Shown piece by piece: positions 1 through 54,602 of a DNA stretch of 54,602 nt. The notes under the pieces were generated by a model. That model did not search any database. It was not told the DNA's origin and was given only the letters and a program-made list of their open reading frames with translations. Positions within the stretch are counted from its first letter, which is position 1; every line of letters begins with the position of its first letter. Location of the stretch: NCBI GenBank assembly GCA_964347145.1, contig CAYFXU010000001.1, forward strand, positions 1 to 54,602. Reading direction: 5' to 3'. Made by a program: the position numbers and the translations under genes. The stretch comes from an uncultured Candidatus Bathyarchaeia archaeon. GTDB lineage: Archaea; Thermoproteota; Bathyarchaeia; Bathyarchaeales; Bathyarchaeaceae.

Positions 1-113
1 CAGCCCTAAAAGCTTTAGCAACCTTCGCTTCCTATTCTGAAATGTGCGCGAGCATTCGTTAAGAAGAAAGTGGGGAGGTGTCTCAGATCTATCCTTGTGC
101 AGAGTTAGAGGAG

Positions 114-1322
114 TCAGTATTCTTCTCTTTCTATGACCGTTGCTACTCCTTGGCCTCCACCAATGCAGGCGGTTGCTACTCCATAGCGAGCATCCTCTAG
201 ATTCAGTATTCGCGCAAGAGTTCCGGCAAGTCTTGCTCCAGTTGCTCCAAGGGGATGGCCAATGGCAGTTGCTCCACCCTTGACGTTGACTTTTTCCAGA
301 TCAATACCCAAGTCTTTTGCGCACCAAAGAGTCACGATGCAAAACGCTTCGTTGATTTCCCAGTAATCAATGTCCTTGACTTCTAGCCCAGCACGTCTAA
401 GGGCTTTCCGACAGGCTGGAACAGGCCCCTTACCCATGACTGCTGGGGGAACCGCTGCCCAACCCAGTGCTTTGATAGTTGCCAGCGGAGCTAAACCTAA
501 TTTTTTGGCTTTCTCTTTGGAACAAAGTAGTATGCATGAGGCTCCAGCGTTCAATGGCGAAGAATTTCCCGCTGTTATCACACCACCTTCTTTGAAGGCT
601 GGTGGCAGGCTTTGAATCTTTTCGAGTGATGTGGTAGGTCTTACGCTGAGGTCCCGGTCAATCATTTCTTTTGATCCATCGGAAAGAGTGATTTCGATAG
701 GCAGGATTTCGTCTTTGAAGAAGCCCTCTTCTTGCGCCTTCGTCGCCAATTGATGGCTTCTCAGAGCCCACTTGTCCATGTCTTCCTTTGTTATCCCGAA
801 TTTTTCAGCTCCTTCTTTGAAGAGCCTCTCAGCCGTAAGTCCCATGACAAAGCCCGTTTCCATTTCATACTTCTTGTATTCGTCCTCGGTGGCCAAATCC
901 AACGGTGGGCTGATCCATTGGTTCTCGACCCCCATCGGGACGCGGGTCAAATGTTCCATCCCGCAGGAGATTGTGAGATCTCCGTGACCCGTCATAATCT
1001 CCATGGCCCCCACATGCATAGCAGTCATTGAAGATCCACATTGCTTATCAACAAAGCAGGCTGGAACATAGTCTGGCAGGTGAGCCAGAAGTACAACTGA
1101 CCGGCCTCCGTAGGTCCATTGTTCCCATACACCGAAGGCACTTGACACCTGAACTTCGCCAATATCGCGAGGATCAATTTTGTTTCTTTCCACAATCTCC
1201 TTTACCAGCATAGCAGTGATATGGTCGGCCCTCAAACTGTTTAACTTGTCTCGTTCGGGTTGTGCAGGTCTAGAACGAGAAAAGGGCGATCGCAGATAAT
1301 CAGCTATCACAACTTCTTTCAC
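114..1322 (-). CDS. Thiolase-family acetyl-CoA C-acyltransferase
   Basis: 402-aa ORF with thiolase hallmarks: active-site Cys context DKQCGSSM, NEAF (WEINEAFC), GHPLGATGARL and C-terminal CIGGGQG. Confidence 0.9.
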   Translation of the reverse strand: MKEVVIADYLRSPFSRSRPAQPERDKLNSLRADHITAMLVKEIVERNKIDPRDIGEVQVSSAFGVWEQWTYGGRSVVLLAHLPDYVPACFVDKQCGSSMTAMHVGAMEIMTGHGDLTISCGMEHLTRVPMGVENQWISPPLDLATEDEYKKYEMETGFVMGLTAERLFKEGAEKFGITKEDMDKWALRSHQLATKAQEEGFFKDEILPIEITLSDGSKEMIDRDLSVRPTTSLEKIQSLPPAFKEGGVITAGNSSPLNAGASCILLCSKEKAKKLGLAPLATIKALGWAAVPPAVMGKGPVPACRKALRRAGLEVKDIDYWEINEAFCIVTLWCAKDLGIDLEKVNVKGGATAIGHPLGATGARLAGTLARILNLEDARYGVATACIGGGQGVATVIEREEY

Positions 1323-1487
1323 CGAGTTTTCCTCCTTTTCGCCATCGCATAGATGGAGTTATCCTTTGTTTTAAAAGCGACTATTAAATTTAACTCCATT
1401 TCAACAAGGATAGGAAGATTTTGTCGTTTGGAACCGTTGCAAAAATTAAATAAGAAATTGAAAGCAAAATTGATGTGTGTTTTGGCA

Positions 1488-1925
1488 ATGGAAAGTAATA
1501 AAGAAAAGACACAACTATTTTCCAAGTTTTCCAAAGTTGATCAAATTGGAATTGTCGTAAAAGATATGGAGGCAACAATGAATTTCTACGAAAAAATGTT
1601 CGGAATAGAGCCCTTTCCAACAGTAGAATCCGCCGTAGATTCTGCCAAACTAAGGATTGGTTCGTTCCAGTTAGGTGAGGTGCAAATAGAATTGATTCAG
1701 GTCCTAGAGGGAGAAACTATTCATTCCAAGTTTCTCGAAAAAAGGGGCGAGGGCCTTCACCATCTGGGTTTCTTTGTCGAAGACATAGAAAAAGAGTTGG
1801 CCAGAATAAAAAAAGAGGGAATCGAAGTTTTGGAGAGAGGCACAGTTCTTGGAGTGGTCAAATTTGCATACTTGGACACGAAGAAGGTTCTAGGCGTCGT
1901 TCTAGAATTGATTCAATTAGACTAG
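1488..1925 (+). CDS. VOC/glyoxalase-family protein, methylmalonyl-CoA epimerase-like
   Basis: The conserved part starts at KVDQIGIVVKDMEATMNFYEKMFG and includes GEGLHHLGFFVEDIE. The first about 45 codons of track ORF 1353..1925 look non-coding (low complexity), so I moved the start to ATG 1488. The start is uncertain. Confidence 0.75.
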   Translation: MESNKEKTQLFSKFSKVDQIGIVVKDMEATMNFYEKMFGIEPFPTVESAVDSAKLRIGSFQLGEVQIELIQVLEGETIHSKFLEKRGEGLHHLGFFVEDIEKELARIKKEGIEVLERGTVLGVVKFAYLDTKKVLGVVLELIQLD

Positions 1926-1951
1926 CAAGAGCGACCGCACCACATTAAGCG

Positions 1952-1975
1952 AGGAGGGGGCTTCTTACCCCTCCT
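1952..1975 (+). terminator. Perfect 8-bp hairpin just downstream of the VOC gene stop
   Basis: AGGAGGGG (1952-1959) pairs with CCCCTCCT (1968-1975) across an 8-nt loop. No oligo-T tract follows, so a terminator role is only a possibility. Confidence 0.3.
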
Positions 1976-2168
1976 TGTAAATGAACGTGATCTGAAAATT
2001 GTGCCATCTCAAAGTGATGTAACAACCAGAAAAAGAGGAACGGGAAGATGGTGAAAGAAACCCCGCTGGATGTCCAAGAGTAGGAGGACAAGACATTAAA
2101 AGAAAAGTCTCTCCTTTTTTACCCGACAATGTCGCATAGCAAAATAACCAGTTGAAAAGGGTGACAGG

Positions 2169-2684
2169 ATGGAGGAGAAAAAGGGGTTATTAGACTCCAT
2201 AACAATCGAGGAGAGGGAAAAGATTCTTCTGCGAAACTGGATGTCACACGACGGCCACTGGTTCAGACACGTCGCGGAAGAGTTCGGACCTGAGGTAGCC
2301 AACAAGCTCAACATGCGTACCTGCAGTTCCATAGGAAGAACAGACTGGTTTCGCTTGGTAAAGGCTTTGGGGATAGACAAGGTGGAAGGCCTAGAGCAAT
2401 TCTTGGAAATCTTCAAAGCAGCGTGGCAGCTGTATGCGCCTCCCAATATTACCATCGACATGACTATTAAAGATAACCAGATAACGGCTCAAGTGAAAAA
2501 GTGCTTTGCCTATGATGGCGTGAAAGGCTTGGGAATGGAGGGAATTTATGACTGCGGAATCTTCAGGCGAATCCGCTCCTGGTTAGATGCCGCCGAGGTA
2601 AAATACGAATTAGAACCACCAATCGGAAAATGCCTGAAAGCACAAGGTAAAGAGTGTAGAAGAACGATACTCCTCCACATCTAA
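2169..2684 (+). CDS. Conserved hypothetical cytosolic protein, family not confidently recognised
   Basis: 171-aa ORF with coding-like composition, no TM segments, and motif NWMSHDGHWF. No family assignment is possible by eye. Confidence 0.55.
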   Translation: MEEKKGLLDSITIEEREKILLRNWMSHDGHWFRHVAEEFGPEVANKLNMRTCSSIGRTDWFRLVKALGIDKVEGLEQFLEIFKAAWQLYAPPNITIDMTIKDNQITAQVKKCFAYDGVKGLGMEGIYDCGIFRRIRSWLDAAEVKYELEPPIGKCLKAQGKECRRTILLHI

Positions 2685-2821
2685 GAGTGCAAGCACAGGG
2701 AAGCTGGCTAGAAATCTTTGCGAACCAAAAAAAGGGAGAAATCGTATTCTAACATGGGAAGAGACCGGCAAAAAGCCTATTATCAACAAGCAGGCGCTTA
2801 CTATACGCTGGTGAATCTTGA

Positions 2822-3274
2822 ATGAATCGAAAAGCCGTCTATGTGGAAAAAGGTGCGACACTTTTCGGGCAAGGATACAATTGCGCCCAAAGCGTTCTGC
2901 TCGCGATGCAAGACTTCTGGAACGAAAAGAGAGCTCTAGAACCGAAGATTGCCTCAGCTTTTGGCGGTGGTATCGGAAGAAGAGGTTCTTTGTGTGGAGC
3001 AGTGACCGGCGGAGTTATCGCAATTGGCCAAAGGTATGGAAGTAACAAACCATCTCATGAGGAAAGAGAAAGAGCCTATTCCTTGGCACTAAAGTTTTAC
3101 GATAAATTCCAGGAGGAACACGGCAGCGTTCTCTGTCGAGACCTTATCGAATACGACCTAACCGACCCAAAAGAGCTAAAGAAAGCATGGGATTCAAACG
3201 TTTTCGTTTCCAAATGTATTCACTTTGTGGAAAAGGCTGTCGAAATCTTGATAGACCTATCTGAAAGCCCATAA
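2822..3274 (+). CDS. C_GCAxxG_C_C family redox-active protein
   Basis: Family motifs GYNCAQSVL, FGGGIGRRGSLCGAVTGG and a late Cys (VSKCIHF). Length of 150 aa is typical. Confidence 0.85.
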   Translation: MNRKAVYVEKGATLFGQGYNCAQSVLLAMQDFWNEKRALEPKIASAFGGGIGRRGSLCGAVTGGVIAIGQRYGSNKPSHEERERAYSLALKFYDKFQEEHGSVLCRDLIEYDLTDPKELKKAWDSNVFVSKCIHFVEKAVEILIDLSESP

Positions 3275-3429
3275 GTTCAAACATATTCTCGGAAGATTTT
3301 TCATAGTAAACTGTCTTCAAGAGGCATCTGCGCAGATACCAGCGCGCGCCCGCGCGTACTTCCGAACCAGTGCCAATTTTCTGCTAAAGAATATAAACAA
3401 TTGCAAACACTTCTGGAAAGGGGATTTAC

Positions 3430-5208
3430 ATGGCTCGTTTGACTGGCGGTGAGATTCTGAAACGTTATCTCGTTCAAGAAAACGTGCGTTACGTCTTCGG
3501 CATACCCGGAGACCAACTGTATCCAATTCTGGACGCAATCTACAAAGATGAACGCATCGACTTTATCACAACACGTCACGAGGCCGCAGCTGCCCATGCG
3601 GCAGACGCCTGGGCACGGGTGACTGGAGAACCAGGGGTATGCCTCGGAACTGTGGGTCCAGGAGCCGCAAACCTGATTGGAGGAGTTTACCCTGCATTTG
3701 CAGACAGCATTCCCATGATAGTGATCACGGCACAGAATCAGGCGTGGCGTTGCTATCCGGACCATGGTTCTATGCAAGGCCTAGATCAACTTTCCCTTTT
3801 CAAGGCTGTTACGAAATGGAACGCCTTTGTTTCTCATTGGCATCGCATCCCAGAACTCATCCAACAAGCTTTTCGTATATCCAAGTCGGGAAAACCTGGT
3901 CCAGTTCACCTTGACTTTCCTTCAGATGTTTTGTTTCAAACGGAAGAGGAAAAGGATGTCAAAGTTGTTCCTCCGTTGAGTTATAGAGCCACAGAGCCCC
4001 CTGTCGGGGACCTTTCAGCGGTGGATCAAGCCGCCATGATGCTGGTGAAGGCTAGGTTGCCCCTCATTCATGCCGGTGGCGGAGTTCTGAGATCAGGGGC
4101 TTCCAAGGAGCTCATTGAACTTGCCGAATATTTGCAAGTACCCGTAACAACTTCCATGAGCGGTAGAGGCGCTATTCCAGAAGATCACCCGCTCTGTCTC
4201 ATTCCATCCAGTCCGGGAACAGGAGCCCTTGTCGCTCAAGTTGAGGCAGACGTCGTGCTCCTAGTGGGCGGTCGACTTGGAGACATAGAAATGTGGGGGC
4301 AACCAACCTTGGCTTGGGGCGACCCTTCCCGGCAGAAATTTATACAAATAGACATTTCCGGAGACATGATTGGGCTCAACCGTCGGGTTGATGTTGGAAT
4401 CGTTGGAGACGCAAAATCGACTCTCCGTGTCCTCTTGGAAAACATCAAGAGATATGTTACCCGAAGAAAAGAAAACAAGTCCCTCCACGATTATAAGCAG
4501 GTTGAGAAAATGTGGCTCGAAGGGTTCAAGGAATTATCTCAGACGAACAGCGCGCCGATTCATCCTCTGCGACTAATCAGGGAAGTGAGAGAATTCTTTC
4601 CTAGAGACTCCATCACAGTGGTTGACGGAGGCAACACCGCTGTCTGGTGCTTCTATCTCAATAGGATCTTTGAACCAAACACTTACCTGAGCTGTGCATC
4701 GGGAGATTCGGGTCATCTAGGCGCTGGTATCCCATACACAATCGGGGCTAAGCTGGCGGCCCCATCGAAACAAGTTTACTGCATCAGCGGAGACGGATCC
4801 TTCGGCTTCAACATTCAAGAATTAGAGACAGCGAGTCGCCTGAAACTGCCAGTCATATTTGTAGTAGCCAACGACCTAGGATGGGGAATGATAAAATCCG
4901 GGCAGACCATGGCCTACTCGAAAAGATACATTGGAGTTGACCTGAGTGACATTCGATACGACAAGGTTGCTCAAGCCATGAACTGCTATGGTGAAAGAGT
5001 GGTGGAACCCTTCGAGATTAAACCCGCCCTGCAAAGGGCGGTTGATTCTCTAGGACCTGCTGTGCTGGACGTGGAAATCGACAGAGAAGTGATACCTCCA
5101 GATTTTGAGATTTTGGCTGCTATATGGCTGGAAGGCTGTGAACTTCCTGAAGCTGAAGAAGCGAAGAGGGGCCCAAGGGAAAAAGCTCGCGTGGTAGCTG
5201 CAAGCTAG
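3430..5208 (+). CDS. Thiamine-diphosphate-dependent enzyme (acetolactate synthase large subunit / 2-hydroxyacyl-CoA lyase-like)
   Basis: 592 aa. N-terminal TPP pyrimidine-binding region (FGIPGDQL, TRHEAAAAHAADAWARVTG, GPGAANL) and C-terminal TPP motif (ISGDGSFGFN...VANDLGWGM). Confidence 0.9.
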   Translation: MARLTGGEILKRYLVQENVRYVFGIPGDQLYPILDAIYKDERIDFITTRHEAAAAHAADAWARVTGEPGVCLGTVGPGAANLIGGVYPAFADSIPMIVITAQNQAWRCYPDHGSMQGLDQLSLFKAVTKWNAFVSHWHRIPELIQQAFRISKSGKPGPVHLDFPSDVLFQTEEEKDVKVVPPLSYRATEPPVGDLSAVDQAAMMLVKARLPLIHAGGGVLRSGASKELIELAEYLQVPVTTSMSGRGAIPEDHPLCLIPSSPGTGALVAQVEADVVLLVGGRLGDIEMWGQPTLAWGDPSRQKFIQIDISGDMIGLNRRVDVGIVGDAKSTLRVLLENIKRYVTRRKENKSLHDYKQVEKMWLEGFKELSQTNSAPIHPLRLIREVREFFPRDSITVVDGGNTAVWCFYLNRIFEPNTYLSCASGDSGHLGAGIPYTIGAKLAAPSKQVYCISGDGSFGFNIQELETASRLKLPVIFVVANDLGWGMIKSGQTMAYSKRYIGVDLSDIRYDKVAQAMNCYGERVVEPFEIKPALQRAVDSLGPAVLDVEIDREVIPPDFEILAAIWLEGCELPEAEEAKRGPREKARVVAAS

Positions 5209-5226
5209 AATATGTTCCCAATCTGT

Positions 5227-6390
5227 CTAGAAATCTACAGCTCGACCTTCAAAGGCATGGATGAACAACTTCAAGAGCTCTTCGTTGCTTGGAACCCTTG
5301 GATTAACGAAGGTGCAGGTGGACATCTCAGCCTTCTTCACTAGCTCCTCTAACTTATTCTCGTAGTCTTCTCGGCTTATTCCCATCTCTTTTATTGATGT
5401 AGGCATGTCGATATTTTTCATGAGAGTCCTAATTGCAGAAATAAGTTTTGCGATGGCCTCTTCCGTCGACTCCGCTTCGATACCAATCGCTTTAGAGATT
5501 TCAGCATATCTTTCTGCGGCTTCTTTGATGCCGAATTCGATGGAATAGGGTAGGAAAACTCCAGTGGCTAGGCCATGGGGAAGTTCGAAGACGGCTCCAA
5601 GGGCGTGTCCCAAGCTGTGGGCGACTCCAACTTGAGAGTTGCTGTAGGCTAGGCCTGCTATGGTAGCCGCATTGTGCATCTTTTCCTTTGCTTCTTGATC
5701 GTTCTTGTTTTCGTAGGCTCTTGGAAGATACGTAAAGATGAGTTGGGCGGCTTTGATTGCAAGAGCGTCGGAGAAGTCGTTTCTCCATCGAGAAACGTAG
5801 GATTCTATTGCGTTGGTGAGAGCATCTATGGCTGTGTTCGCTGCAAGTTCCTTTGGCATTTCCGCTGGAAACTTTGGGTCGACTATGGATATGTCGGGAT
5901 AAAATTCTCTGGAGGCCAACTCCATTTTGAAGTGTTCCTTCGTGTCTGTGATTACCGAGACCCAGCTGGCCTCCGAACCGGTTCCACTTGTAGTTGGGAT
6001 ACAGATTAACTTCGCCTTTTTTCTTAATCCCAGTTCGACCGTTGGAGATATGTCCGCTAGGTTGACGTCCGGTCTCGCGTAAAGCGCCCACATGGCCTTA
6101 GCCGCGTCCATGCAGCTACCTCCGCCCAAGCCTATGATCCAGTCAGGGGCGAATTCAATGAGCAGTTTGGAGCCTTCCTGAATATTCTCAATTGAGGGCT
6201 CTGGTCTAACGCCGTCAAAAACCCCTACGTGCAACCCAGCCTCTTTCAAATACTTTGAGACCACGGCAATGAAACCCAGCCGTCGAATTACCTTGTCCGT
6301 AACGATGAAAGCTTTTTTTCCCTCTAAGTCCTTCAGAACTTCCAAGGCGCCTTCCCCGAATGCAATTCTTGGACTCTGAAACCACCACAT
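5227..6390 (-). CDS. Iron-containing (type III) alcohol dehydrogenase
   Basis: 387 aa with GLGGGSCMDAAKAMW, IPTTSGTGSE and a His cluster (HSLGHALG). Confidence 0.9.
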   Translation of the reverse strand: MWWFQSPRIAFGEGALEVLKDLEGKKAFIVTDKVIRRLGFIAVVSKYLKEAGLHVGVFDGVRPEPSIENIQEGSKLLIEFAPDWIIGLGGGSCMDAAKAMWALYARPDVNLADISPTVELGLRKKAKLICIPTTSGTGSEASWVSVITDTKEHFKMELASREFYPDISIVDPKFPAEMPKELAANTAIDALTNAIESYVSRWRNDFSDALAIKAAQLIFTYLPRAYENKNDQEAKEKMHNAATIAGLAYSNSQVGVAHSLGHALGAVFELPHGLATGVFLPYSIEFGIKEAAERYAEISKAIGIEAESTEEAIAKLISAIRTLMKNIDMPTSIKEMGISREDYENKLEELVKKAEMSTCTFVNPRVPSNEELLKLFIHAFEGRAVDF

Positions 6391-6529
6391 AGCGAATCAC
6401 ATAAGATTGTACGAAGACTTGTTATATACTAAGAGGAAAAAAATCGCGCCTCCCTCAATAAGATTCCCTCTCGTCAAACACTGCGAAAAATCTATAGTCT
6501 GCCAAATCCACTAACGCTTAGGTGGATCC

Positions 6530-7177
6530 ATGGACAAAATCCATATCCTCAATTTCTTTGAACCACAATTAGAAACCCCCATCTTTGTAGAAGGACTTCC
6601 CGGATTTGGAAACGTGGGAAAAATTGCGGCACAGTCCCTCATCGAGTCTACCAAAGCCAAAGTTTTCGCAGAATTGTACTCACCTTCTTTCCCAGACTAC
6701 GTAATTGTGGACGCAGATGGAACATGTCGTCCACCCCACTATGAATTCCACACAGCCTCAACAAAAAAGAATCAGTACATCATCCTGACAGGAGATTCAC
6801 AACCCTCGCTGGAGGACCTATTAGCTCACTACCATCTGTGCGACCAAATCTTAGATTTTGCGGAGAAATACGGATGCAAATTCATAGTTACAATAGGTGG
6901 CGTACCAATACCCAGCTCGGGAGGCGAAATTTACGTAGCCGCAACCTCTGAAAAACTTGCTTTGGAAACCGTGGATAAAGATTCCCTTATCTATGGCAAG
7001 GGGAGGATCATGGGCGCAACAGGTCTATTGTTGGGACTCGCAAAAAAGCGAGGGTGGGAAGGCATATGCTTGTTGGGCGCAACACCGGGAATCAGATCCG
7101 ACAGGAAAGCCGCTCTCTCTGTTTTCAAGTTTCTAATTAAGACTCTAGGAGAGGATGCGAAAGAAACTCTGAGATAA
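6530..7177 (+). CDS. PAC2-family proteasome assembly chaperone-like protein
   Basis: 215 aa. N-terminal FVEGLPGFGNVGKIA is typical of archaeal PAC2 / ATP-grasp-like chaperones. Confidence 0.8.
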   Translation: MDKIHILNFFEPQLETPIFVEGLPGFGNVGKIAAQSLIESTKAKVFAELYSPSFPDYVIVDADGTCRPPHYEFHTASTKKNQYIILTGDSQPSLEDLLAHYHLCDQILDFAEKYGCKFIVTIGGVPIPSSGGEIYVAATSEKLALETVDKDSLIYGKGRIMGATGLLLGLAKKRGWEGICLLGATPGIRSDRKAALSVFKFLIKTLGEDAKETLR

Positions 7178-7250
7178 TGGAGCGAAAGCGTTAAGAGAGA
7201 AACGTAACGTATTCATCTGCAAAATCTGGGTTACGCTTGAAGGGATAATC

Positions 7251-7484
7251 ATGACGTTCCTTCGATCGATAAAGAAGGGGCAAAAAAGGTTTGCAAAGGC
7301 GTTGTTAATGCTGTTTGCAGCCTTCCTAATCTTCGGAGGACCCACATACCTCATCTACATCCTTGACAAATTGGATCTTCCTAGACTCGTCATACTCCCT
7401 ATCGGTCTAGTCGCCTTCGTAGCAGGTCTTATTCTCTTTACGTATTTATCAAAAGAGGATACAAAGACTGAAACTTCTAGCTAA
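7251..7484 (+). CDS. Small two-TM membrane protein (hypothetical)
   Basis: 77 aa with two hydrophobic helices (ALLMLFAAFLIFGG, VILPIGLVAFVAGLILF) and a purine-rich stretch upstream of the ATG. Confidence 0.45.
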   Translation: MTFLRSIKKGQKRFAKALLMLFAAFLIFGGPTYLIYILDKLDLPRLVILPIGLVAFVAGLILFTYLSKEDTKTETSS

Positions 7485-7696
7485 GGATCCTCCCTTTCCT
7501 TCATGAAATCTCGCGCGCGCACTGAACTCAAACCTTTCCCGCGTCATTTGGTTGGTTAATTGGAAGACCAGCCTTACTTTTTCCCGCGCGCGCTCTTGGC
7601 TTACTGTATAATTTACTGGCGCGGAGACCTACGAGTTCAAAATCGTTTGGGAGTCTGTGCGTACCATCCATAGTATTTTTATGATCGTAGTAATAG

Positions 7697-7766
7697 AAAT
7701 TGATAGCAAAATGTATAAATAGTATTATTTCTTTCATAGAAAACTCTGATAAGCTTCACCCAAGTG
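7697..7766 (+). promoter_or_regulatory. Conserved promoter/leader element, copy 1 (upstream of plus-strand hdr operon)
   Basis: 64/70 nt identical to the reverse complement of 21030..21099. Contains TATAAAT at 7714-7720. Confidence 0.8.
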
Positions 7767-7797
7767 TTGTTCGGGCTTTGAAAGAGGTAAGGTTTAT

Positions 7798-8250
7798 TTG
7801 AATGAAATAAATGAGGATCAGAAAACCGATGATTTCTATCTTTGTTACCAGTGTGGAACTTGTAGTGGGGGGTGCCCGGTCACTAGGCTTATACCTGAAT
7901 ACAATGTAAGAAAGATACTCAAACACAGAAAGGAAAACAGGACAGATGTTAACAACAGATTTCTCTGGTACTGCTTGACTTGCTATATATGTTACGAACG
8001 ATGTCCTCAAGATGTCAAGCCAATTGAGGTCATACACTCAATTACGAATTTTATGTCAAAAAATGGATTTGCTCCTTCATCTTTGAAGGAAGGCAATAAA
8101 AAAATTCTGGCCGTAGGTCGTAGCAGTGACATCACCAAATTTACTGAACAAAAAAGAAGGAGGTTAGGGCTGCCAGATTTGAAAAAAGATGTTTCAAAGG
8201 ACTTCAAGGAAATCGCTAAAATAACAGGATTGATGGAGTTGGTCCAATGA
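7798..8250 (+). CDS. hdrC: HdrC-like 2x[4Fe-4S] ferredoxin subunit
   Basis: CYQCGTCSGGCP and CLTCYICYERCP motifs. TTG start. 4-nt overlap with the following hdrB. Confidence 0.85.
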   Translation: MNEINEDQKTDDFYLCYQCGTCSGGCPVTRLIPEYNVRKILKHRKENRTDVNNRFLWYCLTCYICYERCPQDVKPIEVIHSITNFMSKNGFAPSSLKEGNKKILAVGRSSDITKFTEQKRRRLGLPDLKKDVSKDFKEIAKITGLMELVQ

Positions 8251-9122
8251 ACCTTGCCTTTTTTCTAGGGTGCAATATTCCAACCCAAGTTTACAATTAT
8301 GAGGCTTCTGTCAGGAAAATTTCCGAAGCTTTCAAGATCAAACTCGTAGACGTCCCGGATTTCGGTTGTTGTGGCGAACTTACTGAAGCCATGGATCATT
8401 ATACATCCCTCGTCTTCTCTGCGAGGAATATCGCCTTGGCAGAGAAGGAAGGTCTAGATCTCTTAACATTATGTAACGGCTGTTTCTCTTCGTTGAGTAA
8501 GGCAATTCTCGCGCTAAGGGATTCTCACCGAAGAAGTGAAGTCAACGAAACTCTGAAAAAAATAGGCCTGTCCTACCAGGGAAAATCAAAGGTGTTTCAC
8601 TTTCATCAACTGATGTACGACATTGTTGGCCCTTCAAAGATCAAGGAAAAATTAGTCTTGGACTTTAATGGCGTCTCCGTATCCTGTCACAATGGCTGCC
8701 ACATCCTCAGACCAAGCGATGTTCTCAGGTTCGATGATCCTGAAAATCCGAGAAAGCTTGAAGAACTTGTAGCATTAACTGGAGCCCAAATTGTTAAGCC
8801 CGTGGGTAACGAACAGTGTTGCGGATCGGTTCTGTCACTTTGTGATTTGGATGCTGCCCAATCATTGGCAATAGAATCTATTGAAAGAAAAGGTGAAGTC
8901 GATGCGATAGTAGTGGGGTGCCCATTTTGTTTCAAACAATTCGATATGGGGCAAGTTGTCGCCAGAAAGAAATTCAATAAGGAATTGAACATTCCGGTAC
9001 TCTTCTACGCCGAACTTTTGGGGTTGGCTCTTGGTTTTGAAGCAAAGGATCTTGGGCTTGACGCTGTCCATAAGATACGAACGGAAGAGTTCTTGAAAAA
9101 GTCAGGGGTTTCCAATGGCTAG
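8247..9122 (+). CDS. hdrB: HdrB-like CCG-domain subunit
   Basis: Two CCG motifs (DFGCCGE, EQCCGSV) plus conserved Cys pairs (CNGC, CPFC). 291 aa. Confidence 0.9.
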   Translation: MNLAFFLGCNIPTQVYNYEASVRKISEAFKIKLVDVPDFGCCGELTEAMDHYTSLVFSARNIALAEKEGLDLLTLCNGCFSSLSKAILALRDSHRRSEVNETLKKIGLSYQGKSKVFHFHQLMYDIVGPSKIKEKLVLDFNGVSVSCHNGCHILRPSDVLRFDDPENPRKLEELVALTGAQIVKPVGNEQCCGSVLSLCDLDAAQSLAIESIERKGEVDAIVVGCPFCFKQFDMGQVVARKKFNKELNIPVLFYAELLGLALGFEAKDLGLDAVHKIRTEEFLKKSGVSNG

Positions 9123-10143
9123 CGTGTTGGTAGTCGGCGGCGGCATCGCTGGAATGCACTGTTCGCTAGACTTGGCCAATATGGGCCATCGCGTTTATTT
9201 GATGGAAAAGGAAGGAGAAATAGGAGGCAATCTGAAGAATCTCTATGAAGTCTTTCCCACAAATGAGAAAGCAGAAAAGTTTCTCAGTAACTTCAAAGAA
9301 AAGGCAAAAACACAAAAGAACATATCAGTCCTAACGAACTCAACTCTCACTGCGTTTGAAGAAAAGATCGATGCTTTCAAAGTTACAATTAATAACTCCG
9401 GAAAGAGTGACACCTTCAATGTCGATGCAGTAGTTCTTGCAACGGGCTTCGTCCCCTATGACCCAAGCGAAAAGACAGAATACGGATACAATAGGTACAA
9501 GGATGTTGTGACTTCAATAGACTTAGAAAGAATGATGAAAGAAGGAAAGTTGGTAAGACGGTCGAACTCTGAGATACCAAGATCTGTAACATTTGTTCAA
9601 TGCGTTGGATTTAGAGACGCCAAGGCATATAGATACTGTTCCAATTTCTGTTGCACGTCAACTGTGAAGAATGCACTAATTATCAAAAGAGAATATCCCG
9701 CCGTAGACGTAAGTGTCATGTACATGGATATCAGAACCCCATACATCTATGAGAATCTATACTTGGATGCTAGAAACATCGGCGTGAAGTTTGTCAGGGG
9801 CAGACCCGCTGAGATTTTTGAAAAGTCCAACAAATTGGTTCTCAATTTCGAGGACACTTTAACCGGTGACACGCGCAGTATCGAATCTGAGTTGGTTGTT
9901 CTTTCCATTGGGGGAATTCCCACTCCAGAAACAAAGGAGCTAAGTCAAATGATGAAGGCATCATTGAGTGATACGGGATTTTTCAAGGTTCACAATGAAC
10001 CTTCCGGAACGAATGCAAATCGAATTTTTGTTGCTGGAGCCGCGTGTGGTCCAAAGGATATCGATTATTCTCTGTCACAGGCAGGTGCTGTCGCGGCTCA
10101 AATAAACAAACTTTGGGGGGGAAAACATGTTGCTGGTAAATAA
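9115..10143 (+). CDS. hdrA: Short HdrA-like FAD/[4Fe-4S] flavoprotein (thioredoxin-reductase-fold core only)
   Basis: VLVVGGGIAGMHCSLDLA Rossmann motif; QCVGFRD...YCSNFCC cluster motif; GAACGPKDI. Lacks the HdrA N-domain, both ferredoxin domains and the TFPTNDCxxC motif (has VFPTNEKAEKF instead). Confidence 0.85.
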   Translation: MASVLVVGGGIAGMHCSLDLANMGHRVYLMEKEGEIGGNLKNLYEVFPTNEKAEKFLSNFKEKAKTQKNISVLTNSTLTAFEEKIDAFKVTINNSGKSDTFNVDAVVLATGFVPYDPSEKTEYGYNRYKDVVTSIDLERMMKEGKLVRRSNSEIPRSVTFVQCVGFRDAKAYRYCSNFCCTSTVKNALIIKREYPAVDVSVMYMDIRTPYIYENLYLDARNIGVKFVRGRPAEIFEKSNKLVLNFEDTLTGDTRSIESELVVLSIGGIPTPETKELSQMMKASLSDTGFFKVHNEPSGTNANRIFVAGAACGPKDIDYSLSQAGAVAAQINKLWGGKHVAGK

Positions 10144-11197
10144 ATGTTACCAATGTGGGTTATGTACTGGAATTTGCCCAAAAAGGCGGATTTCCACTTA
10201 TTCACCTCGCTTCAGGATTAACAAGTTTTTGCTGCAGAATGAGAGAAAGGTCTCGTGGGAATGTCTTACCTGCGGACTGTGTTCACAGTATTGCCCACAA
10301 GAAGTTGACTATCTCGACTTCGTTCGAGACCTGAGGAAGCAAGAAGTTGATGAAGAGGCGATTGCTCATGAATCAATCTTTTCTTTGATCTGTGAAATCA
10401 TGGCTAAATACCCCGCTGCTCAAGGGGTGCCTACGGACTTCAAAGGCGAGACAGATCAAAACAGTGACGTTGCATATTTCCCGGGCTGTCTCGACTTTTT
10501 TGACTGTTTCTTGGATGTGGGCGTAGATTTTCATGAGATTGGCGAGTCAAGCGTAAGGCTGCTGAATCGGATCGGCATCAAACCCAGAATTCTTTCCCTA
10601 AAATGTTGTGGACACGACGCACTTTGGCAGGGCTCCAGCGCTACCTTCAACGTCCTGAGGAAGTATAACGAAAACAAAATGAAGAACAGTGGCATCAAAA
10701 CTCTCGTCACTTCTTGTGCAGAATGTTTTAGAACATTTTCGAAAGATTACGAACTTGATATAGAGGTAATGCACATCTCCCAAATACTTGAGAAGAATAG
10801 GGATAAATTGGGTATTGAAACTAATGGCACTATAGTTACGTATCACGATCCGTGTAGACTTGGCAGACACATGGATGTATACGATGCGCCAAGAAACGTG
10901 CTGTCGAATGTGAAAGGCCTCACACTTAAAGAGCTTGATTATGCGAGGGAAGATGCCCAATGCTGTGGCGTATCTGCATGGGTTTCATGCAACCAAGAGG
11001 CCAAGTTTCTAGTGGTGGAAAAACTGGAAAGAGCGATGGATACAAATTCAAAAATCCTGGTCACGGCATGCCCTAAGTGTTGTGCACATTTGAATTGTGT
11101 AAAGAATGAGAAGCCGCCGATGAAAGATTTTAGAGTGGATGTTGAAGATCTAACGGTTTTCTTGTCAAAATTGATTGACAAAGGTGAGCACAGATGA
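10127..11197 (+). CDS. HdrD/GlpC-like fusion of an HdrC-type ferredoxin and an HdrB-type CCG domain
   Basis: CYQCGLCTGICP and CLTCGLCSQYCP are followed by CCG motifs (KCCGHD, QCCGVS). Confidence 0.85.
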   Translation: MLLVNKCYQCGLCTGICPKRRISTYSPRFRINKFLLQNERKVSWECLTCGLCSQYCPQEVDYLDFVRDLRKQEVDEEAIAHESIFSLICEIMAKYPAAQGVPTDFKGETDQNSDVAYFPGCLDFFDCFLDVGVDFHEIGESSVRLLNRIGIKPRILSLKCCGHDALWQGSSATFNVLRKYNENKMKNSGIKTLVTSCAECFRTFSKDYELDIEVMHISQILEKNRDKLGIETNGTIVTYHDPCRLGRHMDVYDAPRNVLSNVKGLTLKELDYAREDAQCCGVSAWVSCNQEAKFLVVEKLERAMDTNSKILVTACPKCCAHLNCVKNEKPPMKDFRVDVEDLTVFLSKLIDKGEHR

Positions 11198-11631
11198 CTG
11201 TGAGCGAATTTGAACCGAGAATTGTGGTCTTCGCGTGTAATTGGTGTTCTTACGCGGGAGCGGATTTAGCGGGAGTTAGTAGAATTCAATATCCTCCGAC
11301 GGTAAGGATAATACGGGTGATGTGCTCAAGTAGAGTTGATCCAGCCTTCATTTTGAAGGCTTTTCTCAGAGGGGCAGACGGAGTTCTAGTTGCGGGCTGC
11401 CATCTTGGTGACTGCCATTATATTGAGGGCAACTACAATACCGAAAAGAGGATAAAGGAAACGATGAAAGCCCTAGCATACGTGGGGTTTGAAATCAAAA
11501 GACTGAGATTGGAATGGATATCTGCTTCTGAAGGACCGAAGTTTGCGAGCGTAATCAGAGAATTCACAGTCGAGGTGAAAGAGTTGGGACCTAACCCTAT
11601 GCGGATAAAGGGAGATAATATGAATGGGTAG
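11194..11631 (+). CDS. mvhD: MvhD-type (methyl-viologen-reducing hydrogenase delta) [2Fe-2S] subunit
   Basis: FACNWCSYAGADLAG ... RVMCSSRVD ... GADGVLVAGCHLGDCHY. Confidence 0.9.
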   Translation: MTVSEFEPRIVVFACNWCSYAGADLAGVSRIQYPPTVRIIRVMCSSRVDPAFILKAFLRGADGVLVAGCHLGDCHYIEGNYNTEKRIKETMKALAYVGFEIKRLRLEWISASEGPKFASVIREFTVEVKELGPNPMRIKGDNMNG

Positions 11632-12646
11632 CGTATTGGTGGTTGGTTCTGGGGTTGCCGGTATCCAAGCTTCACTTGACCTCGCAGATTTTGGTTACCG
11701 TGTTTTTCTGGTCGAGAGAGAGCACGAACTTGGAGGAAACCTTAGGAACCTGAGTGACCTCTTCTCGACGGGTGAGAAATCATCTGATTTGCTTTCGAGT
11801 CTCCTAGGCAAGATTGAGAAAAAGAAGAACATAATGGTCATGAAAAACTCTGAAGTTTTAGATATTACGGGAGAATTTCCAGAATTCGAAGTTAAAGTGA
11901 AGAGTTCAAATGAAGAAAATAATTTCATTGTGAATGCTATAATCTTAGCCACTGGATTCAAGCCCTATGATCCCTCACCCCTAAAGCAGTATGGGTATGG
12001 CGAATACCGCGATGTGATAACCTCTTTGGAGCTAGAAGAAATGCTCAAGAAGGGAAGACTTGCGAGACCTTCAGATTCGATGAAACCAAATCGCATATCC
12101 ATAATCCAGTGTGTCGGCTCGAGGGATAGCAACACAAATGCATACTGCTCCTCTTTTTGTTGCATGTATGCCATCAAGTTCGCACAGCAAATCAAGAAAA
12201 TGCATCCAGACGCTGTGATAACCATATTGTATATGGATATAAGAACTCCCTATGAAAGCGAGTTTGACTTTAGTAATGCTAGATTGTTGGGCATTCGGTT
12301 TCTAAGAGGAAGACCCGCCAGAGTTAGGAAAGGAATAGATTCTCTTGTGGTTCAGGTCGAAGATACATTGGAGAATGATTTGGTCTTCCTCGAATCTGAC
12401 ATTGTGGTGCTATCTATAGGGGGAGTTCCTGATCCAGCGACTGCTTTTTTCAAGGACAAGTTAAATCTTGAGTTATCAGATTCAGGCTTTTTCCATGTAG
12501 TGGAAAGACCGGTTAGCACGAACGTAAAAGCTGTTTTTGTTGCCGGTGCCGCAAGCGGGCCAAAAGACATCGCGTACTCGATGGCGCAGGGTAGCTGTGC
12601 AGCCGCTAAGGTTGACATAATAATGAAATCCCCAGAGATCACGTAA
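11624..12646 (+). CDS. hdrA: Second short HdrA-like FAD/[4Fe-4S] flavoprotein
   Basis: VLVVGSGVAGIQASLDLA; QCVGSRD...YCSSFCC; GAASGPKDI. DLFSTGEKSSDL replaces the TFPTNDC motif. Paralog of 9115..10143. Confidence 0.85.
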   Translation: MGSVLVVGSGVAGIQASLDLADFGYRVFLVEREHELGGNLRNLSDLFSTGEKSSDLLSSLLGKIEKKKNIMVMKNSEVLDITGEFPEFEVKVKSSNEENNFIVNAIILATGFKPYDPSPLKQYGYGEYRDVITSLELEEMLKKGRLARPSDSMKPNRISIIQCVGSRDSNTNAYCSSFCCMYAIKFAQQIKKMHPDAVITILYMDIRTPYESEFDFSNARLLGIRFLRGRPARVRKGIDSLVVQVEDTLENDLVFLESDIVVLSIGGVPDPATAFFKDKLNLELSDSGFFHVVERPVSTNVKAVFVAGAASGPKDIAYSMAQGSCAAAKVDIIMKSPEIT

Positions 12647-12665
12647 ACCTGATTTGGGATACTGC

Positions 12666-15600
12666 CTATACAAGCGTTTTTGATTCTACCACGATTGGTG
12701 TACTGAGTAAGTCCTTTGGCTCTTGAGGTTTTGTTATGGCCGCTTCAAGGCTTGCCTCAATTTGCTGTTTTGAAAAGTGTTGATGAGTTATTGCTCCGAC
12801 GGGGCATGCTACGGCACATGATCCACAACCCTTGCACGTAATGGGGTTTATATAGGCCTTCCTTGTTTGAAACTTAACCTTCTCTAGGATCATTTCCTCT
12901 GGCTGAAGTTCTATTGCTTTAAAAGGGCATACTTCGACACAAGTACCACAGCCCTTACATTTTTCTTCGTTAACCACGCTTATGGCGCCTTCAGATTCTA
13001 TGTGATCCTTCGATAATATCGTGCAGGCATGTGAAGCTGCTGCGCTCGCTTGAGCTATGCTCTCATATATCATCTTTGGCGAATGGGCGGTTCCGCAAAC
13101 GAATACTCCGTCGGTTGCAAAGTCAACAGGCCTAAGTTTCACGTGAGCCTCCAAAAAGAAGCCGTTAGCATCGAGAGGAACCTTGAACATCTTGCTTAGT
13201 TTTTCATAATCATCTCCCGGAACTATTGCGCTACTTAGAACTATGAGGTCTGGCCTCAATCTGAGATTCAGATTGAACATCGGATCGTACATTTCGACTG
13301 TCAGATTTTTTGGATTGACTGATGGTTTGTTTTCATTTGTGTACCTCAGGAAGACCACTCCGAGGTCTCTCGCTTCTCTATACAATGCTTCCCACAGTCC
13401 ATATGCGCGTATGTCCCGGTAGAGTATGTAGACTTCCGTATCTGGGTTTAACTTCTTAATTCTGATAGCGTTCTTTATTGCTTCTGTACAACAAACTCTG
13501 GAACAGTATGCTCTGTTTTCGTCCCTAGAACCCACACATTGGATCATGACGACAGTCTTTACACCCTTCTTTTCATCCCACATCCATTTTCCAGTTATCA
13601 TGGGCTCCAATATTTTTTGAGTAATAATTTTGTTACTCTTTCCAAAGTGGAAGAGGCCTTTGGGTTCTAGCATCTCCGCCCCAACTGCAATTACGGCGGC
13701 TCCAAAATTTGCTTCTGAAACTTTTCCTTCTGTGTTGATTTTGGCCCTAAAGTTTCCGACAAAACCGTTGACTTCGATGACTTCTGAATTCTTGAATACT
13801 GTGATTTTCGGGTTGTTTTCAACCTTATCTATTATCTCTTCCAGGATTTCGATTGTCTTACTCCCATCTTGTATCTCTTCTATGCTTCGCATAAATCCGC
13901 CAAGTCGATCTCGCTTTTCTACAAGATAGACTTCAAAGCCCTGATCTGCAATGTCCAAGCTCGCTGTCATCCCTGAAATGCCGCCACCGATTACGAGAGC
14001 GTTCTTCTTTACAGGAATTAACTCAGTTTGAAGAGGCTGTAGAAATCTGGCCCTTGCGACAGCCATTCTGAGAAGGTCCTTTGCTTTTTCTGTCGCACCC
14101 TTCTTGTCTCTCATGTGAACCCATGAACATTGCTCCCTGATGTTGCAGAATTCAAAAAGGTATTGGTTCAAACTGGCTTCTCTGCAGGTGTTTCTGAATA
14201 TAGATTCATGAGTTCTCGGCGTGCAGGACGCTACTATGACTCTGTTCAGATCTTTCTCTTTAATGACTTCCTTTATTTTTTGTTGAGTGTCCTGAGAACA
14301 CGTATACAGATTTCTCTCGGCATGAACCACATACGGTAATCCTTTCACGTATTCGACCACTTGGGGAACATCTACAATTCCTCCGATGTTTATGCCGCAG
14401 TGACAGATAAAGACGCCAATTCTAGGTTCTTCTCGAATAGATTTCTCTTTTGGATACTCCTTCTTTGTAATGAGCTGATTCCTCACAGACGATAGAAGCA
14501 CACCTGCCTTTGCTGCTGCTGCGCTCGCCTGTGCTACTGAGTCAGGAATATCCTTGGGTCCTTGAGATGCCCCACAAACATATATTCCTTGAAGGTTAGT
14601 TTCTACGGGACTTGTTAGTTTGGTGTTAACGTATCCGAAATCGTTTAGTTTCAGGTCTATAATTTCCTTAAGCGAGAGCAAAGTGCTGGGTGGTGTTAAT
14701 CCTACAGAGAGGACGACCAGATCTAGGTCCATGCTCTTAAGTTCGTTGGTGACAGGGTCCTCGTAAAAAACTGTTAGGCCCCCTTTGTCTTTGTTGGGAG
14801 ACACTGCTGGAACCTCGCATCTTATGTATTTGATTCCATACTCTGTTGTTGCTCTCTCAGTGAATTCTTCGAATCCTTTTCCAAAAGCGCGCAAGTCTAT
14901 GTAGAAGATTGTTATATCTAGTTCTGGGTCGTGTTCTTTTGCGACTATGGCCTCTTTTGTGGCGTACATGCAGCAGACGGCGGAACACAGTTCCCTACCT
15001 ATGCTGGGGTTCCTCGATCCAACACACTGAATAAACCCGATTTTTCTAGGTCTTCTTCCGTCTGAAGGACGAAGGACAACACCTCCGTAGGGGCCACTGG
15101 CACTTAGAATTCTTTCAAACTCGGCACTTGTGATCACGTTTTGGTAGCGGTATCCATATTCTTTCATGGTCAATGGGTCAAAAAGTTCTGCACCAGTAGC
15201 AAGAATGACTGCTCCAACATTTAGTTCGGTTGGACTGGTCTTCTGGTTGTAGTCTATCGCTTTTCTCTTGCAATTCTTCTCACAAAGTCCGCATCCGATA
15301 CATGCGTTTCTATCGATGGAGTAAACCAGAGGAACTGCTTGGGGGTACATCACCGAGATAGCGCTCTTTTTGTTGAGGTTTCTGTTGAAAGCATCGAGAG
15401 CCCTAACTGGGCACGCTCTTGCGCAGTCTCCACAGCCATTACATTTTTCCGGGTCGACATATCTCGGTTTTTTCAGCAGTTTTACCTTAAAATCTCCTGC
15501 AATGCCACTGAAATCAACGATTTCAGCGTTACCTATTATTTCTATGTTCGGGTGTCTGTATGTGTTAACAAGTTTTGGGGACAAGATGCACATGGCACAG

Positions 15601-15755
15601 TCGTTTGTTGGAAATGTCTTGTCCAGTTGAGGCATTGTTCCTCCTATACTCGGGTTTTTGTCGATAAGGTAAACTTTGAAACCTGAGTCTGCGAGGTCCA
15701 AGGATGCTTGAATCCCGGCTATTCCCCCACCAACGACAAGAACAGAACCTTTCAT
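12666..15755 (-). CDS. hdrA: Double-module HdrA (TrxR-like module with inserted ferredoxin + HdrA N-domain + second TrxR-like module + C-terminal ferredoxin)
   Basis: 1029 aa. Two Rossmann motifs (VVGGGIAGIQASLD; VIGGGISGMTASLD), TFPTNDCAMCIL, two CVGSR...CC motifs, N-domain motif VFICHCGINIGG...CSWVH located mid-protein, and four CxxCxxCxxxCP-type motifs. Confidence 0.9.
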   Translation of the reverse strand: MKGSVLVVGGGIAGIQASLDLADSGFKVYLIDKNPSIGGTMPQLDKTFPTNDCAMCILSPKLVNTYRHPNIEIIGNAEIVDFSGIAGDFKVKLLKKPRYVDPEKCNGCGDCARACPVRALDAFNRNLNKKSAISVMYPQAVPLVYSIDRNACIGCGLCEKNCKRKAIDYNQKTSPTELNVGAVILATGAELFDPLTMKEYGYRYQNVITSAEFERILSASGPYGGVVLRPSDGRRPRKIGFIQCVGSRNPSIGRELCSAVCCMYATKEAIVAKEHDPELDITIFYIDLRAFGKGFEEFTERATTEYGIKYIRCEVPAVSPNKDKGGLTVFYEDPVTNELKSMDLDLVVLSVGLTPPSTLLSLKEIIDLKLNDFGYVNTKLTSPVETNLQGIYVCGASQGPKDIPDSVAQASAAAAKAGVLLSSVRNQLITKKEYPKEKSIREEPRIGVFICHCGINIGGIVDVPQVVEYVKGLPYVVHAERNLYTCSQDTQQKIKEVIKEKDLNRVIVASCTPRTHESIFRNTCREASLNQYLFEFCNIREQCSWVHMRDKKGATEKAKDLLRMAVARARFLQPLQTELIPVKKNALVIGGGISGMTASLDIADQGFEVYLVEKRDRLGGFMRSIEEIQDGSKTIEILEEIIDKVENNPKITVFKNSEVIEVNGFVGNFRAKINTEGKVSEANFGAAVIAVGAEMLEPKGLFHFGKSNKIITQKILEPMITGKWMWDEKKGVKTVVMIQCVGSRDENRAYCSRVCCTEAIKNAIRIKKLNPDTEVYILYRDIRAYGLWEALYREARDLGVVFLRYTNENKPSVNPKNLTVEMYDPMFNLNLRLRPDLIVLSSAIVPGDDYEKLSKMFKVPLDANGFFLEAHVKLRPVDFATDGVFVCGTAHSPKMIYESIAQASAAASHACTILSKDHIESEGAISVVNEEKCKGCGTCVEVCPFKAIELQPEEMILEKVKFQTRKAYINPITCKGCGSCAVACPVGAITHQHFSKQQIEASLEAAITKPQEPKDLLSTPIVVESKTLV
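13084..13133. repeat. 50-nt tract identical to 16878..16927 (paralog gene-conversion candidate)
   Basis: Base-by-base comparison shows tgggcggttccgcaaacgaatactccgtcggttgcaaagtcaacaggcct in both hdrA giants. The flanking bases differ. Confidence 0.9.
14916..14993. repeat. 78-nt tract identical to 18695..18772 (paralog gene-conversion candidate)
   Basis: Base-by-base comparison: the tract runs from atctagttctgggtcg to ggaacacagttc and is identical in both hdrA giants, including all synonymous sites. The immediately flanking bases differ. Confidence 0.9.
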
Positions 15756-15764
15756 GTCAATAAT

Positions 15765-16550
15765 TCACCCTATTAGTTGAAAAATGGGATAATCATCCTT
15801 GAAGCCAACTATATTGACGGATCCTTCATTTTTCAGTTGCATCAAGCAGTCGAAGACTTCTTTTCCTTCAATTCCGAGTTTTTCTGAGAGATCGGCAACT
15901 GAAAGCGGCGTATCCTTGATCAAGCTCAGAACTAGAGATTTCAGATATTTTGTTTCGACAACCTCCCCGACTATCCTTGTCAAGTGATCTGGATCGAGTT
16001 TCTCGCCATACACATTTCCTTCATCTCGGAGTACTTTCTCTTTACCTATCATCCACCTCACCGTGAAGTCTAGAAACTCGTTTTCAGCAGCAACTATCTT
16101 ATCCATGGTGGGAACACCGTCTATGATTTCCTTGGAAATAGGCCCGAGTTTCTTCAGTTCCTCAGTGAACTCGGTGATAGTGTCCGCAAAAAGCTTTCCT
16201 TCTGATGCAGAAATCCATTTGTATTCAAATCGTTGTACAGGAATCTTGCTTCTTTCAATAACCCTCGCGACATGTTTCATCTTCTGCTGCGCCTCCATGT
16301 TACCCGTTATATAGTGACAATCCCCGGGATGACACCCAGCCACCAAGACACCATCGGCTCCTTCGCGAAAGGCCTCAAAAATTAGGAATGGGTCAACCCT
16401 TCCGCTGCACATAACCTTGATTATCCTTATGCTCGTTGGATACTGATACCTCGAGACCCCGGCAAAGTCCGCTCCTGCGTAAGAACACCAGTTACATAAG
16501 AATGCAATTATCAATGGTTCAAAATCTTTTTCATCACTCTCTTCTTTCAT
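15765..16550 (-). CDS. mvhD: MvhD-type subunit with about 120-aa C-terminal extension ending in a winged-helix-like segment
   Basis: FLCNWCSYAGADFAG ... KVMCSGRVD ... GADGVLVAGCHPGDCHY, followed by the extension ...PLSVADLSEKLGIEGKEVFDCLMQLKNEGSV. Confidence 0.9.
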   Translation of the reverse strand: MKEESDEKDFEPLIIAFLCNWCSYAGADFAGVSRYQYPTSIRIIKVMCSGRVDPFLIFEAFREGADGVLVAGCHPGDCHYITGNMEAQQKMKHVARVIERSKIPVQRFEYKWISASEGKLFADTITEFTEELKKLGPISKEIIDGVPTMDKIVAAENEFLDFTVRWMIGKEKVLRDEGNVYGEKLDPDHLTRIVGEVVETKYLKSLVLSLIKDTPLSVADLSEKLGIEGKEVFDCLMQLKNEGSVNIVGFKDDYPIFQLIG

Positions 16551-19500
16551 GAGACCACCTTTGCCGCCCTGATCTGTGATATGATTTGTTGGTCAGTGAA
16601 ATGTGTTACACTGATGGCTTTTTCGGGGCATGACGCGGCACAAACACCGCATCCTTTGCATGCTGCCAAAATGACTTCTGCTTTTCCATCTTCACCAATT
16701 TCGACAGCATTAAATGGGCACAAGAATACGCAAAGTTCACAGCCTACGCATTTTTCTTTATCAGTTACGCGACTTATGATCACTTCACTTTCGATATAAT
16801 CCTTTGAGAGAATTGTTGTAGCTCTTGACGCCGCTGCACTCGCCTGCGCTATGCTCTCGTATATCATCTTTGGATAGTGGGCGGTTCCGCAAACGAATAC
16901 TCCGTCGGTTGCAAAGTCAACAGGCCTGAGCTTCACGTGAGCCTCCAAGAAGAAGCCGTTGGGATCCAAAGGTACCTTAAATAGCCTGCTGATTTTTTCG
17001 TAATCCTTGCGTGGAGTAATTGCACTGCTCAGCACCACGTAATCGGGGTGGAGCACCAACTTTTCCTGCAAAAGCAGCTCATCAACTATGACGGATAGGT
17101 TTTCAGGGTCTACAACTGGTCTATGTTCATCTGTATACCTAACAAAAACTACGCCCATGCTTCTTGCTGTGTTGTAGATGGTCTCCCAGATTCCATAGGC
17201 CCTAACATCTTTGTACAGTATGTACACGTCCGTTTCTGGGCTCATCTTCTTAATGTTTATCGCATTCTTTATCGCTTCACTGCAACACACTCTGGAACAG
17301 TAGGTTCTGCCTTCACTTTCCCTGGAACCAACGCACTGGATCATGACAACGGTCTTTGCGTTGAAACCTTTCTCAAGCATCTGCTCCAAGTCTTTTTGAG
17401 TGATTATACTCCCGTTTTCTCCATAATTGTAGTATCCCGTAGGTTGAAGTACATCGGCTCCGACAGCAATAATGGCGGTTCCGAATTCGATTTCTTTAGA
17501 GCCTTTAGGAGTGGTTATTGAGGCCTTGAAGTTCCCAACATGACCGGCTACTGCCTCCACTTCTGATTCAAAAAACATTTTTATGCGCGGATGGTTCTTC
17601 ACTTTTTGAATACTTTCTCTAAGGATCTCAAATGTCTTGGTTCCATCTTGGATTTGCCATATGTTCTTGACGAACCCTCCCAGTGCCGCACTCTTTTCAA
17701 CCAGGTAAACCTCGAACCCTTGATTCGCTATGTCTAGGCTTGCAGTCATTCCAGATATGCCTCCGCCCAACACCAACGCCTTCTGAGTAACAGGGATCAT
17801 TCGTCTTTGGAGGGGCCTCAACAGTCTTGCCTTGGCAACCGCCATCTCTATTAGATTTTGAGCCTTCTCTGTAGCCCTCTCCTTTTGATTCATGTGTACC
17901 CAAGAGCACTGTTCGCGGATGTTACAGAACTCGAAAAGATATGGGTTTAAACCGGCTTCCTTCACTGTGTTTTGGAAGAGAGGTTCATGAGTTCTGGGAG
18001 TGCACGATGCAACTACGATTCTGTTCAATTCCTTTTGTTCTATGACTTCCTTTATTCTTTCCAGTGTATCTTGTGAGCACGTGTAGAGGTTTTCTTCACA
18101 ATGAATAACGTTCTGCAGTGTGCTAACGTATCTAACCACTTCGGGCACATTTACAACTCCTCCAATGTTAATGCCGCAGTTACAAACAAAGACGCCTATC
18201 TTGGGCTCTTCCTTTATCTGGCGTTCTTTTGGAAATTCCTTTTCGGTGGTTAACCTGTTTCTAGCTGATGGAAACAGAGCCTTTGCCTTTGCAGCAGCTC
18301 CACATGCTTGAGCTACACAATCCGGTATATCTTTCGGACCTTGAGCTGTCCCACAAACATATACGCCTTCGATGTTGGTCTCCATTGGCTTGTCAAGCCT
18401 TGTTTTTACATAACCGTATTGATTCAATTCTAGGTCCAACATCTCGGCAAGCTTTTTGAGCGATTTTGGAGGCCTTAGCCCGACTGACAGGACCACGAGA
18501 TCGAGGTCTACGGTCTTGAATTCGTTGTCTTTGGGATCTTCATAGTAGATCTTGAGCAGATCACTGTTTATGTGTCCTTTCACCTCAACATCTTTACATC
18601 TGACGTACTTGATATTGTATTCATCCTCAGCTCTTTTTGTAAACTCTTCAAACCCTTTCCCATAAGCCCTCAGGTCTATGAAAAATATGTACACATCTAG
18701 TTCTGGGTCGTGTTCTTTTGCGACTATGGCCTCTTTTGTGGCGTACATGCAGCAGACGGCGGAACACAGTTCTCTGCCTATGCTGCGGTCTCTCGACCCA
18801 ACACATTGGATAAACCCGATCTTCTTTGGTTTTGATCCATCTGAAGGCCTGATTATTGATCCCTTTGTAGGTCCACTTGCGCTCAGAAACCTCTCAAACT
18901 CGGTTGATGTGACTACATTCTCATGCTTATAATTCAGCATGGTTTCGGGTGTTGGATCATATGCTTCTGCGCCAGTGGAAACGATTATGCTTCCAACCCT
19001 TAATCTAACTCTTTCGTCTTTTTGAGTGAAGTTCACAGCTTTGGCTTCGCACACTTTCTCACATATTTGACAAACATCTTTGGTAAAATAAAGACAATTT
19101 TCCTTGTCGATCAAGGCGACGAGTGGAACTGCTTGGGGGAAAGGAACTCTTATGCACTTTGTCAGGCCGATGTTCTCGTTCATTGCGTCTGAAATCTTTA
19201 CAGGACATTTAGAAGAACATGTCCCACATCCAGTACACCTTTCCTTGTCCACAAACCTCGTTTTCTTAAGCAATTCGATTTCAAAATCCCCTGCCTTCCC
19301 AGTAACAGAAAGCAATTCGCAGTATGTGAGTAACTCTATGTTTGGATGACGCGAAACCTCAGCCAACTTGGGAGCCAGAATGCAGATCGCACAATCGTTC
19401 GTTGGAAATGTTTTATCGAGTTGGAGCATCCTTCCCCCGATGGTGGGTCTATCCTCAACAAGGTACACCTTAAAACCTGACTCTGCGAGTTCGAGAGCTG

Positions 19501-19573
19501 CATATATTCCTGATATCCCCCCGCCGATTACAGCTACAGCACCCACAGGCTGCACGAGTGTCACCAATCTCAA
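16547..19573 (-). CDS. hdrA: Double-module HdrA, paralog of 12666..15755
   Basis: 1008 aa with the same architecture: VIGGGISGIYAALE, TFPTNDCAICIL, VFVCNCGINIGG...CSWVH, VLGGGISGMTASLD and a C-terminal CVGCELCVFLCP / CKGCGVCAASCP. TTG start; 4-nt overlap with mvhD. Confidence 0.9.
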   Translation of the reverse strand: MRLVTLVQPVGAVAVIGGGISGIYAALELAESGFKVYLVEDRPTIGGRMLQLDKTFPTNDCAICILAPKLAEVSRHPNIELLTYCELLSVTGKAGDFEIELLKKTRFVDKERCTGCGTCSSKCPVKISDAMNENIGLTKCIRVPFPQAVPLVALIDKENCLYFTKDVCQICEKVCEAKAVNFTQKDERVRLRVGSIIVSTGAEAYDPTPETMLNYKHENVVTSTEFERFLSASGPTKGSIIRPSDGSKPKKIGFIQCVGSRDRSIGRELCSAVCCMYATKEAIVAKEHDPELDVYIFFIDLRAYGKGFEEFTKRAEDEYNIKYVRCKDVEVKGHINSDLLKIYYEDPKDNEFKTVDLDLVVLSVGLRPPKSLKKLAEMLDLELNQYGYVKTRLDKPMETNIEGVYVCGTAQGPKDIPDCVAQACGAAAKAKALFPSARNRLTTEKEFPKERQIKEEPKIGVFVCNCGINIGGVVNVPEVVRYVSTLQNVIHCEENLYTCSQDTLERIKEVIEQKELNRIVVASCTPRTHEPLFQNTVKEAGLNPYLFEFCNIREQCSWVHMNQKERATEKAQNLIEMAVAKARLLRPLQRRMIPVTQKALVLGGGISGMTASLDIANQGFEVYLVEKSAALGGFVKNIWQIQDGTKTFEILRESIQKVKNHPRIKMFFESEVEAVAGHVGNFKASITTPKGSKEIEFGTAIIAVGADVLQPTGYYNYGENGSIITQKDLEQMLEKGFNAKTVVMIQCVGSRESEGRTYCSRVCCSEAIKNAINIKKMSPETDVYILYKDVRAYGIWETIYNTARSMGVVFVRYTDEHRPVVDPENLSVIVDELLLQEKLVLHPDYVVLSSAITPRKDYEKISRLFKVPLDPNGFFLEAHVKLRPVDFATDGVFVCGTAHYPKMIYESIAQASAAASRATTILSKDYIESEVIISRVTDKEKCVGCELCVFLCPFNAVEIGEDGKAEVILAACKGCGVCAASCPEKAISVTHFTDQQIISQIRAAKVVS
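16878..16927. repeat. Second copy of the 50-nt identical tract (see 13084..13133)
   Basis: Identical string by direct comparison. Confidence 0.9.
18695..18772. repeat. Second copy of the 78-nt identical tract (see 14916..14993)
   Basis: Identical string by direct comparison. Encodes ELCSAVCCMYATKEAIVAKEHDPELD in both proteins. Confidence 0.9.
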
Positions 19574-19574
19574 T

Positions 19575-20441
19575 CTACTTGACGAAGTCGATTACGGGTT
19601 TCGCGGAAATCATGTTTTTGTGAAGACCAAGTTCCTTTGGAGGAATCCCGAATGAGAGCCCAATAAGTTGCGTGAAATAAAGAATGGGAATCTCACGTTT
19701 GCTATCTATTTTCGCCATGACTTTGTGTTGTAAGGTCTCAAGGGCCATATGGCAAAGCGGGCACGTAACAGTGATGCACTGTGCCTCACGTTCCTTCGCC
19801 TCGGCGATGATCTCTTTTGTCAATTCGAAAGGCGTTTTCTGATCTGTCATTAGCAAACCTCCGCCGCAACATTTTGTTTTGCCAAAGAACTCTAGGGGTT
19901 CTCCACCTAAGTTTAAAACGAGTCTGTCAAGTAGCTCCGGGTCGTCTGGATCATCAAAATTGAGGATTTTGGATGGTCTAACTATCAGGCAACCGTAGTA
20001 GGAAACAGTTTTTAACTCTTTAAGCGGTTTTTGTACGCGTTCTTTTATCTTCTGCAGGCCTATGTCACTCAAAAACAAATCTAGAAGATGCTTTATTTCT
20101 AACTCACGAAAATTGTAGTTTAAGAGTTGATTTATCCTTCTCCTCAATTCTCCATTTTGAGAGAGCCTCCACTGGACTTTGACAAGATTATTTAAACATG
20201 CATTGCATGTCACTACCAGCTTATCTGATTCTTCCGACGCAATCTTCAAATTTCTGGCCGGCAAAGCCAACGAGAGCAGGGGATTCAGTGAACTAACTTC
20301 TAGTGCACCGCAACAATTCCAGTCTTCAATTTCTACGAGTTCTATGTCGAGCCTCTCGCAAACGGCGTTTGCAGATAGTTGGTATTCTTTTGCAGAAGAT
20401 TCAAGTGAACATCCTGGGTAATAAGAAATTCTCACCTTCAC
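19575..20441 (-). CDS. hdrB: HdrB CCG-domain subunit
   Basis: DWNCCGALE and KTKCCGGGL CCG motifs. 288 aa. 4-nt overlap with hdrC. Confidence 0.9.
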   Translation of the reverse strand: MKVRISYYPGCSLESSAKEYQLSANAVCERLDIELVEIEDWNCCGALEVSSLNPLLSLALPARNLKIASEESDKLVVTCNACLNNLVKVQWRLSQNGELRRRINQLLNYNFRELEIKHLLDLFLSDIGLQKIKERVQKPLKELKTVSYYGCLIVRPSKILNFDDPDDPELLDRLVLNLGGEPLEFFGKTKCCGGGLLMTDQKTPFELTKEIIAEAKEREAQCITVTCPLCHMALETLQHKVMAKIDSKREIPILYFTQLIGLSFGIPPKELGLHKNMISAKPVIDFVK

Positions 20442-21022
20442 ATCACCTGAGTCTCTTTGAATAGCTTGTCTATCTCCTTGAGGTCTTTGACTTTTTTCGG
20501 AAACAGGCTTAGTTTTCTCTTGCGAACCATCTTTAATCCCAGTGGAAAATACGACAGCATGAACTTCAGGTCTTTCCTTTTCAGTATATATTTCGTCATC
20601 AGCCCAGTCTCGAATACTCTTCCGTAGTGTCTTATGCTGTCTGCGAAGGTTGAATCAAACAAGAACGTTGGGCCTTTGATCTCGATGTTTCCTTTTTCCA
20701 GTTCTCTTATTGCAAGAATCTTTAGTGCTTCAACAACCTCAGCAAACTTCACATTTTGAGGACACCGTTCATAGCAGGTGTGACAGTGTACGCACTTCCA
20801 TATGGTTTCACTGGAAAGTAGTTCTTTCTTCATCCCGTATAGAATCATTCTGATTATCTTTCTTGGGTTGTAATCATTGTCGATTCTCCTTACGGGGCAT
20901 GAAACTGCACAAATGCCACAGTGAAAACATTGCTTCACGTTCTCACCACCTGGTTGGCTAGAAACTTCATATTTGAAATTCGGATCGAGATCACCAAAAT
21001 CAACTGTCTGTTTCTTTTCCAT
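20438..21022 (-). CDS. hdrC: HdrC 2x[4Fe-4S] subunit
   Basis: CFHCGICAVSCP and CVHCHTCYERCP. ATG start 8 nt downstream of the conserved promoter/leader element. Confidence 0.9.
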   Translation of the reverse strand: MEKKQTVDFGDLDPNFKYEVSSQPGGENVKQCFHCGICAVSCPVRRIDNDYNPRKIIRMILYGMKKELLSSETIWKCVHCHTCYERCPQNVKFAEVVEALKILAIRELEKGNIEIKGPTFLFDSTFADSIRHYGRVFETGLMTKYILKRKDLKFMLSYFPLGLKMVRKRKLSLFPKKVKDLKEIDKLFKETQVM

Positions 21023-21029
21023 TCCAAGC

Positions 21030-21099
21030 CACTTTGATGAAGCTTATTAGAGGTTTCTATGAAATAAATAATACTATTTATACATTTTGCTGTCAATTT
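21030..21099 (-). promoter_or_regulatory. Conserved promoter/leader element, copy 2 (upstream of minus-strand hdr operon)
   Basis: Its reverse complement is 64/70 nt identical to 7697..7766 and contains TATAAAT. Confidence 0.8.
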
Positions 21100-21238
21100 T
21101 TATGATGAAAACCATAAATATTCGTGCCCAACAATGGTCACAATAAGCGCCGCGCGTGCTTCCGTTTGATTTCATAGAGAAAGAGAGCATATATAATTGA
21201 AAACGCGGATTCCCTATTGGGCGCACGAAGAACAGTAG

Positions 21239-21898
21239 GTGAGAGATGATTTGGCTTCTTTGGGGAAGGTTGTGTGCTTGGTCTCCGGTGGAATAGATTC
21301 CCCTGTTGCTGCTTGGCTGCTCATCAAGAAAGGTTGTGTTCCCATATTCATTTATTATGACAATTATCCCTTCACTGGTGAAACCACTAAGCAACGGGCA
21401 TTGGATACAATAAAGAAGCTGAAGGAATATTCACGTGAGCAGAGGCTGAAGGTTTATGTAATTCCTCATGGTCCTGACTTGGTAGACATCTTGAGAAATA
21501 CCCCTAGGAAATTGACATGTGTTCTTTGTCGAAGGATGATGTACCGACTAGCTGAGAAGGTCGCAACAGTAGAGGGAGCCAATGCTGTAGTAACAGGAGA
21601 AATAATTGGCGAACACGCTAGTCAAACATTGAGAAACATACGTGTGGAAAACACCGCCGTGACAGACACCTGTGTTTTGAGACCCCTGGTGGCCATGGAC
21701 AAACTGGACGTAGAGCGTTTGGCCAGGAAGATTGGAACCTTTGAACTGTCGACGAGACCGGGTCTTTGCTGCAGTGCCACTCCTAAGTCACCTAGAACTC
21801 GTGCGTCTCTGGAAGAGGTCTTTGATGCTGAAGAGAAACTTGACGTGAAGAAAATGATTGAACGGGGCATGAAGAATGCCGAAATCCTTGAAGCTTGA
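21239..21898 (+). CDS. thiI: Stand-alone ThiI-like PP-loop ATP-pyrophosphatase / sulfurtransferase domain
   Basis: PP-loop motif CLVSGGIDSPVAAW; CVLC pair; C-terminal LCCSATP. Only 217 bp lie upstream, so no THUMP/NFLD domain can be encoded. Confidence 0.75.
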   Translation: MRDDLASLGKVVCLVSGGIDSPVAAWLLIKKGCVPIFIYYDNYPFTGETTKQRALDTIKKLKEYSREQRLKVYVIPHGPDLVDILRNTPRKLTCVLCRRMMYRLAEKVATVEGANAVVTGEIIGEHASQTLRNIRVENTAVTDTCVLRPLVAMDKLDVERLARKIGTFELSTRPGLCCSATPKSPRTRASLEEVFDAEEKLDVKKMIERGMKNAEILEA

Positions 21899-21926
21899 TT
21901 TTCCTATGTGTCCATGTACATGGCTT

Positions 21927-22271
21927 TCATTTGGCCTCAGCCTCTGAGGCTATTCTTAGGACATCTTCTGCTACTGCTTCGGCTTCGCTTTTGTTGAGAA
22001 CTCTTTTGATCAGAATTCTTCCGTCCTTGGAGAATGTTATTTCAGCTTCTTTGCAACTTTTTATGATTATGATGTGGGGGGTGTAAACGAGCAGTTCATA
22101 TTCCCTTGCTGCCTCAAATAGTTGCTTCAGCCGGTACATGTCGAAATAGTTTTTTCGTCGAAGTTTCACTTCGTACGCAGCTTTGTCTGAACAAAGCTTG
22201 ACGAAAAACGGTGTTACATCCTTATTTGCCTTCCACATTAAGATCCCGAAGTGCACGATGTTTGTCTTCAA
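21927..22271 (-). CDS. Hypothetical protein
   Basis: 114-aa ORF, last gene of the apparent menA-FeS-hyp minus-strand unit. No family recognised by eye. Confidence 0.5.
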   Translation of the reverse strand: MKTNIVHFGILMWKANKDVTPFFVKLCSDKAAYEVKLRRKNYFDMYRLKQLFEAAREYELLVYTPHIIIIKSCKEAEITFSKDGRILIKRVLNKSEAEAVAEDVLRIASEAEAK

Positions 22272-22277
22272 AGAAAG

Positions 22278-23264
22278 TTAAGACGTTTCTGAGATTAATT
22301 TCGTTGCCTCCGAGGGACATGTCGTGGTGCAAAGGCCACATCCATAACAGTTTTCTTTGATAACGAAACTTTTTCCGTTATCAAGTTTCCTCGCGTTGAA
22401 GATGCATCTTTTTATGCATGTGCCACAACCATCACATGTGTCTAAATCAACTTTTGCTGTCAATCCCGATTTTGCTATGTGATGTTTAACGCCGTAGTGC
22501 ATGAGCGTTCTTAGATATACACAGCAACACGGACAACAACTGCAGATGTCGAAGGCTTCACCTCTAAGCCAATCGGTGTAAAGGACCTGATGCACAAGGC
22601 CGTGTTCGTTCGCTAGATGCAAGACTCGCTTTGCTTCTTCAAGAGAGATATTTTCTGCAACTCCTCGTTCTACAAGTTCGTCGGAGAATTCGTCTAGTCC
22701 CAGACATGTTCGAATGTGTTGGTGACAGTTCTTATATGCCACTCGACACTCGCAGTCACGAAGCGAGAATGAACTCGCATTTTCTAGAACGTTAATAGCC
22801 GTCTCATAGGGCAGGATGATCGTAACCGGTTCCAGAACAGCCTGAGGAACAGGGAACACTTTTCCTTCAGGAAAAGGGTTGGTTCTTCCCCGTTTTACAT
22901 GTTCTTCTAAGTGGTAGTTTGCTAGAGCAACGACATATTTGCCTAAAACGTTTCCTCTGCCCTCAGAAATATACCTATCAACTATCCTCTCGAATGATTT
23001 TGTCGAATAATGTGCTTTTCCGTTTGTTCTCTTCTTGAGGAAACCTCTGATAAATAAACTGTGAACCTTTGATTCTGTTGAATTGCTTGATAAATTCGAT
23101 AATCTGGATAGTTCATCAATCGACTGCTCTCTTTCTGAGAGTCTAAGGAGTAGTTCAACCTCATCTTGTTTTACTATTAATGGAAGTACATCCGCAAACA
23201 TAGGTGGCGTCTTAAGAGCTTTGGCCAATTGTCTATAGTCAACAAGACACATGTAATTCACCAT
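22278..23264 (-). CDS. Cys-rich Fe-S protein with N-terminal winged-helix-like region and C-terminal 2x[4Fe-4S] ferredoxin domain
   Basis: CDGCGTCIKRC and CYGCGLCTTTCP motifs, plus an unusual CSCCPCCC cluster and CECRVAYKNC. Confidence 0.7.
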   Translation of the reverse strand: MVNYMCLVDYRQLAKALKTPPMFADVLPLIVKQDEVELLLRLSEREQSIDELSRLSNLSSNSTESKVHSLFIRGFLKKRTNGKAHYSTKSFERIVDRYISEGRGNVLGKYVVALANYHLEEHVKRGRTNPFPEGKVFPVPQAVLEPVTIILPYETAINVLENASSFSLRDCECRVAYKNCHQHIRTCLGLDEFSDELVERGVAENISLEEAKRVLHLANEHGLVHQVLYTDWLRGEAFDICSCCPCCCVYLRTLMHYGVKHHIAKSGLTAKVDLDTCDGCGTCIKRCIFNARKLDNGKSFVIKENCYGCGLCTTTCPSEATKLISETS

Positions 23265-23327
23265 TCATGTACGAATTCTTCTCGAAGACTGGCGTGCGCG
23301 CGCGCTCTTTTTTGCACCTGCAATTTC

Positions 23328-24284
23328 TCATAAGCCCGCCATGTAGCCACTGACAACGTATGCTATGCACAACAGTAGACCCGTGAACAGGTGCACGAGA
23401 ACCGTACCAGCATTCGCCGGAATAAGCTTTCGCGGATCTCCATAATTTCTCCTGGCCACATACACTGCTCTTATGGCCAGTGGAGCCGTTAGAAATGAAA
23501 GTAAAGTGAGCACCGGCATCAGCGACAAGGAGACCCCCAACAGTATTACAGCGTAGGTGAAAAACATGAGCAGGCCATAGACATCCGCAGCCCGTTTTCT
23601 TCCAATTCTAGTTACCAAAGTCTTTTTTCCAGCCTTGGCGTCTGCGTAATAATCTGGAATTTCGTTTATCCAGAGCACTTCGAGAATCAATATTCCTAGA
23701 GGAATTGATGCAACTATTGGTTCTAAAGCTATAATTTGTGTTTGCACATAATAGCTTCCTGCGACTGTGAGTGGTCCGCAGTTAAGACCTACAATGAACT
23801 CGCCAATCCCACGTGGGGCCAACTGAGTCGTATAGAAATATCCTGAAAAGACTCCTGTAAGGCCGAGAACGACAATAACCCACCCTCGAGTCACAGCAAG
23901 GATTACTCCAATAAGGCCAGCGAAAATGAAGGAAATTAGAGAAGCGATGTACACTTTTCTGGGATTTAGGATACCTCTAGGAAGTAAGCCACTTCCGCCA
24001 CTGAATGGTGAACTAAAATCGGTGTCGACGAAATCGCATCCACTCTTGTAGTCAAAATAATCATTTGCAAGATTTGTTCCAGCATTTACACACACCGCGC
24101 CTATCAAACTCAAGACGAAATACGTCAGGTTAAAAGTTCTGAACGAAAACCAAGCTACTGCGGTGCCGAGGATCACTGGAATCAAAACGGCTGTAAAAAA
24201 GGGTGCTCTCAACTCCTTAATCCATACCAGAAAGGTTGCTGTCTTGGTTTGAGTTTTCCCTGACAGTTTTCGTCCCTCTAACAT
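23328..24284 (-). CDS. menA: UbiA-superfamily prenyltransferase, MenA-like (1,4-dihydroxy-2-naphthoate polyprenyltransferase type)
   Basis: 318 aa, polytopic. First Asp-rich motif NLANDYFDYKSG and second motif NEIPDYYADAKAGKKTLVTRIG are characteristic of the MenA subgroup. Confidence 0.75.
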   Translation of the reverse strand: MLEGRKLSGKTQTKTATFLVWIKELRAPFFTAVLIPVILGTAVAWFSFRTFNLTYFVLSLIGAVCVNAGTNLANDYFDYKSGCDFVDTDFSSPFSGGSGLLPRGILNPRKVYIASLISFIFAGLIGVILAVTRGWVIVVLGLTGVFSGYFYTTQLAPRGIGEFIVGLNCGPLTVAGSYYVQTQIIALEPIVASIPLGILILEVLWINEIPDYYADAKAGKKTLVTRIGRKRAADVYGLLMFFTYAVILLGVSLSLMPVLTLLSFLTAPLAIRAVYVARRNYGDPRKLIPANAGTVLVHLFTGLLLCIAYVVSGYMAGL

Positions 24285-24320
24285 GACACCTTTTTGATCT
24301 ATTGTGGTGAATCAAAACAT

Positions 24321-24343
24321 ATTAAATGTTATTAAATGTTATT
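24321..24343. repeat. Tandem 10-mer ATTAAATGTT x2.3 in the menA/PKD-gene divergent spacer
   Basis: attaaatgtt attaaatgtt att. On the minus strand this duplicates a TTTAAT TATA-like box 40-55 nt upstream of the menA ATG. Confidence 0.6.
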
Positions 24344-24632
24344 GCAAAAAAGCTTTCTACCAAGAATTAGACACTGACGGTTCTTTTCCATTTGCGTGTA
24401 TTGGCTCATACGTGCACGCAATAAAAAGTTGCGGCATGACCAGCACGAGATCTCGTTTCTTCTTTCCACCCCACTGCGGATGCAAAAGAGAAAGAACAGC
24501 TGCTGAGAAAAAAACAAATAGCTGCGCCAGAAGATTGAATAGATGATACTTCTATAACTTAACCTCACAAGATTTAATATATAAAATGGACCTCTAGGAT
24601 TTTAGAATGGAAGAGGTCAGGAGATTAGCAAT

Positions 24633-26525
24633 TTGAAGAAGTCCCGACTTTTGAATTTTCTCCTAATCGCATTGGCATTGTGTATGGGAATTGCCGCAGT
24701 GTTATACATGAAAACTCCGTCAGTAATAGCATGGCCAGATTTTGCCCAAGCCTGTAGCAGCTGTCATGATCTCGACGTTGGTGTCACAACCACTGCGAGT
24801 GTGTCAGAGTTGAGTTTGATGCCAGGTGAAACATCCCAAGCCTTTACAATAACGGTGAATGGAGCCGGATATCATCAAGGCCTCACTGGTTCTGCCCTTC
24901 GACTGCCTTTTGGCTGGACTGGTTCGGAAGATTATGCGTTTGGCAATTCAACAGAAACTGACGGAGAATGGTATTGGACGGAGACTCGCGAAGATCCAGA
25001 TCATATTGAAATGTTCACCGCCACAATAACGGTGCCTACCGATGCCACCGAGGGTGACTATACCATCGATGTGTGGGGAGCCGGAGACAACGTTGATGGC
25101 AATAAAGCGTCGGATTCGACGACGATCACAGTGACAGTCATCGTTGTTTCACCCCCTGTTGCTTCCTTCACTTTTTCACCTGAGTCTCCGATTGTGGATG
25201 AAGAAGTGACTTTCAACGCTTCTACTAGCCATGATGCTGACGGTACCATTGTAAGTTATGATTGGGATTTTGGTGATGGAACTACTGGTTCTGGAGTAAC
25301 TGTTGCTCATACATACACGGCTGACGGCAGCTACAGTGTTACATTAACCGTTACCGACAACGATGACCTATCAGACAGTGCTACTCAAGAAGTCACCGTG
25401 TCTACTCTCCAGCTTCAGCCTCCCGTTGCTTCCTTTACATTTGAACCTCAAACTCCAGTTGTGAATGAGACGGTGACATTCAACGCTACAGACAGCCATG
25501 ATCCAGATGGAACCATAATCAGCTACGATTGGGACTTCGGCGATGGCACAATCCTCAGCGAAATCAACCCAGTCGCAGCGCATGATTACGCAGTGGAAGG
25601 ATCATATCTCGTGAAACTCACCGTCGTGGATAATGATGCGCTGAACGACACAGACACAGCTTCTATAACTGTTTCATCGGCAATAGAACACGACATAAAG
25701 ATCACAAACGTCACAGCATTTCCGACAGAGGTAACGATTGGCGATTCATTGTCCATTAACGTCGATCTTGAAAATGAAGGCGATATGTCCGAGACCTTCA
25801 ACGTAACCTCATACTACGACACCACAGTGATCGAAACCAAAACCGTTACAGACTTGGCCTCACACAGCGAAGTAAGATTAAACTTCACATGGAATACTCT
25901 AGGAGTCTCTGAGGGAAACTACACAATAAAGGCCGTGGCAAGCACTGTTTCCGGGGAGACAGATACCGATGACAACTCATATATCGACGGCACAGTCAGC
26001 GTTACTTTCGCCCTAATTGGCAAGGCATCTGTGGATCTTGACCCGGATACGTTAAACCTTAAGAGCCATGGCAGATGGGTAAGTTGTTACATAGAGCTTC
26101 CTGAAGGCTATGATGTGGATGATGTTGACCGAGCAACGATACTGTTGAATGGAACCATTCCAGTTGATCCGTTCTGGGTTGATAAGCCCCTTGAATCTGT
26201 CGTTGGAGACCACGATAGTGACACAATTCTTGACTTGATGGTTAAGTTCAATAGAATGTCGGTAAGTGACTATCTTCTTGATCATAACGTAGCGTTTGGA
26301 AACGTGACTCTGACATTAACAATGCAACTCTACGATGGTACACCATTCGAAGGCAGCGACACAATCAAAGTGTTGCCGAAAGCAAGCCGAGTCTCTCTCA
26401 AAGGAGCGAAATCCTATGGACTTGTCCCTAACCCACTGATGTTCCTCTTTGCTGTAACCGTTCCAGTCGTTTTTGATAGAGCGAAGACAGTCAGGAAGAA
26501 TGTTTTCGCGGCGCGTCCATCATAG
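24633..26525 (+). CDS. Surface protein: signal/anchor, monohaem CxxCH + beta-sandwich module, 2x PKD, CARDB-like, Ig-like domain, C-terminal hydrophobic anchor
   Basis: N-terminal TM LLNFLLIALALCMGIAAVLYM; haem motif CSSCH. Two PKD repeats (VSYDWDFGDGT...YSVTLTVTDND; ISYDWDFGDGT...YLVKLTVVDND). CARDB-like INVDLENEGDMSETFNV. C-terminal PLMFLFAVTVPVVF. TTG start. Confidence 0.85.
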   Translation: MKKSRLLNFLLIALALCMGIAAVLYMKTPSVIAWPDFAQACSSCHDLDVGVTTTASVSELSLMPGETSQAFTITVNGAGYHQGLTGSALRLPFGWTGSEDYAFGNSTETDGEWYWTETREDPDHIEMFTATITVPTDATEGDYTIDVWGAGDNVDGNKASDSTTITVTVIVVSPPVASFTFSPESPIVDEEVTFNASTSHDADGTIVSYDWDFGDGTTGSGVTVAHTYTADGSYSVTLTVTDNDDLSDSATQEVTVSTLQLQPPVASFTFEPQTPVVNETVTFNATDSHDPDGTIISYDWDFGDGTILSEINPVAAHDYAVEGSYLVKLTVVDNDALNDTDTASITVSSAIEHDIKITNVTAFPTEVTIGDSLSINVDLENEGDMSETFNVTSYYDTTVIETKTVTDLASHSEVRLNFTWNTLGVSEGNYTIKAVASTVSGETDTDDNSYIDGTVSVTFALIGKASVDLDPDTLNLKSHGRWVSCYIELPEGYDVDDVDRATILLNGTIPVDPFWVDKPLESVVGDHDSDTILDLMVKFNRMSVSDYLLDHNVAFGNVTLTLTMQLYDGTPFEGSDTIKVLPKASRVSLKGAKSYGLVPNPLMFLFAVTVPVVFDRAKTVRKNVFAARPS

Positions 26526-26548
26526 AATTTCGTGTGCATGCGCCAAAG

Positions 26549-27220
26549 CTATACGCTTTTGCCGTAGTTTCCAGCGAGAGCAATAAAGTCGTCGTAGTCA
26601 ACGTCGCCGTCGGCGTCGAAGTCCGTGGCCTGAACAAAGGCTGGATCTCCGCTGCTAGATCCGTAGGCTCCAGCCAAAACTATAAAGTCGTCGTAGTCAA
26701 CATCTCGGTCGCCATCGCAATCACCAGGAACGCTCACAACTATAGTCAAAGAAGCCGTGTTCCAGAGGTCGTCCTGATCTTTTCTCCCATCACCATCACC
26801 TGAGAAGCCAGCAACATGCATAGTCACACTTCCATAAGTTGAAGGCGATGTCCAATCAAATGACCAGCTTATTTGCGACATTCCAGCGACGGTTTGTACG
26901 ATTTCTGTTTCCAGCAATTGAGTATTTGTTGAATCCGTAACGGCAAGCGTACCGTTGGTAATTGAAACATCCAAACCGTTAGCTGCTAGTGGCCCACCAC
27001 TCACAGTGACAGTGTAAGCATACGTCGTATCAGGTACTACAATAGTTCGCCCAGAGATTGTAACTCCTACGCTTGGGCTGAAATTTGAAGAGTGGCAGGT
27101 GCATCCGACCGTGGAGTACCCTGAGATTCCATCGCTCTTGGCTAGAATCGTAGTGGAAACTGCCATAAAAGATACAAAGAGAATAACAAATGCCGAAATT
27201 AAAGCTTCAAGTTTATTCAT
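26549..27220 (-). CDS. Secreted monohaem CxxCH + beta-sandwich module fused to a C-terminal double dockerin-like repeat
   Basis: Signal peptide ALISAFVILFVSFMAVS; haem motif GCTCHS. Two Ca-binding-type repeats: DCDGDRDVDYDDFIVLAGAYG and DADGDVDYDDFIALAGNYG. Confidence 0.8.
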   Translation of the reverse strand: MNKLEALISAFVILFVSFMAVSTTILAKSDGISGYSTVGCTCHSSNFSPSVGVTISGRTIVVPDTTYAYTVTVSGGPLAANGLDVSITNGTLAVTDSTNTQLLETEIVQTVAGMSQISWSFDWTSPSTYGSVTMHVAGFSGDGDGRKDQDDLWNTASLTIVVSVPGDCDGDRDVDYDDFIVLAGAYGSSSGDPAFVQATDFDADGDVDYDDFIALAGNYGKSV

Positions 27221-27456
27221 TTTTCTCCCTCAGCAAATTAGTATGATTGTTATGACACTTATAAACATTAAGCTTGTCCCTTTCTAGGCACGCATGTGTG
27301 CAGCCGTTTTTCTTGCCAGTTGGTTTGGCTTGTCTATCAAGCTTTTGTGGGTACTTTGAAGATTTTGGGATCTTCGTTCTTCTATTCTTTTCAGTTTCAT
27401 TCTTTGCAAGAACGAGAATTTCAAGACCGCCGATAGAACTAGTTAGACGGAGTCAC

Positions 27457-28143
27457 CTACTCTTCTAACACAAATTTGAAAGTCAAATTCGCCACGGCTA
27501 CAACAGAAAGCAGAAAGGCAAGGAGTAATCTTAATTCCGACATTACGTCTACTGAAGCGGCACTGTTTATGATTTTGACGGTCGCCAGAACCGACGGAAT
27601 AAGCACGGGGACGCAAACGGGAAAAAGTATAAAGGATAGAAGGAGCGTTTTTCCCTCTGAAAACATAACGAGACCGGAAACAAAGGAACCAGCTATTGAC
27701 AGATCAGTAACCCCGAGTATTAAGATAAGCAGAAAATCCAAAAGTCCTCCAGGGATCTTGAGATTCAAGAATACAAAAGAGAAGGGAAGCATCACTCCTT
27801 CCACAAGGAGAAGTAGCACCATAGCGTAGAGGATCTTTCCAAAAAGTATTGATGCCGGTGAGCATGGGAGGGTTTTGAGGCCTCCAAGAGTTCCTCGATC
27901 CATCTCTCTAGTGAAAGACGTCGTGAAGGTTAAAACGCTGGCGAAGAAAAGGATTATCCACAAAGCTGCTGAAGTCACCTCTGGACTAGCAGTTATGGCA
28001 CCACCCCAAGCAAAACTGCAAATGAGAATTGAACTCACTGAAAAGGTTAGAATAGATAGGATTTCATAGGCTCTCTTGAACTCCACCGCAAGATCTTTTG
28101 CAGCTATTCTAAAAGCCGCTGAGAAAAAACCCATGAGTGTCAC
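27457..28143 (-). CDS. ccmB: Haem exporter permease CcmB
   Basis: 228 aa with 6 hydrophobic helices. GTG start forms a GTGA overlap with the ccmA stop. Sits in the expected ccmAB position. Confidence 0.85.
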   Translation of the reverse strand: MTLMGFFSAAFRIAAKDLAVEFKRAYEILSILTFSVSSILICSFAWGGAITASPEVTSAALWIILFFASVLTFTTSFTREMDRGTLGGLKTLPCSPASILFGKILYAMVLLLLVEGVMLPFSFVFLNLKIPGGLLDFLLILILGVTDLSIAGSFVSGLVMFSEGKTLLLSFILFPVCVPVLIPSVLATVKIINSAASVDVMSELRLLLAFLLSVVAVANLTFKFVLEE

Positions 28144-28781
28144 CTGAAAAAGGTGTCTTGAACCAGTTTTCCTTTTTCAAGAAAAAGGCTCCTTTTGCAG
28201 AGTTGTTTTGCCCATTCAACTGAGTGGGATGACACTAACAGAGTTTTTCCTTTTAGAGTCTTGAGGTAACTCACTAAAAAGTTTCGGGTTTCTTCATCCA
28301 ATCCAGCGAAAAGTTCGTCAAGCAAAATTAGGTCTGGGTTATGAATTAATGCCCTGGCTATGTCTGCCCTTTTCCTCAAACCATACGACAATTGCTTCAC
28401 GGGAACCTTGCGCCAACTCTTCAAATTTAAGAAGTCAATTAATTCCGGGTCGTCTTGGTCCACAGAGAAAAGCCTTCCGTAAAACCGCAAATTTTCTTCG
28501 ACACTGAGTTCGTCATAGAGAAAACTTTCGTGAGCCACGAAGCCTATTCGCTTTCTCACAATCTCACCGTCCTTAAAGGCATTCCGCCCGTGAATCTTTA
28601 CTACGCCAGATGATGGAAGAACGTGCGTAGCTAGGATCCTCATCAACGTTGACTTTCCCGCTCCGTTAGGACCCAAGACAGCTACGGATTCGCCTTCATC
28701 GATTTCAATTGTGAACGGCTTCAGGGCCCATATATAACCGTACTTTTTTGAGACATTGAGAATTTCAACAGCGACAGTTAT
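28140..28781 (-). CDS. ccmA: ABC ATPase CcmA; the start is probably a non-canonical AUA
   Basis: Walker A GPNGAGKST, signature LSYGLRKR, Walker B LILLDE. The track ORF starts inside Walker A at a TTG. The in-frame upstream sequence ITVAVEILNVSKKYGYIWALKPFTIEIDEGESVAV is the conserved ABC N-terminus. It contains no ATG/GTG/TTG. GGAGG-N8-ATA is present at 28794..28779. Confidence 0.8.
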   Translation of the reverse strand: MTVAVEILNVSKKYGYIWALKPFTIEIDEGESVAVLGPNGAGKSTLMRILATHVLPSSGVVKIHGRNAFKDGEIVRKRIGFVAHESFLYDELSVEENLRFYGRLFSVDQDDPELIDFLNLKSWRKVPVKQLSYGLRKRADIARALIHNPDLILLDELFAGLDEETRNFLVSYLKTLKGKTLLVSSHSVEWAKQLCKRSLFLEKGKLVQDTFFR

Positions 28782-28813
28782 TGTCCCGTCCTCCTCGTCT
28801 ATGTGATTCGACT

Positions 28814-29296
28814 TTATTCATGCTTTCTTTTCAAGGTCATGGACACAACTGTGCCGACAATCGCTCCAGTTCCCAACAGGATGGCTGCCATAAACATGGG
28901 GTCGCCAAGCAACGATTTTCCTTCTCCCTCGTATTTGGAAGGGCATTTAACAAGCATATCGTATCCCTCAATGGTGCCTCGAGAAACGAGTTTTCCAATT
29001 ACAACGACCTGTTCGGCTTCTTGGAAGTTATCAGGCGGGCTTCCCGTGTAATTCACTTTGATCGCAGATTCTTCGTCAATGAGGTTGAAAACCATAGAGC
29101 GGTTTTTGCGGGAGACGGATCCGTTGGAAATTGTCCCCAACACTTGGATGTCTTCGTTGAGGTAAGTCGAGCTGTTTCTCACCACCTGAGACACCGTCAA
29201 GTAGGGGTTGATGTATGAAGAAAAGGCGTCGTATGCCAGTACACCACTGAGAACGATAAGAACGATGACGATGATGTAGGTGTACTTGATCTTGAT
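28814..29296 (-). CDS. ccmE: Haem chaperone CcmE, archaeal Cys variant; the start is probably a non-canonical AUC
   Basis: OB-fold region with CPSKY (28931..28945) in place of HxxxY. The required N-terminal TM anchor YTYIIVIVLIVLSGVLAY is in frame upstream of the track start. No canonical start codon precedes it. GGAGG-N8-ATC is present at 29309..29294. Confidence 0.8.
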   Translation of the reverse strand: MKIKYTYIIVIVLIVLSGVLAYDAFSSYINPYLTVSQVVRNSSTYLNEDIQVLGTISNGSVSRKNRSMVFNLIDEESAIKVNYTGSPPDNFQEAEQVVVIGKLVSRGTIEGYDMLVKCPSKYEGEGKSLLGDPMFMAAILLGTGAIVGTVVSMTLKRKHE

Positions 29297-29297
29297 C

Positions 29298-29426
29298 TCA
29301 AGTGCCTCCTTTTTCCAGGTCCACCAACCTTTTCCTGAGGTCAGAGAGTCGTCTGGTGAGCCAGATAGAAACGATTAAAATGGATCCCCAATAGATTGCT
29401 GAGACAAGGAAAAGCTCAAACTCCAA
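29298..29426 (-). CDS. ccmD: CcmD-like small membrane protein (not in ORF track)
   Basis: 42 codons, translated by hand: MEFELFLVSAIYWGSILIVSIWLTRRLSDLRKRLVDLEKGGT. One TM followed by a basic tail. TTG start preceded by GGAGG-N8. Lies exactly between ccmC and ccmE. Confidence 0.6.
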   Translation of the reverse strand: MEFELFLVSAIYWGSILIVSIWLTRRLSDLRKRLVDLEKGGT

Positions 29427-29430
29427 CCTT

Positions 29431-30111
29431 TCACCCTCCTCTTTCGTAGGCTAAGACATCAACTCGTTTTTGAAGAGACCGAACATCATGAGTCATCCTT
29501 AACAGATATATGTAAACGAGAGAACTCGCGATGAGATTTAAAAGTAGTGTTTCCATCATCGGCGGAGTTATTGAAAGGTCCAGGCTCAATCCTCCAGTTA
29601 CAGGAAGAGGATGAAGCGACTGCCAAAGTCTAATGGACAAATAGCTCAGTGGAATCGTGGAGAAGGCAAGAACATTATATACTGCACTAGTTAACGCCCG
29701 CTTTTCAACGTTTCCGATAGAGAGTCGCAGGGAAACATAGCCCATGTAGGCTATCCACAAGATAAGCGTGGTTGTCTCCCGCGGATCCCAATTCCAGTAC
29801 ACTCCCCAAGCAACGTTTGCCCAAATGGAACCCGTTATCAACGCCACGACTCCGTACAAAAGCCCCAAAATGGCTGAAACTTCCGCCAAACTGTCATATG
29901 CGATTTTTCTTTTGACCAAAAACAATATGCTTGCCAGCAATGAAACGCCCAGTGTGAGATAACAGACCCAAGCGGCGGGTGTGTGAATGTAGAAGATTCG
30001 ATAAAGATCTCCCATAGTCTTCTCTGGAGGAGCAGCAACAAAAGCAGCGTAACTCGCAATAATGTTTACGACCACGGTAATAGAAAGGTAAATATAATCC
30101 CGGATTATCAT
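29431..30111 (-). CDS. ccmC: Haem lyase/exporter subunit CcmC
   Basis: Trp-rich WWD motif WGVYWNWDPRETTTLILW. 226 aa, polytopic. Confidence 0.9.
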   Translation of the reverse strand: MIIRDYIYLSITVVVNIIASYAAFVAAPPEKTMGDLYRIFYIHTPAAWVCYLTLGVSLLASILFLVKRKIAYDSLAEVSAILGLLYGVVALITGSIWANVAWGVYWNWDPRETTTLILWIAYMGYVSLRLSIGNVEKRALTSAVYNVLAFSTIPLSYLSIRLWQSLHPLPVTGGLSLDLSITPPMMETLLLNLIASSLVYIYLLRMTHDVRSLQKRVDVLAYERGG

Positions 30112-30214
30112 TAACCTCTCCTCGCTTCACAGAAATATTCCAATCATAACTATAAAAAGTTTAAAAACAACTTGACGGATTGCAAGGCAACTCGATCGTT
30201 TGAGGGAAACCAGG

Positions 30215-32176
30215 ATGGAAACCGAAGAACTGTTCCTAGTCTTCGCTTGCCTTCTACTATTCTTCGACTTGATTCAATCGTCAAAGGTCAAGCCCCGTGA
30301 GAGGAAGAAACTTGAATACGGATTCTATGCGTCAATTCTAGCATGTGGGCTTATCGTCGCCTCGTATTTAATGCTTTTGCAGGCCTTCTTGAAGGACGAT
30401 TTTACATTAAGAGTAGTCTACTCGTATAGTTCGTCGAGCTTGCCGACCTCCTTCAAGGTTTATGCCACGTGGGCTGGCATGAGCGGTTCAATGCTCTTCT
30501 TGACGTTTCTTATGACCATCGTATACTTTGCCTACAGGTTCAAGACGTATGAGGAAAGCGGTTCTTTTCGATTAATCGCCTACAGGATACTGGATTTCAT
30601 TCTCATCTTTTTCTTGCTCCTCACCTTGATAAACAGTCCGTTTGAACGATTTCAGGGAGCGCCAATGGATGGCCAGGGTCTTAATCCCTTGTTGCAAACC
30701 TTCTGGATGTTTATCCATCCACCTGTAGTATTCTCGGGTTACGTCCTTGTCACTCTTGCATTTGCTCTGGTTCTGGCGAGAATGAAGACTGGAGAAAAAG
30801 TGGAAGGTACGTTGCTAAAGCTTTCTCTCCAAGGAGCGTGGTTGCTCTTGACTCTTGGAAACGCCATTGGAGGTTTGTGGGCTTATGAGGTGTTGGGTTG
30901 GGGCGGATACTGGGCTTGGGACCCAGTTGAAACCGCGTCGCTATTGCCGTGGTTGGCTCTCACGGCGTATTTTCACCTTGGTCCAGTCTCCAAAAAGGGT
31001 AAAAGCCTAGCGGGTGAATTCATGATTCTTTTAACTTTTGCAACTGTGATTTTCACCACTGCTTTGACTCGAGGCGGGTTGGCCGTGTCGGTTCACGCGT
31101 TCGGAGCCTCGCCCCTTGGACCGGCTCTCCTTCTTCTGACTCTCGTCATGATTGTCTATTTCTTCTATTTAAAGAGAGGAATAGAGAAGCCGCTATTTTC
31201 TTTAGAGGTTGAAAAATCTTCCCTTTACTCGGTGTCTTTTTTCGCAGGGTATTGGTCTTTAATCTTTGTTTTCCTCATTTGTTTCTGGGGGGTAGCCTTC
31301 CCAGTTATTGGGGGAATCTTTCTGGAAAATCCTATGGCCACTGGCATGGACTTCTATAACAACTGGAATTTTCCCTTTGTATTGGTCTTTGTTGCAGCGT
31401 TGGTTGGCTGCAGCATGTACGAGAGAATAGGTTTCAAGGAGTTTGCGATACTACTGGCCGGTGCGTTGGGCGCCGGCGCCGTATTAGTTCAGATGCAGTG
31501 GCCAACACCCCATATATTGGCGAATCTAGGGATTCCACTTTTGATTGTTTCGCTGTTTGCTGTAGTATACCGGCTTGTTCAGGTTCTTGGGAGGAAGAAA
31601 AGATCTCTTCGTCTGTTCGGGAGAAGTCTTCTCCACTTTGCGATCATAATCACGTTGATAGGTGTCTTCTTCAGCTCCACCGCCAAGCTTGTAAGCGGCG
31701 ATCTTCCGGCGAAACCAAACACCACCATAGAAACGTTAGGGCTAACAATAGAGTTGAAGAACTTCACCGTTCACAACGGCACTGGAAACGTTCACTCCAT
31801 GGATTTCGGACGGTGCATCCCAGAACATTCAGCGTTGAAAATGGATGTCACAATTAAACAGGCAGGAAACATCTACCATGGAGCTCTGTGGATTCGCTAT
31901 TACCCCGTTTATGGAATCGTATCTGGACCGTCGATAATTGGCACTTCGACAGGAGATATATACATTCGCATGCATCACACAGAATCAATGTATAACTCGC
32001 TGGTGCAAGCTCTTGGTGGTGAGAAAGTTCTTCCTGAGGATTTGGTGGTCAGCGTGGAGAGGATTCCCATGGTTCATCTTGTTTGGGCCGGAGTAACACT
32101 GCTTAGCATCGGGATGGCTATGCCATTGATTAAGGAGATCGTGAGACCGATGCCCAAAAAAGCTAGCAGTGATTGA
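30215..32176 (+). CDS. ccmF: Cytochrome c haem lyase CcmF
   Basis: WWD motif GGLWAYEVLGWGGYWAWDPVETASLLPW. About 650 aa, polytopic. I prefer ATG 30215 (GAGGGA 7 nt upstream) over the track TTG at 30200. Confidence 0.9.
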   Translation: METEELFLVFACLLLFFDLIQSSKVKPRERKKLEYGFYASILACGLIVASYLMLLQAFLKDDFTLRVVYSYSSSSLPTSFKVYATWAGMSGSMLFLTFLMTIVYFAYRFKTYEESGSFRLIAYRILDFILIFFLLLTLINSPFERFQGAPMDGQGLNPLLQTFWMFIHPPVVFSGYVLVTLAFALVLARMKTGEKVEGTLLKLSLQGAWLLLTLGNAIGGLWAYEVLGWGGYWAWDPVETASLLPWLALTAYFHLGPVSKKGKSLAGEFMILLTFATVIFTTALTRGGLAVSVHAFGASPLGPALLLLTLVMIVYFFYLKRGIEKPLFSLEVEKSSLYSVSFFAGYWSLIFVFLICFWGVAFPVIGGIFLENPMATGMDFYNNWNFPFVLVFVAALVGCSMYERIGFKEFAILLAGALGAGAVLVQMQWPTPHILANLGIPLLIVSLFAVVYRLVQVLGRKKRSLRLFGRSLLHFAIIITLIGVFFSSTAKLVSGDLPAKPNTTIETLGLTIELKNFTVHNGTGNVHSMDFGRCIPEHSALKMDVTIKQAGNIYHGALWIRYYPVYGIVSGPSIIGTSTGDIYIRMHHTESMYNSLVQALGGEKVLPEDLVVSVERIPMVHLVWAGVTLLSIGMAMPLIKEIVRPMPKKASSD

Positions 32177-32225
32177 AAGTCACTAATGCTTCTACATTAG
32201 ATGCGGTCGTCCTGTCGAAAAACAA

Positions 32226-32239
32226 ATGATTATTATCAT
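32226..32239. promoter_or_regulatory. Inverted repeat ATGAT-TATT-ATCAT, 8 nt upstream of a TTTAAATA box (32248-32255) of the octahaem cytochrome gene
   Basis: Read directly from the sequence. The geometry (IR, then TATA, then about 59 nt to the ATG) matches the site upstream of hdrA-mvhD. Confidence 0.4.
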
Positions 32240-32306
32240 AAGTAAGATTTAAATATCCTGAATTAGAATAAACGTTATTCTCTAGGGCAGGCTGAGGGGA
32301 GATCAG

Positions 32307-33809
32307 ATGAAAAAAGGCAAGAAGACGCAGTTATTTCTATTCATGATCGTAATTCTTGTAGGAATGTCACTATCGTTCTCAAGGTACAAGACATCCGCCG
32401 TCAATGGAGGTTCCGAATACGTAGGTGCTGAATCGTGCGCGGCATGCCACCCCAACGTTTATGAAGGTTGGAATCAGACCAACCACGCCTATGCGGTTAG
32501 GCTCATCCAAAACGCATCAGGTAACTTCTATAGTGTTGGCTCAACCAGTAATAGAGCAGGGACGCCCAGTCGAGTATATAATGAAACACGTTTTAGGGAT
32601 TCATGCCGCAACTGCCATGTTACTGGGGGAAATGATTTTGATCCATTGGGAGCAGCCAATCAGTCATGGCCTGAGATGACCACTGACCCAGAGAAATTCC
32701 TGAACATACAATGCGAAGTGTGTCACGGACCGCATCAGGAAGGACATTCAAGTCCGGATGTCCAAATGGTTCTCGATTACTCTGCAACGCTTTGTGAACT
32801 ATGTCATGTCCCCGGATCTTCCCACGACAATTCCTATTGGCAGAGTGCACATGCCCAGAGCTTAACTGATCTTCTAGATTCAGGTCATGCAGCTGACTAT
32901 TGCCTTAGCTGTATGACAGCTCAAGGTTCTCTAGGAAAGGACATATCTCTAAACACCACGAATCTGGAGAGTGTTTCATGTGTCACTTGTCATGACCCCC
33001 ACAGTCATACATATGACGCTCAACTTAGATACGAAGAATCAACAGAACTGTGTGGTCAGTGTCACTCTCAGGCTGAAGTCTTCGAAAACAGTGCACACTC
33101 TATGGCAGGATTGGAATGTACAAGCTGTCATGGCCAGGGTACACATTTTGGCCACGGTGCTGTAAGCCCCATGATTAATCACACTTGGGGGGTATACGGA
33201 ATGTACTATCCCTATAACCAAACAACCGCTGAAGAACCAATTGTATGCTCAACATGTCACACTCAATCCTGGGCTACGTCGCAACTAGGGGTAATTCAGG
33301 GGTTGACAACAGAACTCGTAACCAACGTTACTCAGGCCATCGACAACGCGAAGGCTACTCTCACTATTGCAAACCAAACAAGCGGAGTGAACCAAACAGA
33401 AATCAATCAATTACTGGCCATGGTTGAAGTGGCGGAGGACCACATCCACGACGTGGAAAGAGATAGCAGCGAAGGTTTCCACAATCCAGAACAAACCTTC
33501 GCAATTCTGAGCGCAGCGGCACACCTAGCAAGTGAAGCAGAATCTACGGCGCTAGAAGCCAGAGCCGCCGCTTTAGCCAGCGAAGCAACAACACTTGGAA
33601 CTCAAGTTTCGAGTCTTCAAAACCAAGTCACATCACTTCAAAATCAAACATCCACGCTTCAATCGGATATCGAAGGTTTGGAAGAAAAAATCGGTGGCCT
33701 GGAATCAGCGGCAGAAACAGTTCCTTATCTATACGGAGGATTGGGCCTAGCCATAGGCTTCATCGTCGGAGCGGCAATCGTATTCCTTGTTCGACGAGGG
33801 AAACCATAA
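32307..33809 (+). CDS. Membrane-anchored octahaem cytochrome c
   Basis: Eight CxxCH motifs (CAACH, CRNCH, CEVCH, CELCH, CVTCH, CGQCH, CTSCH, CSTCH) plus one CLSCM. N-terminal signal/TM. C-terminal heptad-like region (LQNQVTSLQNQTSTLQSDIEGLEEKIGGLE). TM anchor GLGLAIGFIVGAAIVFLV followed by RRGKP. Confidence 0.9.
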   Translation: MKKGKKTQLFLFMIVILVGMSLSFSRYKTSAVNGGSEYVGAESCAACHPNVYEGWNQTNHAYAVRLIQNASGNFYSVGSTSNRAGTPSRVYNETRFRDSCRNCHVTGGNDFDPLGAANQSWPEMTTDPEKFLNIQCEVCHGPHQEGHSSPDVQMVLDYSATLCELCHVPGSSHDNSYWQSAHAQSLTDLLDSGHAADYCLSCMTAQGSLGKDISLNTTNLESVSCVTCHDPHSHTYDAQLRYEESTELCGQCHSQAEVFENSAHSMAGLECTSCHGQGTHFGHGAVSPMINHTWGVYGMYYPYNQTTAEEPIVCSTCHTQSWATSQLGVIQGLTTELVTNVTQAIDNAKATLTIANQTSGVNQTEINQLLAMVEVAEDHIHDVERDSSEGFHNPEQTFAILSAAAHLASEAESTALEARAAALASEATTLGTQVSSLQNQVTSLQNQTSTLQSDIEGLEEKIGGLESAAETVPYLYGGLGLAIGFIVGAAIVFLVRRGKP

Positions 33810-33877
33810 AAGTTATAGTCCTTTCTCCCCTTCCTATTTTCAAAGAATTGAAACAGTGCGTGCGGTGAAAGACTGAG

Positions 33878-34714
33878 ATGGTCACCAAAAAGGGGTTAAT
33901 CATTCTCGGAATCCTCTTAGCACTTAGCTTCTCACTGACTCTAACCGCGTCTCTCTATGCAACGCCGCAGTTCGGGGAGGATTGTCTATCTTGTCATACG
34001 GGAGGCGGAATATCAGTCACCTCAAATGTTACTGACACTGTGGAAGTTAACGCTTCAAGGTCGTTCGGAGTGCAGGTTGACGCGGAGGGGGACTCGCAAG
34101 AACTCACTGTGATATGGTCAGATGTTGCCAACAATCCCATCTTCGCTTTCACACCGTCCAAGGTCATTGACAACGACCTCAACGACAACGATCCAACGGT
34201 AAGCAAGGTGAGGAGCATTTTTAACATCATTGCACCAGCAGTTCAGGGAGAATATACGGTACAGGTTTTCGCGGCAGGTGGCGGAGGAAAAGGTGGGACA
34301 CTTACCTTTCAGGTGACCGTTACAACTGAAGAACCTGGCATCGAAAACCTGTTGCCTAATGCATATTTTCTTCACACTAGGCGTGGCATGACAATAGAAT
34401 TCGTAGATCGATCTTGGGATGCGGATGGCAACATTACCTCTTGGCTTTGGGACTTCGGAGACAACACCAATTCAACAGAGCAAAACCCAACCCACACATT
34501 CACAGAAATTGGCACATACACTGTAACGCTCACCGTTACCGACGACAAAGAAGGCAGCGACATTCAATCTCAAACATTTCGAGTTCCTTCGAAAGAAGAA
34601 CTCTTCCGGCTCTGGACATTACAAGTCGCTATCGGATCCTTAATGATAATCTTAACTTTGCTTTTTGCCATTGGGATAGCCAGCGCTCGCTTCAAGAGAG
34701 GGAAGCAAAGTTGA
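33878..34714 (+). CDS. Monohaem CxxCH + beta-sandwich module, PKD domain, C-terminal TM anchor
   Basis: Signal peptide LIILGILLALSFSL; haem motif CLSCH; PKD repeat ITSWLWDFGDNT...YTVTLTVTDDKEG; TM anchor LQVAIGSLMIILTLLFAIGIA. Confidence 0.85.
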   Translation: MVTKKGLIILGILLALSFSLTLTASLYATPQFGEDCLSCHTGGGISVTSNVTDTVEVNASRSFGVQVDAEGDSQELTVIWSDVANNPIFAFTPSKVIDNDLNDNDPTVSKVRSIFNIIAPAVQGEYTVQVFAAGGGGKGGTLTFQVTVTTEEPGIENLLPNAYFLHTRRGMTIEFVDRSWDADGNITSWLWDFGDNTNSTEQNPTHTFTEIGTYTVTLTVTDDKEGSDIQSQTFRVPSKEELFRLWTLQVAIGSLMIILTLLFAIGIASARFKRGKQS

Positions 34715-34777
34715 ATAAGACTAGAAGAGTGAATCTAAAGGAAGTCATGTTCATTGTGACTATTGGAGGGTGTAAAA

Positions 34778-35422
34778 GTGGTTGATCTCGGAGCCCTACA
34801 CTCTATGCTAATAGAAATGCACGGAGGAATGCTCACACTGGCAGCTGTCAGCACTCTTGCAATGGTTGTAGCCCGACTTCACCGAAGGTTAAGAAGAACC
34901 AGCAAATGGTACGGCGTTTTTTGGCCTTTAGATTCGTTGATCGAGAAATTAGCCCGATACACAGAACCGACAGCCTATGTGGCGGCAATAGGCGGAGTTG
35001 TCGGCCTTGTGGTGTCTGCAATCGTTGGTTTTTATGTCTGGCCTACTGAAACTCTCATGAACTCTTCTCTGGGATTAACCAAAGTCATGTTCTCCATTTT
35101 CGCCACAGAACTTTGGATCCTCTTCGTTGTAATTAGATCAAAATATAGCGAAGACTTGTGGAAAAATGGTGCATTAGCGACCGTATACGTGTTCGCAGGA
35201 TTTGCTGGGTTCTTTTTCACGGTTCTAACAGGAAGCTTTGGGGGGCACATGGCAGGTAAAGGAAGTGTCCTTGATCCGGTTTATGAGCTTCTTAACGTAG
35301 ATCCAGAAGCTTTTTGGGTCATTGGGTTTGACATGGTGCCCGTGCTAATCGCCGTTGCCTTCATTGAGATAGTCATCTTTTTCGCTCTCTTCCTACGTTT
35401 TCGATCGCGAGCGAGAGCTTGA
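34778..35422 (+). CDS. Five-TM membrane protein, DUF2231-like
   Basis: GTG start preceded by GGAGG-N8. His-containing first helix region (ALHSMLIEMHGGML) and GSFGGHMAGKG loop resemble DUF2231 proteins. The assignment is by eye only. Confidence 0.6.
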   Translation: MVDLGALHSMLIEMHGGMLTLAAVSTLAMVVARLHRRLRRTSKWYGVFWPLDSLIEKLARYTEPTAYVAAIGGVVGLVVSAIVGFYVWPTETLMNSSLGLTKVMFSIFATELWILFVVIRSKYSEDLWKNGALATVYVFAGFAGFFFTVLTGSFGGHMAGKGSVLDPVYELLNVDPEAFWVIGFDMVPVLIAVAFIEIVIFFALFLRFRSRARA

Positions 35423-35901
35423 AAAACCCGTGGTGCCTGAACTTGACGGGGATTTTTGGAACGCGAGCTTCAATCTATTCGGATCTAGGCTTGGTTCTAG
35501 AGATATTGACCACGTTGCTCTTCACAATCGGGTATTTCTATGAAAAGAGAAAAGGAAGACATTGCGTCGTAATGGGCGCTGCTGTGACAACAAACATTGT
35601 TTTTGTGATCAGCTACATGGTGAGTAGGTTGGTCAAGGAGGAGGTCCCCTCTCCGCCGTCACAGTTCGCTACTCTCTATCGAGGGGTCGTCGTCCCCCAT
35701 GGGATCCTTTCGGTTTTAGTCCTTGTCCTAGCGATTTCTCAGGCTTTCCTTGCATATCAATGGCGGAAAAAGAAGAATGATGTCGTTGCGTTAGGGAAAA
35801 GAAGGCCCACCCACAGAAAACTTGGTCTCACAACTCTTATTTTGTGGTACATCAGCTTCCTGAGCGGAACAATCGTATACGCGATACTATATGTCTTGTA
35901 G
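35419..35901 (+). CDS. DUF420-like four-TM membrane protein
   Basis: C-terminal HRKLGLTTLILWYISFLSGTIVYAILYV resembles the DUF420 signature. Start overlaps the upstream stop (CTTGA). Confidence 0.55.
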   Translation: MKNPWCLNLTGIFGTRASIYSDLGLVLEILTTLLFTIGYFYEKRKGRHCVVMGAAVTTNIVFVISYMVSRLVKEEVPSPPSQFATLYRGVVVPHGILSVLVLVLAISQAFLAYQWRKKKNDVVALGKRRPTHRKLGLTTLILWYISFLSGTIVYAILYVL

Positions 35902-35946
35902 AGGACGTGTCGCACCACGCAATGGTTGCGCATGCATTTGTTTTCA

Positions 35947-36672
35947 TTAGGGCGCGCGCGTGTTCCATTCGCATCTGTGTTCACAATAGGAGTCGCCATG
36001 TCCTTTACATGTCAATCGAGTTATTTTCACTTTCCCACCAATAGCATTGGAGACTCCTTCATGGAACGCCTCATGGAGTATATCACACATCATTTCTGGC
36101 ATTTTGACAGCAAGTTCAAGAAATAAGCAGTTGTGTACGCGATACACAGCAAGATTTTTTTCGATCTCCACAATCTCTGGCTCTGCCCCGTTTTCTTCTA
36201 GATATCCTTTGATGAAGAGATTTGCAAAAGCTTCAGGAGACCACTCTTTCACGGCATGTCTGGATTCGATTTCCTTTACCACGCTTTCACCCATGTTGTT
36301 TCCAACTCTTTTCAAAAGTCTGCCAGCTCTTTTTGATCCAATCAATAATTGAAGGGTTCTTATCATAACGTCGGATAGAGTTAGATAACGGCGTTTCGGA
36401 TACCCCACAATCGTCGGCCTTTCGGCGATCCTGTAATAGACTTTTGGTCTTCCCACAGTTCCACTTTTTTCTTGGTAACTTTCAATGAACCCTGAATCTT
36501 CCAAAGACTGCAAGTGGTGTCGTATGGTGATTGGCTTAAGATTCACTGACTCTGCAATTTCATCGACACTCAAAGGCTTTTTGTGCAGTAGCTTCAGGAT
36601 ATCAAGTCTCGAAACACTTGACAACGCTTCGTAAGCCTTTCTTTCCTTCAAGCCGTTCACTTCATTTTCCAT
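35947..36672 (-). CDS. ArsR-family wHTH regulator with C-terminal V4R-like sensor domain
   Basis: N-terminal SRLDILKLLHKKPLSVDEIAESVNLKPITIRHHLQSLEDSGFI. C-terminal Cys-containing domain (RLTCKGHGDSYCEH) is typical of V4R / methanogen-output-type domains. Confidence 0.75.
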   Translation of the reverse strand: MENEVNGLKERKAYEALSSVSRLDILKLLHKKPLSVDEIAESVNLKPITIRHHLQSLEDSGFIESYQEKSGTVGRPKVYYRIAERPTIVGYPKRRYLTLSDVMIRTLQLLIGSKRAGRLLKRVGNNMGESVVKEIESRHAVKEWSPEAFANLFIKGYLEENGAEPEIVEIEKNLAVYRVHNCLFLELAVKMPEMMCDILHEAFHEGVSNAIGGKVKITRLTCKGHGDSYCEHRCEWNTRAP

Positions 36673-36689
36673 GTTGGAATATTAGATAA

Positions 36690-36845
36690 TCAAAATCGTC
36701 ATATATATTCTTTATTATTTTCATCTAAATTCTATCAGTCTTATTTATCATATTTATTATTATTATCATACAATCTTATCGTTGCCATCGATTAATGTTC
36801 CCCATCCGTATCATTTAGTATTTATCGTTATTTGTGTCATATACT
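36690..36845. promoter_or_regulatory. AT-rich spacer with about 9 iterated T(T)ATC(A/G)T-type boxes upstream of the ArsR/V4R regulator gene
   Basis: Examples: cgtcat 36696, tatcag 36733, ttatcat 36754, ttatcat 36770, ttatcgt 36776, tatcat 36809, ttatcgt 36822, gtcata 36836. Confidence 0.35.
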
Positions 36846-36931
36846 TGACAAATTTTTGCCTATTTTACGCGCGTTGCGAAAGATGATTCGATCGCCCACC
36901 AACGCCTTTTGGCAATCTATGTTCACGTTCT

Positions 36932-37954
36932 TCAACCGTTTGACTTCTGCGCAGACACTCCATTTAGTCTGAGGGTTTTTGCCATTTGAGCAAGATGCGA
37001 CTTGAATTTGGTGTCTTTGAGGGGCTGAATATCAACGATTGATTTGTCAACGTATTTGTTTATTTTCTTTCTGCAATAACCAAGAGAGTCATTGGTTTTT
37101 AGCTTCTCCAAAATCATGTTTAGGGCACTCTTCTTAGAAGTCTTGTTTTTACTTGACAAGATTTGAAGGTTCTGGAGAAGCCTTTCTCTTTCGTCCAAGC
37201 TGACTGACCTAAAAAGATGGATCAGGGGAAGGCTAATTCGGCGTTTTCTAAGATCTTTTGGAATGCCATCTCTCAAAGAGGTTATGTCTGAAAGGTCATC
37301 GCTTAGTTGGTAAGCCATTCCGAAATGTTCTCCAAAATTTGCCAGGCAACTAACTTCAAGGTCAGAGCCACCTCCTGCTATGGCTCCACAAATAGTTGCA
37401 GCTTGAAATAGTGAGGCAGACTTCTTTCTTATTTTCTCTAGATATTCCTTTTCAGACATCTCAGTCGATTTTATTGACACATCCATGTATTCGCCATCAC
37501 AAAGCGCTAGACCAGTTTCTGATGCGATTTTCAGTATTTCTTTACCATAATCGGCTGTCAAGAGAATTGCGAGGGATATCATGGCGTCTCCGACTAGAAT
37601 GGCCTCATTTACAGACCATTTTTCATGAACCGAAGGGACATCGCGTCTAAACTTGTCTTGGTCTAGAATGTCGTCGTGGACAAGAGTTGCGGTGTGTAAT
37701 AGTTCAACGGCTAGAGCCAACGGCATGACGTCTTCTCGGTTTCCTCCAACGCTTTCGGCACTGAGTATGACCATTAAAGGCCTTAATCTCTTTCCATGGG
37801 ATAGCAAGGCATAACCTATTTTCTCATAAAGTCGCAGGTCGGAAATTCTTGAAATAAGGCTTGAAAGTTCAGATTCTACTGAATGTCTCGTGCTTTCTAT
37901 GTACGACTGAAACTTCTTTTCATACGGTGCAACAAAGGCCCTAGTGACTGGCAT
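36932..37954 (-). CDS. trans-Polyprenyl diphosphate synthase (chain length not assignable)
   Basis: First Asp-rich motif LVHDDILDQD and second motif DDLSD. 340 aa. Confidence 0.9.
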   Translation of the reverse strand: MPVTRAFVAPYEKKFQSYIESTRHSVESELSSLISRISDLRLYEKIGYALLSHGKRLRPLMVILSAESVGGNREDVMPLALAVELLHTATLVHDDILDQDKFRRDVPSVHEKWSVNEAILVGDAMISLAILLTADYGKEILKIASETGLALCDGEYMDVSIKSTEMSEKEYLEKIRKKSASLFQAATICGAIAGGGSDLEVSCLANFGEHFGMAYQLSDDLSDITSLRDGIPKDLRKRRISLPLIHLFRSVSLDERERLLQNLQILSSKNKTSKKSALNMILEKLKTNDSLGYCRKKINKYVDKSIVDIQPLKDTKFKSHLAQMAKTLRLNGVSAQKSNG

Positions 37955-38169
37955 TTCAGTGTCCTTCGAAGGAGCGGAGTAATGTAAAGGCCTTCACGTG
38001 ACTATAAATGTTTTTGTTCAATTGATAAGTATAATAATAACCTTTAGCTCTGTCTTTCTCCAGAATCTTCGACAATTCTGAACTATATGGTCCAGTAATT
38101 TCACTAACAGTTGCTAAAGGTCAGACTCGCTTATCTCGCTGGGAGAGGCTTGAAAACAAGGCGCTGAAC

Positions 38170-38418
38170 TTAACTCAATTTTGAGTGGGTCTTTGCTGCT
38201 ACCAGGGTAGCGGTATCCGTTATGCCGGGGGTCTTTCTTACTACATTGAATACGAAATCGTCTAGTTCTTCCATAGTCTTGAATTGCGCTTCGATGCATA
38301 TATCAAAGGTCCCATAGGTAAGGCTTGCTCTCTTTACTTGACTGGCGTTTTTGAATGAGTCAAGAACGTCTATCTCGTTCCCCGTTTCTACTTTTCCTAA
38401 AATGTAGACAAAAACCAA
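38170..38418 (-). CDS. Stand-alone Lrp/AsnC-type ligand-binding (RAM) domain protein
   Basis: VFVYILGKVETGNE...SLTYGTFDICIEAQFKTMEELDDFV...PGITDTATLV. I prefer TTG 38418 (purine-rich AAGAGGGA upstream) over track start 38484, which would overlap the upstream gene. Confidence 0.65.
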   Translation of the reverse strand: MVFVYILGKVETGNEIDVLDSFKNASQVKRASLTYGTFDICIEAQFKTMEELDDFVFNVVRKTPGITDTATLVAAKTHSKLS

Positions 38419-38434
38419 GCCTAGTCCCTCTTGG

Positions 38435-38752
38435 CTACGAGCTTGTGCGCGCGACCTCGAGGGGGTTGCATTCGTGATATTCAATGCCTTCTCTTTCGCA
38501 AATTTCTATGATTTTGGAATACATCTTTAGGTCCATGTCTTCTATAAGCTGTTTTTTCGGTCCTTGTATTTCGACAGCGACTCCTATTGGATAATAGCCG
38601 CAACATGCCACTGCGTCTTTGTAAACATTTATCACATAGTCCTCTGGCATTTTCTCTTCTTCCAAGAAAGTTTTGATCTCCTCGACAAATCTATTGAGGT
38701 CTTCATTCTTCACTCCGATCAGGTGACATTCCCTGTGACTTATTAAGGCCAT
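38435..38752 (-). CDS. Hypothetical protein
   Basis: 105-aa ORF with its own TATAAATA box and GGAG upstream. No family recognised. Confidence 0.5.
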   Translation of the reverse strand: MALISHRECHLIGVKNEDLNRFVEEIKTFLEEEKMPEDYVINVYKDAVACCGYYPIGVAVEIQGPKKQLIEDMDLKMYSKIIEICEREGIEYHECNPLEVARTSS

Positions 38753-38842
38753 TTACGCACATCTCCAAATTAATTATTCGCGAAAGGTCTTATTTATAGT
38801 TTTATATTTGTGATAAAAATCAATTAAATCCGTCATCTGAAA

Positions 38843-39961
38843 TCATTTGTGCAAACGAGCATGCCTTGAGCCACGCTTAGCTTTTCTCGCAGACAGCACC
38901 CGCTTTCCTCGATTTCTCTTTCTCTCAGCCATCCTCTCGATTTTTTCCTGCGCTCCTTTTTGTTCGGTTTCCTCGAGGTATCCTTGACCAATAGCTTGGT
39001 TTATCAACCTTTGAGCGGCGCGATTCCGTACCAGTAAGGTGGTGTAACCGTCAGCGGAGCCGAGTCCGCCTACTGAGATGTCTGCGGCATAGTTTGAGAA
39101 GTCTGTGCATGCAAGGCATGCTGAACGTACAATGGGATCGAGATCATCCAAATCGATGTGTACAATCCTTCCATCTTTCAACCTTGCGATGAAATCATCT
39201 TTCAAGTTGATTTTTTCAACTTGATCTAGATTTGCTCGAATTTTGCTTCCAAGGTATTTCCTTCCATCATTGTGCATGAGAAAGTTCTCGAAGCAGAAAA
39301 GGCCTATAGTAAATCGCACCATATGGCTTGGAACGATTCGGAGTAGTTGCATCTTTCGAATCGTCAGTATTTGGCATGGAGTGCCTACGACCGCAAGCTT
39401 CGTCAAATCCAACAGATTTATTCCTCTGATGGCGCTGAAGATGGGTGCATAAGTTGTTAGGTCTCCTAGATCCCTAACACTTCTGGACTGTGCCAGACTG
39501 GATCCAGCGCACTCAAGCAAGTCCTCGAAGGTCGTCGCGATCATGGGTTCATTGTTCCATAGGCCTTCCTTCCTGGAGAGGACGGCGCCATCGATTTTTT
39601 TCCTATCTAACAGAAATTTTAGAAGTCCTGTCACTGCTCCGCCGTCACAGCAAACATCGGCGATTTCCTTATTGGTGGTTCGGAGGCTTCGAACTGCGAT
39701 ATATGAGCCTATGGGTTCCTTAAACCCGAACCTCGTCTCTATTGCTTTGTTCAAATCCGGAGTTCTCGGGCAGATCAAGTAACATATTCCGTCTTCAAGG
39801 CACTTCTTTTCATCGCAATATACAGGCTTGTCCTTCTCGATTGCCAAGACATTAAGCTCGTTGGCGGTGCAGAAACTTACACATCCATAGCACGCCGCAC
39901 ATATGCCGGTTTCAATAATCTCTCTATCGAGTGCACGGAATGAAAGTCTTTCTTCAATCAT
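38843..39961 (-). CDS. FrhB/FdhB/FpoF-family coenzyme F420-interacting Fe-S flavoprotein subunit
   Basis: N-terminal CAACYGCVSFC ... CYLICP. Family motifs CCDGGAVTGLL, VVGTPCQI, CLACTDFSNYAADISVGGLG. Starts immediately after the hdrB stop. Confidence 0.85.
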   Translation of the reverse strand: MIEERLSFRALDREIIETGICAACYGCVSFCTANELNVLAIEKDKPVYCDEKKCLEDGICYLICPRTPDLNKAIETRFGFKEPIGSYIAVRSLRTTNKEIADVCCDGGAVTGLLKFLLDRKKIDGAVLSRKEGLWNNEPMIATTFEDLLECAGSSLAQSRSVRDLGDLTTYAPIFSAIRGINLLDLTKLAVVGTPCQILTIRKMQLLRIVPSHMVRFTIGLFCFENFLMHNDGRKYLGSKIRANLDQVEKINLKDDFIARLKDGRIVHIDLDDLDPIVRSACLACTDFSNYAADISVGGLGSADGYTTLLVRNRAAQRLINQAIGQGYLEETEQKGAQEKIERMAERKRNRGKRVLSARKAKRGSRHARLHK

Positions 39962-40849
39962 CTAGGTAACCCTCTCTGCATATTTCGGAAGGGTTCTCTT
40001 GGGAGAGACACAGTTTTTGTTGAGTCCTAGTTCTATTTGTTCTATGCCAAAAGCTAGCCCGATCAGTTGAGTGAAATGAAGTATGGGAAGGTCCATTCTT
40101 ATGTCAAATCTCGACTCGATATCCCTCTGTTTTGCGTCGAGGTTGAAGTGACACAGGGGACATGCGGTTATCATACAGTTGGCTCCAGCATCCTTAGCAT
40201 TAAGCAGAATATTCTTCGACATTTCTAGCATGACCTTTTCGTTAGTCACGCCTAGGGAGGCTCCACAACATCGGACTTTACCGTAGTATTCAACATTGGT
40301 AGCTCCGAGAGTCTCGACTAGCTCATCCAAACTCGTTGGGTGCTCAGGATCGTCAAAATTGGTCAAGTCTGGTGGTCTTACCAAGAAACAACCATAGTAT
40401 GACGCGACGTTCAGTGTGGTCAGCGGATTCTTAACCTTCGCACTTACTTTCTCGAGGCCGACGTCTGATAGAAGAACTTCAAGAAAATGCCTTACCTTGA
40501 CGCCGCCATTGTAGTTGAGACCAGCACTGCTGAGAGCCTTTTCGACTTTATTTTTCAGTCCAGAATCTTCTTGAAGGAGTTTGTTGGTTCGAGATAAGGT
40601 ATAGTAGCAGGCGCTGCATAGAGTTACGATGTCCATTTCCATCTTTTCTGCTAAAGACAAGTTTCGGGCGGCGAGAGCCACAGAATAGAGTGGTTTGTAG
40701 GAGTAGATTGCATCGATGGCTCCGCAACAGTTCCAATCAGGTATTTCAACCAGCTCTATATCCAGAACTTTGCTTATGGCTTTGCATGAGTCTCCGTACT
40801 CTTTGGAAGACGAGTCCACTGCACAACCAGGATAGAAGGCGTAATCCAT
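39962..40849 (-). CDS. hdrB: HdrB CCG-domain subunit
   Basis: DWNCCGAID and KVRCCGASL. The start forms a TAATG overlap with the hdrC stop. Confidence 0.9.
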   Translation of the reverse strand: MDYAFYPGCAVDSSSKEYGDSCKAISKVLDIELVEIPDWNCCGAIDAIYSYKPLYSVALAARNLSLAEKMEMDIVTLCSACYYTLSRTNKLLQEDSGLKNKVEKALSSAGLNYNGGVKVRHFLEVLLSDVGLEKVSAKVKNPLTTLNVASYYGCFLVRPPDLTNFDDPEHPTSLDELVETLGATNVEYYGKVRCCGASLGVTNEKVMLEMSKNILLNAKDAGANCMITACPLCHFNLDAKQRDIESRFDIRMDLPILHFTQLIGLAFGIEQIELGLNKNCVSPKRTLPKYAERVT

Positions 40850-41424
40850 TAGGATTCCTCCTCGCTGGTCTTTTCAAGTATGTTGGAAAGGTCGGTGCCT
40901 TGTTCAATCTTCGGTGCTCGTATCTGCAATTTTCCCTTTTTCAAAAGTCTCCATCCGAGACCTGCAAAGTGAAAAAGACTTCGAAGATCAGATTTCTTCA
41001 GGATTCTGGTGAGAAGCTCAGGCTCATGCATTCTTCCGTATTTGTTCACTATTTCAAAGAAAGATATGTGAAACTTGGGCTTTACTCCTTTTCTATCTAC
41101 AAAACTCTCTCGTATGGCCAAGTTTCTCAAAGACATCATAAGGGTAGTGATGTTTATGGCTCTTGGGCAACGGGCGTAACAGGCATAACAGGACGAGCAA
41201 ATCCAGATGGTTGAACTTGACAAGACCTTCTCCCTCATGCCCAAGTGCATCATTTTTATGATTTGCATGGGCGAATACTCCATGGCAAACCTTGTCGGGC
41301 ACGAGCCAGCGCACAAACCACACTGGATGCAGTCAAGTATGTTTTCTCCCCCAGGCATCTTCAAGAGTTCTTTTACAAAGGAGGATCTGCTCCTCTTGGA
41401 TGTTAACGACGCAACGAGTTTCAT
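40849..41424 (-). CDS. hdrC: HdrC 2x[4Fe-4S] subunit
   Basis: CIQCGLCAGSCP and CSSCYACYARCP. I prefer the start MKLVAS (41424): it gives the same 31-aa spacing to the first Cys as the 20438 paralog and does not overlap hdrA. Alternative ATGs lie at 41457, 41469 and 41505. Confidence 0.8.
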   Translation of the reverse strand: MKLVASLTSKRSRSSFVKELLKMPGGENILDCIQCGLCAGSCPTRFAMEYSPMQIIKMMHLGMREKVLSSSTIWICSSCYACYARCPRAINITTLMMSLRNLAIRESFVDRKGVKPKFHISFFEIVNKYGRMHEPELLTRILKKSDLRSLFHFAGLGWRLLKKGKLQIRAPKIEQGTDLSNILEKTSEEES

Positions 41425-41437
41425 TCCTTCACCATTT

Positions 41438-43843
41438 TTATCTTTTTGATGTTGCATATTGTGTTGCATATTGTTCACCCGATAGATATTTCCTAAGTTC
41501 TTCACGTTTCTCTTGGCTCACTGGACCGATTTTCGAAATCCGCTCCACAAACGCGTCGAAAAGACTCATTATTTTCTCATACTGTGGAATGGTCGTAGTG
41601 GTTGACTGTAATCTAAGGGACTTGATCCCGAATTTGCCTAGGTCCTTTTTCAATTGAATAACACGGTTTCTCAGCTGATCCTCTCTTAGCAGACTGTCGT
41701 CTCCCTCAATGAGAATTATGCCGTCTGCCCCTGATGCGAAGGCGTGTAGCAAATGTTTTATGCCTAAACGACCTGTGCTCGGCACCCCAACCGTCCTAAC
41801 TTCCGGAGAATAGCTACGTCTGCTCTGTCCGCCCAAGTCGCCAGATGCATAGGCGGTCATTTTTTCAAGGAACGCAATTATCTTGGGTGATGTCTCTCCC
41901 TCTTTACTGACTCCTTGGATGTTAGCAATCAGTTGGGTTTCAGTGCAGTGCTTAAGGTCGATGGCTTCTTTGGGGCATAGAGGAACGCATATTCCACACC
42001 CTACACAGGATATGGAATCGATTACCACTTCCTTTTTTCCTTTCTTAATAGCTTTGGTCGGACAGTGATCAACACATATTCCGCAGAGGTCGCATCTTCC
42101 GGGAACAAGATAGGCCACTTCCGGGGAAACGGATATTTCTCCCTTTCCGAGAAACGTCGCAACTTTCGATGCCGTCGCCAACGATTCCATTGTAGTCTCT
42201 CTCACGTCCTTCGGACCTTGGGCACACCCTGCTATGTAAATTCCTTCTCTCTTTGTTTCCACCCCTCTGAGCTTGTGGTGTATCTCCAAGAAGAAATCGT
42301 CAGGTCCCAAATCAATTCCGAGCATCTCGGCCAGTTCCTTGGTTCCTGTATTAGGAATGAGAGCGGGACTGAGCACAACCAAATCAAAGGCCTCCTCAAT
42401 CTGCTCTCCCAGAATAGTATCCTCCGCCTTCACGATAACACTGTTACCGTTTGGTATGACCTCTGCTGCCCGGCCTCTAATAAATGTGGCAAGGTGCTCT
42501 CTAGCCTTGGCGTAGAACTCCTCGTAGCCTTTGCCGTGGGCCCTTACGTCGGTATAGAAAATCCAAGGCTCTGCCCCCGGGACCGACTTGTCCAGTAACA
42601 AGGCGTGTTTTATGGCGTTCATGCAGCCTATTTTGCAGCAGTAGCCACATCCGTTGGCAGCGGTTGATCTGCTTCCCACACAAAGGATGAAAGCCACTTT
42701 CTTGGGGACTTCTCCAGTGGAAGGCTTGTGGAGACCTTGCAACATGAGCCTTTCAAACTGGAGACTTGTTATAATATCCGGATGAAAACCGAATCCGTAC
42801 TGCCCAAAAAGCTTGGGATCTATCAGTTTATAACCGGTGCAGGCTATAATAGCCCCCACATTCAAGTCTACGATCTCTTCTTCTTGAGTAAAATCTATGG
42901 CCTCACCCTTACAGAATCTTTCACAGATTCGGCAAACGCCTCGAGTAAGGAACAAGCAATAATCTTTGTCAATCGTATACGCATTGGGAATAGCTTGCTT
43001 AAAGGGTATGTAAATAGCCTTCTCTTGGACTAGATTTTCCTCAAAGCTGCTTGGCTTCTTAACTGGACACTTTCTAACGCACTCTCCGCAGGCAGTGCAT
43101 TTCTCAAGGTCCACATACCTTGGTTTCATTCTGATCTTCACCTCATAGTTTCCGGGGGAGCCTTTGACAGCAATGGGTTCAGCGTTGGTGAAGATTTTGA
43201 TTTTTGGATGTTGTGATACTGACACCATCTTTGGCGTCAAAATGCACGCCGAACAGTCGAAAGTTGGGAAAGTCTTGCTGAGTTGGGCCATGTGTCCTCC
43301 TATGCTAGGGTTTTTCTCAACCATGTACACTTGATATCCGTTTTCTGCCAACTCAAGAGCAGAGTAGATACCTGCGATGCCTCCTCCGATAACGAGGACT
43401 TTTTTTGTCACTTTCAGGCTCTTGGGCGTTAAGGGCTCCAAGTAACCTACCCGTTCGACGGCGCCACGGAGAAGCGCTATAGCCTTACTTGTCGCCTTTT
43501 CCTTATCGTCGTGAACCCAACTACAATGTTCTCTGATGTTAACCATTTCCAAGAGGTAGGGATTGATTCCCCCAGAATTTACCGCCTGTCTGAAGGTGTC
43601 CAGATGCATCCTCGGAGAGCAGGAAGCCACGACCACTCGATTCAATCTATGTTCATTTATCGCTTTTTTGATAATTTCCTGTCCAGGGTTGCTGCAAAGA
43701 TACTCGAAAGTGTCAGCGACTTTTACTTTTTTAAGGGCACCTATGACTTCCTTGACGTGATCAACGTCTACAGTGTCGCTGATGTTCCCTCCACAATGGC
43801 AGATGAACACGCCGATCCGTGTTTCCTGTGGCATTTCCCACAC
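41438..43843 (-). CDS. hdrA: Canonical-architecture HdrA fused to a C-terminal, cysteine-less MvhD-like domain
   Basis: VFICHCGGNISD...CSWVH; VIGGGIAGIYSALE; TFPTFDCSACIL; two ferredoxin inserts. The C-terminal segment IAFLEKMTAYASGDLGG...GADGIILIEGDDSLL aligns to the MvhD motifs but contains no Cys. GTG start with AAGGAGGT upstream. Confidence 0.9.
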   Translation of the reverse strand: MWEMPQETRIGVFICHCGGNISDTVDVDHVKEVIGALKKVKVADTFEYLCSNPGQEIIKKAINEHRLNRVVVASCSPRMHLDTFRQAVNSGGINPYLLEMVNIREHCSWVHDDKEKATSKAIALLRGAVERVGYLEPLTPKSLKVTKKVLVIGGGIAGIYSALELAENGYQVYMVEKNPSIGGHMAQLSKTFPTFDCSACILTPKMVSVSQHPKIKIFTNAEPIAVKGSPGNYEVKIRMKPRYVDLEKCTACGECVRKCPVKKPSSFEENLVQEKAIYIPFKQAIPNAYTIDKDYCLFLTRGVCRICERFCKGEAIDFTQEEEIVDLNVGAIIACTGYKLIDPKLFGQYGFGFHPDIITSLQFERLMLQGLHKPSTGEVPKKVAFILCVGSRSTAANGCGYCCKIGCMNAIKHALLLDKSVPGAEPWIFYTDVRAHGKGYEEFYAKAREHLATFIRGRAAEVIPNGNSVIVKAEDTILGEQIEEAFDLVVLSPALIPNTGTKELAEMLGIDLGPDDFFLEIHHKLRGVETKREGIYIAGCAQGPKDVRETTMESLATASKVATFLGKGEISVSPEVAYLVPGRCDLCGICVDHCPTKAIKKGKKEVVIDSISCVGCGICVPLCPKEAIDLKHCTETQLIANIQGVSKEGETSPKIIAFLEKMTAYASGDLGGQSRRSYSPEVRTVGVPSTGRLGIKHLLHAFASGADGIILIEGDDSLLREDQLRNRVIQLKKDLGKFGIKSLRLQSTTTTIPQYEKIMSLFDAFVERISKIGPVSQEKREELRKYLSGEQYATQYATSKR
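41451..41474. repeat. Perfect 12-nt tandem duplication (GTTGCATATTGT x2) in the hdrA 3' end
   Basis: Read directly from the sequence. It produces QYATQYAT in HdrA (and MQHNMQHN in the overlapping frame). Confidence 0.9.
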
Positions 43844-43922
43844 GCAACCTCCTTAGGATGTGATCCGCAAAGGTTTTGAGAAGATTAAATGGCACATAAG
43901 TTGTTTAAAAACGTTATCTTAA

Positions 43923-43940
43923 TTATCATTATTATGATAA
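43923..43940. promoter_or_regulatory. Inverted repeat TTATCAT-TATT-ATGATAA, 11 nt upstream (gene orientation) of the TTTTTAAA box (43904-43911) of the hdrA-mvhD operon
   Basis: Read directly from the sequence. 7-nt perfect arms with a 4-nt spacer. Confidence 0.4.
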
Positions 43941-44152
43941 GAAATACTCTTTATGCCTGCGGACGTTGCTGTACCCTTAGCGCGAGGCATTATTCAATCA
44001 GAGCAATTTAACCCAATGACGGGGACGCCGGAGAAAGTGGAACCTGCAAACGCGCGTACAATTGTGGTTATAGTAAAGTTTTAAACGAAGTTACATTGTT
44101 ATACTGTTGGGTAATTTCAGGGCAACCAGAGTCTTGAATTTGCCCACGGAGT

Positions 44153-44271
44153 AGCGGGGTGGGGTAGCCAGGTGAACCCGCTGGGCTCATAGGCTAGCAG
44201 ACTGAGAGACCCAGAGATCGGTTGTTCAAAAGGAGGCGTAGAACCTCCTGAAAATCAACCCCCCGCTACCA
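44153..44271 (+). tRNA. Initiator tRNA-Met (CAT) with two introns and encoded CCA
   Basis: Folded by hand. Acceptor AGCGGGG/CCCCGCT (A1:U72). D stem GGGT/ACCC. Anticodon stem CTGGG/CCCAG (three G:C pairs) with loop CTCATA+A. 17-nt intron at 44192-44208 (position 37/38). T stem GGTTG/CAACC encloses 31 nt, implying a 24-nt T-loop intron with hairpin AGGAGG/CCTCCT. Discriminator A, then CCA. Confidence 0.85.
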
Positions 44272-44685
44272 TCATCGTCGTTGACTAGCTCGTAGGTAGT
44301 ATGTAACAAGGCTTTTCCCCACCAATTTTCCCTTTTCGTCTCTCACTTCCACATCACTCAAAGAAATTGTCTTGCCCACGTGTACAATTCTAGCCTCGGC
44401 GATTAGGCAACCTGACTTCACTGGCGTCAAGAAATTTATTTTCATTTCAACAGTTACAGGAACGGTCTCCAAACCAGATGAACCTAGTGTTGCCCAGGCT
44501 GCGGCAGAATCGGCAAGGCTTGCTATGGCTCCTCCATGAACTGTCTTCAAAAACTGAAGGTGTTTCTCCTCCACGCTCATGGTCAAACGAGCATAACCAT
44601 CCTTTACTTCCTCGATTCTAATATTCAAAAGCGTGTAGTAGGGGCAAGTCTCTCCACGTTTTATCAAATCCATTAGGCTAGGCAC
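44272..44685 (-). CDS. PaaI-type hotdog-fold thioesterase
   Basis: VHGGAIASLADSAAAWA motif. 137 aa. The stop abuts the tRNA 3' end. Confidence 0.85.
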   Translation of the reverse strand: MPSLMDLIKRGETCPYYTLLNIRIEEVKDGYARLTMSVEEKHLQFLKTVHGGAIASLADSAAAWATLGSSGLETVPVTVEMKINFLTPVKSGCLIAEARIVHVGKTISLSDVEVRDEKGKLVGKSLVTYYLRASQRR

Positions 44686-44916
44686 AGCTTACACTCCTAG
44701 AAATGTCAGGTAAGTATCCGTCTCAAATATAAAGTCTTTACAAGTGTCTCTCCTGTTGGCCTACCGCGTTCGCGCGGAAAGGAGATTTGTGAGAATGGTG
44801 AAGGAAGGGTCAAAGAGTTGAGATCCCTCTTTGGAAGCCCGTCCCAGTCACGACGGTGCTTCAGGAACTATGGGTAAAGATAAAATTTGTAACAGCGCTT
44901 CATATGTCTAGGAGAG

Positions 44917-46113
44917 ATGACAGATATGGTTTCGAAAGGTAAAGGTTTTTCAACAAGAGCCGTTCACGCCGGGGAGAAGCGGGATCCCTCTACCGGGGCT
45001 GTTGTCACGCCCATCTATGAGACTTCCGTATTTGCTTTTTCCGCTACCAAAGAACTGATAGATGTTATGAGCGAGAAAACGGAAGGGTACACATACACGA
45101 GATACGGTAATCCCACCGTTAGAGCTGTTGAAAGGAAGATGGCGGAGCTTGAAGGCGCAGAAGATGTAGCGGTCTTTTCGTCGGGTATGGCATCTATAAC
45201 CACCACCATTTTTACTTTGGTTTCTTCTGGGGACCACGTTGTTTCCACCAGAGACCTATATGGAGGAACTCTGACATTTTTCAAAGAGGTTTTACCGAAG
45301 TTTGGTGTAGAAGTGAGCTTAGTGGAGGCTACGGACTTCGACGAAATTAACTCAGCAATTCGAAAGAATACGAGGGTTATTTACGCTGAAACGCCCACGA
45401 ACCCTACTTTGAAGCTTGTAGACGTTTCGAGAATTGCAGAACTTGGAAGGAAGAAGGGATTAACTGTTGTGGTGGACAGCACCTTCGCTTCCCCATACAA
45501 TCTAAAGCCCATACAGCTGGGTGTCGACATTGTCGTTCACAGTGCGACAAAATATTTGGGGGGGCATAACGACGTTACCGCGGGAGTGGTGGGCGGCCCC
45601 GAAAGTTTTGTTCAGAAACTGAAGGAGATGCGCAGACATTTTGGGGGAACACTTGATCCGCTCGCTGCCTGGTTGTTGTTGCGGGGGTTGAAGACGCTTG
45701 GTTTGCGAATGGAAAGGCATAACTTCAACGGTATGCTGGTAGCGAAATATCTTGAGGCGCATCCTAAAGTGAAGAGGGTGTATTATCCAGGTCTACCAAG
45801 CCATCCTCAGCATTCGATTGCTCAGCGGCAGATGAAGGGTTTCGGTGGAGTTGTGAGCTTTGAGATCGATGGAGACTTTGAAGCCACAATGAAGTTCGTG
45901 GATAACCTTAAGCTGTGTTTCATAGCCGCCAGTCTAGGAGGAGCCGAAACCTTAGCCACCCAACCTGTCACCTGTTCTCACTATTTTGTTAGTGCGGAGG
46001 ATCGGAAGAAGGCGGGGATAAAGGATCAACTGGTGCGGTTGGCCGTGGGAATAGAAGACTCAGAAGACATCATTGCTGACTTAGAACAAGCCTTTGATTC
46101 AATTGCCACCTAA
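44917..46113 (+). CDS. Cys/Met-metabolism PLP enzyme (cystathionine gamma-synthase / methionine gamma-lyase family)
   Basis: PLP-Lys context HSATKYLGGHNDVTAG; N-terminal TRAVHAG; 398 aa. Confidence 0.9.
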   Translation: MTDMVSKGKGFSTRAVHAGEKRDPSTGAVVTPIYETSVFAFSATKELIDVMSEKTEGYTYTRYGNPTVRAVERKMAELEGAEDVAVFSSGMASITTTIFTLVSSGDHVVSTRDLYGGTLTFFKEVLPKFGVEVSLVEATDFDEINSAIRKNTRVIYAETPTNPTLKLVDVSRIAELGRKKGLTVVVDSTFASPYNLKPIQLGVDIVVHSATKYLGGHNDVTAGVVGGPESFVQKLKEMRRHFGGTLDPLAAWLLLRGLKTLGLRMERHNFNGMLVAKYLEAHPKVKRVYYPGLPSHPQHSIAQRQMKGFGGVVSFEIDGDFEATMKFVDNLKLCFIAASLGGAETLATQPVTCSHYFVSAEDRKKAGIKDQLVRLAVGIEDSEDIIADLEQAFDSIAT

Positions 46114-46167
46114 CTTCTAGATCCAAGTGTCCCCTTCCCTGGCGCCTTCTCCTTCAAACAAAACCAT

Positions 46168-46671
46168 CTAGTACACTGTGATGCTTCGGGTTCCAGGCAG
46201 TTTCCTTATCTCACTGATTAATTCTGGAGGGATTTCTCCCTCGATGATTAGAGTTAGTCTAGGATTTGCACTTAGGCTGGGATCTTCTGCCAGAGCCTGC
46301 CTTATACTCAGTCCTCTCTCTGACACTTTCTTCGTGACATTGGCTATGATGCCTGTTTGGCGAGCGTCTTCGGGAACAAAAACGATTACTCCAAGGTTAA
46401 ACTCGCGAGCTACTTCCTGCAGAGAGCACACTTGTCTAAGATTCATGTAGATTCTTTTCAGTTCAGGTTTCGAAAGGATCGTTTGAACGGCGCTGTCGAC
46501 GGCTCTGCGTTCCACTCCAACCTCCTTCGCAATTTGGGTGTGAGGCATCTCTATTTCGCCGCTTACGACTTTGCCGTCTTCTCTAATTTGGAAGCCTCTT
46601 TCGAAGAGAAGTTTTGCAACCTTTAGTTGTGCTGGTAAGTCTTTGAAGTATCTTTCAATTTGACTCCACAT
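46168..46671 (-). CDS. ACT-domain regulator of amino-acid metabolism (COG2150-like)
   Basis: 167 aa. N-terminal HTH-like region (IAKEVGVERRAVDSAV) and C-terminal ACT-like fold (VIVFVPEDARQTGIIANVTKKVSERGLSI). Divergent from trpB2. Confidence 0.65.
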   Translation of the reverse strand: MWSQIERYFKDLPAQLKVAKLLFERGFQIREDGKVVSGEIEMPHTQIAKEVGVERRAVDSAVQTILSKPELKRIYMNLRQVCSLQEVAREFNLGVIVFVPEDARQTGIIANVTKKVSERGLSIRQALAEDPSLSANPRLTLIIEGEIPPELISEIRKLPGTRSITVY

Positions 46672-46767
46672 GCCTGCCCCTCAAGGTAGAGGATTGTTCG
46701 ACAAAGCTTATATATGTGCTTTAAGGTATAAATGTTACCGTTAAGACAGAAAACGAAGTGAAGCCAC

Positions 46768-48159
46768 ATGGCATCCAAAAAAATAATGCTGGACGAGGAA
46801 GAAATTCCCAAGCAATGGTACTGCATCTTGCCAGATCTTCCAAAACCGTTGCCGCCCATGATACACCCAGAAACAAAAGAACCCGTAAAACTCCCCCCTC
46901 CCTTGTTTCCCAGCGAGTGCCTGAAACAAGAGTACAGCGATGAACGCTGGATAGACATACCCGAAGAAGTGCGGGAAGTATACCGATTGTGGAGACCAAC
47001 ACCGCTCTACAGAGCAAACAATCTTGAGAAAACGTTGATGACGCCCGCAAAAATCTACTACAAATACGAAGGCGTAAGTCCTCCTGGAAGCCACAAGCCA
47101 AATACCGCTGTTGCCCAAGCCTACTACGCAAAGAAGGATGGCATGGCAAGGCTGGCGACGGAAACTGGAGCGGGACAGTGGGGCTCTGCGCTGGCCTTCG
47201 GTTGCCTGCTTTTTGGACTAAAATCTACAGTCTACATGGTTAAGGCGAGCTATCACCAAAAACCTTACAGAAGAGTTATGATGGAAACCTGGGGAGCAGA
47301 AGTCCATGCAAGCCCAACAGACAGAACAAAAAGCGGCAAGGCCATATTGGAAGCAGATCCGAAGAGTCCAGGAAGCCTCGGAATAGCCATCAGCGAGGCT
47401 GTGGAAGACGCACTTACTCATGAAGAGGCTAAATATTCTATTGGAAGCGTTGTCAACCACGTTCTTCTACACCAAACCGTCATCGGCCAAGAAGCTCAGA
47501 GACAATTGGAACTCGTGGATGATTATCCAGATTTGATTGTAGGGTGCATAGGTGGAGGAAGCAGCTTTTCAGGATTGTACTGGCCCTTCTACCACGACAA
47601 GGTTTCAGGTAAAACTCCGAAGGAAGCAGAATTCATGGCTGTGGAATCAACGGCTTGCCCAAAAGTCACAAGGGGCTACTACACATATGACCACGGAGAC
47701 ACCGCCCGAATAATTCCATTGGTCAAGATGCATACGCTTGGTCACATGTTTGTACCTCCACCCATCCATGCCGGTGGCCTACGCTATCACGGGATGGCCC
47801 CAACCCTATGTCTACTGAACAAAGAAGGAATCGTGAAGACAAGGGCGTACAATCAGATTCAAACCTTCGAAGCAGCAACATTGTTCGCCAAAACTGAAGG
47901 CATTTTACCAGCCCCTGAACCTGCTCACGCTATAAAGGCCGTGGTGGACGAGGCTATTAAATGCAAGGAAACAGGCGAGGAGAAAACAATCTTGTTCTTG
48001 CTGTGCGGACACGGTCACTTTGATATGCAAGCCTACGACGACTACAATAGTGGCAAGCTACCTCCATATGAGTATCCTAAAGAAAAAGTGGATGAATCCA
48101 TGAGAAAGCTTAAGAAGCTCTATCCTTGGCTGGACGGCGAACTCAGGAATTTCGAATGA
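46768..48159 (+). CDS. trpB: TrpB2-type tryptophan synthase beta-like PLP enzyme
   Basis: [11 protein letters not shown]...[25 protein letters not shown]; GGGSSFSG. The 463-aa length is typical of TrpB2. Confidence 0.9.
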
Positions 48160-48235
48160 CGTAGCACGGTGAGCCCCAAACTTCCTATACTGTTTTTCAA
48201 AAAATAAGTAAAGAGAAAGGGAAGATAATACCCAG

Positions 48236-49069
48236 CTATTTCCCTTTCCACTTAGGCGGCCTTCTCTCCATGAAGGACATTATGCCCTCTTGGAAATCCT
48301 CTGTTTGGACGAGGGCGGCCACCGCTTCCTGCTCAAGTTCCAGTCCTGATTTAAGGTCGGCATCTATTCCTTTGTTCATTACTTTCTTGATACGCTTAAT
48401 TGCCAAGGGAGCCTTGCTTGCGATTTTCTTGGCGAACTGCATTGTGGTCTCTTCCAGCTTATCCATCGGCACAACAACATCTGCCAGACCTATCAGTTCT
48501 GCTTCCCTCGCACTTATCCTGTCGCCGGTAAAGATTATCCTCTTTGCTTGGCTCAGGCCTACTCGTCTGGGCAGCCGTTGCGTTCCTCCCCAACCCGGAA
48601 GAAAGCCCCTGTCTATTTCTGGTTGCCCAAACTCGGAATTTTCTGAAGCGAATATGAGGTCGCATACCATTGCCAGTTCGTTACCGCCGCCGAGGGCGTA
48701 ACCGTTCACCATGGCAATTACAGGTTTCTCGAAATCTTGGATATACTCCATTATGTCCACCGATGGACCTGCTCCTGGACCTCCGGCAGTAGCTTCGGTC
48801 AAATCCCAGCCTACAGAGAAGCTGTATTTTATCTCCTTTTTTCCTTCTTTTTCTTTGATTCTAGGTGCCCCTGTTATTACGACGGCCCCTATTCTGTCGT
48901 CTTTCCGTATGTTTTCAAATGCATTGTACAAGTCAATCCTCAAGGCGGTGTTTATGGCGTTCAATCGGTTCGGGCGATTAAGAGTAATCTTGGCGACATT
49001 CTCTATTTTCTCGAGATTTAGGTTTTCAAAACTCAGATTTATCACCTCTTTTCTGTTACATCCAGCCAT
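48236..49069 (-). CDS. Enoyl-CoA hydratase/isomerase (crotonase) family
   Basis: Crotonase fold motifs: AVVITGA..., AMVNGYALGGGNELAMVCD, PEIDRGFLPGWGGTQRLPR. Confidence 0.9.
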   Translation of the reverse strand: MAGCNRKEVINLSFENLNLEKIENVAKITLNRPNRLNAINTALRIDLYNAFENIRKDDRIGAVVITGAPRIKEKEGKKEIKYSFSVGWDLTEATAGGPGAGPSVDIMEYIQDFEKPVIAMVNGYALGGGNELAMVCDLIFASENSEFGQPEIDRGFLPGWGGTQRLPRRVGLSQAKRIIFTGDRISAREAELIGLADVVVPMDKLEETTMQFAKKIASKAPLAIKRIKKVMNKGIDADLKSGLELEQEAVAALVQTEDFQEGIMSFMERRPPKWKGK

Positions 49070-49103
49070 GGATGCAGCTTCTTAAACTTTCTCATGAATC
49101 CAA

Positions 49104-49904
49104 CTATTTTCCTTCGAATTTCGGGGTTCTTTTCTCGAACATGGCGGAGACGCCTTCTATTATGTCTTCGGACTTTGCGCAGGCTAGACCGCCTTCGGTC
49201 ATCATTTTGTTTCCTTCTCTCATGGTGATCTCGAAGGCTTTGGCCATTATTCTTTTCGCCAGCCTAACTGCTATGGGAGCCTTGGTGGCTAGTGTTCCAG
49301 CCGTCCACATTGCCGTCGACCTCAACTCGTCTGGAGGAACCACCTTGTTGACAAGTCCTATCCTGTAGGCCTCCTTGGCGTCGATCCTTTGAGCCGTCAG
49401 AATCATTTCGGCTGCGTAAGCTCTTCCAACGACCCTTGGAAGTCTAACAACGCCACCCCAAGCTGATATTAGGCCGATGTTTGTTTCTGTGAGTGCAAAA
49501 CGACCGTCTTCACCGGCGATTCGTATGTCGCATGCCAGAGCAAGCTCCAATCCCCCGGCTAGACAGTACCCATGAATGGCCGCTACAACGGGCTTGTCAA
49601 ACTCCTCGATCTTGTCGAAGACCTTTTGCCCAAACTCGATTCTTTCCTTCATGACCGCTTCGTCACCGGTGGGCCCCGAGAGGTCGGCTCCGCTGCTGAA
49701 AGCTCTGCCAGCCCCCATGATTACAACCGCCCTGATCTTGTTGTCTTTCCTTATCTCCTCGAGTACGCTGTTGAGTTCCTGCAAGATTTCCAGGTTTAAG
49801 GCGTTTAAAACGTCGGGTCTGTTCAACGTGATGACTGCTATGTTCTCTTCTTCTGGAGTTGCGAAGCTGGCTTCCTTAGTGTAGGTTATAAACTTATATC
49901 CCAC
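49104..49904 (-). CDS. Enoyl-CoA hydratase/isomerase (crotonase) family
   Basis: AVVIMGAGRAFSSGADL, AAIHGYCLAGGLELALACD, TETNIGLISAWGGVVRLPR. Confidence 0.9.
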   Translation of the reverse strand: MGYKFITYTKEASFATPEEENIAVITLNRPDVLNALNLEILQELNSVLEEIRKDNKIRAVVIMGAGRAFSSGADLSGPTGDEAVMKERIEFGQKVFDKIEEFDKPVVAAIHGYCLAGGLELALACDIRIAGEDGRFALTETNIGLISAWGGVVRLPRVVGRAYAAEMILTAQRIDAKEAYRIGLVNKVVPPDELRSTAMWTAGTLATKAPIAVRLAKRIMAKAFEITMREGNKMMTEGGLACAKSEDIIEGVSAMFEKRTPKFEGK

Positions 49905-49931
49905 GATAGTTTCACCTCCTTTTGGCTATTT

Positions 49932-50798
49932 CTAGTATTCATAAAATCCTTTTCTGGTTTTCAGGCCAAGTCGACCCTCCTTAACCATCTTTTCCAGCAT
50001 TTTGGAGGGTTGGAAACGCTTCCTAATGTATTCTGCATCCATTTCCGCAACAGTGGATTTACTTGAGTGGTAGACAACATCCAATCCCACGAAGTCGGCG
50101 AGTTTCAGTGGTCCCATAGGCCAATTAAGACCTGAAACCACAGCCTTGTCAATATCCTCAGCTGAAGCTATTCCTTCCTCAAAGAGGTAGATTGCTTCGC
50201 CCATGGCTGCGCCAAGTATTCTGTTAACAATAAACCCACGAATGTCCTTCTTCACCTGCACCGGTTCCTTGTCTAAGGAGATCGCAAAGTCTGTGACGGT
50301 TTTCGTGTTTTCTTCAGCTGTCTTTTCCCCCCAAATCACCTCTACGAGTTTCATGGTGTAGGCTGGGTTGAAGAAATGTAAGCCCAAAACCTTTTCGGGT
50401 CGTTTGGTCGCTTCTCCCATCTCGGTTATGCTCAACGTTGATGTGTTTGAAGCTAATATGGTGCGAGGCGGAGAAGCTTCGTCCAATTCCTTGAACACTC
50501 TTTTCTTCAAGTCCAAGTCTTCGAAGACTGCTTCAATGACGAGGTCTACGTCTTTCACAGCTTCAGCGATGTCCGTAGTGCTTTTGATTCTCTTCATGGT
50601 TTCCTCAGCTTGCTTGGGAGTCATCTTTCCTCTGTCCACACCGGTTGCTACGAGGGTTCTAATTTTTTCCATTCCGCGTTTGATCAAGTCTTCATTCATG
50701 TCCCTTATGGAAACTTCGTAGCCCTTGGTTGCGCAGAGGTAAGCTATGCCTGTCCCCATGGCGCCGGCGCCGATGACGGCTACCTTTTTTATTTCCAT
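49932..50798 (-). CDS. 3-Hydroxyacyl-CoA (3-hydroxybutyryl-CoA) dehydrogenase
   Basis: VAVIGAGAMGTGIA Rossmann motif; SNTSTLSITE; HFFNPAYTMKLVEV; 288 aa. Confidence 0.9.
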   Translation of the reverse strand: MEIKKVAVIGAGAMGTGIAYLCATKGYEVSIRDMNEDLIKRGMEKIRTLVATGVDRGKMTPKQAEETMKRIKSTTDIAEAVKDVDLVIEAVFEDLDLKKRVFKELDEASPPRTILASNTSTLSITEMGEATKRPEKVLGLHFFNPAYTMKLVEVIWGEKTAEENTKTVTDFAISLDKEPVQVKKDIRGFIVNRILGAAMGEAIYLFEEGIASAEDIDKAVVSGLNWPMGPLKLADFVGLDVVYHSSKSTVAEMDAEYIRKRFQPSKMLEKMVKEGRLGLKTRKGFYEY

Positions 50799-50804
50799 TA
50801 CCTT

Positions 50805-51167
50805 TCAAGCCTCCAGAAAAACAGTAGTAATGAGCTTACCTAGTATAAATCCTTCGTGTCCGGCTCCCATCAGAAGAATGTCCCAGCTTTTCATGGCTTC
50901 CCCTACGCTTCTTTTGCCGGTGAACACGTCTGAAAGGACTTGCGAGGAACCTCTGAAGGTGAGATCTGGACTGGGATATTCTCCATCATAGACCTTCATC
51001 CTTTGATCCGTGACCACCAAATAGAATCGCTCCGTCTCCGTTTCGAGCTGAATGATCTTGCCAAGGTAGGGTCCAGTCCATTCTTTCATAATCTTTTTTC
51101 CCTCCTTGCTGCTATTGGCCTTCTTCGCGATCTCTTCGAAAATATTCTTTGGGCTCGTTTCGCTCAT
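50805..51167 (-). CDS. SCP2 sterol/lipid-carrier domain protein
   Basis: 120 aa. The pattern ...LTFRGSSQVLSDVFTGKRSVGEAMKSWDILLMG is typical of the SCP2 fold. Confidence 0.7.
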   Translation of the reverse strand: MSETSPKNIFEEIAKKANSSKEGKKIMKEWTGPYLGKIIQLETETERFYLVVTDQRMKVYDGEYPSPDLTFRGSSQVLSDVFTGKRSVGEAMKSWDILLMGAGHEGFILGKLITTVFLEA

Positions 51168-51445
51168 TTGGATTCAACTCGTTCGATCCAACTCTTCAAG
51201 GCTACTAGAGCGGCCTTTTCAACGTTGGATGCTGAAATGTCGCCGAACTTCTTTGTCACAGCGTCCAAAAATTTTTGATAGAGATCGTTGTCCAACATCA
51301 GGTATACTCTGCCTTTTCTGTTCTGTACCAGAGACTGGGCGAAGTATTTGGCAATCTTGAAGGATTCGTGTTCTATGTCCTCTAGACTTAGCGTAGGAAA
51401 GCCGAGCCATTCTCCGCTTGGAGCCTTTCTGACTTTTGCTGACAT
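51164..51445 (-). CDS. Hypothetical protein
   Basis: 93-aa ORF in the operon, with a 4-nt overlap with the SCP2 gene. Confidence 0.5.
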   Translation of the reverse strand: MSAKVRKAPSGEWLGFPTLSLEDIEHESFKIAKYFAQSLVQNRKGRVYLMLDNDLYQKFLDAVTKKFGDISASNVEKAALVALKSWIERVESK

Positions 51446-51451
51446 GTCATT

Positions 51452-51709
51452 TCACCTTGACTTGACTCCAATTTTCGTCAAGTCTTCTCCTTTCAGTTTG
51501 GCAATTCCGGTGAAGAAGGGCCACTGGACCACAAACCTTAGACCTCCCTCTTCTTTCCATCTTCCGACGTAGATGCGTCCGCCTTCTACTTTGGCAAACT
51601 CGGAAAGAATGATTTCGCACGTCTTTTCTAAGGGAAGGTTGCAGTCGCTGGCTATTTCACTCAATTTTTCGTTGACCTCAGTTTTCAATTCTATGTTCAT
51701 CTCTATCAT
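51452..51709 (-). CDS. Hypothetical protein
   Basis: Start set to ATG 51709, which forms an ATGA overlap with the nitroreductase stop. The track start 51748 would overlap by 43 nt. Confidence 0.5.
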   Translation of the reverse strand: MIEMNIELKTEVNEKLSEIASDCNLPLEKTCEIILSEFAKVEGGRIYVGRWKEEGGLRFVVQWPFFTGIAKLKGEDLTKIGVKSR

Positions 51710-52395
51710 CTCTTTCTGAAGGCCAATCTTGTGTAAGGGTTTCCCCATCTTTCACTGTACATCACCCCTTCGAGGGGGAACCTTGAAGGTCCCAGCATTC
51801 TTTTCTCTTTTGGGACTCCGATGCATATGGTTCCTATAGGGATCCAGCTTCTTGGGATCCCAAGTCTCTCGCAGAGCAATTCTGAATGTCTTGGGTCTGT
51901 GGTGGCGAGTGCCGTCCAACCAACGCCGTATCCCATTGAATGGGCGACAAGCCACATCTGGAGCATACCCATTGATACGCATACAGAACCCATGAGGTGA
52001 AGTGGGTATGATTGATAAGCGTCTGTAAAGGTTTCAGAGGCGCAGCCGATTATGAGGGTGTCAGCATCCTTTGGATAGGTGAATAGGCTACCGTCTCGCA
52101 GGTCTTCGAATTCTCTCGGTCTTATGTTGTCAGGAAGATACCAGATTCTACCCTGCGTCATCTCGTATGGTTGTGCGCCGAAAACTCCGCGGGCTGCTTC
52201 TCTACAGATTTCTGCAATGAAGTCCTTCGTTCCTTGGTCGTCTCTAATAACCACATATCGCCACATCTGCAAGTTTTCAGGCGACGGTGCATACCTTGCT
52301 GCGTCTAGGATCTTTTCTATGTCCTCGTCTGGAATCCGTTCGCCAGTAAATTCTCTGATGCTTCTTCTGGTTTTTATTGCGTCTAATAACTCCAT
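51706..52395 (-). CDS. Nitroreductase-family flavoprotein
   Basis: N-terminal AIKTRRSIREFTGERIPDEDIEKILDAARYAPSPENLQMWRYVVI. Confidence 0.85.
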   Translation of the reverse strand: MELLDAIKTRRSIREFTGERIPDEDIEKILDAARYAPSPENLQMWRYVVIRDDQGTKDFIAEICREAARGVFGAQPYEMTQGRIWYLPDNIRPREFEDLRDGSLFTYPKDADTLIIGCASETFTDAYQSYPLHLMGSVCVSMGMLQMWLVAHSMGYGVGWTALATTDPRHSELLCERLGIPRSWIPIGTICIGVPKEKRMLGPSRFPLEGVMYSERWGNPYTRLAFRKR

Positions 52396-52507
52396 ATCGT
52401 ATCACCGTGCTTGTTTAAAGGTTGTCAGCGCTTCTTAATAAGCAGTGAAGAAAAAGGCAGAGAAAAAAAGGACAAATTTTTTAGGTTTTGTGTCCAAATA
52501 TTAGGTA

Positions 52508-53410
52508 GTGAATGAATTGGACGATCTCGATGTTTCCATTCTGAAGATGTTGACAAACAACAGTCGAATGTCAGATCACAGCATAGCCAAAAAGCTTCAT
52601 GTTACCACGAACACGGTGAAGAACAGAGTAAGAAACCTAAAGGATGAAGGGGTGCTGCTGGGATTCGAAACCCACTTAAGCGCGGCTTTTTTCAACGCCA
52701 CCCACTGCTGGCTAGGCGCACAGCTATACGGCAATGAACCAGAAGAAGAGGTTGTTCGGGAACTAGGCAAGATCGACAAAGTGAGCTTCATCATGCCCAC
52801 CACAGAAAAGTTGATGCTAATAGCCATGGACTTTTTCAACTCGACCGATCTGGACAACACGATACAACAAATGAGCAGGATAAAAGAGATCACAGGAATC
52901 AACACACTTATCTACTCGTCACAGCATTTCCATAAGAAAATCGATGTTTCACCACTAGACTGGAAGATTATCAGATCCATCAGGTTCAACAGCAGAAAAA
53001 GCCCGAGCGAAATTGCCAAGGAATGCGGGGTATCAACGAGAACGGTCAACAGAAGACTGAGAAGATTTCACGATGGTGGAGTCATCCGTCACACAATAGC
53101 TTTTGACCCAATGGCGTCCAAGGGCACGATAGTCTACGGAATCAGTGCGGAGTATGACGTGAGATTTCCGCGAGAAAAGATTGTGGGATCAATCATCAAT
53201 AGCGTAAAGAGTCTTTTCAACCATTTCGTCATTGTCAACTCACCGACTCTGTTGCTCATATTTTTTGGAAAAAGGTTCAGCGACATCCACGACAACGAAA
53301 ACTCCATAAAAGCTGTGGATGGAGTCAGGTCGCTAAAGACATATTTTTGCACAAAAGTCTACTATTTCATGGACTGGAGAGACGAACTGATTGCGAAAAA
53401 CACAGAGTGA
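52508..53410 (+). CDS. Transcription regulator with two Lrp/AsnC-type wHTH domains
   Basis: LDDLDVSILKMLTNNSRMSDHSIAKKLHVTTNTVKNRVRNLKDEGVL and LDWKIIRSIRFNSRKSPSEIAKECGVSTRTVNRRLRRFHDGGVI. Confidence 0.75.
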   Translation: MNELDDLDVSILKMLTNNSRMSDHSIAKKLHVTTNTVKNRVRNLKDEGVLLGFETHLSAAFFNATHCWLGAQLYGNEPEEEVVRELGKIDKVSFIMPTTEKLMLIAMDFFNSTDLDNTIQQMSRIKEITGINTLIYSSQHFHKKIDVSPLDWKIIRSIRFNSRKSPSEIAKECGVSTRTVNRRLRRFHDGGVIRHTIAFDPMASKGTIVYGISAEYDVRFPREKIVGSIINSVKSLFNHFVIVNSPTLLLIFFGKRFSDIHDNENSIKAVDGVRSLKTYFCTKVYYFMDWRDELIAKNTE

Positions 53411-53523
53411 CTCTACATTTTTTCTAGGCTTCAGTGGAGGACAAAAAATTCATAGTCTCGTAGCTTCCCAATAGGCTCCTAGAGTGATATGGAACCCTAT
53501 GGTTGAAATCTGCGCGTGAAAAA

Positions 53524-54602
53524 CGTGTATGAAAACGTAAAATTTGGTTATCAACTGCCTCCTCATACGCCGGATTTGATATTTGACATTGCTCTCTACC
53601 TTGAAGAAAAGAGGTTTGACTCGGTTTTCATGGCTGACCACCTTGTGGGCATTGCTGTTAGAAGATTTGACTTCCTTGACGCTTGGTCTATTTTAAGTGC
53701 CCTGGCCGTCAAAACCAAACGCTTGAAACTGGGATCCTGTGTAACGGATCCTCATAGGAAACATCCAGCTGTTCTGGCGCAAACCGTCATGACTGTTGAT
53801 CATTTGTCCAACGGTAGAGCCGTTCTAGGAATTGGGGCTGGGGAAGCCATGAATCTGGATCCCTACGGTATCAAATGGGACAATCCCGTTTCTCGGATGT
53901 ATGAAGCCGTCAAGGCTGTCAAGGCGTGTTGGACCCAGCCTGTTGTGAATTTTGAAGGAGAATTTTATCAATTTAGAAATGCGTTGGTGGAACCGAAACC
54001 TGTTCAGAAGCCACATCCGCCAATATGGATCGCCGGAAACTCCCCTAGAACCATGAAGATGACAGCTGAGATTGCGGACGGATGGATTCCTATGGCTCCT
54101 CCGCTCACGCCAGACAGGTATAAACAGAGTCTTGGAAAAATATTGCAGTGGGCTGAGGAGTCTGGAAGAGAACCCGAATCTATAGAACCGGCTCTTTTCA
54201 CCTACGTCGTGGTGGCCAAGGATCGTGACGCTGCTCGAGAAACAATCGAGTTGCCGGCAATGGCGACCATCGCCACATGGTTTAGCGCCGTCCAACACTT
54301 GAAATTGAAAGGTACCATTCCAGAGGAATTTCAGTTACACAATTTCATTTCAAACCAAGAGAATATGGCTCAACTCCTAGGACATGCAATGGATGTTGTG
54401 CCATCGGAGGCCATAGACGAATTCTTTGTGTACGGTTCCCCTGACGACTGCATAGAGGGAATTGAAAGATATTTGAAGGCAGGGGTTAAGCATTTCATTG
54501 TAGCTATGTTTGTCCGACTGAAAAACATGAAAGAAACTCTTCAGTTGTATGCAGAAAAAGTTGTTCCCTACTTTAAGGAAGAGAAGAGCAAGATCGATCT
54601 TT
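53524..54602 (+). CDS. Luciferase-like (LLM) flavin/F420-dependent oxidoreductase; runs off the 3' end of the window (not in ORF track)
   Basis: Hand translation from GTG 53524: VYENVKFGYQLPPH...FDSVFMADHL...GRAVLGIGAGEAMNLDPYGI...HPPIWIAGNSPRTMKMTAEIADGWIP. The frame stays open to 54602. An alternative TTG start lies at 53503. Confidence 0.85.

Follow-up and report, generated by a model that had tools for sequence, protein, structure and literature searches.

Gene conversion of inverted paralogues leads to concerted evolution in bacteria, the tufA/tufB genes and the rRNA operons being the familiar cases. Closer still to the locus considered here are the putative mobile promoters, which Matus-Garcia, Nijveen and van Passel (2012; PMC3575422) describe as sequences of at least 50 nt that recur with at least 80% identity upstream of two genes whose coding sequences are dissimilar at the nucleotide level, and that belong neither to an IS element nor to a known RNA family; rapid regulatory rewiring is proposed there as their consequence. 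The same text gives an instance of promoter capture by duplication, Cit+, from the E. coli long-term experiment.

The window, a 54,602-nt stretch of DNA from an uncultured Candidatus Bathyarchaeia archaeon, holds one long inverted pair, which a repeat search returned as two 92-nt arms, 85% complementary, at 7675-7766 (plus strand, upstream of hdrC-L) and 21030-21121 (minus strand, upstream of hdrC-R). Counted against the reverse complement, the arms are identical at 78 of 92 positions, comprising 64/70 between 7697-7766 and 21030-21099 and 14/22 in the distal 22 nt; the inverted 70-nt copies that the original prediction had placed at the bounds of an Hdr cluster thus gave the same figure on recounting and could be extended. 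The reuse of one promoter at these two sites is an event of a known kind and no new kind of element. Set against this description, the pair resembles putative mobile promoters in its length, its identity, the dissimilarity of the genes behind it (the repeat search of the window found no nucleotide repeat joining the two hdrC genes, and the adjoining coding sequences lack nucleotide similarity), and its being neither an IS element nor a member of an RNA family (Rfam returned nothing, and no transposase domain was found), with the right copy lying only partly inside the fixed -150 to -50 frame of that paper. In contrast to the promoters described in that text, donor and recipient at the Hdr locus are ancient paralogues, 13 kb apart and inverted; relatives give the direction of the event, since they identify donor, recipient and the probably replaced native promoter; and the BRE/TATA promoter concerned belongs to an archaeon. 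The likeness to Cit+, as that case is cited there, is that an existing promoter came to stand before another transcription unit by duplication, with regulation changed in Cit+. Unlike Cit+, in which a tandem duplication made a new junction under strong laboratory selection, the Hdr event would have been the replacement of a working promoter by a short inverted patch.

Two Hdr-like operons behind one promoter sequence

Pfam and NCBIfam searches bore out the two convergent operons and the gene orders first read from the sequence. The left operon (7798-12646, plus strand) runs hdrC (150 aa)-hdrB-short HdrA-like-hdrD-like-mvhD-short HdrA-like, and the right operon (12666-21022, minus strand) hdrC (194 aa)-hdrB-double HdrA-mvhD (261 aa)-double HdrA. 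Every NCBIfam match in both operons fell under its equivalog cut-off, so that 'Hdr-like' is the safe name. The predicted strong divergence of the two hdrC products was also found, HdrC being 32% and HdrB 30% identical in protein between left and right. The proteins closest to those of the window are mostly labelled Bathyarchaeota.

The identity between the two promoter copies ends abruptly at both edges. Past 7766, the left and right leaders match at only 11 of 32 positions, and a search for longer homology found no significant similarity between the flanks of the arms upstream of 7675. The region of the right copy is identical in two assemblies made independently from one strain; the strain of the window is present in runs ERR2564001 and ERR2564004 and in assemblies GCA_012974925.1 and GCA_012974985.1. 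Two sub-blocks of the element, 25 nt and 27 nt long, were each located at exactly two places in the window with up to three mismatches allowed, and not once in 100 dinucleotide-preserving shuffles of it. Among 456 kb of related loci, the R-type element, as the hdrC-R promoter is called here, appears at hdr promoters and one extra site only; beyond the hdrC-R promoters themselves, this leaves two further promoter-swap sites. Over the window and these loci, the counts uphold the view that the element is not a generic repeat. A wider search with the pattern ATAAATAGTATTN5TTTCATAGAAA, across one genome per species (the source genome not included), gave three bacterial matches only, which were set aside as chance because none fits the rest of the element, and in a viral scan a 21-nt core picked out 13 contigs, AT-rich and similar only over the query stretch, which were likewise rejected.

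As the inverted arms bracket exactly the two gene sets, and the flanks of the locus differ strongly among relatives, the arms might be read as terminal inverted repeats on which a recombinase acts, which bound a 13-kb cassette (mobile or invertible) and are promoters only incidentally. This is very improbable. The flanking inverted repeats of an invertible segment are present, but no recombinase domain, whether of a transposase, an integrase or an invertase, was found in any sizeable ORF of the window. The 13-kb content is the same in relatives that have the right arm alone, and the right set still lies towards the Ccm-UbiA flank in the ancestral orientation that L006, L007 and L013 show. The arms also lack terminal inverted repeats of their own (the 5' and 3' ends of the 92-mer, ATTTTTATG... 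and ...CCCAAGTG, are not complementary), their 5' extent varies between lineages, and in place of the many dispersed copies typical of MITEs and IS elements there are two in 54.6 kb.

Sequence and conservation identify the element as the hdrC-R core promoter, made up of a BRE-like A-rich stretch GCAAAATG, a TATA box TATAAATA, the start-site region and some 20 nt of the 5' leader. The first two parts occupy 7706-7721 in the left copy and 21075-21090 on the minus strand in the right copy, where the TATA box is at 21075-21082, and they are invariant or almost so across all R-type copies. From the end of the TATA box to the start codon there are 77 nt on the left and 53 nt on the right, plausible spacings for a TATA-like octamer preceded by an A-rich BRE, and similar TATA-like boxes are found 35-60 nt before the start codons of other genes in the window. 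In archaea the centre of the TATA box usually lies about 26 nt upstream of +1, a spacing by which the patch would start transcription at about 7744-7748 on the plus strand and about 21048-21052 on the minus strand. The element was originally taken to be a promoter with the beginning of its leader, and the presence of GCAAAATG and TATAAATA, with about 20 nt beyond the predicted start, agrees with that.

The original prediction had also offered a conserved leader RNA, and the shared block could on this account be a structured 5' leader, either a riboswitch or an sRNA target. Some 20 nt of the block do extend beyond the predicted start, and both copies allow a small AAGC...GCTT hairpin. The account is nonetheless highly unlikely, since the fold energies of the leaders (z = -0.46 and -0.41) and of the 70-mers (z = +1.5 and +0.1) do not improve on those of shuffled sequence, and Rfam gave no match either at gathering score or at E<=1, so that neither the stable conserved structure nor the family match of a riboswitch was found. 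Moreover, the leader is the least conserved part among orthologues, unrelated in L013 and broken by indels in L007 and L065, whereas the promoter core is the most conserved.

Promoters of relatives and the ancestral operon

Comparison with related loci points to the right copy (21030-21121) as the source and the left copy (7675-7766) as derived. The R-type profile matches exactly before hdrC-R in L006, L007-L010, L013/14/21 and L065/66, making the right copy the resident promoter. Upstream of hdrC-L, relatives carry a different, L-type motif, AAAnnCTTAATATTnnGATAATTATGATTnnTTA (L015/24/25/26, L016, L017/18, L019, L022/23, L042 and L064), which is conserved in at least eight related lineages and whose profile has no match in the window. 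The window aligns with these L-type relatives only from about 7770-7800 on, directly past the copied patch; the native hdrC-L leader (7767-7797, plus strand), which aligns with theirs from about 7770, has been kept, including a Shine-Dalgarno-like GAGGT at 7784-7788. For the 5' flank of the left copy no alignment was found, and the replaced segment is therefore delimited on its 3' side only. From these comparisons, an inverted copy of the R-type promoter very probably replaced the native hdrC-L promoter in the lineage of the window.

That the two promoters, with no copying, converged because one regulator binds both would be conceivable for operons that both encode Hdr-like complexes, and the region from TATA to start is conserved to an unusual degree. 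This is the most improbable of the explanations weighed, as 64/70 identity with sharp edges far exceeds the demand of a 15-25 nt operator, and sister lineages have an unrelated promoter before the same hdrC-L genes.

Gene order and phylogeny supply the background to the replacement. The R set leads straight into the L set, both on a single strand, in L013/14/21, L030, L031, L032, L034, L035/36, L038 and L041, with stop and start codons at the join overlapping or about 12 nt apart, and all deeper relatives hold both gene sets in a single tandem 11-gene operon. In a neighbour-joining tree of 1,600 aa the tandem lineages are basal, the clade with convergent sets is monophyletic at a bootstrap of only 71%, and the window groups with L015/16/18/19 at 92%, L022 and L042 falling outside this group. 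As reconstructed from these gene orders and this tree, the comparison shows that both gene sets once formed a single tandem operon and that the window nests within a clade with a separate L-type promoter. The flanks offer less order: a ThiI/114-aa module lies by the left promoter in L022, L025 and L042 and by the right promoter in the window, and no single-inversion history drawn from its position fits.

The history proposed would begin with the single operon holding both gene sets. The left set would then have been inverted together with its own promoter, and an inverted copy of the right-hand promoter would subsequently have displaced that promoter, either by duplication at a rearrangement breakpoint or by ectopic gene conversion. 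The junction would lie inside the 5' UTR, at 7766/7770, leaving the left operon its own ribosome-binding site and start codon. The similarity of the two promoters would then follow from duplication of the promoter alone, long after the genes had diverged. In common with operon splits, an inversion at the Hdr locus would have parted the distal half of the 11-gene operon from the rest, and that half gained a promoter of its own; unlike such splits generally, the split half in the window later came back under what is probably a copy of the original promoter, which would restore the co-expression of the ancestral operon. The replacement is fully polarised, with donor, recipient, lost native promoter and ancestral operon all readable from relatives, and it would illustrate one route by which paralogous electron-bifurcation modules regain co-expression after an operon split.

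Possible conversion and recurrence of the promoter swap

The window is not alone in this arrangement. L063, the lineage of contig JABAOH010119147.1 and not sister to the window, has the same R-type swap before hdrC-L, a finding for which a simple single vertical event is insufficient, and L065 has an extra R-type copy before the polyprenyl synthase gene of a polyprenyl synthase/ArsR-V4R block. At the 3' junction, AAGTG|T(T/A)(G/A)TTCGGG, the window and L063 agree to within a few nucleotides. The 5' flank of L063 has no significant similarity to the window, to the L-type relatives or to the right-hand flanks, and a MAFFT match of this flank around a CGCGCGCG tract was accordingly discarded.

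Possibly, though with the smaller share of our confidence, the duplication is old and the copies have been kept alike by concerted evolution; the swap would have arisen once and then spread between lineages by homologous recombination or stayed polymorphic, and in each genome the right copy would repeatedly homogenise the left through ectopic gene conversion between the inverted arms. The shared 3' junction fits such a history, as do three derived bases common to both window copies (the C in TTTCATAG, the A in TAAG and the A in TTCA) that are absent from L006, L007, L013, L063 and L065, together with a fourth position at which both window copies have also changed. The left copy of L063, its only copy compared, resembles an L006-like right copy, and the locus is mosaic among lineages, the L set of L019 being near L016/L064 and its R set of a divergent type. 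On the other side, the swaps are of unequal 5' extent (about -70 for the window, about -45 for L063) and have unrelated flanks, which two independent copy events would fit equally well. The ancestral TATTTTTATGAT, moreover, is present in the left copy of the window (and in the right-hand promoter of L065) but lost from the right copy, so that any conversion is not ongoing or complete. The likeness to tufA/tufB-type conversion is that the two inverted promoter copies share derived substitutions that orthologues lack; unlike that type, the Hdr tract is non-coding and about 92 nt long, and the evidence for conversion consists of three shared derived bases.

Whichever way replacement of the native hdrC-L promoter came about, it is tempting to view the hdrC-R promoter as a recurrently copied regulatory cassette, placed before hdrC-L in the window and L063 and before the polyprenyl synthase block in L065, a suggestion we make tentatively and consider somewhat doubtful. 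If it holds, selection would repeatedly bring the halves of a split Hdr operon, and other genes besides, under one redox-responsive promoter. This would come about either by repeated ectopic copying or conversion or through a regulatory allele that spreads laterally as populations recombine.

Constraint on the core and expected co-regulation

Between the window and its orthologues, a 41-nt core of the promoter differs at 10-17% of positions (4-7 positions), as against 31-50% at the four-fold degenerate sites of hdrC-R in the same comparison, a rate two to three times lower; at these orthologous promoter positions, conservation is thus above neutral. The intergenic DNA flanking the R-type promoter is unalignable among orthologues, and the two copies within the window differ at 2 of 41 core positions and 8 of 22 distal ones. 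These figures support purifying selection on the core. The original prediction had ascribed the likeness of the copies to selection and not to a recent duplication. Selection on the core fits this comparison; the exclusion of duplication fails, given the different hdrC-L promoter of relatives and the homology that resumes just past the patch, which point to a duplication of the promoter only. A caution follows for similar cases: where non-coding DNA is better conserved than the genes behind it, the reason may be a young promoter-only copy and not ancient constraint.

With both operons behind the same promoter, co-regulation is the expected outcome, and to this extent the original suggestion stands, while selection specifically for co-regulation is a conjecture. 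One and the same TBP/TFB site, along with any regulator bound in the stretch from TATA to +1, would drive both operons, and parallel expression is accordingly predicted for the lineage of the window but not for the L-type relatives. Regulators encoded elsewhere in the window include an ArsR/V4R protein (35947-36672) and an Lrp/AsnC-type protein (52508-53410). A further candidate regulator was considered in the 261-aa MvhD of the right operon, to whose tail a winged-helix fold was assigned. That this tail binds the shared promoter is of low probability: in a 2026 preprint, the winged helix of the MvhD-like protein BamF serves as a protein-protein adaptor, and the tail is also present in relatives without an R-type promoter.

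An inverted promoter pair heading two Hdr-like operons

The two convergent operons of the window, a left set headed by hdrC-L (7798-12646, plus strand) and a right set headed by hdrC-R (21022-12666, minus strand), have the gene content originally described for them. All of the Hdr matches score under the NCBIfam equivalog cut-offs, so 'Hdr-like' is the best name for these genes, and the two sets have diverged to 32% protein identity for HdrC and 30% for HdrB. A repeat search of the window recovered the sequences upstream of the two hdrC genes as an inverted pair of 92 nt, 85% complementary, at 7675-7766 (left arm, plus strand) and 21030-21121 (right arm, minus strand). The 70-nt pair of the original prediction is real (64/70 identical); a 41-nt core differs at only 2/41 positions between the two copies, whereas the distal 22 nt of the arms match at 14/22 (8/22 differences), a distribution consistent with the core of each copy being held by purifying selection. 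The edges are abrupt, with no significant similarity between the arm flanks upstream of 7675 and only 11/32 positions alike downstream of 7766. Two internal blocks each occur exactly twice in the window and in none of 100 shuffles, and across 456 kb of related loci the right-arm-like (R-type) patch is absent beyond hdr promoter sites and one extra copy in locus L065. These scans for further copies speak against a generic repeat.

The left copy carries a BRE-like GCAAAATG followed by a TATA box TATAAATA (7706-7721, plus strand), and TATA boxes of like kind lie 35-60 nt upstream of other window genes. From the usual archaeal spacing, transcription is predicted to start near 7744-7748 and, on the other strand, near 21048-21052, a placement by which the shared block would span about -70 to about +20.

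Similarity to the right-hand HdrC falls off gradually among its homologues, and most of the named matches belong to Bathyarchaeota, one MAG bearing the label Korarchaeota. The same core stands upstream of hdrC-R in related lineages at 82-92% HdrC identity (loci L006, L007-10, L013/14/21 and L065/66), and relatives at 70% or less have unrelated promoters there. Between the window and these orthologues, 10-17% of core positions differ, as against 31-50% of four-fold degenerate sites of hdrC-R, and the intergenic DNA flanking the core is not alignable. The right arm is thus best read, on comparative grounds, as the right operon's resident, constrained promoter. The earlier interpretation stands as to a promoter with a constrained core and likely co-regulation of both operons, which we consider the likely outcome, but not as to a conserved leader RNA or the cause of the similarity. 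Neither Rfam searches nor folding lent support to a structured leader RNA, and the leader is the least conserved portion of the element.

The operons end only 19 nt apart (12646-12666), and the short stretch between them shows no obvious oligo-T terminator; transcription from the two similar promoters probably leads to overlapping or colliding transcripts. Upstream of hdrC-L, an apparent 620-nt intergenic region holds a 77-aa ORF with two hydrophobic segments (7251-7484, plus strand), leaving a true spacer of about 313 nt.

Origin of the left copy

Gene order was mapped with tblastn in all loci. In every distant relative (L030, L031, L032, L034, L035/36, L038 and L041) and in the L013/14/21 lineage, the left set comes directly after the right set on one strand. 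At their junction, stop and start codons either overlap or are separated by about 12 nt, and a GAGGT lies between the sets; this tandem arrangement is one 11-gene operon, and in the L013 lineage an R-type promoter still heads all eleven genes. In the window and its closer relatives, the left set is inverted, giving the convergent arrangement. A neighbor-joining tree built from about 1,600 concatenated residues of the left set places the tandem lineages at the base and unites the convergent ones in a clade (71% support); within it the window has L015/16/18/19 as its sister group (92% support), and L022/L042 branch outside this pairing.

Left-set orthologues, obtained through protein look-ups and one metagenome scan, revealed a different promoter, the L-type AAAnnCTTAATATTnnGATAATTATGATTnnTTA, conserved upstream of hdrC-L in at least eight lineages (L015/24/25/26, L016, L017/18, L019, L022/23, L042 and L064). 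As L-type lineages flank the window's branch on both sides, its ancestor most parsimoniously carried this promoter. An L-type profile search of the window gave no match; DNA alignable with the L-type relatives begins only at about 7770-7800, right past the patch end at 7766, and the native hdrC-L leader, including its GAGGT ribosome-binding site, is kept. With the copied patch ending where the native leader is retained, the junction falls inside the 5' UTR, and the left arm appears to be a derived replacement of a different native promoter. The order of events would then be a single operon under the right-hand promoter, an inversion of the left set with gain of its own L-type promoter, and, in the window lineage, replacement of the latter by an inverted copy of the right-hand promoter.

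The original argument against a recent duplication thus gives way to a duplication of the promoter alone, by which a native promoter of another type was displaced. The copy is not very recent, because the window's two copies, although mutual closest relatives over 92 nt, are so only marginally (85% versus 82% between the window's right copy and that of L065). Convergence on a common operator cannot yield 64/70 identity with sharp edges. That the arms are instead the ends of a mobile or invertible cassette is not supported: the sizeable ORFs of the window showed no recombinase or transposase domain, relatives hold the same 13 kb with one arm only, and the right set's orientation to its Ccm-UbiA flank is unchanged. 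A published account of promoter reuse (PMC3575422) asks for 80% identity or more across 50 nt or more upstream of genes, for dissimilar coding sequences, and for no IS element or known RNA; the window pair conforms to this, making it a well-polarised archaeal case of a known event, the kind of element itself not being new.

A ThiI gene and a 114-aa ORF adjoin the right promoter in the window (21239-22271) and the left promoter in L022 (1440-2477), L025 (1158-2157) and L042 (1137-2060), a difference that a single inversion does not explain. The supercluster is also mosaic among relatives (L019, L027 and L042 versus L016 and L064): the left set of L019 shares 88-90% identity with its counterparts in L016 and L064, while the MvhD and first HdrA of its right set reach only 66-67% identity to the window's proteins, compared with 85-90% for L016/L064. 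Such patchwork similarity suggests recombination between lineages inside the locus.

Further copies in related lineages

A second swap is found in L063, a contig of 2 kb. Over its whole length, its left-set DNA shares about 92% identity with that of L019, an L-type lineage, but only about 83% with the window's. Upstream of its hdrC-L lies an R-type patch with a 3' junction matching the window's within a few nucleotides, and its 5' flank is unrelated to every fetched sequence. The L063 patch resembles the L006-type right copy, and three derived bases common to both window copies are absent in L006, L007, L013, L063 and L065. Independent copying of the patch in two lineages fits these data, as does one origin followed by lateral recombination and within-genome gene conversion. 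L065 carries two direct R-type copies 2.7 kb apart (7220-7340 and 9928-10000), the downstream one being the true promoter and the upstream one still attached to the first ~60 nt of hdrC-R in decayed form, with ATG turned into ATA; this extra copy precedes a polyprenyl synthase, an ArsR-type HTH gene and a 131-aa gene. The L063 swap and the L065 copy thus mark the R-type promoter region as a place where duplications and breakpoints have recurred.

Candidate regulators and neighboring genes

Should there be a regulator, the window encodes two candidates for it, one an ArsR/V4R protein (35947-36672), the other of Lrp/AsnC type (52508-53410). In the right operon, the 261-aa MvhD (15765-16550, minus strand) carries a confidently predicted C-terminal helical and winged-helix extension (AlphaFold2 pLDDT 90). 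Its residues 1-137 superimpose on the MvhD of 5odc_D (TM 0.90), the similarity of its tail to winged helices of ArsR-like, NolR and Z-alpha proteins is only weak, and many of its homologues have HTH Pfam matches. A 2026 preprint describes a comparable winged helix in the MvhD-like BamF as a protein-protein, structural adaptor and, by this analogy, DNA binding by the MvhD tail is improbable.

A third Hdr-like cluster (35947-43843, minus strand) comprises an 801-aa HdrA-MvhD fusion, HdrC, HdrB and an FrhB-like gene, and continues with a polyprenyl synthase and then the ArsR/V4R regulator. In L065 this block lies directly upstream of hdrC-R, and a similar cluster is downstream of the left set in L013/L021. 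Flanking the Hdr region, 24633-34714 encodes the cytochrome c maturation proteins CcmB/C/E/F with an ABC ATPase, a homologue of multihaem cytochromes, and surface proteins of PKD- and dockerin-like type; Ccm-UbiA-hdrC-R synteny is kept in L006, L007 and L013, and this setting hints at a connection with electron transfer that is extracellular or at the membrane.

Finally, CGCGCGC sites are over-represented in the window (8 versus about 1 expected). Alternating (CG)3.5-5 tracts occur at 3342-3350, 7512-7521, 7585-7595, 23296-23306, 35952-35961 and 38447-38453, most of them in or edging intergenic DNA and two of them 110-190 nt ahead of the left promoter copy; a CG tract is likewise present near the R-type patch of L007 and near that of L063.

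Follow-up and report, generated by a model that had tools for sequence, protein, structure and literature searches.

Recurrent, motif-limited gene conversion very probably acts between tandem type II hdrA paralogs of a Bathyarchaeia operon

Two tandem genes of an uncultured Bathyarchaeia archaeon, hdrA paralogs A and B, very probably combine an old duplication with recurrent short-patch gene conversion at hotspots. Going by the sequence comparisons, the A/B duplication is old, having taken place before at least seven sampled genomes diverged, and gene conversion between A and B is strongly supported. The two genes lie in the window (the whole stretch analysed, 54,602 nt) in an operon of the order hdrC-hdrB-hdrA(B)-mvhD-hdrA(A):

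20438..21022, minus strand: hdrC, operon gene 1, 194 aa, 2x[4Fe-4S] ferredoxin-type (Pfam Fer4_8/Fer4_17)
19575..20441, minus strand: hdrB, 288 aa, two CCG domains (Pfam PF02754, two matches, E = 3e-24)
16547..19573, minus strand: hdrA paralog B, 1008 aa, fused two-module ("type II") HdrA (Pfam)
15765..16550, minus strand: mvhD-like gene, 261 aa, between both hdrA paralogs (PF02662, E = 6e-52)
12666..15755, minus strand: hdrA paralog A, 1029 aa, fused two-module ("type II") HdrA (Pfam)

The FlpD domain of the mvhD-like protein spans residues 14-136, and its C-terminal extension of ~125 aa has no Pfam match. A counterpart of 261-270 aa occupies the same place in each of the six operons related to this one, and also in L090, a partial locus, and the position of hdrC is unchanged across all orthologous operons. 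None of the scanned window ORFs, including every ORF of at least 300 aa, contains a hydrogenase domain; of an MvhAGD-HdrABC system, in which a [NiFe]-hydrogenase MvhAG donor is adjacent or co-encoded, the window has mvhD, hdrB and hdrC only. Paralog B is annotated from a TTG codon, which the real start may follow by a few codons.

The first-pass annotation had described each protein as four concatenated parts, and this layout was borne out by Pfam, by alignment to solved HdrA structures (5odc, 8rvu) and by colinearity with short HdrAs. In protein A the parts are:

14436..15755, minus strand: module 1, TrxR-like FAD domain, aa 1-440, aligned to 5odc 146-509
14031..14435, minus strand: HdrA N-terminal-type FeS domain, mid-protein, aa 441-575, aligned to 5odc 2-172 and 8rvu 10-150
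13011..14030, minus strand: module 2, TrxR-like FAD domain, aa 576-915, aligned to 8rvu_a 150-244 and 325-570
12669..13010, minus strand: C-terminal 2x[4Fe-4S] ferredoxin and tail, aa 916-1029 (Pfam Fer4 927-989; 8rvu_a 570-657)

Against the PDB, protein A matched 5odc_A in three permuted stretches (phmmer, E = 9e-207). In the solved HdrA, the counterpart of residues 5-367 is the TrxR domain with its inserted ferredoxin (5odc 146-509) and that of residues 442-612 is the N-terminal FeS domain (5odc 2-172), while residues 583-1004 match an HdrA with the C-terminal ferredoxin but with neither inserted ferredoxin nor TFPTxDC (Cys197) motif. Each protein has two matches apiece to Pyr_redox_2, NAD_binding_8 and FAD_oxidored, and both modules carry a GxGxxG dinucleotide-binding motif (VVGGGIAG, aa 7-14; VIGGGISG, aa 588-595). 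Module 1 contains the TFPTNDC (Cys197) motif, within DKTFPTNDCAMC aligned to 5odc 186-197, the inserted 2x[4Fe-4S] ferredoxin and a CxGxRx(n)CSxxCC cluster motif, and has no N-terminal FeS domain. Module 2 begins with that N-domain (VFICHCGINIGG...CSWVH), has GGFMRSIEEIQDG in place of the TFPTxDC motif and, like the short HdrAs of the window with which it is colinear, has no inserted ferredoxin; its alignment passes over 8rvu residues 245-324. Fer4 matches occur only at ~aa 99-162 (the inserted ferredoxin of module 1) and 927-989 (the C-terminal ferredoxin of module 2). Two residues of the bifurcation site, E356 and K409, the latter being the FAD-N5 lysine (PMC12054007), have equivalents in module 1 (E214, K267) and module 2 (E717, K761) that are invariant in a 40-sequence alignment.

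Because the modules carry complementary parts, a single polypeptide can by itself act as an asymmetric HdrA dimer that has both FAD sites. The AlphaFold2 model of protein A (pTM 0.84; top Foldseek match 5odc_A, TM-score 0.73 normalised to the target) is consistent with a defined inter-module arrangement, i.e., with intramolecular pseudo-dimer packing, and the fused protein can be predicted to perform flavin-based electron bifurcation. The earlier description as a "covalent HdrA heterodimer" with two FAD sites is right by alignment, although it had been published before. Fused HdrA was described as HdrA3/HdrA4 (Chadwick et al., 2022; PMC9012536) and named "type II HdrA" in a 2025 survey (PMC12054007), and the distribution survey that the first-pass annotation had proposed turned up hundreds of species with it, archaeal as well as bacterial (586 or more stretches among GTDB species representatives). 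Type II HdrA, including that of the Moorella thermoacetica MetFV-HdrABC-MvhD complex, has the same architecture as A and B: ~1000 aa, two TrxR/FAD modules with complementary N-terminal FeS domain and Cys197 motif and complementary inserted and C-terminal ferredoxins, the FAD-site Lys and Glu in both modules, and clustering with hdrBC and mvhD. Full-length identity to proteins of Methanoperedens and other Bathyarchaeia is 55-56%. What differs here is that two tandem genes flank an extended mvhD and have one hdrBC in common; in addition, the Cys197 module comes first, whereas the text of Chadwick et al. (PMC9012536) places the N-domain module first. Canonical HdrA of MvhAGD-HdrABC (5ODC, 8RVU) shares fold, cofactor motifs and partner subunits with A and B, but is a symmetric homodimer of ~650 aa and is associated with [NiFe]-hydrogenase genes, of which the scanned window ORFs include none.

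Overall, A and B share 62% amino acid and 64% nucleotide identity and are saturated at synonymous sites over most of their length, in keeping with the many synonymous and non-synonymous differences noted at first reading. Two short regions depart from this pattern:

14916..15041, minus strand: tract T1 in A, aa 239-280, IGFIQCVGSRNPSIGRELCSAVCCMYATKEAIVAKEHDPELD; exact core 14916-14993
18695..18820, minus strand: tract T1 in B, 118/126 nt as in A; exact core 18695-18772
13039..13166, minus strand: tract T2 in A, aa 864-906, NGFFLEAHVKLRPVDFATDGVFVCGTAH...AQASA; exact core 13084-13133
16833..16960, minus strand: tract T2 in B, 118/128 nt as in A; exact core 16878-16927

On re-checking, the 78-nt (T1) and 50-nt (T2) cores reported earlier were exact, with edges and 100% identity as read from the assembled contig, where assembler bubble-popping could turn near-identity into identity. 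The longer near-identity in which the 50-nt core had been said to be embedded corresponds to T2; both extended tracts (126-128 nt, 92-94% identity) were delimited by maximal-segment analysis. Their proposed location over cofactor-proximal motifs also held: T1 covers the FeS-cluster cysteines of module 1 together with Lys267, the K409 equivalent (5odc alignment; PMC12054007), and T2 is that end of the module-2 TrxR domain which binds FAD. Sliding-window identity is 0.90-1.00 within the tracts versus 0.45-0.70 elsewhere, far from the uniform divergence that would have spoken against gene conversion, and the tracts shade into flanks whose identity is intermediate. By NG86, A-B dS amounts to 0.26 in T1 and 0.44 in T2 and is saturated in the rest of the genes. 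Synonymous codon identity is ~24/27 in the tracts and roughly 40% over most of the remainder; gene-wide, degenerate codons for identical amino acids are the same at 46%. The longest run of identical codons (25) exceeds all 20,000 permuted maxima (mean 7.7, absolute maximum 21), giving P < 5e-5 for the run in the window. Since conserved segments such as GGGISGMTASLDIA (amino acid identity 0.83) keep few synonymous codons (5/24 identical), the tracts go beyond what protein constraint alone would produce.

The strongest evidence comes from orthologous operons. The order hdrC-hdrB-hdrA(B)-mvhD-hdrA(A) is kept in seven independently assembled genomes (the window, W, and L007, L001, L087, L003, L088, and L005) across NCBI, JGI and ENA-derived assemblies; several of these "genomes" come as MAGs or as mixed assemblies (three distinct loci lie in GCA_012975005.1), and A and B were paired by their physical linkage on a contig and not by bin. 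With synteny conserved in this way, a separate duplication in every genome is excluded, and the B orthologs (P0010, P0011, P0013, and P0016) form a clade sister to that of the A orthologs. Copies group by orthology (A with A, B with B) outside the tracts, whereas inside them A and B of one genome group together. Counting quartet-informative sites as AA/BB : AB/AB : other, the rest of the gene gave 606:28:25 for W/L7 (L7 being the closest relative of the window) and 455:47:43 for W/L1, as against 1:16:0 in T1 (W/L1), 0:7:1, 0:11:0 and 0:16:0 in T2 (W/L7, W/L1, and W/L3, respectively), and 0:16:0 and 0:20:0 in a third tract, T3 (L3/L5 and L88/L5). These three hotspots are the module-1 FeS/Lys motif (T1), the same motif of module 2 (T3) and the module-2 FAD motif (T2), of which T2 is homogenised in 7/7 genomes. 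Runs of 18-52 identical synonymous codons were found in all seven genomes (permutation P ≤ 1e-4 in each). Orthologs in the window and in its closest relative have a dS of 0.74-0.79 in the rest of the gene and 0.51-1.24 in the tracts, above the A-B dS within T1 and T2. Lineage-specific changes common to A and B of one genome alone were also seen, synonymous ones as well as amino acid changes such as GVYVCGTCH in L1, MIQCAGSRE in L88, and DGIF in L88 and L5. The gene conversion that had been proposed from the window is therefore backed by tract-restricted concerted topology in six further genomes.

Independent recent partial duplications, or replacement by DNA from relatives, could in principle yield the same islands in place of conversion between resident paralogs. 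Archaea commonly recombine with foreign DNA, many phyla have type II hdrA genes in tandem pairs, and the very long identical blocks of some pairs (738 nt in L021) may be recent partial duplications. As an account of the present operons we consider this highly improbable: operon order and both orthology groups are kept in 7/7 genomes, an outside donor would have to strike both copies with the same sequence each time, and the nearest tract sequence is always the resident paralog, never the ortholog from any other sampled genome.

Slighter still is the chance of an assembly or polishing artefact (repeat collapse, bubble popping, or mis-mapped polishing) concealing real paralogs that differ in the tracts as well. 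Assemblers cannot make identity out of 64%-identical sequence, and can at most sharpen near-identity. While the window and every comparison locus are metagenome assemblies, and protein A has no exact match, hence no independent re-assembly, in the public gene index, the islands recur in seven or eight loci from varied projects and assemblers (SPAdes NODE_, MEGAHIT k141_, and JGI contig names), each locus with its own tract sequence common to its A and B. The intermediate-identity flanks, as well as the in-frame position of non-synonymous changes common to A and B, are likewise at odds with an artefact.

Nucleotide-level constraint acting in place of recombination (codon bias of an extreme kind, or an RNA or regulatory element within the genes) might be suggested by the location of the tracts in the protein's most conserved motifs and by the raised identity of T2 in every genome, but has scarcely any probability: from genome to genome the tracts vary freely at synonymous sites, which excludes the codon constraint that the first-pass annotation had named as its refuting option (W versus L1 ortholog dS is saturated across the 42 codons of extended T1; W_A versus L1_A identity in the tract windows is 0.79 in T1 and 0.82 in T2), other motifs that are equally conserved are not identical at synonymous sites, and the whole window had zero matches to Rfam families.

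Gene conversion between A and B, the reading we retain, very probably operates by non-reciprocal homologous recombination between two direct repeats 3.8 kb apart, with segments of ~50-190 nt of one copy repeatedly overwritten by the other. The agent may be RadA-type recombination. Strong protein conservation would leave enough nucleotide identity to start a heteroduplex at the hotspots, each conversion would restore perfect identity and so favour the next, and selection would presumably purge conversions that spread into functionally diverged segments. The direction of transfer between A and B is only weakly indicated. It is possible, though we think it unlikely, that the identity islands are kept by selection, with conversion as a device of co-evolution beyond a by-product of residual homology. 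If so, the flavin/FeS bifurcation core and the docking surfaces for shared HdrBC and MvhD would stay identical in sub-functionalising paralogs, and the two enzymes would be interchangeable on one partner set or joined in one A-B super-complex, amounting to "gene balance by concerted evolution" at motif resolution in an uncultured archaeal lineage.

Since the fused architecture is already published, the hdrA pair is a new example and not a new kind of system; as such it is a new, well-documented case of long-lasting, motif-limited concerted evolution, like mtrA and tuf. The closest parallel is mtrA-1/mtrA-2 of methanogens, where gene conversion is domain-limited and long-lasting (Wang et al., 2015; PMC4632066). 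Both are tandem paralogs in one operon, encode parts of an archaeal energy-metabolism complex, stem from an ancient duplication and are homogenised over part of the gene, recurrently in many descendant lineages. In mtrA, however, a whole domain is homogenised, whereas in hdrA homogenisation is confined to patches of 50-190 nt at three or four motifs, in a pair otherwise saturated at synonymous sites, and the hosts are methanogens and Bathyarchaeia, respectively. Homogenisation at the level of single cofactor motifs is unusually fine.

The tufA/tufB genes and the archaeal chaperonin (thermosome) subunit genes also undergo gene conversion, and the tuf copies are non-adjacent and homogenised over nearly their whole length. 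These systems share with hdrA recurrent concerted evolution of duplicated genes of essential complexes and a conflict between orthology and within-genome similarity; in contrast to tuf, the hdrA copies are clearly sub-functionalised and have cofactor motifs alone in common. A prokaryote-wide survey listed 26 genes (7 archaeal), including tuf and not hdrA (PMC6053082), so that hdrA is an addition to the few prokaryotic genes listed as undergoing ancient and recurrent concerted evolution.

At the sequence level, these operons are also direct evidence of active and long-lasting short-patch homologous recombination in Bathyarchaeia, a lineage without genetics. The FAD/FeS core is flagged as putatively interchangeable in function between the paralogs, while the ferredoxin domains and the N- and C-terminal parts have diverged, a map that can steer the biochemistry of type II HdrA. 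For phylogeny, trees built from type II core motifs can blend paralog histories. An eighth locus, L089, has no mvhD and a single B::A hybrid gene, B-like to about column 315 and A-like thereafter (394 diagnostic sites), known from a single contig in which an assembly mis-join across an identical tract could mimic a hybrid. Its breakpoint adjoins hotspot 1, and such a gene would be the expected product of unequal crossing-over in the same zone. In HdrA classification, hybrids of this kind can be mistaken for separate classes.

Paralogs A and B, the two fused hdrA genes of the window, belong to a minus-strand operon, and a second Hdr-like cluster lies divergently on the plus strand.

Genes of the operon and of the second Hdr-like cluster
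20438-21022, minus strand, hdrC, in the same operon as paralogs B and A
19575-20441, minus strand, hdrB, two CCG domains
16547-19573, minus strand, hdrA paralog B, 1008 aa, TTG start
15765-16550, minus strand, mvhD-like gene, 261 aa
12666-15755, minus strand, hdrA paralog A, 1029 aa
7798-8250, plus strand, hdrC-like gene of the second cluster
8247-9122, plus strand, hdrB-like gene of the second cluster
9115-10143, plus strand, short hdrA of the second cluster
10127-11197, plus strand, fused hdrCB of the second cluster
11194-11631, plus strand, mvhD of the second cluster
11624-12646, plus strand, short hdrA of the second cluster

Over the whole gene, A and B share 62% identity at the protein level and 64% at the DNA level, and sliding-window identity is non-uniform, with two islands at 0.90-1.00 compared with 0.45-0.70 elsewhere. 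The perfect tracts of 78 nt and 50 nt, on which the first-pass annotation had based a claim of short-patch gene conversion, are exact in position and sequence and form part of two extended tracts, T1 and T2.

Extended tracts shared by A and B
A 14916-15041 = B 18695-18820, T1, 118 of 126 nt identical
A 13039-13166 = B 16833-16960, T2, 118 of 128 nt identical

Gene-wide, the same codon is used at 46% of the degenerate codons whose amino acid is identical in A and B; the longest run of identical codons among these is 25, in T1, compared with a mean maximum run of 7.7 and a largest of 21 in permutations (n = 20,000). Synonymous divergence between A and B (NG86 dS) comes to 0.26 for T1 and 0.44 for T2; the remaining 872 codons are saturated. 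The GGGISGMTASLDIA segment, which is as conserved in protein, has only 5 of 24 synonymous codons identical, and protein conservation alone is therefore insufficient to account for the islands.

Mapping onto solved HdrA bore out the description of the tracts as cofactor-proximal. T1 covers the module-1 CxGxRx(n)CSxxCC cluster motif together with Lys267 of A, the equivalent by alignment of K409, which contacts FAD N5 in HdrA (PMC12054007). T2 covers the FAD-binding motif at the end of the module-2 TrxR domain (…RPVDFATDGVFVCGTAH…), while T3, a hotspot of related genomes, is by the same alignment the module-2 homologue of the T1 motif, with Lys761. Residues 5-367 of A correspond to HdrA 146-509 (TrxR domain with inserted ferredoxin and the TFPTNDC/Cys197 motif), and residues 442-612 to HdrA 2-172, the N-terminal FeS domain, here in mid-protein. 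Searched alone, residues 442-1029 gave an end-to-end HdrA match without the inserted ferredoxin and with non-conserved sequence at the position of the Cys197 motif; the short HdrAs of the window, to which module 2 had been likened, are colinear with it. An AlphaFold2 model (mean pLDDT 80.8, pTM 0.84) has good overall confidence and is HdrA-like, with 5odc_A as its best structural match. The double-module architecture read from the sequence in the first pass is thus correct, and was already known: Chadwick et al. interpreted the fused HdrA as its own heterodimeric partner (PMC9012536), and it is the "type II HdrA" of PMC12054007. Type II HdrA is common, matching 586 or more stretches across GTDB species representatives, with hosts in Bathyarchaeia, Methanoperedens, Promethearchaeota, Thermoplasmata, Desulfobacterota, Chloroflexota, Bacillota, and others.

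Exact protein A, sought as an independent re-assembly, was not found in public assemblies; among public genomes an uncultured Bathyarchaeia MAG comes closest, with 88% of amino acids identical in protein A. Among related loci drawn from NCBI, JGI, and ENA-derived assemblies, the order hdrC-hdrB-hdrA(B)-mvhD-hdrA(A) is kept in six more (L007, L001, L087, L003, L088, and L005) and is partly present in L090. Whole-gene nucleotide identity is 0.68-0.85 among A orthologs, 0.63-0.88 among B orthologs, and 0.59-0.64 for any A-B pair, and in a tree A and B are sister clades relative to homologs from Methanoperedens and other Bathyarchaeia. Because orthologs are closer than A-B pairs and the paralogs form sister clades, the duplication is older than all seven genomes.

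Islands of A-B identity are genome-specific and were found in all seven genomes. The T2 island occurs in every one, with identical runs of 41-138 nt, and the T1 island in the window, L007, L001, and L088. The T3 island (alignment columns ~741-775, module-2 CVGSR...CSRVCC motif) occurs in L087, L003, L088, and L005, reaching ~190 nt in the last, and a minor fourth island in the N-domain (LFEFCNIREQCSWVH) in L003, L088, and L005. Informative sites, counted in quartets of two genomes, separate the tracts from the rest of the gene.

Quartet informative-site counts, given as orthology (AA with BB) : concerted (AB with AB) : third pattern
Window and L007, rest of gene, 606:28:25
Window and L007, T2, 0:7:1
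Window and L001, rest of gene, 455:47:43
Window and L001, T1, 1:16:0
Window and L001, T2, 0:11:0
L003 and L005, T3, 0:16:0

Inside the tracts, genomes differ synonymously from one another (A of the window and A of L001 are 0.79 identical in T1), and lineage-specific amino-acid changes are common to A and B of one genome, as with GVYVCGTCH (L001) and MIQCAGSRE (L088); a DGIF change is common to both copies in L088 and L005. Ortholog dS between the window and its nearest relative (0.74-0.79) exceeds tract dS between A and B in the window, so the last conversions in the window are younger than the split from that relative. A-type residues at T3 in clade-2 B copies give a weak hint on the direction of conversion.

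The claim of gene conversion is supported both by this homogenisation, which is recurrent, non-uniform, and confined to short segments, and by a recombinant hybrid gene. In archaea, homologous recombination is RadA-dependent. Here it may act between direct repeats that lie 3.8 kb from each other and misalign or, alternatively, between sister chromosome copies, in either setting through short heteroduplex patches. Initiation would be favoured where protein constraint has kept nucleotide similarity, and each event would restore perfect identity and so favour the next. Heteroduplex rejection in diverged flanks would set the tract ends, together with selection against homogenising the A/B-specialised parts. 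A possible selective benefit would be continued identity of the bifurcation core and of the surfaces on which the single shared HdrBC/MvhD docks.

The hybrid gene is in L089 (GCA_012975005.1, contig JABAOC010000756.1), where only one type II hdrA comes after hdrC-hdrB and mvhD is missing.

L089 6001-9033, hybrid B::A type II hdrA

Judged by 394 diagnostic sites, the gene is B-type to column ~315 and A-type from ~320 to the end, with the single B-to-A switch directly 3′ of the T1 zone. Known from one contig, it is either the product expected of unequal crossing-over between direct repeats (a deletion) or possibly the result of a mis-join made by the assembler within an identical tract; both imply an identity tract at the junction.

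Replacement by foreign DNA would be a less parsimonious source of the A-B islands, as the resident paralog is always the nearest sequence within a tract. That an assembly artefact made them is unlikely, since collapse is unable to create identity from 64%-identical sequence, genome-specific islands recur across independent assemblies, and the tracts have graded flanks. Codon or nucleotide-level constraint is excluded by between-genome synonymous variation within the tracts, and an embedded RNA was rejected given the same variation and the absence of an Rfam match. The tracts are in frame, inside conserved motifs, and no tRNA, Rfam, or mobile-element explanation was found for the repeats. Conversion between modules 1 and 2 of one gene was likewise rejected, self-BLASTN showing colinear A-B similarity only and no inter-module nucleotide similarity. 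Conversion in the window's other paralog pairs (short hdrA 9115-10143/11624-12646, mvhD 11194-11631/15765-16550, and the hdrB and hdrC copies) was dismissed, as BLASTN showed no identity islands; the maximum among them was the uniform 69% similarity of the mvhD pair.

Tandem type II hdrA genes occur in 15 of 79 surveyed GTDB loci. Mosaic identity is found in some archaeal pairs only (L021, L019, and L016) and most bacterial pairs lack it, so the phenomenon is not universal. The first of these loci is from the Promethearchaeota MAG DZ2M.341.

L021 5950-11960, two adjacent type II hdrA genes, 80% identical overall

Along 738 nt (protein A positions ~457-700) the pair has no differences, and several shorter identical blocks occur as well; in this Asgard archaeon the long block reflects either conversion on a much larger scale or a partial duplication of recent date. 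Smaller islands were seen in Methanomassiliicoccales (L019) and Bathyarchaeota (L016). Prokaryotic genes for which recurrent concerted evolution over long periods has been described comprise tuf, mtrA-1/mtrA-2, and some dozens more, a published list from which hdrA is absent (PMC4632066; PMC6053082). Of 11 papers that hold both "gene conversion" and "heterodisulfide reductase", none has either term in its title or abstract. With concerted evolution and type II HdrA both documented before and hdrA unlisted there, the A/B mosaic is a new, unusually fine-grained case of a known phenomenon in an already-described protein class.

Several other features of the window were observed. In the mvhD-like gene at 15765-16550, FlpD spans residues 14-136 and is followed by a helical extension of ~125 aa with no Pfam match, the end of which is possibly winged-helix-like; a long mvhD (261-270 aa) is kept in all related operons. 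A third Hdr cluster (38843-43843, minus strand) encodes an HdrA of 801 aa fused at its C-terminus to MvhD ("type Ia"), followed by hdrC, hdrB, and an FrhB/FdhB-like F420-binding subunit, resembling the F420H2-dependent HdrA2B2C2 of Methanosarcina. With the other two clusters, this brings the soluble Hdr systems of the window to three, all different. An inverted repeat of 92 nt (85% identity; 7675-7766, plus strand, and 21030-21121, minus strand) has an almost identical, AT-rich core of ~75 nt (…AAAATTGAYAGCAAAATGTATAAATAGTATTATTT…), one copy lying upstream of hdrC in the minus-strand operon and the other upstream of the hdrC-like gene in the divergent cluster. The repeat resembles an archaeal promoter or operator common to both, in which case the two clusters would be co-regulated, but it could be another product of inter-cluster recombination.

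Adjoining the Hdr operons, 23328-35901 holds a cytochrome c biogenesis set (CcmB, an ABC ATPase, and two Cytochrom_C_asm proteins), a 500-aa multihaem cytochrome (32307-33809), PKD/CARDB surface proteins, a UbiA prenyltransferase, DUF420, and a polyprenyl synthetase. The Ccm/UbiA neighbourhood is also present in L001 and L089. This gene set suggests that members of this Bathyarchaeia clade transfer electrons extracellularly or at the membrane. Beta-oxidation-type genes (thiolase, thioesterase, two enoyl-CoA hydratases, and 3-hydroxyacyl-CoA dehydrogenase) flank the redox clusters at 114-1322 and 44272-50798 and could supply the Hdr systems with reducing equivalents. A direct repeat inside a 630-aa surface protein (25148-25282 and 25414-25549, 74% over 136 nt) represents tandem PKD domains, an ordinary domain repetition.

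Follow-up and report, generated by a model that had tools for sequence, protein, structure and literature searches.

The window, meaning the whole stretch of DNA analysed, is a 54,602-nt contig from a Bathyarchaeia MAG. It contained an island of genes at 23328–37954, which was tentatively read as the outward branch of a menaquinone-linked chain with a DUF2231-like membrane protein as the quinone-interacting module. This reading was placed slightly short of an even chance. The island, with its OcwA-type cytochrome and DUF2231-like gene set, suggests how the fermenter-like Bathyarchaeia could respire to the outside. The candidate coupling subunit belongs to a rare, undescribed family and sits where other archaea have quinol-oxidising enzymes. 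No report of multihaem cytochromes or extracellular electron transfer in Bathyarchaeia was found among literature titles, abstracts and some full texts, and one study expressly recorded no such system in 19 Bathyarchaeota MAGs. The features are listed in Table 1; related loci are given by L numbers.

Table 1. Features of the island and the neighbouring Hdr operon, with positions in the window.
Feature	Position	Strand	Evidence
MenA-type 1,4-dihydroxy-2-naphthoate polyprenyltransferase, UbiA family, ~8 TM helices	23328..24284	-	Pfam UbiA, E 2.8e-31
630-aa exported protein: signal peptide, CSSCH, two PKD, CARDB, C-terminal hydrophobic tail	24633..26525	+	
223-aa exported protein: signal peptide, CTCH, choice-of-anchor-V domain, dockerin	26549..27220	-	
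CcmB	27457..28143	-	Pfam CcmB, E 5.5e-20
CcmA (ABC ATPase), 5' end uncertain	28140..28778	-	Pfam ABC_tran, E 8.3e-29
CcmE, Cys variant (CPSKY), C-terminal TM segment	28814..29200	-	Pfam CcmE, E 8.7e-22
Candidate CcmD, 42 aa, one TM helix then basic tail	29298..29426	-	Position and shape only
CcmC	29431..30111	-	Pfam Cytochrom_C_asm, E 2.2e-31
CcmF/NrfE-family haem lyase, divergent from ccmC	30200..32176	+	Pfam, E 4.5e-26
OcwA-family multihaem cytochrome c, eight CxxCH and CLSCM	32307..33809	+	Family profile against PDB, motifs
278-aa anchored protein: signal peptide, CLSCH, Ig-like domain, PKD, C-terminal TM	33878..34714	+	
DUF2231-like five-helix membrane protein, candidate quinone-interacting coupling subunit	34778..35422	+	Homologues, synteny
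DUF420 (CtaM-family) four-helix membrane protein, predicted accessory	35419..35901	+	Pfam DUF420, E 1.5e-16
ArsR-type winged-helix regulator, Cys/His-rich C-terminal domain	35947..36672	-	Pfam HTH_5, E 9.2e-11
trans-Polyprenyl diphosphate synthase	36932..37954	-	Pfam polyprenyl_synt, E 1.7e-56
FrhB, HdrB, HdrC, HdrA2-type HdrA-MvhD fusion operon	38843..43843	-	Pfam FrhB_FdhB, CCG, Fer4, FlpD

Every gene named in the first-pass annotation was present where it had been placed. Its gene placement stood, whereas its haem counts, DUF2231 label, translational coupling and lineage list needed correction. That list of lineages with Ccm and multihaem cytochromes had omitted Bathyarchaeia, to which the host belongs. 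The island was a real syntenic unit: L005 had a gene order identical to the window, with amino acid identities of 62–90% (most genes 70–90%), and the core was retained in L006, L007, L008, and L015. The order of cytochrome, CxxCH partner and DUF2231-like gene was kept in these five loci, and the trio of cytochrome, anchored Cx(n)CH protein and DUF2231-like protein recurred across Bathyarchaeia and Thermoplasmatota. The Pfam scan took in 50 ORFs of the window, including all but three non-nested ORFs of 110 aa or more; these three (46168–46671, 46623–46958, and 50805–51167) lay beyond the island. Rieske, cytochrome b, NrfD, HdrE/DsrM-type and Fpo/Fqo proteins had no match among the 50 ORFs, consistent with the earlier claim that the window holds no classical quinol:cytochrome c module.

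The UbiA-family protein passed the NCBIfam menA model TIGR00751 (112.7 bits; cut-off 102.15), and its ten top-scoring NCBIfam families were all MenA-type or closely related prenyltransferase models. The top NCBIfam matches of the polyprenyl synthase were all under cut-off. Small residues at positions −4 and −5 of the first Asp-rich motif give long chains. The synthase has small residues at both positions of its motif, HTATLVHDDILD, and its product is probably long-chain. Both genes belong to the conserved neighbourhood of the island. The MenA gene was kept in L005, L007, and L008, with more distant versions in L011, L014, L016, and L018; MenA or the polyprenyl synthase lay within 10 kb of the DUF2231-like gene in these seven loci and the window. 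The enoyl-CoA hydratase, thioesterase and TPP genes of the window were rejected by NCBIfam as MenB, MenI and MenD.

Pfam matches bore out the reported ccm layout, with ccmC, the ccmD candidate, ccmE, ccmA and ccmB on the minus strand and ccmF divergent. The candidate ccmD ORF sits between ccmC and ccmE. CcmF matched TIGR03145 (E 2.7e-60) and TIGR00353 (E 2.3e-57) of NCBIfam, both under cut-off. The ccmA frame was open back to 28811; the first canonical start was TTG 28676, just ahead of Walker A, and the stretch upstream of this TTG was conserved as coding in L005. The island encodes a System I of archaeal type, CcmABC(D)EF with a Cys-variant CcmE, for haem attachment to exported proteins.

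Judged by its sequence, the main redox protein of the island is a membrane-anchored nine-site cytochrome of the OcwA family. It had been described as an anchored octahaem cytochrome; the anchor and the eight CxxCH motifs were found, whereas the count was raised because nine haem sites aligned, with CLSCM as the ninth. The family profile matched OcwA (6i5b, E 5.5e-54) and OmhA (6qvm, E 3.3e-32) in the PDB. This likeness spanned the full length, including an extra cytochrome c554-like N-terminal module, whereas the NrfA match (~1e-25) was confined to the C-terminal half; identification as NrfA was rejected. As the first-pass annotation had expected, the protein did not cluster with dedicated soluble-substrate enzymes. 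Experiments have characterised OcwA and OmhA, its closest relatives of solved structure, as terminal reductases at the cell surface of Thermincola and Carboxydothermus (PMC6703420 for OcwA haem properties). The window cytochrome has an NrfA-like helical C-domain and a C-terminal TM anchor, and residues ~415–470 (~55) showed heptad-like repeats that by eye suggested a coiled-coil stalk.

An alternative, judged unlikely, is that the large cytochrome is an enzyme reducing a soluble substrate of nitrogen or sulphur (such as nitrite, hydroxylamine, sulphite, or polysulphide), and that the island is an ordinary quinol-dependent respiratory or detoxifying system rather than one for extracellular electron transfer. 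The C-terminal half could be aligned both to NrfA and to octahaem nitrite reductases (E 1e-21 to 1e-26), and the site equivalent to NrfA haem 1 was kept with a variable proximal ligand. The ninth site, the Cys pair C199/C202 invariant in the family, aligned with haem 5 of OcwA; on superposition this haem coincides with the active-site haem of NrfA, and its distal position is open (PMC6703420). The family pattern at this site was CxxC[M/H/K/R]; one member carried CxxCK as NrfA does, but the window protein carried CxxCM, and in its clade a deletion removes the distal His-His motif that OcwA has at haem 5. OcwA itself reduces nitrite and hydroxylamine slowly (PMC6703420), and a 73%-identical homologue of the window cytochrome is labelled nitrite reductase subunit at NCBI. 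The full-length relationship to OcwA and OmhA and the surface-type proteins with PKD, CARDB and dockerin domains that accompany the cytochrome argue against a soluble substrate.

The NF041895 choice-of-anchor-V N-domain was common to these three exported proteins, with 113 bits (E 1.2e-32) for the 223-aa protein and matches under cut-off for the 630-aa (21.6 bits) and 278-aa (17.7 bits) proteins. The domains reported earlier were recovered: PKD_4 (E 4e-40) and CARDB (E 2.1e-8) in the 630-aa protein, PKD_4 (E 3.4e-19) beside a choice-of-anchor-V-like Ig-like domain in the 278-aa protein, and a dockerin matching 2y3n_B (E 1.4e-6) in the 223-aa protein. All three had been called monohaem. CxxCH was present in the 630-aa (CSSCH at residue 41) and 278-aa (CLSCH) proteins but not in the 223-aa protein (CTCH). 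The 278-aa protein is encoded upstream of the DUF2231-like gene as its conserved partner, and the same slot was filled in L005–L008 and L015; C36, C39, and H40 were retained in its orthologues. Its AlphaFold model showed two tandem Ig-like domains and a TM helix (pLDDT 67.6), and Foldseek matched solely PKD and tandem-Ig folds. Among Thermoplasmatota choice-of-anchor-V-like proteins, 7/8 matched NF041895. The choice-of-anchor-V proteins are putative haem binders, with a Cys spacing that ranges from CxCH to Cx4CH and a generic Ig-like fold speaking against certainty.

The ORF of the DUF2231-like protein opens at 34763, and GGAGG at 34765–34769 precedes GTG 34778, which is probably the start. 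Homologues begin with MVD, corresponding to this GTG, 63 nt past the stop codon of the 278-aa gene. The translational coupling claimed earlier was therefore overstated; the 4-nt overlap with the DUF420 gene holds only if TTG 35419 is the start. The DUF2231 label had a basis in a match of the 219-aa protein, but at 11.7 bits it was under the Pfam cut-off of 26.4; weak matches were also obtained in 19/29 relatives (best E 9.8e-6). The family was rare, with 140 representatives among 1.84 billion proteins, and at least 144 homologues were collected. A full-text literature search for DUF2231 returned one paper, which was unrelated. The AlphaFold model had five TM helices (pLDDT 81.9). Foldseek against solved structures gave nothing significant (best E 0.55, with STEAP and cytochrome b561 as weak matches), and no sequence relatives were found in the PDB. 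H13, E18, H20, E68, and H162 were invariant within group A1, and only H13 and E18 were near-universal in the wider family; the position of H162 was Thr in 4/6 Thermoplasmatota copies. The alignment of the wider family kept no His pair, so a b-haem site is unsupported; the first-pass annotation had itself named missing conserved residues as a point against its proposal. The polar residues conserved family-wide lay mostly on the outer face in the positive-inside topology.

The best evidence for the DUF2231-like protein as a membrane coupling element was its slot in L020. The four paralogous cytochrome modules of this locus end in cytochrome b, in the DUF2231-like protein, in Rieske plus split cytochrome b, and in NrfC plus NrfD. 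Homologous eight-CxxCH cytochromes flanked the gene in L019–L021, L023, and L024 (Thermoplasmatota, 36–41% identity). In L022 such a cytochrome lay 1.2 kb upstream on the opposite strand, and none was found near the gene in L025; ccm genes were nearby in both. In the loci examined (L019–L022 and L025), the end of the upstream choice-of-anchor-V gene met or overlapped the DUF2231-like start. Both DUF proteins had been proposed as coupling candidates; the L020 slot, in a second phylum, favours the DUF2231-like protein, whereas the DUF420 gene was found only in the window, L001, L005, and L006 and is not a conserved partner. Remote members of the DUF2231-like family also favour this role: wherever a gene upstream of theirs was visible (L027, L028, L029, L031, and L032), it abutted or overlapped the DUF2231-like gene and encoded an exported protein with a C-terminal TM. 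Two of these proteins carry CxxCH, and a third CxxCH protein lies downstream in L027.

It is doubtful that the DUF2231-like protein is a non-redox scaffold, anchoring or assembly factor or sensor for single-pass anchored surface proteins, with the true coupling enzyme elsewhere in the genome. Such a role would fit the missing His pair and the missing fold match to respiratory membrane subunits. It would also fit a constant partner that may be any exported protein with a C-terminal TM, the one in L032, for example, having no CxxCH. The adjoining DUF420 protein comes from the family of an oxidase assembly factor, and the genome view was 54.6 kb. Replacement of Rieske/cytochrome b and NrfCD in L020, the link to MenA or polyprenyl synthase in eight loci and the link to Hdr operons in most Bathyarchaeia loci argue against a non-redox role. 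The buried polar residues H13, E18, and K107 were strongly conserved, which is unusual for a passive scaffold.

Hdr/MvhD/FrhB operons were present on both sides of the island, as described earlier (Pfam). HdrA of the operon at 38843..43843 scored 846 bits over its full length against NCBIfam HdrA2, under the cut-off of 1100. An Hdr operon near the DUF2231-like gene was a conserved feature of the Bathyarchaeia neighbourhoods. The two were divergently adjacent, with a gap of ~150–200 bp, in L002/L013, L003, L009–L012, L016, L018, and L026; in L014 they were separated by a UbiA gene and small ORFs. MenA and polyprenyl synthase followed just beyond HdrB in L011, L016, and L018. For most Bathyarchaeia copies the neighbours were Hdr and MenA, and no cytochrome lay within 10 kb; the cytochromes therefore look like a secondary, clade-specific partner. 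The cytochrome-less copies were identical at the near-universal positions and had few differences among the 33 positions compared, so the core role of the protein may not involve cytochromes.

These neighbourhoods also fit a protein that in Bathyarchaeia primarily ties HdrA2BC/MvhD, with FrhB, to the menaquinone pool in a Qmo- or HdrDE-like manner, the cytochromes being a secondary, clade-specific output, or an input should electrons enter from a donor outside the cell. Full conservation of the cytoplasmic-face residues H40, E68, R125, and K127 was confined to Bathyarchaeia, with E68 and R125 recurring in L022, L025 and several remote members. This account was considered distinctly unlikely: it is drawn from gene adjacency, the Thermoplasmatota loci had no Hdr neighbour, and the protein had no homology to HdrE, QmoC or DsrM.

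The DUF420 protein scored 61.3 bits (Pfam cut-off 30.5) and is predicted to be an accessory. The family member CtaM is a haem-copper oxidase biogenesis or assembly factor in Bacillus and Staphylococcus. The ArsR part of the reported ArsR/V4R regulator was supported by the HTH_5 match, whereas its C-terminal domain was weakly V4R-like (22.2 bits; cut-off 31, Pfam). The regulator was kept in L005, L006, L007, L008, and L015.

In the tentatively preferred menaquinone-linked outward branch, cytoplasmic oxidoreductases would reduce menaquinone at the inner face; this could be the work of the neighbouring Hdr complex, linked to F420 or ferredoxin, or of an enzyme whose gene lies elsewhere in the genome. 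The DUF2231-like protein would bind menaquinol at an outer-face polar pocket of H13, E18, H20, K107, S158, and D171, and its oxidation there would release protons outside. Electrons would travel by way of the anchored Cx(n)CH protein and the OcwA-like cytochrome to an external acceptor. This may be a mineral of Fe(III) or Mn(IV), humic substances, a partner in syntrophy, or a soluble oxidant binding at haem 5, the special site. The PKD/CARDB and dockerin proteins would be surface-displayed accessories. By analogy with CtaM, the DUF420 protein would be a clade-specific helper, possibly in haem handling, and the ArsR-type regulator would control the gene set by redox state. The cytochrome has a putative stalk and the CxxCH of its partner lies two Ig-like domains from the TM helix; the haems may therefore sit several nanometres off the membrane, an awkward geometry that counts against the chain.

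Compared with CtaM, the 160-aa window protein is also a Pfam DUF420 member, but no oxidase gene turned up in the scanned ORFs of the window, and most related loci lacked the DUF420 gene. As in QmoABC and HdrDE, an HdrA-like flavoprotein and MvhD domains are encoded beside a small membrane protein, here with quinone-biosynthesis genes; the membrane protein here resembles neither HdrE nor QmoC, and the association is suggested by gene adjacency only. In L020, modules of the bc1/b6f and NrfCD types follow the same cytochrome and choice-of-anchor-V pair as the DUF2231-like protein, which has no likeness in sequence or fold to cytochrome b, Rieske, NrfD or NrfC. The anchored 278-aa partner resembles cytochromes c1 and f in topology, with a signal peptide and a CxxCH close to the N-terminus followed by a TM helix at the C-terminus. 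Unlike the bc1/b6f type, the DUF2231-like protein lacks b-haem His pairs, and the partner has an Ig-like rather than a cytochrome fold.

The OcwA and OmhA systems of Thermincola potens and Carboxydothermus ferrireducens are the closest in their cytochrome, a full-length relative with the same c554-like and NrfA-like module layout and a cell-surface location, predicted here. Each of the nine haem sites has its aligned counterpart in OcwA, whereas site 5 is CxxCM in the window and CxxCH in OcwA. The window host is an archaeon, whereas Thermincola and Carboxydothermus are Gram-positive thermophiles, and its cytochrome is anchored through the putative stalk and a TM helix at the C-terminus. To our knowledge, the choice-of-anchor-V and DUF2231-like companions are unrelated to the Thermincola cytochromes. 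ANME archaea, Methanoperedens and iron-reducing Archaeoglobi combine an archaeal System I and exported multihaem cytochromes bearing surface-type domains with quinone or phenazine dependence. The island shares System I, an exported multihaem cytochrome, surface-type domains and a predicted quinone link with them, a likeness drawn from general knowledge, and differs in its host phylum, its OcwA-type cytochrome and its candidate coupling subunit of an undescribed family.

The gene list drawn up in the first-pass annotation for the island at 23328-37954 was confirmed by ORF listing and profile searches, and its features are collected in the table. CcmA, CcmB, CcmC, CcmE and CcmF were clustered in the window and, by Pfam, formed a System I cytochrome c maturation set. 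Located 3' of ccmF were, in order, the 500-aa multihaem cytochrome, the 278-aa protein with a CLSCH motif and a PKD domain, the 219-aa membrane protein and DUF420. An ArsR-type regulator on the opposite strand, which matched V4R weakly (22.2 bits; cut-off 31), and then the polyprenyl synthase lay beyond DUF420. Base composition was uniform across the island, and no RNA genes were found in the window by Rfam and tRNA scans.

Positions of the described features on the 54,602-nt contig CAYFXU010000001.1
Feature	Position (nt)	Strand	Assignment
Thiolase, two enoyl-CoA hydratases, 3-hydroxyacyl-CoA dehydrogenase	114-1322 and 48236-50798		beta-oxidation/butyrate-type
Hdr-type operon	7798-12646	+	
Hdr-type operon	12666-21022	-	
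Two giant HdrA-like proteins (1029 and 1008 aa)	12666-19573	-	
UbiA-family MenA-type protein	23328-24284	-	TIGR00751
630-aa small surface protein	24633-26525	+	PKD/CARDB
223-aa small surface protein	26549-27220	-	C-terminal dockerin
ccmB	27457-28143	-	Pfam above cut-off
ccmA	frame open to 28811, 3' of ccmE	-	Pfam ABC_tran
ccmE	28814-29200	-	Pfam above cut-off
ccmD candidate (42 aa, single helix)	29298-29426	-	by position only
ccmC	29431-30111	-	Pfam above cut-off
ccmF	30200-32176	divergent from ccmC	Pfam above cut-off
500-aa multihaem cytochrome	32307-33809	+	
278-aa anchored partner protein	33878-34714	+	
219-aa DUF2231-like protein	34778-35422	+	
FrhB-HdrB-HdrC and HdrA-MvhD fusion	38843-43843	-	
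300-aa protein with two AsnC-type HTH units	52508-53410	+	

The translated CcmE contained VKCPSKYEG, which is CxxxY instead of HxxxY. A Cys-for-His CcmE is typical of archaeal System I, which is also without CcmH. The CcmH and CcmG families had no match among the scanned window ORFs. With a CxxxY CcmE and no CcmH among the scanned ORFs, the set in the window is the archaeal variant of System I. The longest possible CcmE ORF had no N-terminal TM helix and carried a hydrophobic C-terminal segment, FMAAILLGTGAIVGTVVSMTL, instead, a topology opposite to the usual bacterial arrangement. The frame of ccmA was open for about 135 nt 5' of its first canonical start, TTG 28676 (28676-28811, minus strand), which directly precedes the Walker A motif. 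Since this stretch was conserved as coding in L005, a close Bathyarchaeia locus, a non-canonical start codon is likely.

The Pfam scan covered 50 window ORFs, nearly all the non-nested ORFs of at least 110 aa; the three left out (46168-46671, 46623-46958 and 50805-51167) all lie outside the island. Among the 50 ORFs there was no match to the Rieske, cytochrome b, NrfD, HdrE/DsrM or Fpo/Fqo families, which bore out the earlier observation that a classical quinol:cytochrome c module is absent from the window. The Pfam and NCBIfam scans of the window and Foldseek likewise showed no homology to bc, NrfD/PsrC, NrfH/CymA or CbcL/ImcH.

The UbiA-family protein passed the menA model TIGR00751 with 112.7 bits (cut-off 102.15); the remaining MenA equivalog models matched it below their cut-offs. 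The first Asp-rich motif of the polyprenyl synthase lies within HTATLVHDDILD, with small residues at positions -4 and -5. Small residues at these positions lead to a long-chain product. By this rule, the motif points to a long-chain product that would serve as the quinone tail. No men or mqn ring-synthesis genes were found in the window. Two enoyl-CoA hydratases, a hotdog thioesterase and a TPP enzyme were rejected as Men enzymes, with scores far below the MenB, MenI and acetolactate-synthase-type cut-offs.

The HdrA-MvhD fusion aligned full-length with the HdrA2 model, but its 846 bits fell short of the 1100 cut-off. Each of the two giant HdrA-like proteins contained several 4Fe-4S domains in addition to two pyridine-nucleotide-disulphide-oxidoreductase stretches. 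Between them a 261-aa MvhD-domain protein was encoded, with HdrB and HdrC downstream. The beta-oxidation/butyrate-type genes alongside the three Hdr clusters suggest a source of reducing equivalents. The 300-aa protein with AsnC-type HTH units matched a NirDL-like HTH weakly (Pfam E 2e-7). Its candidate identities are a sirohaem decarboxylase (AhbA/B) type of the alternative haem pathway and an Lrp-type regulator; NCBIfam favoured a regulator (LysM/AsnC), below the cut-off.

A scan with the 219-aa family, one genome per species, gave 22 loci. The nearest were in Bathyarchaeia MAGs, and the more distant in Thermoplasmatota, including Methanomassiliicoccales-related MAGs. The gene order of the window recurred in L005, from menA to the HdrA-MvhD fusion, with 62-90% amino acid identity (70-90% for most genes). 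The island is real and conserved. Three patterns were observed. In the first (L005-L008 and L015, all close Bathyarchaeia), an OcwA-like cytochrome, an anchored protein with a canonical CxxCH and the DUF2231-like protein were encoded in this order. In the second, comprising at least ten more distant Bathyarchaeia loci, no cytochrome was found within 10 kb. Most of these loci had a lone DUF2231-like gene, divergent from an HdrA-MvhD/HdrC/HdrB operon across roughly 150-200 bp. L014 had a UbiA gene and small ORFs between the two, and genes for a polyprenyl synthase and a MenA-like protein lay just past HdrB in L011, L016 and L018. Cytochrome-less and cytochrome-linked copies were the same at near-universal positions and differed at few of the 33 positions compared. 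The Hdr adjacency, found Bathyarchaeia-wide, and a cytoplasmic-face conservation that is complete in Bathyarchaeia only suggested that the DUF2231-like protein may primarily tie Hdr to menaquinone. In L003 (10839-14132) a CcmF gene directly followed the DUF2231-like gene. This locus was cytochrome-less, and CcmF was followed by a six-helix polyferredoxin with Pfam Fer4_5, a domain typical of NapH/CcoG-type membrane ferredoxins.

The third pattern was that of Thermoplasmatota. Homologous eight-CxxCH cytochromes flanked the DUF2231-like gene in L019-L021, L023 and L024. In L022 such a cytochrome lay 1.2 kb upstream on the opposite strand, and in L025 none was found; ccm genes were nearby in both. 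In the five loci where the upstream gene was examined (L019-L022 and L025), it had about 335 codons and its end met or overlapped the start of the DUF2231-like gene. Its product had a signal peptide, a C-x(1-4)-C-H motif, Ig-like domains and a C-terminal TM helix. The choice-of-anchor-V model was matched by seven of the eight Thermoplasmatota proteins of this type, including those of the sister modules of L020 and L023. Remote members on short metagenome contigs showed similar pairing. Wherever the upstream gene was visible (L027, L028, L029, L031 and L032), it encoded an exported protein with a C-terminal TM helix and abutted or overlapped the DUF2231-like gene. Two of these five proteins carried one CxxCH, and a third CxxCH protein was encoded downstream in L027. 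At L029 161-652, L027 1263-1799 and L031 1-453, the gene before or after the remote DUF2231-like gene encoded a small exported protein that had a single CxxCH and a TM helix at its C-terminus; some of these proteins matched Pfam Temptin_C (PF24784).

The Thermoplasmata MAG locus L020 (2935-20567) contained four paralogous multihaem modules. Module 1 consisted of a 12-haem cytochrome followed by cytochrome b. Module 2 had two octahaem cytochromes and a choice-of-anchor-V-like protein followed by the DUF2231-like protein. In module 3, an octahaem cytochrome, a choice-of-anchor-V-like protein and a 220-aa protein preceded Rieske and the N-part and C-part of cytochrome b. In module 4, an octahaem cytochrome and a choice-of-anchor-V-like protein preceded an NrfC-like 4Fe-4S protein and NrfD. 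From this order, the DUF2231-like gene fills the slot that two classical quinol-oxidising modules hold behind a cytochrome pair of the same kind. The reading of the DUF2231-like protein as a quinone-interacting membrane element is based mainly on this equivalence of position and on the linkage to MenA/polyprenyl synthase in eight loci. For quinol:cytochrome coupling in archaea, L020 offers a natural set for comparison: Rieske/cytochrome b and NrfCD modules paralogous to that of the DUF2231-like protein and its partner stand in the same locus.

The name DUF2231 itself was not upheld for the 219-aa protein, which scored 11.7 bits against a Pfam PF09990 gathering threshold of 26.4; 19 of 29 relatives matched the family weakly (best E 9.8e-6). 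The homologues start with MVD, which corresponds to GTG 34778, preceded by GGAGG. With this start, the gene begins 63 nt beyond the upstream gene, and the translational coupling to the cytochrome genes that had been claimed was overstated. At least 144 close homologues were found. When 1.84 billion cluster representatives were searched exhaustively with the HMM, only 140 scored at E up to 0.001, so the family is rare. The ten longest of these 140 contained no informative fused Pfam domain. In an alignment of 29 close homologues, H13, E18, H20, E68 and H162 were invariant and H40 was nearly so. When Thermoplasmatota and remote members were included, H13, E18, K107, W133, S158, G160, S168, D/E171 and a few others held. 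Four of the six Thermoplasmatota copies had Thr in place of H162, and H40 was restricted to Bathyarchaeia.

AlphaFold gave a confident five-helix bundle (pLDDT 81.9). By positive-inside reasoning the N-terminus would be outside, which would place the universal polar residues mostly at the outer face. Foldseek against the PDB gave nothing significant (best E 0.55), and the profile found no relative among PDB sequences. STEAP and cytochrome b561 appeared as weak Foldseek matches and were discarded as evidence. With no His pair kept across the family and no significant structural or PDB-sequence relative, a b-haem site is not established. A haem-less quinol site is possible, and NrfD/PsrC-type subunits operate with such a site. 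A non-redox scaffold or assembly role was supported by the missing His pair, by partners of which some are without CxxCH, and by the limited view that the window gives of the genome, most of which lies outside it. No description of DUF2231 function was found in the literature consulted.

The DUF420 protein matched Pfam with 61.3 bits (cut-off 30.5) and belongs to DUF420/CtaM; CtaM is an oxidase-biogenesis factor (PMC8239418). DUF420 followed the DUF2231-like gene only in L001, L005 and L006. Since L007, L008, L015 and every more distant locus are without it, it was rejected as a core component and is here a clade-specific accessory. The first-pass annotation had named both DUF proteins as candidates for the coupling of quinol to the cytochromes. 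This role was unsupported for DUF420. For the DUF2231-like protein the comparison of loci makes it plausible, as a prediction with an unproven cofactor site.

The three small proteins had been described as monohaem. Two carried the canonical motifs CSSCH and CLSCH, but the 223-aa protein has CTCH. The CLSCH of the 278-aa partner was conserved among orthologues. NCBIfam choice-of-anchor-V was matched by the 223-aa protein with 113 bits and by the other two with 21.6 and 17.7 bits, below the cut-off. In Thermoplasmatota homologues the motif spacing ranged from CxCH to Cx4CH; such motifs are putative, unproven haem attachment sites. An HMM of Thermoplasmatota partners gave no more than a weak C-terminal match to window proteins, and the link between partners across phyla was drawn instead from common matches to NF041895, the choice-of-anchor-V model. 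The N-domain of the 278-aa partner was modelled weakly (pLDDT 35-70), and Foldseek gave PKD and tandem-Ig folds only. A cytochrome f-like identity was rejected on these results, and the topological analogy alone survives. The exact sequence of the partner was traced to one 2.9-kb contig only, from run ERR2564001. No cohesin for the dockerin of the 223-aa protein was detected among the window proteins; the 630-aa protein has a stretch without a family match, residues 470-590, which is a possible dockerin partner.

The proposed chain would run as follows. Menaquinone would be reduced at the cytoplasmic face by the adjoining F420-/ferredoxin-linked Hdr complex or by an enzyme encoded elsewhere, and the outer-face pocket of the DUF2231-like protein would oxidise menaquinol. 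The anchored Cx(n)CH partner and the OcwA-like cytochrome would take up the electrons and hand them on to an external or soluble acceptor. Such a redox loop would conserve energy. The direction of electron flow is only a proposal; it is not readable from sequence. In the AlphaFold model, two Ig-like domains separate the CxxCH of the partner from its TM helix. With these domains and the apparent stalk of the large cytochrome, the haems may sit several nanometres from the membrane. The fullest form of the proposal is that the DUF2231-like protein and its anchored partner are a minimal, previously unrecognised quinol:cytochrome c oxidoreductase that replaces Rieske/cytochrome b or NrfCD in archaea and, in Bathyarchaeia, also couples bifurcating HdrA2BC/MvhD to menaquinone. 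We consider this full form rather unlikely.

The large cytochrome had been described as octahaem. Its eight CxxCH motifs were borne out, but a ninth Cys pair, C199/C202, had been missed. It lies in CLSCM (residues 199-203; 32901-32915). The pair was invariant in 25 homologues, with M, H, K or R as fifth residue. To our knowledge, CxxCM has not been described as a haem c motif. A profile of the 25 homologues matched OcwA of Thermincola potens (6i5b) nearly over its full length (E 5.5e-54; profile positions 33-411 with chain residues 10-499) and OmhA of Carboxydothermus ferrireducens (6qvm) with E 3.3e-32. NrfA and octahaem nitrite reductases were matched in the C-terminal half only, at about 1e-21 to 1e-26. 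The nine Cys pairs corresponded one to one to the nine haem motifs of OcwA, with CLSCM on haem 5. Full-length similarity and aligned haem sites place the cytochrome, as judged from its sequence, in the OcwA/OmhA family. The NrfA-like helices are separated from the C-terminal TM helix by about 55 residues with heptad-like repeats, read by eye as a coiled-coil stalk; the length of this stretch differs among homologues. The exact product sequence was absent from gene records.

In OcwA, the distal position of haems 2 and 5 is open and lies beneath a His-His motif. On superposition, haems 5-9 match the NrfA haem core, and haem 5 takes the place of the active-site haem (PMC6703420). The window cytochrome has neither CxxCH nor the distal His-His at haem 5, and the segment holding the His-His motif is deleted in its clade. 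The deletion and the alignment of CLSCM indicate an OcwA-family member with an altered special site. NCBI calls a 73%-identical homologue an NrfA (nitrite reductase). NrfA identity was rejected, as there is no CxxCK, the C-terminal half alone aligns, and the protein extends beyond the five-haem architecture of NrfA by a c554-like N-terminal module. The variable, NrfA-like haem-5 site keeps alive the reading of the cytochrome as a soluble-substrate reductase. This reading, the non-redox scaffold and the Hdr tie are compatible with one another. CxxC[M/H/K/R] at the haem equivalent to the NrfA active site would be an unusual haem c attachment motif and bears on substrate recognition by System I.

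Bathyarchaeia are among the most abundant archaea of anoxic sediments, and their redox balance is an open problem. A study of 19 Bathyarchaeota MAGs found that multihaem cytochromes were absent, that the quinone pathway was only partial and that no electron sink was evident (PMC9534799). No system with multihaem cytochromes or extracellular electron transfer was reported for Bathyarchaeia in the literature consulted, mostly titles and abstracts. The parts list, family memberships and conserved gene order of the island were established. Read together, they are a probable respiratory branch of an archaeon that is built on cytochromes and has an undescribed candidate coupling module; in the literature consulted, this lineage has no earlier report of one. 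A Bathyarchaeia clade that encodes Ccm, a menaquinone tail and an OcwA-type surface cytochrome beside Hdr has a concrete candidate respiratory route, in which the DUF2231-like protein and its partner are the candidate link from the quinone pool to OcwA-type cytochromes. If the fullest form of the proposal is true, the quinone pool and an external acceptor would be the high-potential sink that non-methanogenic Bathyarchaeia are without, and part of Bathyarchaeia would have respiratory electron disposal. The OcwA/OmhA family was very poorly represented in databases in a 2022 survey (PMC9250108). OcwA reduces iron oxides and shuttles, and nitrite and hydroxylamine slowly (PMC6703420). The closest described system for the window cytochrome is OcwA/OmhA electron transfer in Gram-positive thermophiles.

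Follow-up and report, generated by a model that had tools for sequence, protein, structure and literature searches.

Three secreted proteins of a Bathyarchaeia archaeon share a predicted beta-sandwich head beside a cytochrome c maturation locus

Three genes lying around a complete cytochrome c maturation (Ccm) locus in an uncultured Bathyarchaeia archaeon, here termed A, B, and C, encode proteins with what profile comparisons indicate to be one shared N-terminal head, modelled as a small beta-sandwich with a Cys-His dyad on a short arm. Most probably A and C are monohaem c-type cytochromes, a prediction that rests on their CxxCH motifs and on the maturation genes adjoining them and their relatives; B carries the same type of head, though with a non-standard haem motif, on a dockerin. 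Together, these proteins suggest an extracellular electron-transfer apparatus of modular build, with three tethers, one of which is a dockerin. We lean towards the proposal as a whole, that is, paralogous heads, monohaem A and C, a surface electron path, and a B protein hung by its dockerin.

Results

The locus and its maturation genes

The window (the whole stretch of DNA analysed, 54,602 nucleotides) was re-read for the three open reading frames, all of which lie exactly where the earlier note had placed them. That note gave a strand for none of the three, and B is on the minus strand. The features of the locus are as follows.

Gene A: 24633..26525, plus strand, 630 aa; signal peptide, CSSCH head, two PKD domains, CARDB, beta domain, C-terminal transmembrane (TM) anchor
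Gene B: 26549..27220, minus strand, 223 aa; signal peptide, CTCH head (choice-of-anchor V domain), C-terminal dockerin by profile match
ccm block (ccmC/ccmE/ccmA/ccmB): 27457..30111, minus strand
ccmB: 27457..28143, minus strand; Pfam CcmB 5.5e-20
ccmA: 28140..28676, minus strand; Pfam ABC_tran 1.1e-24
ccmE: 28814..29200, minus strand; Cys-type KCPSKY, Pfam CcmE 8.7e-22
ccmC: 29431..30111, minus strand; Pfam Cytochrom_C_asm 2.2e-31
ccmF (haem lyase): 30200..32176, plus strand; Pfam Cytochrom_C_asm 4.5e-26
Octahaem c-type cytochrome: 32307..33809, plus strand; eight CxxCH, Pfam Cytochrome_C554 1.3e-14 and Cytochrom_C552 1.4e-08
Gene C: 33878..34714, plus strand, 278 aa; signal peptide, CLSCH head, PKD domain, TM anchor
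Polytopic membrane protein: 34763..35422, plus strand, 219 aa; identified by hydropathy
DUF420 membrane protein: 35419..35901, plus strand; Pfam DUF420 1.5e-16

The genes ccmA, ccmB, ccmC, ccmE, and ccmF are all located between B and C, so that a cytochrome c maturation system is present in the same genome, and the set adjoining A, B, and C is complete (ccmABCEF, archaeal-type, with a Cys-type CcmE). Matches of ccmE to the NCBIfam CcmE models, and of ccmF to the NrfE/CcmF-family models (best 2.7e-60), were under the cut-offs of those models. B shares the strand of ccmB and begins 236 bp downstream of it. Additionally, the window holds 13 CxxCH motifs where 0.35 are expected, ten of them within 24.7-34.0 kb (eight in the multihaem cytochrome and one each in A and C), and the only secreted proteins in the window with such a motif are A, C, and the octahaem cytochrome.

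The domain layouts previously described for the three proteins hold, based on Pfam matches and hydropathy. Specifically, two PKD domains (PKD_4, 4e-40, 136 bits) and a CARDB domain (2.1e-08, 34.7 bits) of A scored above their cut-offs, hydrophobic segments were found in a hydropathy scan at residues 3-32 and 595-615, the latter being the C-terminal helix, and the beta-rich residues 450-596 matched nothing by sequence in Pfam or the PDB. In C, a single PKD domain (PKD_4, 3.4e-19, 69 bits, above cut-off) is accompanied by a TM helix at residues 242-273 by hydropathy, a layout common to 24 orthologues.

C also belongs to a conserved module comprising the octahaem cytochrome, C itself, the polytopic membrane protein, and the DUF420 protein, which is kept at 60-62% identity, whether or not DUF420 is included. 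The octahaem cytochrome, which combines a coiled-coil stalk with a signal or anchor at its N-terminus and a TM anchor at its C-terminus, is retained directly upstream of C in neighbourhoods L021, L022, and L023; L024 has a related cytochrome, but at another position. The polytopic membrane protein and DUF420, the frames of which overlap by 4 bases, are retained downstream of C in L001 and L023, and the polytopic protein is present without DUF420 in L021 and L022.

One head on several anchors

The heads occupy the following regions.

Head of A: 24732..25151 (residues ~34-173), plus strand; CSSCH at 24753..24767
Head of B: 26729..27139 (residues ~28-164), minus strand; C-T-C-H at 27092..27103
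Head of C: 33962..34342 (residues ~29-155), plus strand; CLSCH at 33983..33997

Using hhalign, head A was aligned to the C-family profile with a probability of 97.3% (E 2.1e-11, 129 columns), and the B family to the 108-sequence A/C-type family with a probability of 97% (E 1.3e-10, 114 columns), the latter alignment spanning the Cys-His through the last strand. Moreover, a family HMM built from 110 outside relatives only recovered the whole head of each protein, at 4.8e-22 for A (residues 25-173), 7.7e-45 for C, and 7.7e-07 for B (residues 37-164). Both comparisons sustain the earlier proposal of a head shared by the three reading frames and, judged by these profiles, the homology extends past the motif in all three proteins.

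The earlier note had not recognised the head as a named family, but it is one: B clearly belongs to NCBIfam NF041895, choice-of-anchor V (1.2e-32, 113.1 bits, cut-off 42). The same region matched this model under the cut-off in A (1.8e-4, 21.6 bits) and C (2.9e-3, 17.7 bits), and weakly in 10 of the 110 relatives of A and C, while P0004, a B orthologue that has CxxCH, scored 120 bits, above B itself. These matches indicate that the superfamily of the A, B, and C heads takes in the NCBIfam choice-of-anchor V domain. Clustering at 50% identity divides the A/C-type relatives alone into at least 110 clusters, from both archaea and bacteria.

Recombination of one head with different spacers and anchors, also claimed beforehand, was evident in the layouts of A, B, and C, in the anchor swap within the B family, for which orthologues have either a dockerin or a C-terminal membrane anchor resembling, by eye, a PEF-CTERM sorting signal, and in a collagen-like stalk elsewhere. 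One head on varied anchors is exactly what the name choice-of-anchor describes. Hence NF041895 (considered with NF041894, MXAN_6652 family) resembles the heads herein both in the whole-head match of B and in having one N-terminal domain joined to alternative C-terminal anchors; it differs in that A and C fall under its cut-off and make up a larger clade of their own with links to ccm genes, and in that B is anchored by a dockerin and has a CxCH motif. Our literature search returned no paper on, or stated function for, the NF041895 family.

A predicted Ig-like sandwich with a Cys-His arm

The head of C, modelled with AlphaFold2 from a 108-sequence alignment, formed a beta-sandwich (pLDDT 91.2, pTM 0.83) with the motif on a short N-terminal arm. 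On this model the head is an Ig-like beta-sandwich of ~110 residues, preceded by the arm that carries the Cys-His dyad. Its structure matches were to generic Ig-like folds only, with TM-scores of 0.59 or lower, and none was to a haem-protein fold. The dyad is kept in 98-99% of the 110 cluster representatives, and nothing else in the arm is conserved; the first cysteine is absent in 18% of family members and the spacing between cysteines ranges from 1 to 5 residues. One family member has CACM in place of the motif.

Of the single CxxCH attributed earlier to each head, those of A (CSSCH) and C (CLSCH) are present and conform to the haem c attachment motif, and that of B does not: its translation reads G-C-T-C-H, a CxCH with one residue between the cysteines. 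To our knowledge, haem attachment to CxCH has never been demonstrated. In the alignment, eight of nine B-family members have CxCH, and only P0004 has CGQCH. The motif is located 8 residues (A and C) or 13 residues (B) past an Ala-ended (-3,-1)-type cleavage site, and the N-terminal hydrophobic segments stop upstream of it in all three proteins. Because it lies beyond both the hydrophobic core and the cleavage site, sequence and hydropathy scan place the motif outside the signal peptide, and the earlier concern that it might be buried there is answered in the negative.

No conserved distal (sixth) ligand, whether Met, His, or Lys, was found in the 110 relatives, and the head of C has zero Met and no second His. 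Since some c-type cytochromes have no protein sixth ligand, the missing ligand does not exclude membership. Cytochrome f and the Cyc2-type fused cytochrome-porins have a single CxxCH near the mature N-terminus followed by an all-beta body, as do the A/C heads; neither matched the heads by sequence or fold, and the small Ig-like sandwich that forms the beta body of the present heads is neither the large domain of cytochrome f nor a porin barrel.

Gene neighbourhoods and the case for haem

A/C-type heads repeatedly adjoin cytochrome c maturation genes in several lineages, with System I in archaeal relatives and System II in one bacterial member, which is beside ResB and CcsA as well as a NiFe hydrogenase. 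In a distant lineage, three head paralogues with different stalks, including one head on a collagen-like stalk, are directly beside ccmCEAB, ccmF, and multihaem cytochromes. Additionally, heads are fused within the same polypeptide to a NiFe-hydrogenase small-subunit-like domain in four members and to DUF420 in two. The 11.8-kb contig of one family member has no maturation genes. Adjacency to two maturation systems supports covalent haem for A and C, such that the earlier description of the head as haem-binding is upheld for the A/C type; it is not for B, given its CxCH and its orthologues, which are not near ccm.

We consider it unlikely that the heads are instead surface adhesins or envelope components in which the Cys-His dyad, with its optional second Cys, is a metal site or structural staple, and for which the ccm adjacency is meaningless. 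Such proteins would accommodate the variation in the motif (CxCH, single Cys, CACM), the non-conserved distal ligand, the generic Ig-like fold matches, and the fused PKD, CARDB, other Ig-like domains, and collagen-like stalk, all typical of adhesins. They would also suit the surroundings of the B orthologues, which are away from ccm (no ccm genes are near P0004 and P0006) and by an exosortase-family gene and sorting-signal proteins. However, the sole invariant pair, an adjacent Cys and His, is the minimal haem c signature (CxxCH; Euglenozoan single-Cys cytochromes), and haem c also occurs naturally at Cx3CH and Cx4CH. Further, System I and System II genes adjoin heads in unrelated lineages, and C is always paired with a multihaem cytochrome (L021, L022, L023).

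Less likely again, and improbable in our view, is that the heads bind haem but use it in ligand binding or catalysis, for instance to sense or detoxify small molecules or to handle haem or iron, as an open five-coordinate surface haem and not an electron relay. The lack of a conserved sixth ligand, together with a C head without Met or a second His, makes a His-only five-coordinate haem plausible. Nevertheless, both the conserved operon with the octahaem cytochrome and membrane proteins and the fusion to a hydrogenase small-subunit-like domain fit electron transfer better, and the sixth ligand could be the free N-terminus or come from a partner protein.

The dockerin of B

The C-terminal module of B is as follows.

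Dockerin of B: 26552..26728 (residues 165-223), minus strand; two DxDxDxDVDYDD loops, helix after each

The loops, DCDGDRDVDYDD and DFDADGDVDYDD, start 33 residues apart, and the low-confidence structure model of B (pLDDT 45) has helices at residues 176-184 and 209-219, themselves of low confidence. Against Pfam Dockerin_1 (PF00404), B scored 15.5 bits (E 0.02), under the gathering cut-off of 22.9, with a similar score for EF-hand_7 on the same C-terminus (E 0.034); orthologue P0006 has a precomputed PF00404 match, and P0013 scored 20.9 bits. A profile built from 21 C-terminal modules of the B type matched the solved dockerin 2y3n_B over its full length (E 5.2e-13, 59 residues, positions 2-60), followed by other dockerins (3.8e-05 to 1.4e-04) and, more weakly, calmodulins (6e-04 or worse), the best of which was nine orders of magnitude behind 2y3n_B. 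This ranking corroborates the earlier dockerin reading of the repeats and, at the level of profiles, identifies the C-terminus of B as a genuine dockerin.

The B-type dockerin is a mobile module that tags the C-termini of many unrelated proteins, among them cohesin, CARDB, and PF05048 (which we take to be NosD-like) proteins, and was found in 0 of the 110 A/C-type relatives. In sister metagenomes, proteins with dockerins 78-83% identical to that of B carry cohesins above the Pfam gathering score. The cohesin proteins recovered, sampled among proteins sharing the dockerin of B, each have one cohesin and one dockerin, and no multi-cohesin scaffoldin was seen in that sample. Within the window our search found no cohesin, in agreement with the earlier remark that no partner was obvious there. 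The description of B as a dockerin on a cytochrome is not borne out, since the sole head that bears a dockerin has CxCH in place of CxxCH, and hence no established haem c site. The least likely alternative, that the repeats of B are generic EF-hand-like calcium loops stabilising a protein with no cohesin partner, would suit the sub-threshold Dockerin_1 score, the similar EF-hand_7 score, and the window without a cohesin, but is very improbable given the match to 2y3n_B, the repeat spacing and helix behind each loop, which suit a dockerin, and the C-terminal tagging of unrelated proteins, Pfam-positive cohesin proteins among them.

Discussion

In the proposal that we favour, head homology, fold, domain layouts, dockerin identity, and gene neighbourhoods are documented above, whereas the attachment of haem, the transfer of electrons, a cohesin as partner, and any haem binding at the CxCH of B are inferred. 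A, B, and C would be paralogues of one extracytoplasmic module, in which an unstructured arm begins straight after the signal-peptide cleavage site and bears the nearly invariant Cys-His dyad, mostly in CxxCH form. The neighbouring Ccm system (ccmABCEF) would attach haem to the arm of A and C, with the arm His as proximal ligand and the haem packing against the sandwich. C-terminal TM helices would hold A and C at the outer membrane face, and the spacers between head and membrane would be one PKD domain in C and two PKD, CARDB, and one further beta domain in A; since these lengths differ, we propose that the haems stand at different heights above the membrane. C would partner with the upstream octahaem cytochrome and the downstream ~215-aa polytopic protein and DUF420, the cytochrome, C, and the two membrane proteins forming an electron path from membrane to surface. 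B would be the same head with a dockerin replacing the membrane anchor, hung non-covalently on single-cohesin, single-dockerin proteins encoded by related Bathyarchaeia.

More tentatively, the heads might represent a widespread class of c-type cytochromes that has gone unrecognised, with a beta-sandwich fold and a haem site reduced to the Cys-His dyad on a floppy N-terminal arm. Such a class would have one or two thioether bonds, a Cys spacing of 1-5 that includes natural CxCH, and maturation by Systems I and II, and one Bathyarchaeia branch would be carried on cohesin-dockerin chains, forming a modular redox surface outside the cell.

In Kletzin et al. (2015, PMC4429474), Igni_0579 and Igni_1052 of Ignicoccus hospitalis are predicted monohaem cytochromes c, their models based on the reelin-N domain of F-spondin and their haem predicted but not demonstrated. 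Compared by description, they resemble the present proteins in being archaeal, with an N-terminal hydrophobic segment, a CxxCH at about residue 28, a beta-sandwich body, and, in some, a C-terminal TM helix; they differ in that the heads here had no Pfam Reeler match, and no spondin was among the top 50 fold matches listed. For B, the closest parallels are the non-cellulosome cohesin-dockerin pairs summarised by Chadwick et al. (2022, PMC9012536) for Archaeoglobus fulgidus and ANME archaea. These likewise involve surface proteins with a C-terminal two-repeat calcium-binding dockerin, cohesin partners, and no link to cellulose breakdown. In contrast, the cargo here is a haem-motif head near ccm genes, and the B-lineage cohesin proteins combine one cohesin with one dockerin. 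A cellulosome-like scaffold, which is defined by a scaffoldin with several cohesins, was not found among the proteins sharing the dockerin of B.

With its dockerin tag, B would add a possible carrier of a redox cofactor to the enzymes and binding proteins assembled by cohesin-dockerin pairing, and the choice-of-anchor V link suggests a function for a family with none assigned so far as we found. Should haem prove to be present on members with CxCH or a single Cys, the accepted substrate rules of the maturation systems would have to be widened; should it prove absent, the family would offer a natural series in which to study how a haem site is lost. Bathyarchaeia are among the most abundant archaea of anoxic sediments and peat, and the disposal of their electrons is a standing question. 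The window would give this group a concrete and testable outline of an extracellular electron-transfer apparatus, in which the complete Ccm system is joined by an octahaem cytochrome anchored in the membrane and by as many as three monohaem modules on the surface, on tethers of differing length.

Three related heads around a cytochrome c maturation gene set

All three ORFs (A, B, and C) to which the earlier note had assigned a shared N-terminal head, comprising a CxxCH motif and a beta-sandwich, are present in the window, alongside genes for cytochrome c maturation (ccm) and an octahaem cytochrome.

Features of the window around the three head ORFs (coordinates, strand or placement, description)
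24633..26525, + strand: A, ORF of 630 aa
26549..27220, - strand: B, ORF of 223 aa
between B and C, - strand: ccmB, ccmA, ccmE, ccmC (Pfam and NCBIfam)
between B and C, + strand: ccmF (Pfam and NCBIfam)
32307..33809, after ccmF: octahaem cytochrome with eight CxxCH, a coiled-coil region, and hydrophobic N- and C-terminal segments
33878..34714, + strand: C, ORF of 278 aa
34763..35901, downstream of C: polytopic membrane protein (219 aa) and DUF420 protein, reading frames overlapping by 4 bases

B follows ccmB downstream, 236 bp away and on the same strand, and is convergent with A. In A, the signal peptide and head are followed by two PKD domains, CARDB, an unassigned beta region (approximately residues 455-590), and a C-terminal hydrophobic helix, while in C a single PKD domain and a TM helix come after the signal peptide and head. 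The beta-rich domain of A at residues 450-596 (25980..26420), which contains DLDPDTLNLKSHGRWVSCYIELPEGYDV, had no Pfam, NCBIfam, or PDB sequence match.

Bacterial CcmE has a haem-binding histidine at the position where the window CcmE (28814..29200, - strand) has the cysteine of its KCPSKY motif. Such a cysteine-type CcmE has been described as an archaeal variant (Allen et al. 2006, as cited in PMC4429474). No CcmH-like protein was noted among the window ORFs scanned, and the window ccm set is an archaeal variant of System I. The 219-aa membrane protein matched no Pfam family; together with the DUF420 protein it may form the membrane entry point of an electron path.

Elsewhere in the window are genes for HdrA/MvhD-like, HdrBC-like, FrhB-like, and beta-oxidation proteins. 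Two gene sets contain Hdr proteins: the first (12666..21022) encodes two very long HdrA-like proteins (1029 and 1008 aa) that enclose an MvhD/FlpD protein, together with HdrB/C-like proteins of the CCG and ferredoxin kinds, and the second (38843..43843) an HdrA-MvhD fusion with CCG, ferredoxin, and FrhB-like proteins. At two homologous loci outside the window, L021 and L023, the cytochrome module likewise has genes of this sort on its flanks. On either side of the cytochrome cluster are a UbiA-family prenyltransferase (23328..24284, - strand) and a polyprenyl synthase (36932..37954, - strand), a bracketing repeated in L021 and L023 that may be linked to a membrane quinone or haem-modifying function.

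Homology and fold of the heads

Pairwise BLASTP of the heads was marginal and too weak to decide relatedness (A-C, 1e-5; A-B, 1e-3, largely from the signal peptide; B-C, without significance), and hhalign with shallow alignments recovered for B nothing beyond the signal peptide and motif, so that deeper profiles were required. Compared with a 24-sequence C family, A gave a probability of 97.3% (E 2.1e-11, 129 columns). Searching 1.84 billion cluster representatives with a profile of A and C-family heads brought up 136 proteins, most of the matches beginning at about residue 25-35, directly after an N-terminal hydrophobic segment. When an HMM was built exclusively from 110 outside relatives, it matched the whole head of A (4.8e-22), C (7.7e-45), and B (7.7e-07), as well as B orthologues at up to 2e-10. 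Likewise, the B family aligned by hhalign to a 108-sequence alignment of the larger family around A and C (A/C-type) at 97% (E 1.3e-10), in 114 columns that span the head from Cys-His through the final strand. On these profile comparisons, the heads are distant homologues, with A and C the closer pair. The earlier claim of mutual similarity beyond the motif is thus borne out by hhalign and the relatives HMM, not by pairwise BLASTP.

The earlier note had not recognised the head as a named family. It is not unnamed, since B lies within a curated NCBIfam family, choice-of-anchor V (NF041895; 113 bits, cut-off 42). Run in this reverse direction, the model also matches A and C, as well as 10 of the 110 relatives, weakly and in the same region. 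Separately, a word-based protein search with the A head (24633..25163) returned zero matches, A itself included, from a database in which the exact sequence of C is present.

The C head was modelled by AlphaFold2 with the 108-sequence alignment (pLDDT 91.2, pTM 0.83) and is predicted to be a nine-strand beta-sandwich, with the CxxCH on a non-regular N-terminal arm (pLDDT 49 over its initial ten residues and 81 over the following ten). Foldseek matched it in the PDB to generic Ig-like folds only (complement MG domains, PapD-like/ASH, and MSP; query TM-score <= 0.59), without a haem protein among the matches, and head sequence profiles found no solved relative among PDB chains.

The putative haem motif and its variants

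The first reading had given CxxCH to all three heads; the motif of B is in fact G-C-T-C-H, with one residue between the cysteines. CxCH occurs in eight of nine B-family sequences, the exception being P0004 (CGQCH), which scores slightly higher than B against the choice-of-anchor V model.

Several observations favour a haem site. The window contains 13 CxxCH motifs where 0.35 would be expected, and A and C are its only exported single-CxxCH proteins. Across the 110 representatives the Cys-His pair is kept in 98-99% and is the sole conserved feature of the N-terminal arm. Against haem stand the variability of the motif (Cx2CH in 52, single Cys-His in 20, Cx1CH in 18, Cx4CH in 12, Cx5CH in three, Cx3CH in two, no Cys in two, and CACM in one), the lack of a conserved distal ligand among these representatives, and a C head with neither Met nor a second His. 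Among the variants, Cx3CH and Cx4CH count as natural haem sites, and Euglenozoa have known single-Cys sites; CxCH, to our knowledge, is not among the established ones, and a literature search on experimental haem attachment to CxCH found no paper using that term.

Gene neighbourhoods and fusions count in favour of haem. A module of octahaem cytochrome, C, and a membrane protein of about 215 aa, with or without DUF420, recurs at 60-62% identity, both with and without intervening ccm genes; the membrane protein and DUF420 are paired in L001 and L023, while L021 and L022 have the membrane protein without DUF420. In a distant lineage (L024 and L025), three heads adjoin ccmCEAB, ccmF, and multihaem cytochromes: the first has CRSCH and a collagen-like Gly-Pro stalk, the second resembles A and has CARDB, and the third resembles C and has PKD. 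A bacterial member adjoins a NiFe hydrogenase together with ResB and CcsA, which are System II maturation genes unrelated to System I. Finally, four members carry a NiFe-hydrogenase small-subunit-like domain in the same polypeptide as the head and a TM helix, and two members match DUF420. Taking both sides together, we consider covalent haem on A and C probable, while for B the odds appear evenly balanced.

The L024 protein with CRSCH (8998..9690) has a TM anchor and a collagen-like stalk of Gly-Pro-X type, PPGPQGPPGEQGPAGPAGPQGPPGP, and lies directly downstream of ccmB, the position of B in the window. In the hydrogenase-like fusions (P0091, P0130, P0172, and P0189), the head motif is of the CxCH type (CYCH or CSCH) and a second Ig-like domain is present; the domain beyond the TM helix is Oxidored_q6/VhuG-like and contains a GCPP motif. 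P0130 is entered in one source as 'coenzyme F420-reducing hydrogenase gamma subunit'. The two head-family members that match Pfam DUF420 do so in the same polypeptide, and were not picked up by phmmer with the window DUF420.

No ccm genes were found beside the B orthologues P0004 and P0006. Three genes adjoin P0006 (L005, 30..4392): the first encodes a CARDB protein whose dockerin differs in type from that of B (Pfam Dockerin_1, 34.7 bits); the second, a membrane protein of the exosortase/archaeosortase family (PF09721, 1.6e-14); and the third, a small protein with IPEFPGF and a hydrophobic tail at its C-terminus, a PEF-like signal.

A dockerin on B and candidate cohesin partners

B terminates in a module (residues 165-223) with two loops, DCDGDRDVDYDD and DFDADGDVDYDD, that start 33 residues apart. 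A short helix follows each, with helices predicted at 176-184 and 209-219 in a low-confidence model; AlphaFold2 of full-length B (nine sequences, pLDDT 45) was set aside for fold claims. B matched no Pfam family at E 0.01, and at looser thresholds its C-terminus matched Dockerin_1 (E 0.02; 15.5 bits, below the cut-off of 22.9) and EF-hand_7 (E 0.034). The same module of about 60 residues is C-terminal in at least 30 other proteins (54-83% identity), among them Pfam-positive cohesin proteins, CARDB proteins, and one protein with PF05048, which we take to be NosD-like. A profile of 21 modules matched the solved dockerin 2y3n_B at E 5.2e-13 (positions 2-60) and five further dockerins at 3.8e-05 to 1.4e-04, compared with 6.3e-04 for the best calmodulin. 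Because dockerins outscore calmodulin, the profiles identify the module as a dockerin rather than a generic EF-hand, as the earlier note had suspected. A local search found no B-type dockerin among the 110 A/C-type relatives. In the B orthologues P0007 and P0008 the dockerin is replaced by '...PVPEFP...' and a hydrophobic tail, together resembling a PEF-CTERM sorting signal.

A cohesin had been called not obvious in the window, and none was found there. The beta-rich domain of A was rejected as the missing cohesin, since it had no Pfam or PDB sequence match and did not resemble the lineage's cohesins. Elsewhere, five of the proteins with the B-type module exceeded the Pfam cohesin cut-off of 24.1 bits (P0018, 37.5; P0015, 29.7; P0029, 27.7; P0014, 26.0; P0013, 24.3). 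P0002, a 98%-identical copy of B, is in assembly GCA_012974925.1, and cohesin-dockerin proteins occur in its sister assemblies GCA_012975005.1, GCA_012974965.1, and GCA_012974985.1. The last, where a homologue of C (P0043) is also present, has one contig-borne protein in common with run ERR2564001, which contains window-identical contigs, as does run ERR2564004. Through this tie, a candidate cohesin partner exists in the sample series and lineage to which the window belongs. The cohesin proteins recovered included no multi-cohesin scaffoldin, and a dockerin-profile scan of the genome collection matched only two archaeal loci, with the window's genome not among them.

Relation to known systems and a proposed arrangement

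Choice-of-anchor V is the nearest curated family to the heads; literature searches on 'choice-of-anchor V' and MXAN_6652 found no paper. The nearest published idea concerns Igni_0579 and Igni_1052, predicted monohaem 'CxxCH plus beta-sandwich' proteins that are still hypothetical and were modelled on a beta fold differing from that of the heads (PMC4429474). Cohesin-dockerin pairs are known in archaea, with many in ANME genomes, and their cargo has been described mainly as solute-binding and S-layer proteins (PMC9012536).

In the arrangement we propose, A and C would first cross the membrane, and Ccm would then attach haem to their N-terminal arms. The conserved core, carrying electrons between membrane and cell surface, would consist of C together with the octahaem cytochrome and both membrane proteins, and A would add an accessory head on a longer stalk. 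The head of B, which may or may not still carry haem, would be tethered via its dockerin to cohesin-dockerin proteins that could chain head to tail. What makes these heads notable is their superfamily link, the plasticity of their motif, and the dockerin-tagged branch.
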